Below are positions 1 through 64,000 of a DNA stretch of 64,000 nucleotides, piece by piece. Every line of letters begins with the position of its first letter. Positions within the stretch are counted from its first letter, which is position 1. This stretch comes from Pristiophorus japonicus (taxonomy: Eukaryota): NCBI RefSeq assembly GCF_044704955.1, contig NC_091980.1, forward strand, positions 130,262,001 through 130,326,000. The letters run 5' to 3'. Position numbers and translations under genes: made by a program. The notes under the pieces are model-generated. The model was not told where the DNA came from and made no database searches. It saw only the letters and a program-made list of their open reading frames with translations.

Positions 1-63
1 GCAGTGACATCACCAAGACTGATCTCCCCCAGACCCCTCCTACAAATCCCCTCTCCTTTGTTA

Positions 64-158
64 ATTGGTGCCTCAATTCCTGATTGGCTCTGAGGGATTG
101 TCAATCATCATTGGTGATGTCATACCCTGTTTGACTGCAGCTGTTCCAATAGTATAAA
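64..158 (+). promoter_or_regulatory. Ferritin A1 promoter: ATTGG at 64, 83, 110; CCAAT at 146; TATAAA 153-158
   Basis: Motifs read directly. TATA is 76 bp upstream of the ATG and the layout is conserved in A2 and A3. Confidence 0.7.
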
Positions 159-228
159 TATAGGAGCTTGTGCAAGACTGTGTGAGTTTCAGAATTGTGC
201 AGAGGATAGTGAAATATAGATAGTGAAG

Positions 229-2792
229 ATGGCTTCCCAAGTGTGTCAGAACTACCACAAGGACTGTGAGGCTGCTGTCAACAAGCATATCAACATGGAG
301 CTCTGTTCCTCCTATGTTTATCTCTCCATGGTGAGTTGTGTATTCCTTGTTGCTGCATTCTGAAAAGTTGTTAATTCTCCAGTTCAATGAATTGGCTTTA
401 TGTTGTATTTCTCTGGACTTCCTTCCCTGGGGGAGCAGAATCTTTGGGCAGTGAGAACTTCAGGTGTGTAATACAGGGGATCTTGTTGAGTTCATGGACT
501 GCTCCTGACAGCAGCTGCCCTCTATTGAGGTTTAATATTGGAAACCAGCTCAGCTGCTGCCTGAGTGTGTGACAGAAGAGCACAAACCTGGTCAGGGGCG
601 TGTTGACCTGAAACAATGTTCAGTTTCAGTGGGGGACTGCAGTGAGTGAAATGTGGGTAGGTTCTCATTAGTGCTCTCATTAATTGGAGGTGATGTACTG
701 AGAATCCTGCTGTTGGAGCCCTGCTCACTGCTGAGATCTCTTGCACTATTGTTGTGTAAACTACTGGAGTGGAGGATTTTTCTCACTCCATGTCCAAACT
801 TTGATTAGAATGGAAGAATAATCATTTCTATAATGCCTTTCACTACCTTGGAATATCCAAAGTGCTTTGTAGCCAATGAAGGAGTTAAGTGTAGTTACCT
901 GTTATGTGGGAAATGCAGCAGCCAATTAGTGCACAGGATGCTCCCACAAACTGAAATGAGATAATGATCAGATCATCTGTTTTCGTGGTGTTGGTTGAGG
1001 GATAAATATTAGCCAGGACACTGCAGAGAGCTCTCTGCAGTAGTATTTAGAACATGGAGAAGGCTTGAGGAACCAATGGCTGACTCCAGTCATTCACTCA
1101 GATCATTGCTAATCTTGTACCTCAACTCCACCTCCTGCACTGTCCCCATATCCTTTGCTATCCAAAAGTCTATTGCTCTTGAATATACTCTGACTGGAAT
1201 TCTCTACCCCAGGAGTTGTGGAGGCTCAGAGTCATCACATTGAGTTTAGAAATTCCTCCTCATCTCAGTCCTCAATGACCCCTGGTTCTTGACTCTCCAG
1301 CAAGGGGAACCATCCTCCCTGCATCTAATCCTTCAAGTCCTGTAAGAATTTTGTACATGCCTAATGACATCACCTCTCATCCTTCGAACCTTGAGAATAG
1401 AGGCTCAGTCTGCTCAATCTCTCCTCCTTGATCTTTCACATGCACCTGATGACTGACACACTCTTGTGTGAATGACACAGTAGAGGAGGTATTGCTTATC
1501 CAGGAGTAGAATTTAGTTTGACTGGACATTAAATATAATCCTGAACTTTAGTTTTATATGTTCAACCAGCAAAGGAAAAACTTTCATCATGCTATGGGGA
1601 GGTGAGGCTCAACTCCAATTGATGAAGTCAATGGCATTTTGCTAGTTTACAAATGGTGTCTATCTTTTTAAGAATTCATTCATTCTGTGGAAAAATAACT
1701 CTTGCATTGTATATGAAGATCAAGGTCTAAATAGGCTGTCTTAATTTCTCTCTGCAGTCGTTCTATTTTGACCGGGATGATGTTGCCCTGTGTCACTTTG
1801 CTGAGTTCTTCAAGGAGCAGTCACATGAGGAACGTGAGCATGCTGAGAAACTGATGCAATTCCAGAATCGCCGTGGAGGACGGATCATCTTGTCTGACAT
1901 CAAGGTTTGGTTCAATTATCTAGTGGCCTTCTGTCTGGATACCCTTTGACCTGATTGATTCAAATACCTCCTAAAGCAATTGATTCCATGGTTGTGGTAG
2001 TGGAATTCAGTAATTCTATATTCCTGTGACACATTTCTGATTGCTTTTTTTAATCCTATTTTCCTTTGTATTGTCTTTTGTATTTTGTTTGTACATTGTA
2101 AGTGAACTGCCTGTGATTTTCCTCTTCAGAAACCAGAGCAGGATGAGTGGAGCAATGGTCTGGATGCAATGCAGAGAGCTCTGCAGATGGAGAAGAATGT
2201 GAACCAGAGTCTGCTGGATCTGCACAAAATCTCCACTGGGAGCACTGACCCTCATGTAAGTTCCTCATGTGGGTTTCTGGGCAACTTGGAGGTGGTGGAA
2301 TATTGCTATCCTTGAGCTGTTTCAAAAGTGCTCCATGCCCAATAGCTTTGTTTTTAAGGGGAGGGTGGTCTCTCTTGGGTTCTTCAGGGGGTGGGGGAGA
2401 GGACCATGAAGTTGGCCTACTGTGGACATTGAGACATAAATGGGTCCCAATGTTTCCAGGATCTAAGCTCACATTGTACAGTAGCTACTGGATCATTAGA
2501 GCAAATGTACATCAATTTCAATTGCCCTACCTGATCCTTCTCCACTCAGAGAATTAAAATCCTAACTTTGGAGGGGGGATGCTCTGATCCTTGATATCTG
2601 CTACTGGCCATAACTCATTTCCCTCTTTTCTTTCAGTTGTGTGACTTCCTGGAGACCCACTACTTGGATGAACAAGTGAAGATGATCAAGAAGCTTGGAG
2701 ATCACATCACCAACCTGAAGAGACTGGGAGCCCCTGAGAATGGCATGGGAGTGTACCTTTTTGACAGGCACACTCTGGGGGAGAGTGACTAA
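229..2792 (+). CDS. fth1: Ferritin heavy/middle-type subunit (FTH1-like), copy A1; exons 229-330, 1758-1904, 2130-2255, 2637-2792; 176 aa
   Basis: Manual splice gives [176 protein letters not shown]. Three phase-0 GT-AG introns lie at the conserved vertebrate ferritin positions. E27, Y34, E61, E62, H65, E107 and Q141 (human H numbering) are present. Exact orthology (H vs M) is not resolved, so the symbol is indicative only. Confidence 0.95.
815..1035 (-). mobile_element. Deu-domain SINE fragment (SacSINE1/AmnSINE1-like) in A intron 1, followed by a CR1 3' relic to ~1430; repeated at ~24735-24950 and ~49415-49630
   Basis: The reverse strand reads ...AATATTTATCCCTCAACCAACACCAC..AAACAGATG...TGTGGGAG...GTGCACTAATTGGCTGCTGCATTT...TTCATTGGCTACAAAGCACTTTGG, which resembles the Deu domain as I recall it. 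Confidence 0.65.
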
Positions 2793-2909
2793 ACTGACTG
2801 GGATCAAGCTTATTGTGTTTAGTACTTGCATTTATATAATCAGGCCCATATACTGTAGGGAATGAAGGCTTGTGACTTTGTGCAAAAAGAGCTGAAACCC
2901 ACAACAGTA

Positions 2910-2915
2910 AATAAA
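2910..2915 (+). terminator. Polyadenylation signal of A1 (equivalents: A2 28144-28149, A3 51491-51496)
   Basis: AATAAA ~118 bp after the stop, followed by a GT-rich tract (GGGCTGTGTTTTGTC). Confidence 0.75.
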
Positions 2916-4559
2916 CTGTTCAACATAGGGCTGTGTTTTGTCACCTTGTAAATTTGAGTGGTTACTTAAATGAAAAATAACACAAGTTGGTTTCCATCAA
3001 ACAAGAATTACACTGACCTGTGCAACATTTATATGGGATTCAGTCCTATGAAATGTGTTTTCGCCTTGTGTAATGTCTATGTATTGACTGGGCCATTCAG
3101 GCACCTGTTATAAGATCTAAAATGTTCAATGGTGTGTTTGGACAACTGACAGTCCCATGGCATATTGGCCCAGTGCCCAAAAGTCTGGTCAGAGGTATGT
3201 ATTGATAAGGTACAGAGATGTTTAGGAAGGCATGTCTGGAGCTTGGGACTGATAAGCTGTATACAATTACCTGTTCCAATGATCTGTCTTTGTACAAATG
3301 ACAAATCAATCCAACAAGATGTAACATCTGCTAAACTCAGGGCCAATTTGCCAGTAATTCATTGTTGCACCATTTCAGTCCAATGAAGAAAAAGTCCTGG
3401 ATTAGCTTCCTATTTAATCTATCTGCCTCGTGAACGAACAGCAGTTTGTATTCAATCGCTGCAACAGATCCTCTTCAGTTATGCAGGTCGTTCAGTAATG
3501 GGACTCACCACTGCTGCTATTGGCTTGCTGTTAAGCTTTGTAGGCAGAAAAGCAATATCTCAGCACACTGAACTCTGGGCACTACAATTGGGTGAGGAGC
3601 GAAAGCAACAGCTGTCATCAGCTTGCTGTCATAGCTTCAGTGCTGCGTGTGGATACCCTAGTCGTTCTGGGAGAGCTTCTCTTCTGTCTACTCCCCTAAT
3701 GGTTGAATAACTTGCCAACACAACCTCCATTCACATGAATAAGGTATTGCAAGACTAACGATACTCCAAAAACATTTAATACTTGGGGAAGGTGTAAATG
3801 TATTTAATTCCACAAAGCAAACGGAACAAGATGTTAAACCCATTTCTGGCCACAATGCCGAAGCACTCAATTTATAAGCCCATCAATTTTTTTTTTTCTT
3901 AGTAATGAAATTCACAGTGGTACTATCACCCTGGATTCGATCTCCATTTCTCTCCTCCGTGGCTATGAATGGATACAAATGGTACTGCTGCTCCAATAAT
4001 CCAGTGTTTACAAGTTATTTTTAGTAATTTAACTGAGAACTGTGTTGAGTGCAATTAAATAGCCATGCACAGACATTCCAGGTTAATGTCTTGGCAACAC
4101 TCAAGCGCCTTTTGGCTATCGATGTTACAAAATGTCATATATTGATGAGCCACAGTTCCACGAGTCGGCCTGGGTTTGCGTGCTGATGGGTTTGATAGCT
4201 TCATGTATCAACAAATCTCCAGCTCACTCGATGTGAAACTTTACAGGTGCTCGTGTTTTAAGAATTACTTACAATTTACAGCACAGGAAAAAGACCATTT
4301 GGGCCAACTGGGCCATGCTGTGGTTTATGCTCCATGTGAAACTTGTCCCACCCCACTTCATCTAGACCTATTAGCATATCCTTCTATTCCTTTCTCCTTG
4401 TGTTTATCTAGCTTTCCCTTAAATGCATCTATGCTCTTTGCATTCAGAGTTATTACTGCGGGTAGCTCAGTAAACGCACCGCTGCTGCTGTGGACTTTCT
4501 GTTAAGCTGTGTGGGTAAAGAAGTGAGCAACAGCTATAAAGACCCGCAATGTTTGAGAT

Positions 4560-7147
4560 CAAGGAAAGCATTTATTGTCTGTCACTAATTGCCTTTGAGA
4601 AGGTGCTGGTCAGCCATCTTCTGGAACCGCTGCAGTCTTGTGGTGAAGGTACTCCAACAGTGCTTTTCGGGAGGAAGTTCCTGGATTTTGCCGCAGTGAC
4701 GAAAAAGGAATGGTGATATATTTCCAAGTCAGGTTGGTGAGTATCGTGGAGGTGAACTTGCAGGCATTAGTATTCCCAAACTTCTGCTGCCCTTGTCCTT
4801 CTAATTGCTAGAGCTCGTGGGATGGCTTGCGCTGCTGAAAAAGCCTTGGCGAGTTGCTGCAGTGCATCTTGTCGATGGTACACACTGCAGCCATGGTGCA
4901 CCGGTGGTGGAAGCAGTGAATGTGGAAGGTGGTGGATGGGGTGCCAATCAAGCGGCCTGCTTTGTCCTGGATGGTGTCGAGCTTCTTGATGATTGCTGAA
5001 GCTGCACTCAGCCAGTCAAGTGGAGAGTATTCCACCACACACCTGACTTGTGCCTTGTCGATGCTGGAAAGACGTTAGGTGTCAGGAGGTGAGACACTCA
5101 CTGCAAAATACCCAGCCTCTGGTCTGCTCTTATTACCAGAGTAGTTATGCGGCTGGGCGAGTTCAGTTCCTGATCAGCGATGACCCCCAGGGGTTAATGC
5201 TGGGGAATTCAGCGACAGTGAATGTTAAGGGCAGGTGGTTAGTCTCTCGCTTATTGCAGATAGTCATTGCCTGGCACTTGTGTGGTGCCATTGTTACTTG
5301 CCCATTATCAGCCCCACACTGAATGTCATCCAGGTCTTGCTGCATGTGGGCATGGACTGCTTCATTTTCTGATGTCTTGCAAATGGAACAGAACACTGTG
5401 TAATCATCAGCAAACATTCCCACTCCTGGCCTTTATGATGGAGGGAAGTTCATTGATGAAGCAGCTTAAGATAGCTGGGCCAAGGACACTGCCCTGAGGT
5501 ATTCCTGCAGAGATGTCCTGGGGCTTAGATGATTGACCTCCAACAACCACTTCCTTTGTTCTAGATATGAGTCCAGCTCATCGAGAGTTTTCTATATTCG
5601 CATTGACTTCAATTTTACAAGGGCTACTTGATGCCGCACTCCATCAGATGCTGCCTTGCTGTGAAAGGCAGTCACTCTCTCCTCACCTGGAATTCAGTTC
5701 CTTTGTACATGTTTGGACCAAGGCTGCAATGAGATCAGGAGCCGAGTGGTCCTGGCACAACCCAAATTGGGCATCGGTGAGCAGATTATTGTCGACAAAA
5801 TCTTCCCTCACTTTGCTGAAGTTTGAGTGTAGACTGATGGGGCGGTAATTGGCCTGAATGGATTTGTCCTGCTTTTTCTGGACAGGACGTACCAGGGCAG
5901 TTTTTCACATTGTTGGGTAGATGCCAGTGTCTCTGTACTGGAACAGCTTGGCTAGAGGTGTGGCCATGAATTTACAGATTGTGGTGCAATACAATTCTGC
6001 AGTTGCTGATGACCCACAGTGCCTCATGGATGACCAGTTTTGAGCTGCTAGATCTGTTTTGAATCTATTCCATTTAACACTGTGGTCAAGCCACTCACCA
6101 CGAAGGAGAGTGTCCTCAGTGTGAAGACAAGACTTTGTCTCCACAAGGACTGTGTGGTGGTCACTGCTACCAATGCTGTCATGGACAGATGAATCTGTGA
6201 CAGGTCGATTGCTGAGGACAAGATCAGTAGGTTTTTCCCTTGTATTGATTCTCTCACCATCTATCAGAAGCCCAATCTGGATGTTATGTCCTTCAGGACT
6301 CAGCCCGCTTGCTCATTGCTGCCGAGCCCCTCTTGGTAATGGACATTGAAGCCTATTGCTAATATCAGTGCTTCTTCCAAGTGGCCTTCAACACTGAGGA
6401 GTACTGATTCATCAGCTGAGGGAGGGCGGTAGGTGTAAATCAGCAGGAGGTTTCCATTCCCAAGCTTGACCTGAACCCATGAGACTTGATAGGGTCCAGC
6501 GTAAATGTTCAGGACTCCTACCGCTACTCCCTCCCGACTATATACCACTGGGCCGCCACCTCTGGTGGGTCTGCCCTTCTGGTGGGACAGGACATACGCA
6601 GGGATGGTGAAGGAGGAATCTGGGACATTCGCTGAAAGGTATAATTCTGTGATTATGACTATGTCAGGCTGTTGCTTGGCTAACCTGTGGGACAGCTCTC
6701 CCCATTTAGGCACAAGATACCTGATGTTAGTGAGGAGGACTTTGCAGTGTCGACTGGGCTGGGTGTACCATTGTCATGTCAGAAGCCGGTGCCGAGGTCA
6801 ATGCCGGGTTGTCCATCCTGTTTTATTCTAATTATTGTTTCTCGCAGCGGTTTTTACAACTGATCGGCTTGCTTGGCAATTTCAGAGGGCAGTTACGACT
6901 CAACCACATTGCTTTGGGTTTGGAGTCATATCGGCCAGATTTCCTTCCCGAAGGACATTATTGAAGCAGGTGGGTTTCTATGACAAACCGATGGCTCCCT
7001 GGGCAAATTTACTGATACTAGCTTTTCATTCCAGATTTTAATTTCATGAACTGAATTTCAATTCCCCAGCTGCCGTGGTGGGACTTTGGATCATTAGTCC
7101 AGGCCTCTGAATTACTCGTCCAGTAACATAACCACTATGTTACCGTA
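4560..7147 (-). mobile_element. Decayed CR1-group LINE (APE endonuclease + RT fragments) with a tRNA-like 5' head
   Basis: Minus-strand fragments PKWGELSHRLAKQQPDIVIITE (APE), MFADD (RT motif) and KLDTIQDKAGRLIG (C-terminus), with a 3' AATAAATGC. Many frameshifts. Boundaries approximate. Confidence 0.8.
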
Positions 7148-7834
7148 TTCTTTGCATCTCTCAATGGCACTTTTGGAGTTTCGATGTCACCACAACTCGT
7201 ACGTTGATGAGACACAATTCTAAAAGTCATGTTGGGTTTTGCGTGCTGATGGGTTTGACGGCTTCATGTTTCAGACAAAACAAATTCTTCAGCTCACTCG
7301 ATGTGAAAAAACTTCACAGCTGCCCTTGTTTTAAGAATTACATAGAATTTACAGCACAGAAAAAGGCCATTCAGCCTGGCAAATTGCAGTGGTGAGCGGT
7401 TCTTCTTGAACGTAAAACACATCAATGATGAGGTGAGGAACCGAATGAGAAAAGATCAATTTAATAGTCTTTCAATCATGAGCATGGAGAGCGAAGTACT
7501 GAGAGGACTTGACTTCACACACTGAGCCTCCTCCCAACTTCATTTAACCCTATCAGCATATCCTTCCAATCCTTCCTCCCGCAGGTGTTCATCTAGCTTC
7601 CCCTTAAACGCGTCTATGCTTTTTGTCTCAACTATTCCTATTGATAGCGAGTTAAACATTCTAAACACTCATTGAGTAAAGAAGTTTCTTTTGAAGTCTC
7701 TCTTAGATTTTTAATTATAACTTTCTATATAATTCTATGGAAATCAGAACTTTGCACCATATACCAAGTGTTGTCTAGCCAAGGTGCTAAATAAACTTAC
7801 CATGCTGCACAGGGATGTGGTTCAGTTCACCTCA

Positions 7835-9157
7835 AATGTGTTCTCCCTGTGGCCGAGGAGCTCCTCCCAGAGTCACAGTGCGTATTTCGTCCCCTCCGGG
7901 TAACAACGGACATGATCTTTGCAGCACGCCAATTGCAGGAAAAATGCAGGGAGCAGCGCCAACCCTTATACATGGCATTTTTCGATCTTATAAAGGCCTT
8001 TGAGACTGTCGACCGTGAAGGTTTATGGAGCGTCCTCCCTCCATTTTGGATACCCACAAAAGTTTGTCAACATCCTTGGCCTGCTCCACGTCGACATGCA
8101 TGCCGTGATCCTTATCAGCGGATTTGTTACAGACCCATTCCACATCCGAAGCGGGGTCAAACAGGGTTGCGTCATCGCTCCAAAGCTCTTCTCAATCTTC
8201 CTCGCTGCCAACTCCACCTCACTGTCAACAAGCTTCCTGCTGGAGTGGAAATAATATACAGAATCAGTGGGAAGCAGTTTAACCTATGCCCTCTCCAGAC
8301 CAGTGCAAGACCACCCAAACCTCTGTCGTTGAACTGCAGTATGCGGACGACGCCTGCGTCTGCGCACATTCTGAGGCTGAACTCCAGAATTTAGTCGATG
8401 TCGTCACTGAGGCATATGAAATCATGGGCCTTGCACTTAACATCCATAAGGGAAAGTGCCTCCATCAGCCTGTCTTCGCCGCACAGCACGGCCCCCCGGA
8501 CATCAAGATTCACGGCGTGGCTCTCGACAATGTGGACCACTTCCTATACCGTGGGTGCCTCCTGTCAACAAAGGCAGACATCGATGCGGAGATTCAATAT
8601 CGCCTCCAGTGCGCCAGTGCAGCCTTCAGCTGCCTGAGGAAAGGAGTGTTCGAAGACCAGGCCCTCAAACCTACCACCAAGCTCACGCTCTACAGAACTG
8701 TAGTAATACCCACCCTACTGTATGGATCAGAGGCATGGACGACTTACAGAAGGCACATCTCGTCGCTGGAGATATATCACCAAAGATGCCTCCGTAAGAT
8801 GCTGTAAATTCCCTGGGAGGACAGATGCACCGACATCAGTGTCCTCGCGCAGGCTAACATCCCCAGCATTGAAGCACTAACCACATGCGATCAACTTTTC
8901 TGGGCAGGCCACTTCGTCAACATGCCAGACATGAGACTCTCTCAGCAACTGCTCTATGTGGAACTCCTTTATGGCAAACGAGCCAAAGTTGAGCAGTGGA
9001 AACGTTACAAGGACACCCTCAAAACCTCTCTGATGAAGTGCAACAGCACCACTGATGCCTGGGAGACCCTGGCCGAAGTCCATCCTAGTTGGAAAAAGTG
9101 TATCCGGGAGGGTGTTGAGCTCTTCGAATCTCAACGCTGCGAGCGTGAAGAGGTCAG
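7835..9157 (+). mobile_element. 5'-truncated RTE-clade (BovB-like) LINE, RT domain; 3' end deleted in this copy
   Basis: LPESQCVFRPLRVTTDMIFAARQLQEKCREQ...DLIKAFETV, LQYADD, PTLLYGSEAWT and MPDMRL.QLLY.EL are typical RTE ORF motifs. Frameshifted. Confidence 0.88.
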
Positions 9158-9199
9158 CTGCTGGGTTCAGCTGCAGGTATTCCTCGCTCTGAGCTCAGA

Positions 9200-10020
9200 A
9201 CTGCGCCAATGGTTAACACTCATCTGTGCCTTTCTATCTCTAGAATTGACTCTTTCAATGCTCTCCTGCTGGCCTTACATGCTCCATAAACTTAAGCTTA
9301 TCCAAAACTCTGCTGCCCGTATCCTAACACACACCGAGTCCCACTCACCCATGACCCCTGTGCTTGTGGACCATCATTGGCTCCCGGTCTGACAGCGCCT
9401 CAAATTCAAGATTCTTATCCTTGTATTAAATCCCACCATAGCCCTTCCCTCACCTCTTTTCCCAGCACATTGATAATATCGGTGCTGTTTCCTGCTCTCA
9501 CAATAAACTGGAACATTTAATTCACTATGTTCCCAATTTCCACCCTTCACTCACCTTCACATGGTCCATTTCTGTCACTTCACTTCCCTTTCTCGACTTC
9601 TCTGTCTATCAGACAAATATCCAATGAGTTGTTTGGATGTTGCTTCAAACCCGCAGATACCTGCAAATGACCAAACTACTGAACAATCCAGAACTCTTAA
9701 AAAGACACTGAATCGCAAACAACAGAGGATTCAATGAACCTTTCAAGGTGGCCATTAACTGGTCCAGGCAGAGCACGGTCGATAGGGTGTTCTCTCTGTC
9801 TGCCTGCCTTTGTTCCGCGGCTATATCCGTGCCCGGGTATCCCTGGATTGGGAGCATGTGGTGTCTGCCGGTATGCTTGAGGCTTTCCGTCATCGGAGGG
9901 CACCAGAGGGAGGGGAGCGCAGCGTGGATACAAGGAAATAATGTAAATTTTTTAAGTTTTTATGCTAGTTTTGTCATAATGTGGATCTGACAGTTTATTC
10001 CCCCTTATAAAGGGAGCACT
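9200..10020 (+). mobile_element. Mosaic of short retroelement relics: L2-like (~9200-9450), Penelope-like RT (~9460-9610), L1/Tx1-like 3' end (~9745-10020); repeated at ~34580-35410 and ~57920-58750
   Basis: LKLIQNSAARILT...TPVL..HHWLPV resembles an L2 C-terminus. NFHPSLTFTWSISVTSLPFLDFSV resembles a Penelope-like RT. KVAINWSRQ...FRGYIRARVSL resembles a Tx1-like C-terminus. Family names are from recall, not from a search. Confidence 0.55.
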
Positions 10021-10153
10021 TATGGTTTAAGTGTTTCCGATAGCTGAATTAAAATGCCCAAAGAATAGAGAATCCAATTAAACCTGTGACTCTGGATATT
10101 TGAACTGTGTTTGAGGAAAGTTCGGACAATTGAGATCCTCATTGAGATGTCAG

Positions 10154-10315
10154 CCAATGATGCTCATTCTTCGAAGATCTGATTGGCTCTGGGAGTCCAT
10201 CTCCCTCCTCCCTTTACTTGATTGGTGCTCTGAGAAGATGCAACTTCTGATTGGGTATTGATGACTGTCACTCATCATCAAGAGTGCCACACCCTGGATT
10301 ATCCCTCAGTATAAA
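10154..10315 (+). promoter_or_regulatory. Ferritin B1 promoter: CCAAT at 10154; ATTGG at 10182, 10221, 10250; TATAAA 10310-10315
   Basis: Motifs read directly. TATA is 83 bp upstream of the ATG. Visibly homologous to the A promoter. Confidence 0.7.
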
Positions 10316-10392
10316 TATTGGAGTTTGATATTAGTGAAATGTTATCTTTGTACTTTTAAAAAGTTTTTACTTTGGAAAAATAAAATATTAAG

Positions 10393-19186
<8,794 letters not shown>

Positions 19187-19301
19187 AGCTTCTGATCAGA
19201 ACTCTTGTTTATACAATATGTGTGAGACTCTGTCCTACATAGAATGATGGCTTTGTACAGGCTGAGACCTGGGCTCTTGATGTGAAATGTTATCAACTGT
19301 A

Positions 19302-19307
19302 AATAAA
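19302..19307 (+). terminator. Polyadenylation signal of B1 (equivalent: B2 44030-44035)
   Basis: AATAAA in the same GTAAATAAACTGTTCAA context as the A genes, with a GT-rich tract downstream. Confidence 0.75.
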
Positions 19308-19769
19308 CTGTTCAATATTGGACTGGGTTTTGTCTCCTTGCAATTAGTGGTTGCTTATTTTCCATTTACCGTAACTTGTTTGCAGCACAAGTATTGCACT
19401 AGGCTATGCAACAATCATACATTGGCCTCCTGTGCTGTAACCACTCAGCTGGCTCTCCAAGAACACTTCAGCTAGTCCTACTCCCTTGCATTTTCCCTGT
19501 AGCCCTGCAATGTTTTTCCTTCATGTACTTGTTCAATCCTATGATTGAAACTGCTTTCACCACCCTCTCAGCCAGTGCAATCCAGATATTAACCACTCAC
19601 TGCATAAAAGTTTATCCTCATGTCAGCTGTGGTACTTCTGCCAATTGTCTGAAATTTGTGTCTGCAGGTTCTCATCCCTTCTGCCAGTGTGAACAGTCCT
19701 ATAATTTTGCTCTTTGCTGGGATAATTTCAATATATTGACATTTTATATTCACAAACATAAATAGGAGC

Positions 19770-21660
19770 AGTTGTCGCCCATTTGCTCCTTGAATGGCGG
19801 TGCAGGCTTTAAATATGATCATAACTGATCCTTTACCACCACCATGTTCATGCTTTTACCCCGTAGCCCTTGACTCCTTTTTTGAATCGAGATATCTCAT
19901 CTCATCTTGTTAAATATATTCAGCAATTGGGCTCCACTGCCTTCTGTAGTCAACAGCTTCCCCATTCTGACTGAAAACATTTCTCATCTCAGTGCTAAAT
20001 TTCCTACTTCCTCCCCACATCCAATCTCTCCAAACCAGTCCAAATTTCAAGATTCAATAAGATCCCCTTTCACTCTTGTGAATACAAGCCTGGTCAAGCC
20101 ATTCTCTCTTTATACGACAATCTTTCCATCCAAGGAATCAGTCTGGTGGAACTTCGCTGTACTCGTTCTTGGTTAAGGAGACCCAAAACTGTGCACAATA
20201 CATCAGGTGTCATTTCACCAAGGCAGTATATGATTGTAAGACATCCTTGCTCCTGTACTGTGGAAAAATTGTAAATATTACATTTGATTTCCTCCTCCAA
20301 ATCTATTAATATATATGACTAGCTGGGGCCCAAGCACTGATCCCTGTGGTATCCCACTCGTCACTACCCACCACCCAGGCAAAGACCTGTTTAGTCCGAC
20401 TCGGTTTTCTATCAATTAACCAATTTTCAATCCATGGCAGTATATTACACCCAATCCTATGTGCTTTAATTTTGCGCACTAACCTCTTGTGGGACTTTAT
20501 CAAAGGCCTTCTGAAAATCCAACTACATTACATCCACTGGTTCTCCCTTATTTAATCTCCGTTACATCCTCACAAAAATCTCCAGTAGGTTTGTCAAACA
20601 CTATGTTCTTTTCATAAATCCATATTGACTTTGTCTAATCCTGTTGATTTTTTCTAAGTGTCCCTTTATCACATTTTACTAATGTTAGGCTAACCAGGCT
20701 GCAGTTACCTGTTCTTTCTCCTTCCTTTTAAAAATAGTGGGGTTACATTTGCCACCCTCCATTCTGCAGCAACTGTTCCATAATCTGTAGAAATTTGGAA
20801 GGTTGATAACCAATGCATCCACTATATCCATGGCTACCACTTTTAGTACTCTGGGATGCAGATTATCAGGCCCTAGGGATTTATCAGCTTTCAGTCCCAT
20901 TAGTTTCTCCAGCAGTATTTTGTTCCTAATAATCATTCCCTTTAATTTCTCTTGCTCACTGGACCCTTAGTTCCCTAGCATTTCTGGGATGTTATTTGTG
21001 TCCTCTTCTGTGAAGACAGAACCAAAGTATTTAATTGTTCTGCCATTTCCTTGTTCCCCATTATAAATTATCCCATTTGTGACTGTAAAGGACCTACATT
21101 TGTCTTCATTAATCTTTTCCTTTTTACATACTGAGAGAAACTTTTACAGTTGGTTTTTATGATCCTTGCAAATTTAGTCTCATACCCTATTTTCCCCCTC
21201 TTAAACAATCTCTTGGTCCTTTTTTGCTGAATACTAAACTGCTCCCAATCCTCAGGATTGCTACTTGTTCTGGCAACTTTGTATGACTCCTCTTTGGATC
21301 TAATATTATGCTTATTTCTTGTGCAAACCATGGTTGGGCCACTTTTCCTTTTGTGTTTTTGCAGCAGAAAGGAATGTATAATTGTTGCAATTCATGCATT
21401 TGTTCCTTAAATGTTAGCCATTGACGATGCACCATCATGCCTTTTAATGACTCTTACCAATCTATCATCGCCATTCCTCATACCTTTGTAGTTTGCTCTG
21501 TTTAGATTTAGGACCTAGTTTTGGATTGGACAACTTCACTTTCAATCTTCATGAAGAATTCAATCATGTTATGATCATTCTTCCCTTAAGGACCCCGCAC
21601 AAAAAGACTATTAATTAACCCCTTCTCATTGCACAATACCCAATCTACGATAGCTATTCA
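19770..21660 (-). mobile_element. Decayed CR1 (HER1-like) LINE downstream of B; repeated at ~44500-46380
   Basis: LMGLKADKSLGPDNLHPRVLK, HKRLVRKIKAHRIGCNILPWIENWL and KTNCKSFSQYVKRKR. Confidence 0.85.
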
Positions 21661-21689
21661 GACTTGTTGAAGACCTAATTTCAATTGTA

Positions 21690-21870
21690 CATGTATGTAT
21701 CATCTCAAAAATCTGGTTACTGTAAACTCACTCAGGTGCAACCTCATCCATCCTTATTCCAGCCCAAGAGTGTCAGTATGACAAAGACACCCAACTTATA
21801 TACAGGTGATCAAGCACACATGCCACATGTGTACAGCCCGATGATCTCCGACTCCCAAGCATTAATACAT
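21690..21870 (-). mobile_element. Possible short solo LTR relic; repeated at ~46413-46592
   Basis: Minus-strand TATA-like (GTATATAAG) then AATAAA (TTTATT in the unit 2 copy), with TGTA...TACA-like ends. No TSD confirmed. Confidence 0.35.
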
Positions 21871-22196
21871 CAGAATATATCTTGCAAATTCTATTCATGC
21901 ATTTCAATCTAGCATTGCAATGCTGTAATATAACAACTGAAAATGTTCACGTTTGTTCAGCCACATAAGGCAGTGGGACCACAGATACAATTTAGTGTCT
22001 TAACGGAGGCAGAGAGGTTTACATAATAACATTTGTGTGCCATTTGGCACCTCGAGCCTGTTCTGCCATTCAGTAAAATCATGACTGGTCTGATCTTGGT
22101 CTCAACACTTTCCTGCCTGTTCCCCATAACCCTTGACTCCCTTATTGTTCAAAAATCTATCTATCTCCACCTTAAATGTATTCAATGATCCTGCCT

Positions 22197-22400
22197 ACAC
22201 ACACACACACACACACACACAGACAGGACTGCGTGAGTGCCGCACTGTCAGAGGGGCAGTACTGAGGGAGCACCGCACTGTTGGAGGGGCATTACTGAGG
22301 GAGCGCCGCACTGTCAGAGGGGCAATAGTCACAGGATTTTGCACTGTCGGAGCGGCAGCACTAAGGGATTGCCACACTGTCTGAAGGGCAGTACTGAGGC
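22197..22400 (+). repeat. (CA)n microsatellite followed by a degenerate 33-bp minisatellite (CTGAGGGAGCGCCGCACTGTCAGAGGGGCAGTA), ~5 units; one unit fewer at ~46920-47080
   Basis: Read directly. Confidence 0.85.
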
Positions 22401-22937
22401 ATTGTTGCACAGACTCATGTTTGATTCAGGTGGGTCAACTGTGCTCATTGGTGGCATCTCCCCTGAAAGGGTAGCGCCTGTGGTGTGATTGGTGGCTCCG
22501 GATCTGAATCACTGCCGCACTCTCTGCCCCATCTAAAGCAGAGTTTTAATCCAAGGGAACACGTCTCATCAGCTCATCGAGGACTGAACCACTTCTGCAC
22601 TGAAACCAGACGTCATGGCTTTGGATCTCCGAGACACACCAGCATGAAAGGTCAATGACCAGAGGGGAGAGATGAGGACGATTATTTTAACGCAGGGAGT
22701 CGTTGTGATCCGGAACGCGCTGCCTGAAAGGGCGGTGGAATCAGATTCAACAGTAACTTTGAAGAGGGAATTGCATATATACTTGACAAAAGTTGCAGGG
22801 CTATGGGGAAGGAGCTGAGGAGTGAGACGAATTGGATCGCTCTTACAAAGTGCCTGCACAGGCACGATGGGCCGAATGGCCTCTTTCTGTGCTGATAGGA
22901 TCTATGATGAGCCAGATAGTTAGAGCACTTCTGAGCC

Positions 22938-23017
22938 TCATCATTTCAATCAGATTTAAATATTCATCATTTCAATCAGATTTAAATATTCATCATTTCG
23001 ATCAGATTTAAATATTC
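22938..23017. repeat. 26-bp tandem repeat x3 (TCATCATTTCAATCAGATTTAAATAT); repeated at 47620-47699
   Basis: Read directly. One mismatch in the third unit. Confidence 0.9.
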
Positions 23018-23127
23018 TTTCGCCTCACTGAAAGCCGACTGTAAAAGGACTCGTCTAACACATCAAATTGAGGGGCAGGAAAAGACGAGCTGGTCCATCA
23101 AGCCTGCCCCAAAACACGCCGGAGCAA

Positions 23128-23500
23128 ATCATAGAATCATAGAATGGTTACAGCAGAGAGCGAGGCCATTCGGCCCGTCGAGCCCGTGCCGGCTCTCTGC
23201 AAGAGCACTTCAGCTAGTCCCACTCCCACGCCCTTCCCCCACAACCCTGCTATTAATTTTTCCTTCAGGTACTTATCCAATTTCCTTTTGAAAGCCACGA
23301 TTGAGTCTACCCCCACCACCCTCTCAGGCATTGCATTCCAGATTCCAACCACTCGCTGTGTAAACATGTCGCCTTTGTTCTTTTGTCAGTCACTTTAAAT
23401 CTGTGTCCTCTGGTTCTCGACCCTTCGCCAATGGGAACAGTTCCTGTCTATCGACTCTGTCCAGACACCTCATGATTTTGAATCCCTCTATCAAATGGAG
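23128..23500 (-). mobile_element. CR1/HER1-type 3' end with (ATTCTATG)n tail; an opposite-strand relative lies at ~22660-22910; repeated at ~47810-48180
   Basis: ATCATAGAATCATAGAAT tail and FTQRVVGIWNAMPERVV..DSIVAFKRKLDKYL. Confidence 0.85.
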
Positions 23501-23968
23501 ATGTGGGTGACAATGTGTTCAGTAATGTTCACTCCCTCTCATTCTCACTCAATATATTGAATTTTACCAGGCATCATTCCATGAGAATAAAAATGACAGA
23601 TCGTTGATGCCCCCATGTAGCCAATCCTCAGACACATGCCCATTCTCTATATTCGAACTGGGGGCAGTTCACACCACCCACAGGATGGAATTCCCATTCC
23701 ACTGGCCAATGCTTGGTTTGTAAATGCACCAAGAAGACTTGATTGCTTTGAATATTGTCTCAGTGCTATAGAAACTTGCAAGTAACAAACTTTGCCAGAT
23801 TATGAAAAACCCCTTTGGCGAAAGTAGAAAATTATCATTTCATTCAAGTGAGAACGTGAAACAACGGCACACTTTCAGATTTGAAGACGTTCAAGGAACC
23901 CAAAGGCAGTGACATCACCAAGACTGATCTCCCCCAGCACCCTCCCCAAAACCCCCTCTCCTCTGTTA

Positions 23969-24074
23969 ATTGGTGCCTCAATTCAGGGAAGATTCCTGAT
24001 TGGCTCTGAGGGATTGTCAATCATCATTGGTGATGTCATACCCTGTTTGAATGCAGCTGTTCCAATAGTATAAA
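23969..24074 (+). promoter_or_regulatory. Ferritin A2 promoter (CCAAT boxes, TTCAGGGAA 23982-23990, TATAAA 24069-24074)
   Basis: Homologous to the A1 promoter plus 11 bp. Confidence 0.65.
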
Positions 24075-24144
24075 TACAGGAGCTTGTGCAAGATAGAGTG
24101 AGTTCTAGAACTGTGCAGGTGATAGTGAAATATAGATAGAGAAG

Positions 24145-27100
24145 ATGGCCTCCCAAGTGCGTCAGAACTACCACAAGGACTGTGAGGCTGCTGTCAACAA
24201 GCAGATCAACATGGAGCTCTGTTCCTCCTATGTTTACCTCTCCATGGTGAGTTGTGTATTCCTTGTTGCTGCATTCTGAAAAGTTGTTAATTCTCCAGTT
24301 CAATAAATTGGCTTTAAGTTGTATTTCTCTTGACTTCCTTCCCTGGGGGAGCAGAGTCTTTGGGCAGTGAGAACTTCAACTGTGTAATACAGGGGATCTT
24401 GTTGAGTTGATGGACTGCTCCCTACAGCAGCTGCCCTCTATTGAGGTTTAATATTGGAAACCAGCTCAGCTGCTGCCTGAGTGTGTGACAGAAGAGCACA
24501 AACCTGGTCAGGGGCCTGTTGACCTGAGACAATGTTCAGTTTCAGTGGGGGACTGCAGTGAGTGAAATGTGGGTAGGTTCTCATTAGTGCTCTCATTAAT
24601 TGGAGGTGATGTACTGAGAATCCTGCTGTTGGAGCTCTGCTCACTGCTGAGATCTCTTGCACTATTGCTGTGTAAACTACTGGAGTGGAGGATTTTTCTC
24701 ACTCCATGTCCACACTTTGATTTAGAATGGAAGAAGAATCATTTCTATAATGCCTTTCACTACCTTGGAATATCCCAAGTGCTTTGTAGCCAATGAAGGA
24801 GTTAAGTGTAGTTACCTGTTATGTGGGAAATGCAGCAGCCAATTAGTGCACAGGATGCTCCCACAAACTGAAATGAGATAATGATCAGATCATCTGTTTT
24901 AGTGGTGTTGGTTGAGGGATAAATATTAGCCAGGACACTGCAGAGAGCTCCTTGCAGTAGTATCTAGAACATGGAGAAGGCTTGAGGGACCAATGGCTGA
25001 CTCCTGTCATTCACTAAGATCATTGCTAATCTTGTACCTCAACTCCACCTCCTGCACTGTCCCCATATCCTTTGCTATCCAAAAATCTATTGCTCTTGAA
25101 TATACTCAATGACTGGAATTCTCTAACCCAGGAGCTGTGGAGGCTCAAAGAGTCATCATGGAGTGAAGAAATTTCTCCTCATCTCAGTCCTCAATGACCC
25201 CTGGTTCTAGTCTCTCTCCAGCAAGGGGAACCATCCTCCCTGCATCCAATCCTTCAAGTCCTGTAAGAATTTTGTACATTCCTAATGACATCACCTCTCA
25301 TCCTTTGAACCTTGAATAGAGGCTCAGTCTGCTCAATCTCTCCTCCTTGATCTTTCACATCCACCTCATGACTGACACACTCTTGTGTGAATGGCAGAAA
25401 GTAGAGGAGTTATTGCTTATCCAGGAGTAGAATTTAGTTTGACTGGACATGAAATATAATCCTGAACTTTAGTTTTATATGTTCAACCAGCAAAGGAAAA
25501 ACTTTCATCATGCTATGGGGAGGTGAGGCTCAACTCCAATTGATGAAGTCAATGGCATTTTGCTAGTTTACAAATGGTGTCTATCTTTTTAAGAATTCAT
25601 TCATTCTGGGGAAAAATAACTCTTGCATTGTATATGAAGATCAAGGTCTAAATAGGCTGTCTTAATTTCTCTCTGCAGTCCTTCTACTTTGACCGGGATG
25701 ATGTTGCCCTGCGTCACTTTGCTGAGTTCTTCAAGGAGCAGTCACATGAGGAACGTGAGCATGCTGAGAAACTGATGCAATTCCAGAATCGCCGTGGAGG
25801 ACGGATCATCTTGTCTGACATCAAGGTTTGGTTCAATTATTTAGTGGCCTTCTGTCTGGATACCCTTAGACCTGATTGTTTCAAATACCTCCTAAAGCAA
25901 TTGATTCCGTGGTAGTGGAATTCAGTAATTCTATATTCCTGTGACACATTGTTTATGGTAAAATGGACTCTGGTTGCTTTTTTTATCCTATTTTTCTTTG
26001 TACTGTCTTGTATTTTGTTTGTTCCATTGTAAGTGAACTACCTGTGATTTTCCTCTTCAGAAACTAGAGCAGGATGAGTGGAGCAATGGTCTGGATGCAA
26101 TGCAGAGAGCTCTGCAGATGGAGAAGAATGTGAACCAGAGTCTGCTGGATCTGCACACAATCTCCACTGGGAGCACTGACCCTCATGTAAGTTCCTCATG
26201 TGGGTTTCTGGGCAACTTGGAGGTGGTGGAACATTGCTATCCTTGAGCTGTTTCAAAAGTGCTCCATGTCCAATAGCTTTGTTTTTAGGGGGGGGGGTGG
26301 TCTCTCTTGGGTTCTTCAGGGGGTGGGGGAGAGGACCATGAAGTTGGCCAGCTGTGGACATTGAGACATAAATGGGTCCCAATGTTTCCAGGATCTGAGC
26401 TCTCATTTGTAGGGGAGGATGAAAACCCCCTCATTTTACCCAGAAGGAAAAGGGCTGTGGGATCAGTCTGTGCTGTGAATTGAAACCGATGGAAGGAAAA
26501 CTTTGGGACACAAATGGAGACCCCCCCAGTGTTTGGACTCGAAGGAAAGGGAATTTAATTTGGAACTATCTACCAAAAAGTTTGAAATCTTCAAGTGCAC
26601 ATGGAAGAAACTATGAACTTTAATCGAATTTGGGATTTTTTAAAAGGTCTGCAAGACAAGGGGTGGAGTCAATATCAAAAGGGCCAGTTTGGACATTGGA
26701 ACTAATCAAATTGTCTGGGAACTGTATACCCTCGAAACTTGCCCCTTGAAAACATTAGCATTTAAACAATGCCACATACATATTCCAACACCTTTTTCAT
26801 CAGGCATAGAAATATCTGGCTCTGGCCAGACTAGCACAATGGCTACAGGAGGCCAATGCAATCAACACCCACTCAAACCTTGAGTAGGTTAAGATCAGTG
26901 GGGGGAAAAAAAACCTAAAAACCTCAAACTGCTGCATTTTTCAAAATCAAAAGTCCACCAATGAGAAGAATCGACTTCAGCAGGAGAGGCGGACTGGATA
27001 ATCTGGCTATAAACAAGGGGTTTCTGACGTAGTGAAAAAAGAAATGATGATTTTCCCTGCCCTCATGATTCAACAACCACAACCACAAGCCTCTCGACAC

Positions 27101-28026
27101 TGAAGGAAAACCAGTGTCCGAAGATAGAAGAAACAAACCACCAGACTGCGGAAGGCACAGTAGTGAGTATAACCTCCGGTCCCCAGAACTCCCAACTCAG
27201 TTAGGCCAGGAAAGGTGGGAGGTTGGGCATTGTACTGCTAAACTGGTGTAAAGATTTTCGTTGGGTCCGTTTTAGTGGGATTTAAGGGAATTGTTTTGTT
27301 GGTGTATTGCTGTTTGTTGAATTACACCTTGTCAAATAAATTGGAAGCCTAAAGTTCCTCTTGGAATCACCTTGTCTCAGTTCTATTGTATTACATCTCC
27401 TGATCGTGAGTCTTATGTCAGAACCGTGTAAAGGAAGCTAGGAGTGCCTCAAACACTCAACTGTGTGTCACAGGCTAGGGAAGAAGGTGTTAGGAGTGTT
27501 TGACACTCTCAGGTGCCTCACAGGCTAGGCAAAAGCTGTGGGGACGCACGAGTCTCAAAACCCCCTTCATAAGCTGTGGATACAGTCTCTCCAGGGGTGC
27601 TCTTGCAGCACTCAGGGTACCTCACAGGTCAGGCATAAGCTGTGAGGGCAGAAGCCTAGAGAGAGACACCCAAGGCACAACAACAACCCTGTGAAAACCC
27701 CTTACACATTGCACAGTAGCAACTGGATCATTAGAGCAAATGTACATAAATTTCAATGGCCCTGCCTGATCCTTCTCCACTCCCAGAGAATTAAAATCCT
27801 AACTTGGGGGGGATGCACTGATCCTTGATATCTGTTACTGGCCATAACTCATTTCCCTCTTCTCTTTCAGTTGTGTGACTTCCTGGAGACCCACTACTTG
27901 GATGAACAAGTCAAGATGATCAAGAAGCTTGGTGATCACATCACCAACCTGAAGAGACTGGGAGCCCCTGAGAATGGCATGGGAGTGTACCTTTTTGACA
28001 AGCACACTCTGGGGGAGAGTGTCTAA
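24145..28026 (+). CDS. fth1: Ferritin subunit, copy A2; exons 24145-24246, 25679-25825, 26061-26186, 27871-28026; 176 aa
   Basis: Intact frame and GT-AG sites. Private changes are KPEQ>KLEQ, LHK>LHT and terminal ESD>ESV. Intron 3 is enlarged by a 1.3 kb insertion. Confidence 0.93.
26408..27706 (+). mobile_element. 1.3 kb solo-LTR-like insertion private to A2 intron 3
   Basis: Absent from A1 and A3. Termini TGTAGGGG...CCCCTTACA with a 4-bp TSD CATT (26404-26407 / 27707-27710). AATAAA at 27335-27340 gives the orientation. No long ORF. Confidence 0.85.
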
Positions 28027-29779
28027 ACTGACTGGGATCAAGCTTATTGTGTTTAGTACTTGTATTTTTATAATCAGGCCCCTATCCTGTAGGGAATGAA
28101 TGCTTGTGACTTTGTACAAAAAGAGCTGAAACCCATAACAGTAAATAAACTGTTCAACATTGGGCTGTGTTTTGTCACCTTGTAAATTTGAGTGGTTACT
28201 TATTTTTCATTTAACATAACTTGGCTTCTATCAAACAAGAATTACACTGACCTGTGCAACATTTATATGGGATTCAGTCTTATGAAATATGTTTTCCCCC
28301 TTGTGTAATGTCTATGTATTGACTGGGCCATTCAGGCACCTGTTATAAGATCGAAAATGTTCAAGAATGTGTTAGGACAACTGACAGCCCCATGGGATAT
28401 TGGCCCAGTGACCAAAAGTCTGGTCAGAGGTATGTATTGAGAAGGTACAGAGATGTTGAGGAAGGCATGTCTAGAGCTTGGGACTGATAAGCTGTATACA
28501 ATTACCTGTTCCAACGATCTGTTTTTTTTACAAATGAGAATTCAATCCAACAAGATGTAACATCTGCTAAACGCAGGACCAATTTGCCAGTAATTCATTG
28601 TTGCACCATTTCAGTCCAATGAAGAAAAAATAGTCCTGGATTAGCTTCCTATTTAGTCTATCTGCCTCGTGAACGAACAGCAGTTTGTATTCAATCGCTG
28701 CAACAGATCCTCTTCAGTTATGCAGGTCGTTCAGTAATGGGACTCACCACTGCTGCTATCGGCTTGCTGTTAAGCTTTGTAGGCAGACAAGAAATATCTC
28801 AGCACACTGAACTCTGGGCACTACAATTGGGTGAGGAGGGAAAGCAACAGCTGGCATCAACTTGCTGTCATAGCTTCGTGTGGATACCCTAGTCGTTCTG
28901 GGACAGCTTCTCTTCCGTCTGCTCCCCTAATGGTTGAATAACTTGCCAACACAACCTCCATTCAAACATGAATAAGGTATTGCAAGACTAACGATACTCC
29001 AACAACATTTAATACTTGGGGAAGGTGTAAATGTATTTAATTCCACAAAACAAAAGGCACAAGATGTTAAACCCATTTCTGGCCACAATGCCTAAGCACT
29101 CAATTTATAAGCCTATCAATTTTTTTTTGTTAGTACCACTGTGAATTTCATTACTATCACCCTGGATTAGATCTCCATTTCTCTCCTTCATGGCTATGAA
29201 TGGATACAAATGGTACTACTGCTCCAATAATCCAGTGATTACGAGTTATCTTTAGGAATTTAACTGAGAACTGTGTTGAGTGCAATTAAATAGCCATGCA
29301 CAGACATTCCAGGTTAATGTCTTGGCAACACTCAAGCGCCTTTCGGCTATCGATGTTACAAACTGTCATATATTGATGAGCCACAGTTCCACGAGTCGGC
29401 CTGGGTTTGCGTGCTGATGGGTTTGATGGCTTCATGTATCAACAAATCTCCAGCTCACTCGATGTGAAACTTTACAGGTGCTCATGTTTTAAGAATTAGT
29501 TACAATTTGCAGTTCAGGAAAAAGACCAACTGGGCCATGCTGTGGTTTATGCTCCATGTGAAACTTGTCCCACCCCACTTCATCTAGACCTATTAGCATA
29601 TCCTTCTATTCCTTTCCCCTTTGTGTTGATCAAGCTTTCCCTTAAATGCATCTATGGTCTTTGCATTCAGAGTTATTACTGCGGGTAGCTCAGTAAACGC
29701 ACTGCTGCTGCTGTGGATTTTCTGTTCAGCTGTGTGGGTAAAGAAGTGAGTAACAGCTTTCAAGACCCGCAATGTTTGA

Positions 29780-32367
29780 GCTCAAGGACAGCATTTATTG
29801 TCCGTCACTAATTGCCTTTGAGAAGGTGCTGGTCAGCCATCTTCTGGAACCGCTGCAGTCTTGTGGTGAAGGTACCCAACAGTGCTTTTCGGGAGGGAGT
29901 TCCTGGATTTTGCCGCAATGACGAAAAAGGAATGGTGATATAAACCAACCTGACTTGGAAATATAACGTGGAGGTGAACTTGCAGGCGATAGTATTCCCA
30001 AACTTCTGCTGCCCTTGTCCTTCTAATTGCTAGAGCTCGTGGGATGGCTTGTGCTGCTGAAAAAGCCTTGGCGAGTTGCTGCAGTGCATCTTGTCGATGG
30101 TACACACTGCAGCCATGGTGCACCGGTGGTGGAAGCAGTGAATGTGGAAGGTGGTGGATGGGGTGCCAATCAAGCGGCCTGCTTTGTCCTGGATGTTGTC
30201 GAACTTCTTGATGATTGCTGAAACTGCACTCAGCCAGTCAAGTGGAGAGTATTCCACCACACTCCTGACTTGTGCCTTGTCGATGCTGGAAAGACGTTAG
30301 GTGTCAGGAGGTGAGACACTCACCGCAAAATACCCAGCCTCTGGCCTGCTCTTATTACCAGAGTATTTATGTGGCTGTGCGAGTTCAGGTCCTGATCAGC
30401 GATGATCCCCAGGGATTAATGCTGGGGAATTCAGCGGCAGTGAATGTTAAGGGCAGGTGGTTAGACTCTCGCTTTTTGCAGATAGTCATTGCCTGGCACT
30501 TGTGTGGTGCCATTGTTACTTGCCCATTATCAGCCCCACACTGAATGTCATCCAGGTCTTGCTGCATGTGGGCATGGACTGCTTCATTTTCTGATGTCTT
30601 GCAAATGGAACAGAACACTGTGTAATCATCAGCAAACATTCCCACTTCTGGCCTTTATGATGGAGGGAAGTTCATTGATGAAGCAGCTTAAGATAGTTGG
30701 GCCAAGGACACTGTCCTGAGGTATTCCTGCAGAGATGTCCTGGGACTGAGATGATTGACCTCCAACAACCACTTCCTTTGTGCTAGATATGAGTCCAGCT
30801 CATCGAGAGTTTTCGATATTCGCATCGACTTCAATTTTGCAAGGGCTACTTGATGCCGCACACCATCAGGTGCTGCCTTGCTGTGAAAGGTAATCACTCT
30901 CACCTCACCTGTAATTCAGCTCCTTTGTACATGTTTGGACCAAGGCTGCAACGAGATCAGGAGCTGAGTGGTCGTGGCACAACCCAAACTGGGCATCGGT
31001 GAGCAGATTATTGTCGACAAAATCTTCCCTCACTTTGCTGATGATTGAGTGTAGACTGATGGGGCGGTAATTGGCCTGAATGGATTTGTCTGGCTTTTTC
31101 TGGAGAGGACGTACCAGAGCAGTTTTTCACATTGTTGGGTAGATGCCAGTGTCTCTGTACTGGAACAGCTTGGCTAGAGGTGTGGCCATGAATTTACAGA
31201 TTGTGGTGCAATACAATTCTGCAGTTGCTGATGACACAGTACCTCATGGATGCCCAGTTTTGAGCTGCGAGATCTGTTTTGAATCTATTCCATTTAACAC
31301 TGGTCAAACCACTCACCACAAAGGAGGGTGTCCTCAGTGTGAAGACAAGACTTTGTCTCCACAAGGACTGTGTGGTGGTCACTGCTACCAATGCTGTCAT
31401 GGACAGATGAATCTGTGACAGGTAGATTGCTGTGGATAAGATCAGTAGGTTTTTCCATTGTGTTGATTCTCTCACCATCTGTCGGAAGCCCAATCTCGAT
31501 GCTATGTCTTTCAGGACTCAGCCCGCTTGCTCAGTGCTACCGAGCCCCTCTTGGTGATGGACATTGAAGCCTATTTGCTATATCAGTGCTTCTTCCAAGT
31601 GGCCTTCAACATGGAGGTGTACTGATTCATCAGCTGAGGGAGGGCGGTAGGTGGTAATCAGCAGGAGGTTTCCATGTCCAAGCTTGACCTAAACCCATGA
31701 GACTTGATAGGTTCCAGATTAAATGTTCAGGACTCCTACCGCTACTCCCTCCCGACTGTATACCACTGAGCCGCCACTTCTGGTGTGTCTGCCCTTCTGG
31801 TGGGACAGGACATACGCAGGGATGGTGAAGGAGGAATCTGGGACATTGGCCGAAAGGTATGATTCTGTGATTATGACTATGTCAGGATGTTGCTTGACTA
31901 ACCTGTGAGACAGCTCTCCCCATTTAGGCACAAGATACCAGATATTAGTGAGGAGGACTTTGCAGGGTCGACTGGGCTGGGTGTACAATTGTCATGTCAG
32001 AAGCCGGTGCCGAGGTCAATGCCGGGTTGTCCATCCTGTTTTATTCGAATTATTGTTTCTCGTAACGGTTTGTTATAACTGATCGGCTTGCTTGGCCATT
32101 TCAGAGGGCAGTTAAGACTCAACCACATTTTTTTAGGTTTGGAGTCATATCGGCCAGATTTCCTTCCTGAAGGACATTAGTGAAGCAGATTGGTTTTTAT
32201 GACAATCCGATAGCTCCCTGGGCAACATTACTGATACTAGCCTTTTATTCCAGATTTTAATTTAATTAACTGAATTTCAATTCCCCAGCTGCCATGGTGG
32301 GACTTTGGATTATTAGTCCAGGCCTCTGAATTACTTGTCCAGTAACTTAACCACGATGTTACCGCAC
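29780..32367 (-). mobile_element. CR1-group LINE, unit 2 copy
   Basis: Colinear with 4560-7147, with the same peptide fragments. Confidence 0.8.
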
Positions 32368-33044
32368 TCTTTGCATCTCTCAATGGCACTTTTGGACTAT
32401 CGATGTCACCACAATTCATACATTGATGAGTCACAATTCTACAAGTCATGTTGGGTTTTGCGTGCTGATGAGTTTCACGGCTTCATGTTTCAGATAAAAC
32501 AAATTATTCAGCTCACTCAATGTGAAAAACTTTACAGATGCCCTTGTTTTAAGAATTACATAGAATTTACAGCACAGAAAAAGGCCATTCAGCCTGGCAA
32601 ATTGCAGTGGTGAGCGGTCCTTCTTGAACGTAAAACGCATCTAGGATGAGGTGAGGAAACGAATGGGACAAGATCGATTTAATTGTCTTTCAATCATGAG
32701 CATGGAGAGCGAAGTACTGAGAGGACTTGACTTCACACACTGAGCCTCCTCCCAACTTCCTATCAGCATATCCTGCCAATCCTTCCTCCCTCATGTGTTT
32801 ATCCAGCTTCACCTTAAACACTGTCTATGCTTTTTGTCTCAACTATTCCTTTTGATAGCGAGTTAAAAATTCTGAACACTCTCTGAGTAAAGAAGTTTCT
32901 TTGAAGTCTCTCTTAGATTATTAATTCTAACTTTCTATATAATTCTATGGAGATCAGAACTGTGCGCAATACTCCAAGTGTTGTCTAGCCAAGGTTCTCT
33001 TTAAATTTAACATGCTGCACAGGGATGTGGTTCTGTTCACCTCA

Positions 33045-34540
33045 ACTGTGTTCTCCCTGTGGCCGAGGAACTCCGTCCGCAGTCACAGTGTGTATTTCGT
33101 CCCCTACGGGTAACAACGGACATGATCTTTGCAGCACGCCAATTGCAGGAAAAATGCAGGGAGCAACACCAGCCCTTATACATGGCATTTTTTGATCTTA
33201 TAAAGGCCTTTGAGACTGTCGACCGTGAGGGCTTATGGAGCGTCCTCCCTCCATTTTGGATACCCCCAAAAGTTTATCAACATTCTTCGCCTGCTCCACG
33301 TCGACATGCATGCCGTGATCCTTATCAGCGGATTTGTTACAGACCCATTCCACGTCCGAAGCTGGGTCAAACAGGGCTGCTTCATCGCTCCAAAGATTTT
33401 CTCAATCTTCCTCGCTGCTAACTCCACCTTACTGTCAACAAGCTTCCTGCTGGAGTGGAAATAATAGACAGAATCAGTGGGAAGCAGTTTAACCTATGCC
33501 CTCTCCAGACCAGTGCAAGACCACCCAAACCTCTGTCGTTGAACTGCAGTATGCGGACGACGCCTGCGTCTGCGCACATTCTGAGGCTGAACTCCAGGAT
33601 TTAGTCGATGTCGTCACTGAGGCATATGAAATCATGGGCCTTGCACTTAACATCCATAAGGGAAAGTGCCTCCATCAGCCTGTCTTCGCCGCACAGCACG
33701 GCCCCCCGGACATCAAGATTCACGGCGTGGCCCTCGACAATGTGGACCACTTCCCATACGGCATGAGCCTCCTGTCAACAAAGGCAGACATCGATGCGGA
33801 GATTCAATATCGCCTCCAGTGCGCCAGTGCAGCCTTCAGCTGCCTGAGGAAAGGAATGTTCGAAGACCAGGCCCTCAAAACTACCACCAAGCTCACGCTC
33901 TACAGGACTGTAGTAATACCCACCCTACTGTATGAATCAGAGGCATGGACGACTTACAGAAGGCACATCTCGTCGCTGGAGATATATCACCAAAGATGCC
34001 TCCGTAAGATGCTGTAAATTCCCTGGGAGGACAGATGCACCGACATCAGTGTCCTCGCGCAGGCTAACATCCCCAGCATTGAAGCACTAACCACATGCGA
34101 TCAGCTTTTCTGGGCAGGCCACTTAGTCCACATGCCAGACATGAGACTCCCTAAGCAACTGCTCTATCCGGAACTCCTTTATGGCAAACGAGCCAAAGTT
34201 AAGCAGCGGAAACGTTACAAGGACACCCTCAAAACCTCTCTGATGAAGTGCAACAGCACCACTGATGCCTGGGAGACTTTGGCCGAAGTCCATCCTAGTT
34301 GGAAAAAGTGTATCCGGGAGGGCGTTGAGCTCTTCGAATCTCAACGCTGCGAGCGTGAAGAGGTCAGGCAGTGGAAGGAAGGTGTGGTAAATCAGTGACA
34401 CCCACCCACTTCCCCCGACGAATATCTGTCCCATCTGTGACAGGGTCTGTGGCTTTCATGTTGGACTGTTCAGCCACCAACGAACTCACTTTAGGAGTGA
34501 AAGCAAGTCTTCCTCGATGCCGAGTGACTGTCTATGATGA
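33045..34540 (+). mobile_element. RTE-clade LINE, unit 2 copy with 3' end
   Basis: Same motifs plus a C-terminal CPICDRVCGFHVGLFSHQRTH and a TATGATGATG tail. Confidence 0.88.
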
Positions 34541-35545
34541 TGGGTTCAGCTGCAGGTATTCCTCGCACTGAGCTCAGAACTGCGCCAATGGTTAACACTC
34601 ATCTGTGCCTTTTTATCTCTAGAATTGACTATTTCAATGCTCTCCTGCTGGCCTTACATGCTCCATAAACTTAAGCTTATCCAAAACTCTGCTGCCCGTA
34701 TCCTAACACACACCTAGTCCCACTCACCCATGACCCCTGTGCTTGTGGACCATCATTGGCTCCCGGTCTGACAGCGCCTCAAATTCAAGATTCTTATCCT
34801 TGTATTAAATCCCACCATAGCCCTTCCCTCACCTCTTTTCCCAGCACATTGATAACATCGGTGCTGTTTCCTGCTCTCACAATAAACTGGAACATTTAAT
34901 TCACTATGTTCCCAATTTCCACCCTTCACTCACCTTCACATGGTCCATCTCGGTCACTTCACTTCCCTTTCTCGACTTCTCTGTCTATCGTCTCAGTCTA
35001 TCAGACAAATATCCAATGAGTTGTTTGGATGTTGCTTCAAACCCGCAGATACCTGCAAATGACCAACCTACTGAACAATCCAGAACTCTTAAAAAGACAC
35101 TGAATCGCAAACAACAGAGGATTCAATGAACCTTTCAAGGTGGCCATTAACTGGTCCAGGCAGAGCACGGTCGATAGGGTGTTCTCTCTGTCTGCCTGCC
35201 TTTGTTCCGTGGCTATATCCGTGCCCGGGTATCCCTGGATTGGGAGCACGCGGTGTCTGCCGGTATGCTTGAGGCTTTCCGTCATCGGAGGGCACCAGAG
35301 GGAGGGGAGCGCAGCGTGGATACAGGGAAATAGTGTAAATTTTTAAAGTTTTTATGTTAGTTTTGTCATAATGTGGATCTGACAGTTTATTCCCCCTTAT
35401 AAAGGGAGCACTTATGGTTTAAGTGTTTCCGATAGCTGAATTAAAATGCCCAAAGAATAGAGAATCCAATTAAACCTGTGACTCTGGATATTTGAACTGT
35501 GTTTGAGGAAAGTTCGGACAATTGAGATCCTCATTGAGATGTCAG

Positions 35546-35707
35546 CCAATGATGCTCATTCTTCGAAGATCTGATTGGCTCTGGGAGTCCATCTCCCTCC
35601 TCCCTTTACTTGATTGGTGCTCTGAGAAGATGCAACTTCTGATTGGGTATTGATGACTGTCACTCATCATCAAGAGTGCCACACCCTGGATTATCCCTCA
35701 GTATAAA
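35546..35707 (+). promoter_or_regulatory. Ferritin B2 promoter (CCAAT boxes, TATAAA 35702-35707)
   Basis: Near-identical to the B1 promoter. Confidence 0.65.
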
Positions 35708-35784
35708 TATTGGAGTTTGATATTAGTGAAATGTTATCTTTGTACTTCTAAAAAGTTTTTACTTTGGAAAAATAAAATATTAAG

Positions 35785-43914
<8,130 letters not shown>

Positions 43915-46900
43915 AGCTTCTGATCAGTACTCTTGTTTATACAATATGTGTGAGACTCTGTCCTACATAGAATGATGGCTTTGTACAGGCTGAGACCTGG
44001 GCTCTTGATGTGAAATGTAATCAACTGTAAATAAACTGTTCAATATTGGACTGGGTTTTGTCTCCTTGCAATTAGTGGTTGCTTATTTTCCATTTACCGT
44101 AACTTGTTTGCAGCACAAGTATTGCACTAGGCTATGCAACAATCATACATTGGCCTCCTGTGCTGTAACCACTCAGCTGGCTCTCCAAGAACACTTCAGC
44201 TAGTCCTACTCCCTTGCATTTTCCCTGTAGCCCTGCAATGTTTTTCCTTCATGTACTTGTTCAATCCTATGATTGAAACTGCTTTCACCACCCTCTCAGC
44301 CAGTGCAATCCAGATATTAACCATTCACTGCATAAAAGTTTATCCTCATGTCAGCTGTGGTACTTCTGCCAATTGTCTGAAATTTGTGTCTGCAGGTTCT
44401 CATCCCTTCTGCCAATGTGAACAGTCCTATAATTTTGCTCTTTGCTGGGATAATTTCAATATATTGACATTTTATATTCACAAACATAAATAGGAGCAGT
44501 TGTCGCCCATTTGCTCCTTGAATGGCGGTGCAGGCTTTAAATATGATCATAACTGATCCTTTACCACCACCATGTTCATGCTTTTACCCCGTAGCCCTTG
44601 ACTCCTTTTTTGAATCAAGATATCTCATCTCATCTTGTTAAATATATTCAATTGGGCTCCACTGCCTTCTGTAGTCAACAGCTTCCCCATCCTGACTGAA
44701 AACATTTCTCATCTCAGCGCTAAATTTCCTACTTCCTCCCCACATCCAATCTCTCCAAACCAGTCCAAATTTCATGATTCAATAAGATCCCCTTTCACTC
44801 TTGTGAATACAAGCCTGGTCAAGCCATTCTCTCTTTATACGACAATCTTTCCATCCAAGGAATCAGTCTGGTGGAACTTCGCTGTACTCTTTCTTGGTTA
44901 AGGAGACCCAAAACTGTGCACAATACACCAGGTGTCATTTCACCAAGGCAGTATATGATTGTAAGACATCCTTGCTCCTGTACTGTGGAAAAATTGTAAA
45001 TATTACATTTAGTTTCCTCCTCCAAATCTATTAATATATATGACTAGCTGGGGCCCAAGCACTGATCCCTGTGGTATCCCACTCGTCACTACCCACCACC
45101 CAGGAAAAGACCTGTTTAGTCCGACTCGGTTTTCTATCAATTAACCAATTTTCAATCCATGGCAGTATATTACACCCAATCCTATGTGCTTTAATTTTGC
45201 GCACTAACCTCTTGTGGGACTTTATCAAAGGCCTTCTGAAAATCCAAATACACGACACCCACTCGTTCTCCCTTATTTAATCTCCGTTACATCCTCAAAA
45301 AAATCTCCAGTAGGTTTGTCAAACCCTATGTTCTTTTCATAAATCCATATTGACTTTGTCTAATCCTGTTGATTTTTTCTAAGTGTCCCTTTATCACATT
45401 TTACTAATGTTAGGCTAACCAGGCTGCAGTTACCTGTTCTTTCTCCTTCCTTTTAAAAATAGTGGGGTTACATTTGCCACCCTCCATTCTGCAGCAACTG
45501 TTACATAATCTGTAGAAATTTGGAAGGTTGATAACCAATGCATCCACTATATCCATGGCTACCACTTTTAGTACTCTGGGATGCAGATTATCAGGCCATG
45601 GGGATTTATCAGCTTTCAGTCCCATTAGTTTCTCCAGCAGTATTTTGTTCCTAATAATCATTCCCTTTAATTTCTCTTGCTCACTGGACCCTTAGTTCCC
45701 TAGCATTTCTGGGATGTTATTTGGGTCCTCTTCTGTGAAGACAGAACCAAAGTATAATTGTTCTGCCATTTCCTTGTTCCCCATTATAAATTATCCCATT
45801 TGTGACTGTAAAGGACCTACATTTGTCTTCATTAATCTTTTCCTTTTTACATACTGAGAGAAACTTTTACAGTCGGTTTTTATGATCCTTGCAAATTTAG
45901 TCTCATACCCTATTTTCCCCCTCTTAAACAATCTCTTGGTCCTTTTTTGCTGAATACTAAACTGCTCCCAATCCTCAGGATTGCTACTTGTTCTGGCAAC
46001 TTTGTATGACTCCTCTTTGGATCTAATATTATGCTTATTTCTTGTGCAAACCATGGTTGGGCCACTTTTCCTTTTGTGTTTTTGCAGCAGAAAGGAATGT
46101 ATAATTGTTGCAATTCATGCATTTGTTCCTTAAATGTTAGCCATTGACTATGCACCATCATGCCTTTTAATGACTCTTACCAATCTATCATAGCCATTCC
46201 TCATACCTTTGTAGTTTGCTCTGTTTAGATTTAGGACCTAGTTTTGGATTGGACAACTTCACTTTCAATCTTCATGAAGAATTCAATCATGTTATGATCA
46301 TTCTTCCCTTAAGGACCCCGCACAAAAAGACTATTAATTAACCCCTTCTCATTGCACAATACCCAATCTACGATAGCTATTCAGACTTGTTGAAGACCTA
46401 ATTTCAATTGTACATATATGTAACATCTCAAAAATCTGGTTACTGTAAACTCACTCAGGTGCAACCTCATCCATCTTTATTCCAGCCCAAGAGTGTCAGT
46501 ATGACAAAGACACCCAGCTTATATACAGGTGATCAAGCACACATGCCACATGTGTACAGCCCGATGATCTCCGACTCCCAAGCATTAATACATCACAATA
46601 TATCTTGCAAATTCTATTCATGCATTTCAATCTAGCGTTGCAATGCTGTAATATAACAACTGAAAATGTTCACGTTTGTTCAGCCACATAAGGCAGTGGG
46701 ACCACAGATACAATTTAGTGTCTTAACAGAGGCAGAGAGGTTTACATAATAACATTTGTGTGCCATTTGGCACCTCGAGCCTGTTCTGCCATTCAGTAAA
46801 ATCATGACTGGTCTGATCTTGGTCTCAACACTTTCCTGCCTGTTCCCCACAACCCTTGACTCCCTTATTGTTCAAAAATCTATCTATCTCCACCTTAAAT

Positions 46901-48649
46901 GTATTCAATGATCCTGCCTACACACACACACACACAGACAGGACTGCGTGAGCGCCGCACTGTCAGAGGGGCATTACTGAGGGAGCGCCGCACTGTCAGA
47001 GGGGCAATAGTCACAGGATTTTGCACTGTCGGAGCGGCAGCACGAAGGGATTGCCACACTGTCTGAAGGGCAGTACTGAGGCATTGTTGCACAGACTCAT
47101 GTTTGATTCAGGTGGGTCAACTGTGCTCATTGGTGGCATCTCCCCTGAAAGGGTAGTGCCTGTGGTGTGATTGGTGGCTCCGGATCTGAATCACTGCCGC
47201 ACTCTCTGCCCCATCTAAAGCAGAGTTTTGATCCAAGGGAACACCTCTCATCAGCTCATCGAGGACTGAACCACTTCTGCACTGAAACCAGACGTCATGG
47301 CTTTGGATCTCCGAGATACACCAGCATGAAAGGTCAATGACCAGAGGGGAGAGATGAGGACGATTATTTTAACGCAGGGAGTCGTTGTGATCCGGAACGC
47401 GCTGCCTGAAAGGGTGGTGGAATCAGATTCAACAGTAACTTTGAAGAGGGAATTGCATATATACTTGACAAAAGTTGCAGGGCTATGGGGAAGGAGCTGA
47501 GGAGTGGGAAGAATTGGATCGCTCTTACAAAGTGCCTGCACAGGCACGATGGGCCGAATGGCCTCTTTCTGTGCTGATAGGATCTATGATGAGCCAGATA
47601 TTAAGAGCACTTCTGAGCCTCATCATTTCAATCAGATTTAAATATTCATCATTTCAATCAGATTTAAATATTCATCATTTCGATCAGATTTAAATATTCT
47701 TTCGCCTCACTGAAAGCCGACTGTAAAAGGACTCGTCTAACACATCAAATTGAGGGGCAGGAATAGACCAGCTGGTCCATCAAGCCTGCCCCAAAACACG
47801 CCGGAGCAAATCATAGAATCATAGAATGGTTTCAGCACAGAGGGAGGCCATTCGGCCCGTCGAGCCTGTGCCGGCTCTCTGCAAGAGCACTTCAGCTAGT
47901 CCCACTCCCACGCCCTTCCCCCACAACCCTGCTAATAATTTTTCCTTCAGGTACTTATCCAATTTCCTTTTGAAAGCCACGATTGAGTCTACCCCCACCA
48001 CCCTCTCAGGCATTGCATTCCAGATTCCAACCACTCGCTGTGTAAACATGTCGCCTTTGTTCTTTTGCCAGTCACTTTAAATCTGTGTCCTCTGGTTCTC
48101 GACCCTTCGCCAATGGGAACAGTTCCTGTCTATCGACTCTGTCCAGACACCTCATGATTTTGAATCCCTCTATCAAATGGAGATGTGGGTGACAATGTGT
48201 TCAGTAATGTTCACTCCCTCTCATTCTCACTCAATATATTGAATTTTACCAGGCATCATTCCATGAGAATAAAAATGACAGATCGTTGATGCCCCCATGT
48301 AGCCAATCCTCAGACACATGCCCATTCTCTATATTCGAACTGGGGGCAGTTCACACCACCCACAGGATGGAATTCCCATTCCACTGGCCAATGCTTGGTT
48401 TGTAAATGCACCAAGAAGACTTGATTGCTTTGAATATTGTCTCAGTGCCACAGAAACTTGCAAGTAACAAACTTCGCCAGATTATGAAAAACCCCTTTGG
48501 CGAAAGTAGAAAATTATCATTTCATTCAAGTGAGAGCGTGAAACAACGGCACACTTTCAGATTTGAAGAGGTTCAAGGAACCCAAAGTCAGTGACATCAC
48601 CAAGACTGATCTCCCCCAGCACCCTCCCCCAAACCCCCTCTCCTCTGTT

Positions 48650-48756
48650 AATTGGTGCCTCAATTCAGGGAAGATTCCTGATTGGCTCTGAGGGATTTTC
48701 AATCATCATTGGTGATGTCATATCCTATTTGAATGCAGCTGTTCCATTAGTATAAA
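48650..48756 (+). promoter_or_regulatory. Ferritin A3 promoter (TATAAA 48751-48756; proximal CCAAT changed to CCATT)
   Basis: Homologous to the A2 promoter. Confidence 0.6.
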
Positions 48757-48826
48757 TACAGGAGCTTGTGCAAGACTGTGTGAGTTCCGGAACTTTGCAG
48801 AGGATAGTGAGATATAGATAGTGAAG

Positions 48827-51373
<2,547 letters not shown>

Positions 51374-53109
51374 ACCGACTGGGCTCAAGCTTATTGTGTT
51401 TTGTACTTGTATTTATATAATCAGGCCCCTATCCTGTAGGGAATGAAGGCTTGTGACTTTGTACAAAAAGAGCTGAAACCCATAACAGTAAATAAACTGT
51501 TCAACATTGGGCTGTGTTTTGTTGCCTTGTAAGTTTAAGTGGTTACTTATTTTTCATTTAACAGAAATTGGTTTCCATCAAACAAGAATTACACTGAGCT
51601 GTGCAACATTTATATGGGATTCAGTCCTATGAAATGTGTTTTCCCCTTGTGTAATGTCTATGTATTGACTGGGCCATTCAGGCACCTGTTATAAGATCTA
51701 AAATGTTCAATGGTGTGTTTAGACAACTGGCAGCCCTATGGGATATTGGCCCAGTGACAAAGTCTGGTCAGAGGTATGTATTGAGAAGGTAGAGATGTTT
51801 TGGAAGGTATCTTGGGACTGATAAGCTGTATACAATTACCTGTTCCAACGATCTATCTTTGTACAAATGACAATTCAATCCAACAAGATGTAACATCTGC
51901 TAAACTCAGGGCCAATTTGCCAGTAATTCATTGTTGCACCATTTCAGTCCAATGAAGAAAAAGTCCTGGATTCGCTTCCTATTTAGTCTCTCTGCCTTGT
52001 GAATGAACAGCAGTTTGTATTCAATAGCTGCAACAGATCCATTTCAGTTATCCAGCTGGTTCAGTAAAGGGACTCATCAATGCTGCTATAGGCTTGCAGT
52101 TAAGCTTTGTAGACAGAAAAGCAATATCTCAGCACATTGAACTCCGGGCACTACAATTGGGTGAGGAGGGAAAGCAACAGCTGTCATAACTTCAGTGCTT
52201 AGTGTGGATACTCTAGTGGTTCTGGAACAGCTTCTCTTCTGCCAGCTCCCATCATGGTTGAATAACTTACCAACACAACCTCCATTCACATGAATAAGGA
52301 ATTGGGTAAGGTATCGCAAGACTAATGATACTCTAACAACATTTAATAGTTGGTGAAGGAGTAAATGTATTTAATTCCACAAAGCAAAAGGCACAAGATG
52401 TCAAACCCATTTCTGGCCACAATACTCAATTATAAGCCTATCAATTTTTTTTGTTATTACCATTGTGAATTTCATTACTTTCACCCTGGATTAGATCTCC
52501 ATTTCTCTCCTTCGTGGCGATGAATGGATACAAATGGTATTGCTGCAGTTCCAATAATCCAGTGTTTACAAGTTATTTTTAGGAATTTAGCTGAGAACTG
52601 TGTTTGCAATTAAATTGCGAAGTACAGATATTCCACGTTCATGTCTTGGCAACACTCAAGCGCCTTTCGGATATCGATGTTACAAAATGTCATATTGATG
52701 AGTCACAGTTCCACGAGTCGGCCTGGGTTTGCGTGTTGAAGAATTTGATAGCTTCATGTATCAACAACTTTCCAGCTCACTCGATGTGAAACTTTACAGG
52801 TGCTCGTATTTTGAGAATTTCTTACAATTTACAGCACAGGAAAAATATCATTTGGGCCAACTTGCCCATGTTGTTGTTTATGCTCCATATGAAACCTGTC
52901 CCACCCCACTTCATCGAGACCTATTAGCATATCCTTCTATTCCTTTCTCCCTTGTGTTTATCGAGCTTTCCCTTAAATGCATCTATGCTCTTTGCATTCA
53001 GAGTTATTACTGCGGGTAGCTCAGTAAACGCACCGCTGCTGCTGTGGATTTTCTGTTAAGCTGTGTGGGTAAAGAAGTGAGTAACAGCTATAGAGACCCG
53101 CAATGTTTG

Positions 53110-55702
53110 AGATCAAGGAAAGCATTTATTGTCCGTCACTAATTGCTTTTGAGAAGGTGCTGGTCAGCCATATTCTTGAACCGCTGCAGTCTTGTGGAGA
53201 AGGTACTCCAACAGTGCTTTTCGGGAGGGAGTTCCTGGATTTTGCTGCAGTGACGAAAAAGGAATGGTGATATATTTCCAAGTCAGGTTGGTGTGTAACG
53301 TGGAGGTGAACTTGCAGGCGATAGTATTCCCAAACTTCTGCTGCCCTTGTCCTTCTAATTGCTAGAGCTCGTGGGATGGCTTGTGCTGCTGAAAAAGCCT
53401 TGGCGAGTTGCTGCAGTGCATCTTGTCGATGGTACACACTGCAGCCATGGTGCACCGGTGGTGGAAGCAGTGAATGTGGAAGGTGGTGGATGGGGTGCCA
53501 ATCAAGTGGCCTGTTTTGTCCTGGATGGTGTCGAGCTTCTTGATGATTGCTGAAGCTGCACTCAGCCAGTCAAGTGGAGAGTATTCCACCACACACCTGA
53601 CTTGTGCCTTGTCGATGCTGGAAAGACTTTAGGGTGTCAGGAGGTGAGACACTCCCTGCAAAATACCCAGCCTCTGGCCTGCTCTTATTACCACAGTATT
53701 TATGCAGCCGGGCTAGTTCAGTTCCTGATCAGCGATCACTCCCCAGGGGTTAAAGCCGGGGAATTTAGTGGCAGTGAATGTTAAGGGCAGGTGGTTAGAC
53801 TATCACTTTTTGCAGATAGCCATTGCCTGGCACTTGTGTGCTGCCATTGTTACTTGCCCATTATCAGCCCCACACTGAATGTCATCCAGGTCTTGCTGCA
53901 TGTGGGCATGGACTGCTTCATTTTCTGATGTCTTGCAAATGGAACAGAACACTGTGTAATCATCAGCAAACATTCCCACTTCTGGCCTTTATGATGGAGG
54001 GAAGTTCATTGATGAAGCAGCTTAAGATAGTTGGGCCAAGGACACTGCCCTGAGGTATTCCTGCAGCGATGTCCTGGGGCTGAGATGATTAACCTCCAAC
54101 AACCACTTCCTTAGTGCTAGATATGAGTCCAGCTCATCGAGAATTTTCTATATTCGCATCGACTTCAATTTTACAAGGGCTACTTGATGCCGCACTGCAT
54201 CAGATGCTGCCTTGCTGTGAAAGGCAGTCACTCTCACCTCAACTGGAATTCAACTCCTTTGTACAGGTTTGGACCAAGGCTGCAATGAGATCAAGAGCCG
54301 AGTGGTCCTGGCACAACCCAAACTGGGCATCGGTGAGCAGATTATTGGCGACAAAATCTTCCCTCACTTTGCTGATGATTGAGTGTAGACTGATGGGGTG
54401 GTAATTGGCCTGAATGGATTTGTCCTGCTTTTTCTGGACAGGACGTACCAGGGCAATTTTTCACATTGTCGGGTAGATGCCAGTGTCTCTGTACTGGAAC
54501 AGCTTGGCTAGAGGTGTGGCCATAAATTTACAGATTGTGGTGCAATACAATTCTGCAGTTGCTGATGACCCACAGTGCCTCATGGATGACCAGTTTTGAG
54601 CTGCTAGATCTGTTTTGGATCTATTCCATTTAACACTGTGGTCAAGCCAGTCACCACGAAGGAGGGTGTCCTCAGTGTGAAGACAAGACTTTGTCTCCAC
54701 AAGAACTGTGTGGTGGTCACTGCTACCAATACTGTCATGGACAGATGAATCTGTGACAGGTAGATTGCTGAGGGCAAGATCAGTCGGTTTTTCCCTTGTG
54801 TTGATTTTCTCACCATCTGTCGGAAGCTCAATCTGGATGCTATGTCCTTCAGGACTCAGCCCGCTTGCTCAGTGCTACCGAGCCCCTCTTGGTGATGGAC
54901 ATTGAAGCCTATTGCTATATCAGTGCTTCTTCCAAGTGGCCTTCAACATGGAGGTGTACTGATTCATCAGCTGAGGGAGGGTGGTAGGTGGTAATCAGCA
55001 GGAGGTTTCCATGTCCAAGCTTGACCTAAACCCATGAGACTTGATAGGGTCCAGATTAAATGTTCAGGACTCCTATCGCTACTCCCTCCCGACTGTATGC
55101 CACTGAGCCGCCACTTCTGGTGTGTCTGCCCTTCTGGTGGGACAGGACATACGCAGGGATGGTGAAGGAGGAATCTGGGACATTGGCCGAAAGGTATGAT
55201 TCTGTGATTATGACTATGTCAGGATGTTGCTTGACTAACCTGTGAGACAGCTCTCCCCATTTAGGCACAAGATACCAGATATTAGTGAGGAGGACTTTGC
55301 AGGGTCGACTGGGCTGGGTGTACCATTGTCAAGTCAGAAGCCGGTGCCGAGGTCAATGCCGGGTTGTCCATCCTGTTTTATTCGAATTATTGTTTCTCGT
55401 GACGGTTTGTTATAACTGATCAGCTTGCTTGGCCATTTCAGAGGGCAGTTAAGACTCAACCACATTGCTTTGGGTTTGGAGTCATATCGGCCAGATTTCC
55501 TTCCTGAAGGACATTAGTGAAGCAGATTGGTTTTTATGACAATCCGATAGCTCCCTGGGCAACATTACTGATACTAGCCTTTTATTCCAGATTTTAATTT
55601 AATTAACTGAATTTCAATTCCCCAGCTGCCGTGGTGGGACTTTGGATTATTAGTCCAGGCCTCTGAATTACTTGTCCAGTAACTTAACCACGATGTTACC
55701 GC
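53110..55702 (-). mobile_element. CR1-group LINE, unit 3 copy
   Basis: Colinear with 4560-7147. Confidence 0.8.
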
Positions 55703-56387
55703 ACTCTTTGCATCTCTCAATGGCACTTTTGGGCTATCGATGTCACCACAATTCATACATTGATGAGTCACAATTCTACAAGTCATGTTGGGTTTTGCGT
55801 GCTGATGAGTTTCACGGCTTCATGTTTCAGATAAAACAAATTATTCAGCTCACTCAATGTGAAAAACTTTACAGATGCCCTTGTTTTAAGAATTACATAG
55901 AATTTACAGCACAGAAAAAGGCCATTCAGCCTGGCAAATTGCAGTGGTGAGCGATCCTTCTTGAACGTAAAATGTATCTAGGATGAGGTGAGGAACCGAA
56001 TGAGACAAGATCGATTTAATTGTCTTTCAATCATGAGCATGGAGAGCGAAGTACTGAGAGGACTTGATTCACACACTGAGCCTCCTCCCAACTTCATTTA
56101 ACCCTATCAGCATATCCTGCCAATCCTTCCTCCCTCATTTGTTTATCCAGCTTCACCTTAAACGCGTCTATGCTTTTTGTCTCAACTATTCCTTTTGATA
56201 GCGAGTTAAAAATTCTGAACACTCTCTGAGTAAAGAAGTTTCTTTGAAGTCTCTCTTAGATTATTAATTCTAACTTTCTATATAATTCTATGGAGATCAG
56301 AACTGTGCGCAATACTCCAAGTGTTGTCTAGCCAAGGTTCTGTATAAATTTAACATGCTGCACAGGGATGTGGTTCAGTTCACCTCA

Positions 56388-57880
56388 ACTGTGTTCTCCC
56401 TGTGGCCGAGGAGCTCCGTCCGGAGTCACAGTGTGTATTTCGTCCCCTACGGGTAACAACGGACATGATCTTTGCAGCACGCCAATTGCAGGAAATATGC
56501 AGGGAGCAACGCCAGCCCTTATACATGGCATTTTTCGATCTTATAAAGGCCTTTGAGACTGTCGACCGTGAGGGCTTATGGAGCGTCCTCCCTCCATTTT
56601 GGATACCCCCAAAAGTTTATCAACATTCTTCGCCTGCTCCACGTCGACATGCATGCCGTGATCCTTATCAGCGGATTTGTTACAGACCCATTCCACGTCC
56701 GAAGCTGGGTCAAACAGGGCTGCTTCATCGCTCCAAAGATTTTCTCAATCTTCCTCGCTGCCAACTCCACCTTACTGTCAACAAGCTTCCTGCTGGAGTG
56801 CAATTAAACTACAGAATCAGTGGGAAGCAGTTTAACCTATGCCCTCTCCAGACCAGTGCAAGACCACCCAAACCTCTGTCGTTGAACTGCAGTATGCGGA
56901 CGACGCCTGCGTCTGCGCACATTCTGAGGCTGACAGGATTTAGTCGATGTCGTCACTGAGGCATATGAAATCATGGGCCTTGCACTTAACATCCATAAGG
57001 GAAAGTGCCTCCATCAGCCTGTCTTCGCCGCACAGCACGGCCCCCAGACATCAAGATTCACGGCGTGGCCCTCGACAATGTGGATCACTTCCCATACCGC
57101 GGGAGCCTGCTGTCAACAAAGGCAGACATCGATGCGGAGATTCAATATCGCCTCCAGTGCACCAGTGCAGCCTTCGGCTGCCTGAGGAAAGGAGTGTTCG
57201 AAGACCAGGCCCTCAAACCTACCACCAAGCTCACGCTCTACAGGACTGTAGTAATACCCACCCTACTGTATGGATCAGAGGCATGGACGACTTACAGAAG
57301 GCACATCTCGTCGCTGGAGATATATCACCAAAGATGCCTCCGTAACATGCTCTAAATTCCCTGGGAGGACAGATGCACCGACATCAGTGTCCTCGCGCAG
57401 GCTAACATCCCCAGCATTGAAGCACTAACCACATGCGATCAGCTTTTCTGGGCAGGCCACTTAGTCCACATGCCAGACATGAGACTCTCTAAGCAACTGC
57501 TCTATGCGGAACTCCTTTATGGCAAACGAGCCAAAGTTAAGCAGCGGAAACGTTACAAGGACACCCTCAAAACCTCTCTGATGAAGTGCGACAGCACCAC
57601 TGATGCCTGGGAGACTCTGGCCGAAGTCCATCCTAGTTGGAAAAAGTGTATCCGGGAGGGTGTTGAGCTCTTCGAATCTCAACGCTGCGAACGTGAAGAG
57701 GTCAGGCAGCGGAAGGAAGGTGTGGTAAATCAGTGACACCCACCCCCTTCCCCCGATGAATATCTGTCCCATCTGTGACAGGGTCTGTGGCTTTCATGTT
57801 GGACTGTTCAGCCACCAACGAACTCACTTTAGGAGTGAAAGCAAGTCTTCCTCGATGCCGAGTGACTGCCTATGATGATG
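56388..57880 (+). mobile_element. RTE-clade LINE, unit 3 copy with 3' end
   Basis: As in unit 2. Confidence 0.88.
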
Positions 57881-58883
57881 GGTTCAGCTGCAGGTATTCC
57901 TCGCACTGAGCTCAGAACTGCGCCAATGGTTAACACTCATCTGTGCCTTTTTATCTCTAGAATTGACTATTTCAATGCTCTCCTGCTGGCCTTACATGCT
58001 CCATAAACTTAAGCTTATCCAAAACTCTGCTGCCCGTATCCTAACACACACCTAGTCTCACTCACCCATGACCCCTGTGCTTGTGGACCATCATTGGCTC
58101 CCGGTCTGACAGCGCCTCAAATTCAAGATTCTTATCCTCGTATTAAATCCCACCATAGCCCTTCCCTCACCTCTTTTCCCAGCACATTGATAATATCGGT
58201 GCTGTTTCCTGCTCTCACAATAAACTGGAACATTTAATTCACTATGTTCCCAATTTCCACCCTTCACTCACCTTCACATGGTTCATCTTGGTCACTTCAA
58301 TTCCCTTTCTCGACTTCTCTGTCTATCATCTCAGTCTATCAGACAAATATCCAATGAGTTGTTTGGATGTTGCTTCAAACCCGCAGATACCTGCAAATGA
58401 CCAACCAACTGAACAATCCAGAACTCTTAAAAAGACACTGAATCGCAAACAACAGAGGATTCAATGAATCTTTCAAGGTGGCCATTAACTGGTCCAGGCA
58501 GAGCACGGTCGATAGGGTGTTCTCTCTGTCTGCCTGCCTTTGTTCCGCGGCTATATCCGTGCCCGGGTATCCCTGGATTGGGAGCACGCGGTGTCTGCCG
58601 GTATGCTTGAGGCTTTCCGTCATCGGAGGGCACCAGAGGGAGGGGAGCGCAGAGTGAATACAGGGAAATAGTGTAAATTTTTTAAGTTTTTATGTTAGTT
58701 TTGTCATAATGTGGATCTGACAGTTTATTTCCCCTTATAAAGGGAGCACTTATGGTTTAAGTGTTTCCGATAGCTGAATTAAAATGCCCAAAGAATAGAG
58801 AATCCAATTAAACCTGTGACTCTGGATATTTGAACTGTGTTTGAGGAAAGTTCGGACAATTGAGATCCTCATTGAGATGTCAG

Positions 58884-59045
58884 CCAATGATGCTCATTCT
58901 TCAAAGATCTGATTGGCTCTGGGAGTCCATCTCCCTCCTCCCTTTACTTGATTGGTGCTCTGAGAAGATACAACTTCTGATTGGGTATTGATGACTGTCA
59001 CTCATCATCAAGAGTGCCACACCCTGGATTATCCCTCAGTATAAA
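58884..59045 (+). promoter_or_regulatory. Ferritin B3 promoter (CCAAT boxes, TATAAA 59040-59045)
   Basis: Near-identical to the B1 and B2 promoters. Confidence 0.65.
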
Positions 59046-59122
59046 TATTGGAGTTTGATATTAGTGAAATGTTATCTTTGTACTTCTAAAAAGTTTTTAC
59101 TTTGGAAAAATAAAATATTAAG

Positions 59123-62100
59123 ATGGCTTCGCAAGTGCGTCAGAATTACCACAAGGACTGTGAGGATGCTGTCAACAAGCAGATCAACATGGAGCTCTAT
59201 TCCTCCTATGTTTATCTCTCTATGGTGAGTTTTGTATTTTTTGCCCCTTTACAATGGAGACTATGTAATGTGAATTTATGAAATCCTGTGCTGTACCCAG
59301 CCCACCTATTTCTCTCTTTCTGCCCACCTGCCCCCAGCCCTGAATCTATGCAGTGAGTTCACTTTAAAGCTATAATATGATACAATTTATCTTAATTTGT
59401 ATTTATTAACAAATTCTCTTTGTTTCTTGCAGCAGCTGTATCATCTGATTATTTTGATTCTTTTTTTTCCTGCGATCTTGAGCTTGATGAAGTTTATTTG
59501 GAATACATTCTGTACACAATGCAAGGAATTCAGAATTTGTATCCTCATTCTAAATCACTGCATGGATTTTCCTTACCTTGCTGGTTCAATGGGTGATGTC
59601 ATAAAAATAAATCTAGGCCATTTCGGAGGGATGTCAGGAAGTATTCTTTCCCACCAGTGTGGTGGAAATCTGAAACACTTTCTTTCTCAGCCATCCCTCA
59701 CCTCCACGGGGAGGATGGGAAGAAAGTGTTACAAATGTTTCTGCTTTCCTCCTGTTCCTAGTATTTCTCACCACTAATTTTAAGTACCAGTTTGTATCCT
59801 TCTGTCTTTCCTCTAACTTTTTGCAATCATAAAGCAGATAGTTAATTATCAATTGTCTGTGCTCAGTGGACTCTCCCTTAACCCCTGTGACCTTCACCAA
59901 GCACCCTCAAATTCTGAGGGGTTCTCCTAACTTTTATTCTGTGGTCTCTGGTTCTCCTCTACAATGCTTTGATTTGTGTAGACTGTCAAATTAATGCTGC
60001 TTGTGGTAGTTTTAGTTCCTTGGCATGAATGCAGCCAGTAAAACTCGGTTAGTTTTTCTTTTTTTTTATATATGAATTCTGCATTGGGACTAGATCTAGT
60101 TTAGGCAATTGCTTTTACTGCCTCTCAACTAGCCTGTACAAAATGTATTTGGGTTAATAAACAATTATTATTGGAGCATGCTACTGGTGACCAGGGTATA
60201 AATCTTGTGGCAATTCCTTCACCTAATTTCCAGAGCTGCAATGAATATTGGGTGCCAAGATTCAGGTTCCAGTTTTAAGCATGTTCAATCAAAGCTGAAT
60301 TGGTGATCATGAGTGATGCAGCACAGGAGGCCATTCAGTCCATTGTGCCTTGCTGAATGTTGGTTGGAGCGATACAACTGTTTCCATAGCCTACAAATTT
60401 TTCTAAATCACGTAAGTGGATGAGAATGGGGAATTAGTAATGGGCAACATAGAGATGGCAGAAAATCTGAACAAATATCTTGTATCTGTTTTGACAGTAG
60501 AAGACAATAACAACATTCCAATGGTGGATAGTCAAGGGGCTATTGGGGGAGGTACTTAATGCAATAACAATCACCTGAGGAAGTAGTACTCAGTAAGATA
60601 ATTGGGCTCAATTATGTCCTGATGGCTTGCATCCTCGGGCCTTGAGAAGCAGGGATTGTGGATGTATTGGTTATAATTTACCAAAATTACCTGGATTCTG
60701 GGGAGGTCCCAGCAGATTGGAAAGCTGCAAATGTAATGCCCCTTCCTTTTTTTTTGAAATAAAAGAAACTTTTGACCAGTTAGCCTAATATCTGATAGGG
60801 AAAATGTTGGAGTCCATTATTAACATCGCAGGGACATTTGGAAAAGCAAAATTTGATCAGGCAGAGTCGGCATGGATTTGTGAGGGGAAGTCGTGTTTGA
60901 CAAATTTGCTGGAATTCTTTGAGGATGTCATGAACAGGGTGGATGAAAGTGAACCAGTGGCTGTTTTGTATTTGGACCTCCAGAAGGTATTTGAGAAGGT
61001 GCCACAAAAGATTACGGCACAAGATGAAAGTTCACAGGCTTTGGGGGTAATATATTAGCATGGATAGAGGATTGGCTAAAGAACCGAGTCAGGATAAATG
61101 GTTCATTCTCTGGTTGGCAACCAGGATCTAGTAGAGTGCCGCAAGGATCAGTGCTGGGACCCCAACTATTTACAATCTATATTACATTCTGTCCCTCCTT
61201 CCAAGTCGGTTACGTCGCCTAGTTTGTTCCTCCCAACTTTGTATCAGTAATGTGTGAGGAGAACACACTTCTGCAGAAGGACATAGGCAGGCTAAGTGAG
61301 TGGGCAAAAATTTGACTGTAGGAAAGTGAGGTCATGCACTTTAGCAGAACAAGAATCAAAGAGCAAATGTTTATTGAAATGGAGCAAGATTGCAAAGTGC
61401 CGCAGTACAGCAGGAGCGGAGGGGGGTGGGGTGTGGTGGGTGCCTCTGCTCATTTGGAATTCAGAAGAATGAGGAACTTATTGAAGTGTATAAGATTGAG
61501 GGGGCTTGACTGGGTGGATACAGAGGATGTTTCCACTGATGGGGAGACTACAACTAGAAGGCATGATCTTAAAATAAGGGGTTTCCCATTTACAACTGAA
61601 ATATCTTGAGCGTTGTCAATCTGTGGAATTCACTGCCTGAGCTGTGGAAAGCTGAGACATTGAATAAATTTAAGACTGTAATACAGTTTCTTAAATGCTA
61701 AGGGGTTATGTGGGGATGAGTCCATGATCAGATCAGCCATAATCTTAAATGGTGGCACAGGCTCTGAGCTGTGTGGTCTACTCCTGTTCATATTTCTCAT
61801 GTTAGGTTTCCCTATGGCTGGAGCTGAGATTATCCAATGTATTTACCAGGTTAATTGAGTAGGTTCTAGTTTCCATAAATATACATACAAGTTCAGTGAG
61901 ACTGAGCTCTTGAATCAAGAAAAATGAGTTTGGCTTCATGTACAGTGCCCATGCTGATGGGTCTGGCATGCAATAATCAACTACACTTCTGATCCCTCCG
62001 CAGTCCTTCTACTTTGACCGGGATGATGTTGCCCTGCGTCACTTTGCTGAGTTCTTCAAGGAGCAGTCACATGAGGAACGTGAGCATGCTGAGAAACTGA

Positions 62101-62150
62101 TGGAATTCCAGAATCGGCGTGGAGGCCGAATCATCTTGGCAGACATCAAG
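59123..62150 (+). CDS. fth1: Ferritin subunit, copy B3, partial (exons 59123-59224 and 62004-62150; exons 3-4 lie beyond the window)
   Basis: Exons 1-2 translate identically to B2 and have GT-AG sites. Confidence 0.92.
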
Positions 62151-62665
62151 GTTTGGCTCCATAAACGAGGGCCCTTCTGTTTGGCTTCCCTTAGACTGAT
62201 TGTTCACAATACATTGTAAAGGAGTTGGTTCCAATTCCACAGGAACCAGCAATTTGGACAAACTGGTCCATGCTGGTGATCAGGCTCCAGATGTCGTCCT
62301 CCCACCTTGCTTTATCCAGCAACATGTCGTTCTAATCCTTTTTCCCTCATGTACTTATTTAGCTTCCCCTCAAATACATCTATGCTGTTCACCTCATAAA
62401 TTTGACACCGTTAGTTGACTTAATGCAGTAATTCAATATTCTAACATATTGGTTCATGGTAACCTAAACTTCTGATTTCATTTTTTCATCCCTAATTTCC
62501 TTCAATACTGTCCTATTTACAAATGTGTTTTTACTGTTTGTACTATTACATATGTGCCACCAGAGGGCACTGCAGTCAGACTTGCAGGTTACCTGTACAG
62601 GTGTGCCAGGTGCAGTACAGAAGGCAGGTCACCAGGTGTGATCCTCACCACCTAGAGTTCCATTA

Positions 62666-64000
62666 TGTAAATCCTGTCCCCTCAGTACAGATTCACATGA
62701 GGCATGTAGTGAAGTCAAGGTCACTCTGGACCTACACCTTTATTTCAAGCTCTGGAATGCTGCACTTGCCTGAGACCTGTCCTTGTATACCTGTCTCTTG
62801 CAAGTGCATCACTGGTGGTAAGGTATGCTGGTGGTTACAGGTCAATCTTATTCGTCATGTATAGTATGTTATATATATTCACCCTCCCCCCTTGTTGTCT
62901 TTATAGGTTCAGTCTCAGGTGGTCTACGCTCTCGCATGGAGCGTCTGAGTTGTGGTTCAGTTGTTTGCCTTGGTGTCTGTTTTTCTTTGGGTGTCATTGA
63001 TGGTATCTTGCCTGGGCTGTCTGTTGTGATTGCCCTTTCCTCAGGTTGTTCTCTCCATCTGTCCATCAGTTGTGATGCGAGTTCCACATTGTCGTCTGCC
63101 CCTCTGGTTCCACAGTGTTGTTGGTAAATCTGATTTTGACTTGGCCTACATGCCTCTGGCAGGTTTTGCCATTGTCCATTTGTACTAACAGTAGCCTGTT
63201 TCCTTCCTTGCCCGTTACTGTCCCTGCAAGCCATTTGGGACCCCTGCCATAGTTTAGTACAAACACTTTGTCCCCTATCTCATTCCATCTCCCCCTCGAA
63301 TTTCTGTCATGCTATTCAATCAGCTTATGGCGCTTTGCCTCAACGATTTCATGCATGTCTGGGAGGATTAATGAGTGCCTTGTTTTTAAAGTCTTTAACA
63401 TCAACAGTTGCACAGGGGGATCCCAGTCAATGAGTGCGGACGAGATCTGTATGCCAGCAGCAGTCGCGACAGGTGATCCTGTAGCATGCGACCTTGTATT
63501 TTAAGCATGCCTTGTTTAATGATTTGCACTCCTCTCTCCGCCTGGCTGTTGGAGGCCGGCTTGATGTGATTTATGCCATGGTCAATTAAAAAATCTTGGA
63601 ATTCTGTGCTGGTGAAGCACGGCCCATTGTCACTGACCAATATGTCAGGGATTCCGTGCATTGCAAACGTAGTTGCAAGGTTCTCCAGTGGTGGAGGTTG
63701 TGCACGTGTTAAAAATAGTGCATTCGATCCACTTTGAAAATGCATCTACAACTACGAGGAACATTTTGGCCATGAATGGGCCTGCATAGTCTATGTGCAC
63801 CCGCGACCACAGTTTGGTAGGCCAGGGGCTCAGGAGACCCTCCCTGGGGGCATTGCTGAGCTGGGCACAAATGGTGCACCTTCGTACGCAGAGCTCCACG
63901 TCCGCGTCAACACCAGACCACCAGATGTGGGATCTGGCTATGGCCTTCATAATGATCCCCGGGTGCTCGCAGTGGAGCTCCCAGACAAATGCCTCTCTGC
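62666..64000 (-). mobile_element. Gypsy-like LTR retrotransposon copy in B3 intron 2 (3' LTR and integrase; truncated by the window)
   Basis: CATTA|TGTAAA junction, LTR to ~62881, polypurine tract and integrase fragments. Confidence 0.9.

Follow-up and report, generated by a model that had tools for sequence, protein, structure and literature searches.

The window analysed here is a 64 kb stretch of the Pristiophorus japonicus genome (5.92 Gb in total) located at C4:130262001-130326000, and it comprises nearly three repeats of a tandem unit of ~24 kb. Each unit contains two ferritin genes, one of type A and one of type B, each with four exons. The start codons are at positions 229, 24145 and 48827 for the type A genes (A1, A2 and A3) and at positions 10393, 35785 and 59123 for the type B genes (B1, B2 and B3). 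The features of the window, including the remains of iron-responsive elements (IREs) in the type B leaders, are as follows.

64..150, + strand: A1 proximal promoter, with three inverted CCAAT boxes at 64-68, 83-87 and 110-114
138-143 and 146-150, + strand: further motifs of the A1 promoter, CAGCTG (E-box-like) and CCAAT, respectively, with a presumed promoter function
153..160, + strand: A1 TATA box, TATAAATA
182..228, + strand: predicted A1 5' leader (~47 nt), its start placed at TATA+29, with no IRE and no recognizable relic of one
229..2792, + strand: ferritin A1, exons 229-330, 1758-1904, 2130-2255 and 2637-2792
10310..10392, + strand: B1 TATA box and leader, with a strongly decayed IRE relic at ~10348-10374
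10393..19186, + strand: ferritin B1, exons 10393-10494, 13274-13420, 18598-18723 and 19031-19186, frame open
24069..24144, + strand: A2 TATA box and leader, without an IRE
24145..28026, + strand: ferritin A2, four exons, frame open, ferroxidase ligands present
35702..43914, + strand: B2 TATA box, leader and four-exon ferritin gene, with a decayed relic at ~35740-35766, frame open
48751..48826, + strand: A3 TATA box and leader, without an IRE
48827..51373, + strand: ferritin A3, open frame of 175 aa
59040..62150, + strand: B3 TATA box, leader and exons 1-2, with a decayed relic at ~59078-59104; the gene extends beyond the window

A1 encodes 176 aa in an open frame with the ferroxidase ligands present, and is followed by an AATAAA near 2910. 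The array genes have the same exon bounds as two IRE-bearing ferritin genes elsewhere in the genome (on C14 and C19; see below), with 70-73% identity, and are likewise predicted to encode a four-helix subunit of ~176 aa. The seven ferroxidase ligands, which we take to be E27, Y34, E61, E62, H65, E107 and Q141, are retained in A1, A2, B1, B2 and three copies from the outer array. A3 lacks the glutamate equivalent to E107, lost through deletion of a single codon from exon 3, and the donor site of its intron 3 is GC; the A3 ferritin is likely to be impaired. Among seven array genes dN/dS is 0.10-0.32, and by this measure the array coding sequences are under purifying selection.

The sequence-only reading had claimed that the type A genes have a short leader devoid of an IRE and escape translational control by IRPs (the general IRE/IRP mechanism is described in PMC11719527). 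The short distance was confirmed: from the start of the TATA box to the ATG it is 76 nt in A1, A2 and A3 alike, and the leader predicted from the position of the box is ~45-47 nt long. No CAGWGH hexamer occurs within 100 nt upstream of the ATG of any of these three genes, and type A has no paired five-base-pair upper stem beneath which an unpaired C could be sought. When the 27-nt core of the C19 IRE was matched without gaps to 20 A-type leaders, none reached 15/27; the mean match was 11.7/27 versus 12.1 for shuffled sequences, which is chance level. The reported lack of a CAGTGN loop and a C-bulge hairpin in A1, A2 and A3 is borne out by these results. Across the 47 array copies examined, a CAGWGH hexamer lies within 100 nt of the ATG in nine, with at most one of the five stem pairs in each.

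Searches with the Rfam model RF00037 used a cut-off of 34 bits and recovered the positive controls L008 (45.2 bits) and L003 (46.2 bits). They gave no IRE in the 64 kb window, whether at the gathering score or with E ≤ 5, nor in the 10 kb that precede it (L002). The result was equally negative for another 40 array loci, each taken with ~2.3 kb of upstream DNA: 20 from the inner, A-rich part and 20 from across the outer array. An Rfam scan, which had been proposed as a check of the true leader, is negative here for the window and 41 array loci, with the controls detected. A pattern for the IRE core allowing up to two mismatches had 33 matches in the genome and none in C4 127-134 Mb. The AGs that follow the A-type TATA box do not resemble acceptors either: at most 10/18 pyrimidines precede them, compared with 14-17 at six real acceptors. 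Without a pyrimidine tract at these AGs, splicing from an exon farther upstream is unlikely. In total, an IRE was found in 0 of the 47 array copies examined: the absence of the IRE in type A is real and holds for every one of these copies. Since neither an IRE (in the leader, farther upstream or in the introns) nor an AG resembling an acceptor was found, there is good support for the predicted escape of type A from translational control by IRPs.

The 3' UTRs of A1-A3 and B1 were searched for an IRE loop, which was not found; a CPE-like motif is present in that of A2 only. Nine loose IRE-like motifs occur on the + strand of the window, which have only 4/5 stem pairs, lie far from the leaders and have no Rfam score.

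The ferritin array on C4 is in tandem and spans ~5.5 Mb. A 21-nt motif from exon 4 has 325 genome-wide matches at up to one mismatch (control 0), a count that includes pseudogenes; among the 100 matches listed, 97 are within the array. A search with exon 1, in which 150 of 353 candidates were scored, placed 149 on C4 (127.8-133.3 Mb) and one on C19. From the 149 on C4 we picked the 47 copies, of roughly 325, that were inspected singly. The A-type promoter motif has 63 matches in all, with 53 in the C4 array and two on C19; as it has only 53 matches in the array, type A is a minority of the copies. Three of six outer copies read across four exons are broken (L062, L065 and L068), and the array therefore turns over. 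In L048 the promoter has been swapped for unrelated sequence.

The RF00037 search of the whole genome gave six matches over the cut-off among 82 candidates scored. Two of these are perfect IREs in the leaders of the ferritin genes on C14 and C19; each of the remaining four duplicates ~90 nt of the C19 leader, and the 3 kb examined there contained no ferritin frame. A bestrophin gene lies ~70 kb from the C14 ferritin, the arrangement of human FTH1; C4 has no bestrophin match, and the array is not in the FTH1 position. By exclusion, we take the C19 gene to be the M/L-lineage ferritin. A PDB search with its exon 2 matched solved ferritins and gave nearly equal scores for H chains (69.8 bits) and a middle subunit (67.1 bits). 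Glycogen-synthase and Bcl-2-family genes, 4.3 and 3.6 Mb from the C19 gene, were considered as proof of FTL orthology and rejected, since glycogen synthase is also near the C14 gene. The genome further contains three multi-exon aconitase-family loci, which we infer to be IRP1, IRP2 and mitochondrial aconitase. To call the array an iron-independent system, as had been suggested, goes too far: the two IRE-bearing ferritin genes and the three aconitase-family loci are kept, and the term is an overstatement because iron could act via transcription or ferritin turnover.

Two observations go beyond the sequence-only reading, namely that the loss of the IRE covers all copies examined and that B-type copies hold what appears to be a fossil IRE. 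In the B-type and outer-array leaders, TTGCTTCAACAAAGTTTAGA or a close variant of it is present where the C19 IRE has TTGCTTCAACAGTGTTTGAA. In the ungapped test, 18 of 26 B-type and outer leaders match the C19 IRE core at 15/27 or more, compared with 4.5% of shuffled sequences. The consensus of the 22 leaders that score at least 14 has 17/27 positions in common with the core, among them an exact run of 11 nt that covers the bulged C and the 5' arm. The loop of the relic is CAAAGU instead of CAGUGU, the upper stem contains a C-A mismatch and the 3' arm is mismatched; the loop lies 49 nt past the TATA start, compared with 59 nt in the C19 gene. Loop positions C1-G5 and the bulged C are retained in 17 of the 22 relic copies, and the B-type and outer relics often keep the bulged C and 3-4 of the five stem pairs beneath the changed loop. 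None of nine folded array-type leaders (five of them B-type or outer) forms an IRE hairpin, whereas the C19 IRE does fold.

Every one of the 32 exact genome matches to the relic motif is in the array, as are 34 of the 36 with one mismatch; at two mismatches there are 147 matches in all, against 60 for the control. The relic copies are of common descent, and these counts therefore show one inherited relic rather than many events. In the B leaders of the window itself the decay has gone further (13-14/27, with the 13/27 of B1 not significant alone), and the relics in these leaders were placed by alignment to the better-kept relics of the outer array. The ungapped test was preferred because a gapped local-alignment test assigned p ~0.01 also to an AT-rich, unrelated segment of the C19 leader. 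Type A may have arisen by a single deletion of the IRE 5' arm between short repeats, for which pairwise alignments gave several equally weak solutions. As judged from its sequence and position, the B-type and outer relic would be a fossil IRE in the place of the IRE, and type A appears to be without even that.

The array genes have a further foothold on C19. Within 100 kb of the IRE-bearing C19 gene there are six more ferritin genes or pieces: two divergent, one intact array-type (g7) and three broken array-type, two of which have an A-type promoter and leader interrupted by insertions. Eight array genes and g7 form one clade (99/99) separate from both IRE-bearing genes, although the trees, which include no other species, leave the array assignable to either the C19 or the C14 gene. 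The dS between the array and the C19 gene is 1.3-1.6, versus 2.2 or more, or saturated, for the C14 gene, and the TATA region of the array genes aligns with that of the C19 gene. Because of the adjacency, the lower dS and the alignment of the TATA region, a C19 origin is favoured, and the C19 gene is likely to be the ancestor of the array. The introns are retained and the duplication would therefore have been at the DNA level, not by retroposition; the array lineage may have moved between C19 and C4 in either direction. A closer relationship of the A promoter to g7 than to type B was also considered but dropped, as g7 is about equally far from both.

A TATA box is located 62-89 nt before the ATG in 45 of the 47 array copies. 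In these 45 copies the 200 nt before the TATA box contain 3.3 CCAAT/ATTGG boxes, compared with 0.64 per 200 nt farther upstream; the same interval has one box in the C14 gene and none in the C19 gene. The array promoters are CpG-poor and CCAAT-rich. In the C19 gene, a single CCAAT overlaps the TATA-like box. Clusters of CCAAT boxes may be a feature of oocyte promoters, for which a literature search gave no confirmation. Control by transcription and copy number, the second proposal of the sequence-only reading, is plausible given the several hundred copies and the CCAAT-rich TATA promoter. Of the settings that it had guessed (immune, oocyte or tissue-specific), the ovary has published support (10.1101/2024.09.09.611499).

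The expression data are contigs from two sequencing runs of other organisms, which we take to be RNA. In both runs, many contigs cover all four exons; GT-AG joints occur at intron 1 in each run and at intron 2 in one of them, and the first two A1 junctions are spliced in these RNA-like contigs. No joint into exon 1 is present among the contig joints listed. One contig of run X1 reaches 44 nt upstream. At an outer-type locus, the loose end of a contig from the same run reads before the ATG through the 3' arm of the relic, and the 30 letters shown before the ATG contain no CAGWGH loop. This suggests that another species shares the broken IRE and transcribes it adjacent to the ATG, although the contigs mark neither a transcription start nor a level.

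Taken together, these results favour a reading, to which we assign a probability of roughly 0.65, in which A1-A3 are IRE-less members of the array, likely descended from an IRE-bearing M/L-type gene and likely serving as a transcription-driven ovary ferritin that is not repressed by IRP. The strongest of the alternatives, though an improbable one, accepts the loss of the IRE and assigns the array to immune or antioxidant needs (epigonal lymphomyeloid tissue, stress) instead of egg provisioning. The shark ovary is situated within the lymphomyeloid epigonal organ, and ovary samples can include epigonal tissue (PMC5568229); in the hadal snailfish, the 14 copies of fthl27 are expressed in most tissues, and overexpression cut ROS in 293T cells (PMC10746142). 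However, the only report on a shark cluster describes ovary-specific expression (10.1101/2024.09.09.611499), and ferritin transcripts are described as plentiful in vertebrate ovaries and eggs generally (PMC1488847).

It is somewhat less probable again that only type A has escaped and that the B-type relic is a re-tuned element which binds IRP weakly or binds another protein. An identical variant does recur over 5.4 Mb, the 5' arm is exact over 11 nt despite a dS of ~1.4 to the C19 gene, many copies could form 4/5 pairs of the upper stem and a contig from another organism contains the 3' arm. In a yeast three-hybrid study, a G3U change in the loop is reported to have lowered IRP binding only slightly (10.1101/524991), and because of this the B-type relics may have some residual IRP binding. 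The same study, however, describes IRP1 binding as weak or absent in yeast where the upper stem is unstable. The CAGWGH loop occurs in no relic, none of the five folded B-type and outer leaders forms an IRE hairpin, there is no Rfam match even at E ≤ 10 and the relic columns are kept, on average, in ~84% of the 22 copies.

That the array consists largely of neutral debris left by runaway duplication, with the IRE lost by decay in little-used genes, we regard as very unlikely. The broken outer copies (three of six), the ligand missing from A3 and the replaced promoter of L048 are what such debris would contain, but dN/dS of 0.10-0.32, the retention of a TATA box with CCAAT boxes in 45 of 47 copies, the spliced contigs of the two runs and a cluster reported to be common to two distant sharks (10.1101/2024.09.09.611499) all argue against it. 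Least probable of all, and hardly to be expected, is an unseen upstream non-coding exon or start that supplies an IRE to the type A mRNAs: the A-type start is predicted from the position of the TATA box only, but there is no IRE in the window or the preceding 10 kb, nor any by pattern in the array, the AGs after the TATA box have no pyrimidine tract and no exon 1 joint is among those listed.

Under the preferred reading of an IRE-less, transcription-driven ovary ferritin, the array could have arisen as follows. The C19 gene would have been duplicated at the DNA level, promoter and IRE included, to give an array-type lineage alongside it. Point changes, the products of which can be read in the B-type and outer copies, would then have decayed the IRE, until in type A it was unrecognizable. 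Three to four CCAAT boxes, present as motifs and of putative promoter function, would have been gained ahead of a strong TATA box. Amplification over ~5.5 Mb of C4, with purifying selection on the coding sequence and turnover into pseudogenes, is the stage that the array itself displays. The short-leader mRNAs would be translated at any cytosolic iron level, ferroxidase-competent shells would be stocked ahead of iron in growing oocytes, and the two single IRE-bearing genes would handle ordinary iron-gated storage. More tentatively, and with the odds slightly against it, sharks may have made an iron-gated ferritin into an IRP-proof oocyte battery of ~300 copies, in which the IRE was broken in place, the promoter was rewired, the stages of the loss were preserved (intact in the C19 gene, loop-mutated in the B-type and outer copies, erased in type A) and the yolky egg is stocked with iron shells.

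This interpretation would account, in terms of regulation, for a ferritin expansion known from earlier work but so far unexplained. Loss of the IRE would make copy number count, because IRE-bearing copies would all be repressed by IRP at resting iron (as described in PMC11719527). The genome also provides a natural series of IRE decay that is amenable to IRP binding assays, and the array points to a possible iron supply route for large shark eggs. The ferritin cluster, its expression in the ovary and IRE-less ferritins have each been published already. What seems to be new is the loss of the IRE throughout the array, together with the fossil element: the literature searched, which covered few subscription papers, contained no account of shark ferritins losing the IRE, and the word 'ferritin' does not occur in two other shark genome preprints.

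The array genes resemble the vertebrate cytosolic H and M/L ferritins, represented here by the C14 and C19 genes, in having four exons with the same boundaries, a 176-aa core and the ferroxidase ligands. They differ in being without an IRE and in their predicted leader of ~45-55 nt, compared with a TATA-ATG distance of 189-234 nt in the C14 and C19 genes. Among vertebrate ferritins, FTMT is described as beyond IRE/IRP control, but is intronless, lacks a TATA/CCAAT promoter and is imported into mitochondria (PMC7760355), and FTHL17 as germline-expressed, multicopy in mouse and without ferroxidase activity (PMC7760355, PMC2887969). Unlike FTMT and FTHL17, the array genes have three introns, keep the promoter and the ligands, have no N-terminal extension and show the decay of an IRE in place. 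Outside the vertebrates, the atypical ferritins of invertebrates (sponge) are reported to be mostly without an IRE (PMC8395497), as is the yolk ferritin of Schistosoma, with some such ferritins tied to egg provisioning (PMC1488847). These IRE-less ferritins are, however, of few copies and unrelated lineages, and the core of the array proteins is not preceded by an N-terminal extension.

The fthl27 genes of the hadal snailfish are, like the array, a tandem ferritin expansion in a fish, but with 14 copies and expression in most tissues; the main text of that report does not mention their IRE status (PMC10746142). The closest counterpart is the Greenland shark, in which 155 FTL and 179 FTH1 copies are reported, in clusters that are syntenic with the white shark and expressed specifically in the ovary (10.1101/2024.09.09.611499); the words 'IRE' and 'iron' are absent from the main text of that report. 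The Greenland shark copies are labelled as both FTL and FTH1, whereas the eight array genes here form a single clade with the C19 gene g7. With more than 100 tandem ferritin copies, the array on C4 resembles the published shark cluster. Both consist of hundreds of tandem ferritin copies, probably full-length for the most part in the array as in the published cluster, in a genome of the size found in sharks, and they very likely represent the same phenomenon.

The promoters of the type A and type B ferritin genes have diverged by ~0.44 changes per site (window positions 1-228 compared with 10160-10392). The coding sequences of the two types are separated by a dS of only ~0.15, and their intron DNA is mostly unalignable. 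This combination suggests that gene conversion between old promoter types homogenised the A and B exons. The A1 protein contains five cysteines (among them residues 6, 26 and 46, in exons 1-2). B1 and B2 have one or two, and the ferritin genes that bear an iron-responsive element (IRE) have three.

One further change recurs within the array, in exon 3.

Window 50720-50842: exon 3 of A3, with a one-codon deletion that removes the E107-equivalent ligand

The identical deletion, with loss of the same ligand, is present in A3 and in the outer-array copies L065 and L068, with up to 2.1 Mb between these three copies. It could reflect either repeated slippage or a spread allele. At 129.0-129.7 Mb on contig C4, blocks of exon-1 matches occur every ~260 kb on the minus strand and are mirrored on the plus strand, an arrangement suggestive of segmental and inverted duplications on a large scale, or of assembly redundancy. 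Intron 1 of A1 also contains two repeats.

Window 823-1040: interspersed repeat
Window 1275-1426: interspersed repeat

Both have many occurrences in the C19 region, and many contigs cover both in each of two RNA-like sequencing runs of other organisms.

About 90 nt of the 5' leader of the C19 ferritin occur as dispersed copies.

C10:8568868: leader copy L004
C12:134270889: leader copy L005
C17:127177973: leader copy L006
C18:13522966: leader copy L007

All four have a perfect IRE core and 5' ends near the presumed start site, and a shared T-rich run marks the other end of three of them. The surrounding 3 kb contained no ferritin frame. The copies resemble retroposed 5' fragments.

Three further ferritin genes lie near the IRE-bearing gene on C19.

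C19:93121556, minus strand: g3, intact, ferroxidase ligand positions 61 and 65 changed
C19:93055483, minus strand: g7, intact, ferroxidase ligand positions 61 and 62 changed
G000:C19:93128615-93141730, plus strand: g2, four exons (loci L052, L051 and L050)

The TATA context of g3 and g7 is array-like and the IRE is absent from both; they are possible L-like nucleation subunits. In g2 the usual start position has no ATG, and an in-frame ATG lies ~93 nt upstream. Starting there lengthens the protein by 31 residues with a high content of Arg, Ala, Leu and Gly, an extension that resembles a mitochondrial presequence. No IRE was found in L052. This gene could be a mitochondrial ferritin with introns, separate in origin from the intronless mammalian FTMT.

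What the first reader, a model, noticed from the sequence alone, without database searches (positions are those of the whole stretch)
229..62150. Amplified alternating A/B ferritin gene array (at least 6 intron-containing copies in 64 kb)
Seen: a ~24 kb two-gene cassette is tandemly repeated, the units are closely similar, and the array runs off at least the right edge. Known: ferritin is a 24-mer that can co-assemble from different subunits, and mammalian FTH1 and FTL are single intron-containing loci whose extra copies are mostly retrocopies. Inference: amplifying an A+B pair fixes a 1:1 gene dosage and may supply a high-output or tissue-specific heteropolymer. Whether this array is already described cannot be judged without a search.
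Basis: partly seen in the sequence, partly recalled or inferred. Interest (0 to 1): 0.8.

Follow-up and report, generated by a model that had tools for sequence, protein, structure and literature searches.

The report
Shark ferritin megacluster lacking iron switch
The six ferritin genes are a small slice of a 5.6-million-base cluster of about 300 near-identical shark ferritin gene copies; no sampled copy has the RNA switch that ties ferritin synthesis to iron, so the cluster likely mass-produces iron-storage protein in eggs, and such clusters were already reported briefly in other sharks.

Summary
In detail: six four-exon ferritin genes alternate A/B in ~24-kb units 93-97% alike. They are not haplotype artefacts: 604 gap-free kb hold 48 gene models, 26 intact. 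The block lies inside a 5.6-Mb cluster; exon probes give 297 and 327 hits.

The heteropolymer reading fails. A and B are 93% identical, both keep the H-type ferroxidase ligands, and A:B is far from 1:1 outside this block. None of 82 sampled genes has an iron-responsive element (IRE); 33 of 47 outside the block carry a decayed one. Six spliced retrocopies point to germ-line transcription.

A Greenland shark preprint already reports such a cluster as ovary-specific 'FTH1/FTL' copies. New here: the genes form their own shark clade with remnants at the M-ferritin locus, not the FTH1 locus. The Lys62 partner family of other sharks was not found, and the cluster is assembled on another chromosome. 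Expression in this species is unshown. Three look-ups of earlier scan notes gave nothing relevant.

The parts
153..160 (+). TATA box of A1, 76 nt before the ATG; CCAAT-type boxes upstream; leader without an IRE
   Evidence: sequence
229..2792 (+). Ferritin A1, intact; exons 229-330, 1758-1904, 2130-2255, 2637-2792; protein identical to P0019
10310..10317 (+). TATA box of B1, 83 nt before the ATG; B-class leader (IRE relic too decayed to score in this copy)
10393..19186 (+). Ferritin B1, intact; exons 10393-10494, 13274-13420, 18598-18723, 19031-19186; protein identical to P0007
13942..18448 (-). Broken LTR retroelement (RNase H then integrase, Ty3/Gypsy order) in B1 intron 2; LTRs about 13942-14146 and 18242-18448; LTR pairs found in 14 B copies in 464 kb
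24145..28026 (+). Ferritin A2, intact; exons 24145-24246, 25679-25825, 26061-26186, 27871-28026; 1.3-kb insertion in intron 3
35785..43914 (+). Ferritin B2, intact; exons 35785-35886, 38647-38793, 43326-43451, 43759-43914
39313..43176 (-). Same LTR element in B2 intron 2, about 0.6 kb shorter than in B1
48827..51373 (+). Ferritin A3, doubtful: GC donor at intron 3, 3-nt in-frame deletion in exon 3; exons 48827-48928, 50352-50498, 50720-50842, 51218-51373
59123..64000 (+). Ferritin B3: exons 59123-59224 and 62004-62150, first LTR at about 62666-62871; the gene is completed beyond the window and is intact
1..64000 (+). About 2.6 units of the A+B repeat, a sub-block of the 5.6-Mb cluster G000:C4:127,780,390-133,405,859

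Best explanation
This is part of a shark multigene ferritin cluster of about 300 copies with no working iron-responsive element in any sampled copy, which likely serves to mass-produce catalytically active ferritin in growing eggs regardless of iron level. Shown: copy number, intact frames in a third to a half of sampled copies, a full ferroxidase ligand set, no N-terminal extension, a TATA box and CCAAT boxes, a decayed IRE, purifying selection and spliced retrocopies. Inferred: the family arose beside the IRE-bearing M-type ferritin gene and lost translational repression when the IRE loop decayed. It grows and shrinks by unequal crossing-over (birth and death), and selection acts on total output. 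The product would be a cytosolic 24-mer of interchangeable subunits that stores iron for the embryo and limits iron-driven oxidation of yolk lipid. The A/B alternation is likely a by-product: a 24-kb segment holding one gene of each of two old promoter/intron lineages was amplified about twenty times, broken copies included.
For: Copy counts 297 and 327, controls 0. Cluster ends and ferritin-free flanks. 26 of 48 models intact in 604 kb; 14 of 43 complete models intact in samples elsewhere. dN/dS 0.21-0.30 among intact copies. Ferroxidase ligands kept in 35-37 of 37 intact genes. No IRE hairpin in 82 leaders, while the M gene passes the same test; 33 of 47 leaders outside the block match the IRE 5' arm at 8/10 or better, against 1.0% in shuffles. 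Rfam finds IREs at FTH1 (C14) and the M gene (C19) but none in the window. 8 of 11 dispersed processed fragments examined are cluster-type, 6 of them join exons, one has a poly-A tail and one carries a B-class leader. Contigs of two runs from other organisms join the exons at the same introns. The Greenland shark cluster is reported ovary-specific (bioRxiv 10.1101/2024.09.09.611499, section read). Ferritin transcripts are abundant in zebrafish follicles (PMC1488847, passages).
Against: No RNA or protein data for this organism; the ovary link is borrowed from another shark and from one paragraph of a preprint. Retrocopies show germ-line or early-embryo mRNA, not ovary specifically, and housekeeping FTH1 also left 3 of the 11 fragments. 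About half to two thirds of the sampled copies are damaged, and private changes in intact copies have dN/dS 0.43, so constraint per copy is loose. The IRE relic is not significant in the window's own six genes, and relic-bearing copies are not independent. Met at position 144 (34 of 37) differs from H and M chains, so catalytic rate is untested.
Confidence: 0.6

Rival explanations
1. Copy number is mostly neutral: a few copies do the work, and the rest accumulate by unequal crossing-over in a large, repeat-rich genome.
For: 22 of 48 models in the block and 29 of 43 complete models sampled elsewhere are damaged or partial. The same lesions were re-duplicated. Transposon insertions are tolerated in introns.
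Against: dN/dS 0.21-0.30 and nearly invariant catalytic residues across 37 intact copies. Multi-copy clusters are kept in at least ten shark species.
Confidence: 0.2
2. The expansion is a body-wide antioxidant adaptation (depth, pressure or longevity), as proposed for fthl27 in hadal snailfish.
For: Hadal snailfish has 14 fthl27 copies, highly expressed in most tissues, that lower ROS in cells (PMC10746142, passages). IRE loss would allow constitutive expression in any tissue.
Against: The cluster is shared by bamboo, zebra, horn, cat and whale sharks (their shallow habitats are recalled). The one expression report says ovary-specific.
Confidence: 0.1
3. One reading: the A+B pair is amplified as a unit to fix a 1:1 ratio for a functional heteropolymer.
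For: Strict alternation over ~0.6 Mb, with 12 intact A and 11 intact B in 464 kb. A and B keep distinct promoters, introns, 3' UTRs and 21 diagnostic coding sites. In my sample, intact A-class genes occur only in this block.
Against: 93% protein identity with the same catalytic set. The ratio is about 1:4 outside the block. A third class and broken genes ride along in the repeats.
Confidence: 0.08
4. The array is an assembly artefact (haplotypes or collapsed and re-expanded repeats).
For: Read depth was not testable. The cluster is bounded by scaffold gaps. Some large internal duplications were not examined.
Against: 36 distinct CDS among 37 intact copies; units differ by 1-7% and by nested insertions; no gap in 604 kb. 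Other shark assemblies have the same family in many copies.
Confidence: 0.02

Closest known systems
Greenland and great white shark ferritin clusters (bioRxiv 10.1101/2024.09.09.611499; section 6 read whole, other passages, supplements not seen)
   Same: Hundreds of ferritin copies in a multi-megabase cluster (there 104 'FTL' + 118 'FTH1' in about 4 Mb, ovary-specific); shark-wide and old.
   Different: Here about 300 copies of one catalytic family. Identity to macaque H is 74%, not the 90% or more that the preprint states for its copies. True FTH1 is one IRE-bearing intron gene on C14 among the loci found. No Lys62 family was found. A third to a half of sampled copies are intact, versus more than 85% full length there. 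The preprint passages do not mention IRE loss, phylogeny or A/B sub-blocks.
Teleost fthl27 tandem expansion in hadal snailfish (PMC10746142, passages)
   Same: Tandem, intron-locus expansion of an H/M-like ferritin linked to high output.
   Different: 14 copies with broad expression, against about 300 copies; orthology to fthl27 was not tested.
Vertebrate H, M and L cytosolic ferritins (mammalian FTH1/FTL, amphibian and fish M)
   Same: Same four-exon layout as this genome's H and M genes, 176 aa, H-type ferroxidase and three-fold-channel residues.
   Different: Own clade (UFBoot 99-100), no IRE, Met at position 144 (Ala/Ser in the H and M chains aligned, Leu in the L chains).
Egg and yolk ferritins of amphibians, snails and schistosomes (as cited in PMC1488847; originals not read)
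   Same: Ferritin stocked in eggs; schistosome ferritin mRNAs lack IREs (title of a cited paper).
   Different: Those are not known to me as megaclusters; snail yolk ferritin is secreted with a signal peptide (recalled), while these proteins have no N-terminal extension.

Membership tests
Eukaryotic maxi-ferritin subunit | Ferritin domain and close similarity to solved 24-mer ferritins | tested here: met
   PF00210 on P0007 and P0019; E about 1e-90 to human H and 1e-86 to frog M chains
Catalytic (H/M-type) subunit | Ferroxidase ligands E27, Y34, E61, E62, H65, E107, Q141 (human H numbering, recalled; mapped by alignment) | tested here: met
   37, 37, 36, 35, 37, 37 and 37 of 37 intact copies
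Catalytic (H/M-type) subunit | Measured ferroxidase activity and 24-mer assembly | not testable with these tools
   needs recombinant protein
FTH1 orthologue | Groups with vertebrate H chains | tested here: inconclusive
   Best trees keep it apart from the H clade, but an AU test does not reject grouping with H (p 0.33)
FTH1 orthologue | Occupies the FTH1 locus and carries a 5' IRE | tested here: not met
   FTH1 with IRE is on C14; cluster remnants lie beside the M gene on C19; no IRE in 82 leaders
L chain (FTL-type) | Loss of ferroxidase ligands (e.g. Lys62) | tested here: not met
   E62 in 35 of 37, K62 in none; the L chains aligned have K62
H/L-type heteropolymer pair (A versus B) | Two subunits with complementary functions | tested here: not met
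   163/176 identical, same ligand set
IRE/IRP-regulated ferritin mRNA | C-bulge, 5-bp stem and CAGUGN loop in the 5' leader | tested here: not met
   0 of 82; positive control passes; Rfam negative
Shark ferritin cluster of the Greenland shark preprint | Hundreds of clustered full-length ferritin genes shared among sharks | tested here: met
Shark ferritin cluster of the Greenland shark preprint | Ovary-specific expression | not testable with these tools
   no RNA holder listed for this organism
Shark ferritin cluster of the Greenland shark preprint | Two subunit families in about equal numbers | tested here: inconclusive
   No Lys62-family exon found: best match 79% and of the catalytic family, but only 150 of 364 candidates were scored, with one exon as query
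Retrocopy array | No introns, poly-A tails | tested here: not met
   three introns in every complete cluster gene

The most novel reading that the evidence does not exclude
Sharks evolved their own egg ferritin system at the M-ferritin locus: two amplified families that shed iron control, one catalytic (Met144) and one with Lys62, re-inventing the H/L division of labour independently of mammals. This lineage lost the Lys62 partner, moved the catalytic family to another chromosome and inflated it to about 300 copies. That is a natural experiment on whether an L-like subunit is needed for bulk iron storage.
Probability: 0.3. Interest if true: 0.68.

Novelty: new variant of a known kind. Interest (0 to 1): 0.45.

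Why it matters
Vertebrate ferritin is taught as one H and one L gene under IRE control. A cluster of hundreds of intron-bearing copies without IREs shows a different route to output, by gene dosage, and gives a testable lead on how sharks provision very large eggs and long gestations with iron. It also corrects annotation: databases and the one preprint label these genes FTH1, FTL or 'oocyte isoform' by best hit, while the locus and tree point to a shark-specific family. That matters for claims linking ferritin copy number to longevity or depth in single species. The A/B repeat itself is of minor interest.

Tried and rejected
Expression in this organism: no RNA holder listed, which is no evidence either way. 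The four runs laid are contigs from coded organisms holding 0.20-0.31 of the words; X19 and X20 showed no spliced joint. Synteny through glycogen synthase: three loci (C13, C14, C19), none near the cluster, not decisive. Parent clade by phylogeny: unresolved; AU tests reject neither H (p 0.33) nor L (p 0.44) as sister, nor Lys62 family + L (p 0.50). For that test 20 of 54 rows were dropped to save time. In the first tree the invertebrate outgroups were badly trimmed; this was fixed, and the residue table was off by one and redone. The genome-wide Rfam IRE search scored only 82 candidates, so its six hits are a floor. Rfam at E up to 10 did not detect the relic in six loci. Gene conversion between A and B: exons are 92-96% alike, flanks mostly 45-75%, fourfold sites differ at 18%; a few swapped diagnostic sites exist. 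This is suggestive only, since constraint on synonymous sites is not excluded. No ferritin was found on C19 in 92.80-93.05, 93.21-93.26 or 93.33-93.48 Mb. Structure and complex prediction were not run: co-assembly of two 93%-identical ferritins would pass by likeness to solved cages. Literature: ten searches found only the Greenland shark preprint on shark ferritin clusters; subscription papers and bioRxiv supplements were not searchable. Scan look-ups returned nothing relevant.
Full report
Observation. A self-comparison shows a repeat of 23.3-25.4 kb at 93-97% identity. Six ferritin genes alternate A, B, A, B, A, B, with four exons of 102, 147, 126 and 156 nt. A1, B1, A2 and B2 are intact, A3 has a GC donor and an in-frame deletion, and B3 is cut by the edge. 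A1 and B1 translate to proteins identical to UniRef entries P0019 and P0007, which the database labels Pristiophorus japonicus, a sawshark. So these genes are already auto-annotated as ferritin-like.

Extent. The window is G000:C4:130,262,001-130,326,000 in a 5.9-Gb genome. An exact 20-mer of exon 4 has 273 hits. With one mismatch, 22-mers of exon 2 and exon 4 give 297 and 327 hits, controls 0. Only the first 100-150 places are listed per search; of these 96 of 100, 140 of 150 and 149 of 150 lie in one cluster. Its outermost genes found are at C4:127,780,390 and 133,405,859, with 60 kb and 54 kb of ferritin-free flank checked. I read 604 contiguous kb around the window: 48 gene models, 22 A, 23 B-type and 3 of a third class; 26 intact, 20 damaged or doubtful, 2 partial; no gap. 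Elsewhere I sampled 10-kb stretches, most chosen on known exon hits: 58 models, 14 intact, 29 damaged, 15 partial or cut by the sample edge. A rough extrapolation (inference) is of the order of 100-130 intact genes.

Not an artefact. In 464 kb the best self-match of 8 kb or more is 98.8%, and most are near 97%. Units differ by nested insertions, and 37 intact copies give 36 distinct coding sequences. Most B copies share one broken Gypsy-order element in intron 2; its LTR pairs differ by 3.9-7.5% in 14 copies, so it likely inserted before the amplification. One segment of broken genes recurs three times with shared lesions, which shows passive copying by unequal crossing-over.

What the proteins are. 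All keep the H-type ferroxidase ligands (35-37 of 37 per site) and have Met at position 144 in 34 of 37 (numbering recalled, mapped). Identity to macaque H is 129/175; A to B is 163/176. dN/dS is 0.30 within A, 0.30 within B, 0.21 between them and 0.24 among the other intact copies. In trees the family, with members from the shark species sampled and one sawfish protein, is a clade (UFBoot 100, 99) apart from H, M and L. Its sister cannot be fixed, and AU tests reject neither H nor L.

Where it came from. FTH1 with an IRE lies on C14. On C19 the order is: four decayed cluster-type genes, a divergent gene Y, a gene X with an Arg-rich N-terminal extension, an M-type gene with an IRE, and an L-like gene. 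A receptor phosphatase gene lies about 130 kb further on. In seven other sharks, cluster genes and gene X share a contig, judged by matching contig lengths. A horn shark gene model fuses cluster genes to gene X, and a catshark model fuses one to that phosphatase. So the ancestral cluster likely lay at the M locus. Here it is assembled on C4. Caveat: 200-N gaps bound it on both sides. The left gap has the same satellite on both sides, and the cluster's GC (44.6%) matches the C4 flank (45.3%) rather than C19 (51.2%); I put a real move at about 0.7.

Regulation. Of 82 genes with exon 1, 61 have an exact TATA motif, most often 76-83 nt before the ATG, and most have 3-4 CCAAT-type boxes. None has an IRE hairpin, while the M gene passes the same test. 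Outside the A/B block, 33 of 47 leaders match the 5' arm of the M gene's IRE at a fixed place (shuffles 1.0%), with the loop and 3' arm changed. These copies are related, so this is one event, and in the window's own genes the trace is not significant. A and B stand for two old promoter/intron lineages whose flanks barely align while exons are 92-96% alike; exon-limited gene conversion is a likely but unproven cause.

Expression. No RNA run of this organism was listed. Of 11 dispersed processed fragments examined, 8 derive from the cluster and 3 from FTH1; 6 of the 8 join exons, one ends in poly-A and one includes a B-class leader. Heritable retrocopies need germ-line or early-embryo mRNA (established knowledge). 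Contigs of runs X1 and X5, from other organisms and only guessed to be RNA, join the exons at these introns.

The missing partner. Other sharks carry a second multi-copy family on the same contigs. All 44 full-length members I aligned have Lys62, as L chains do. This is probably what the Greenland shark preprint counts as 'FTL' (inference). A search of G000 with its exon 2 found nothing above 79% identity, and the hits I could place were the catalytic family; 150 of 364 candidates were scored. Loss in this lineage is likely but rests on that one exon.

Prior knowledge. bioRxiv 10.1101/2024.09.09.611499 (section 6 read whole, other passages; supplements not seen) reports 155 FTL and 179 FTH1 copies, clusters syntenic with the white shark, and ovary-specific expression. 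PMC10746142 (passages) reports 14 fthl27 copies in hadal snailfish. PMC1488847 and PMC11719527 (passages) give background on ferritin in eggs and on the IRE. Ten searches found no paper on IRE loss, clade identity or this genome's cluster; subscription journals are outside that library.

Verdict. The 1:1 heteropolymer idea is not supported. The best reading is a dosage-amplified, iron-uncoupled egg ferritin family under birth-and-death evolution (0.6). The additions worth following are the decayed IRE, the shark-specific identity, the apparent loss of the Lys62 family and the move to another chromosome. Interest 0.45; new variant of a known kind.

Noticed in passing
G000:C19:93,128,522-93,141,732 (L068, L069); P0255, P0062, P0253-P0260, P0262, P0265, P0266: An intron-containing ferritin with an Arg-rich N-terminal extension that looks like a mitochondrial presequence, conserved at 198-275 aa in sharks and rays, with no IRE hit. 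Mammalian mitochondrial ferritin is intronless (PMC11719527 passage), so this may be an independent origin. Targeting was not tested.
   Followed up: partly
P0377, P0378, P0381, P0384, P0391 and cluster members (other sharks): A second multi-copy shark ferritin family with Lys62 in 44 of 44 aligned proteins and Glu141 in 27; annotated 'middle subunit-like' but L-like at the catalytic site.
   Followed up: partly
G000:C19:93,109,378-93,121,556 and 93,189,325-93,203,518: Two further single ferritin genes at the parent locus: gene Y (altered ligands at 61 and 65, TATA context like the cluster's) and a divergent L-like gene lacking most ferroxidase ligands.
   Followed up: partly
L022-L025 (C10, C12, C17, C18): Four dispersed copies of a roughly 60-90-nt piece of the M gene's 5' leader with an intact IRE, without coding sequence.
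   Followed up: no
G000:C4:129.05-129.50 Mb and 132.3-133.1 Mb: Hit spacings suggest large internal duplications (about 261 kb, about 123-129 kb) and blocks of opposite strand; forward and reverse copies are nearly equal, 164 and 163. Not checked for haplotype origin.
   Followed up: no
window 7795-9392 and its copies; 11640-13020: LINE-type reverse transcriptase fragments between the genes (Pfam RVT_1) and a repeat-like stretch in B intron 1.
   Followed up: no
window 22197-22410 and 46943-47092: 33/66-bp GC-rich tandem repeat, about ten times denser at the C19 locus than in the cluster.
   Followed up: partly
L111:2736-2974 (-): U2 snRNA-like copy inside the ferritin cluster (Rfam 52.3 bits).
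   Followed up: no
P0192, P0243, P0302: Vertebrate-type ferritins deposited under bacterial names on contigs under 1 kb, probably contamination; not used.
   Followed up: no
G000 C13:66.4, C14:168.5-168.7, C19:97.4-97.5 Mb: Three glycogen synthase loci, two on the chromosomes that carry single-copy ferritin genes.
   Followed up: no
P0372 (sawfish): A cluster-type ferritin in a ray, on the contig of gene X, suggesting that the family predates the shark-ray split; its cluster has one member.
   Followed up: partly
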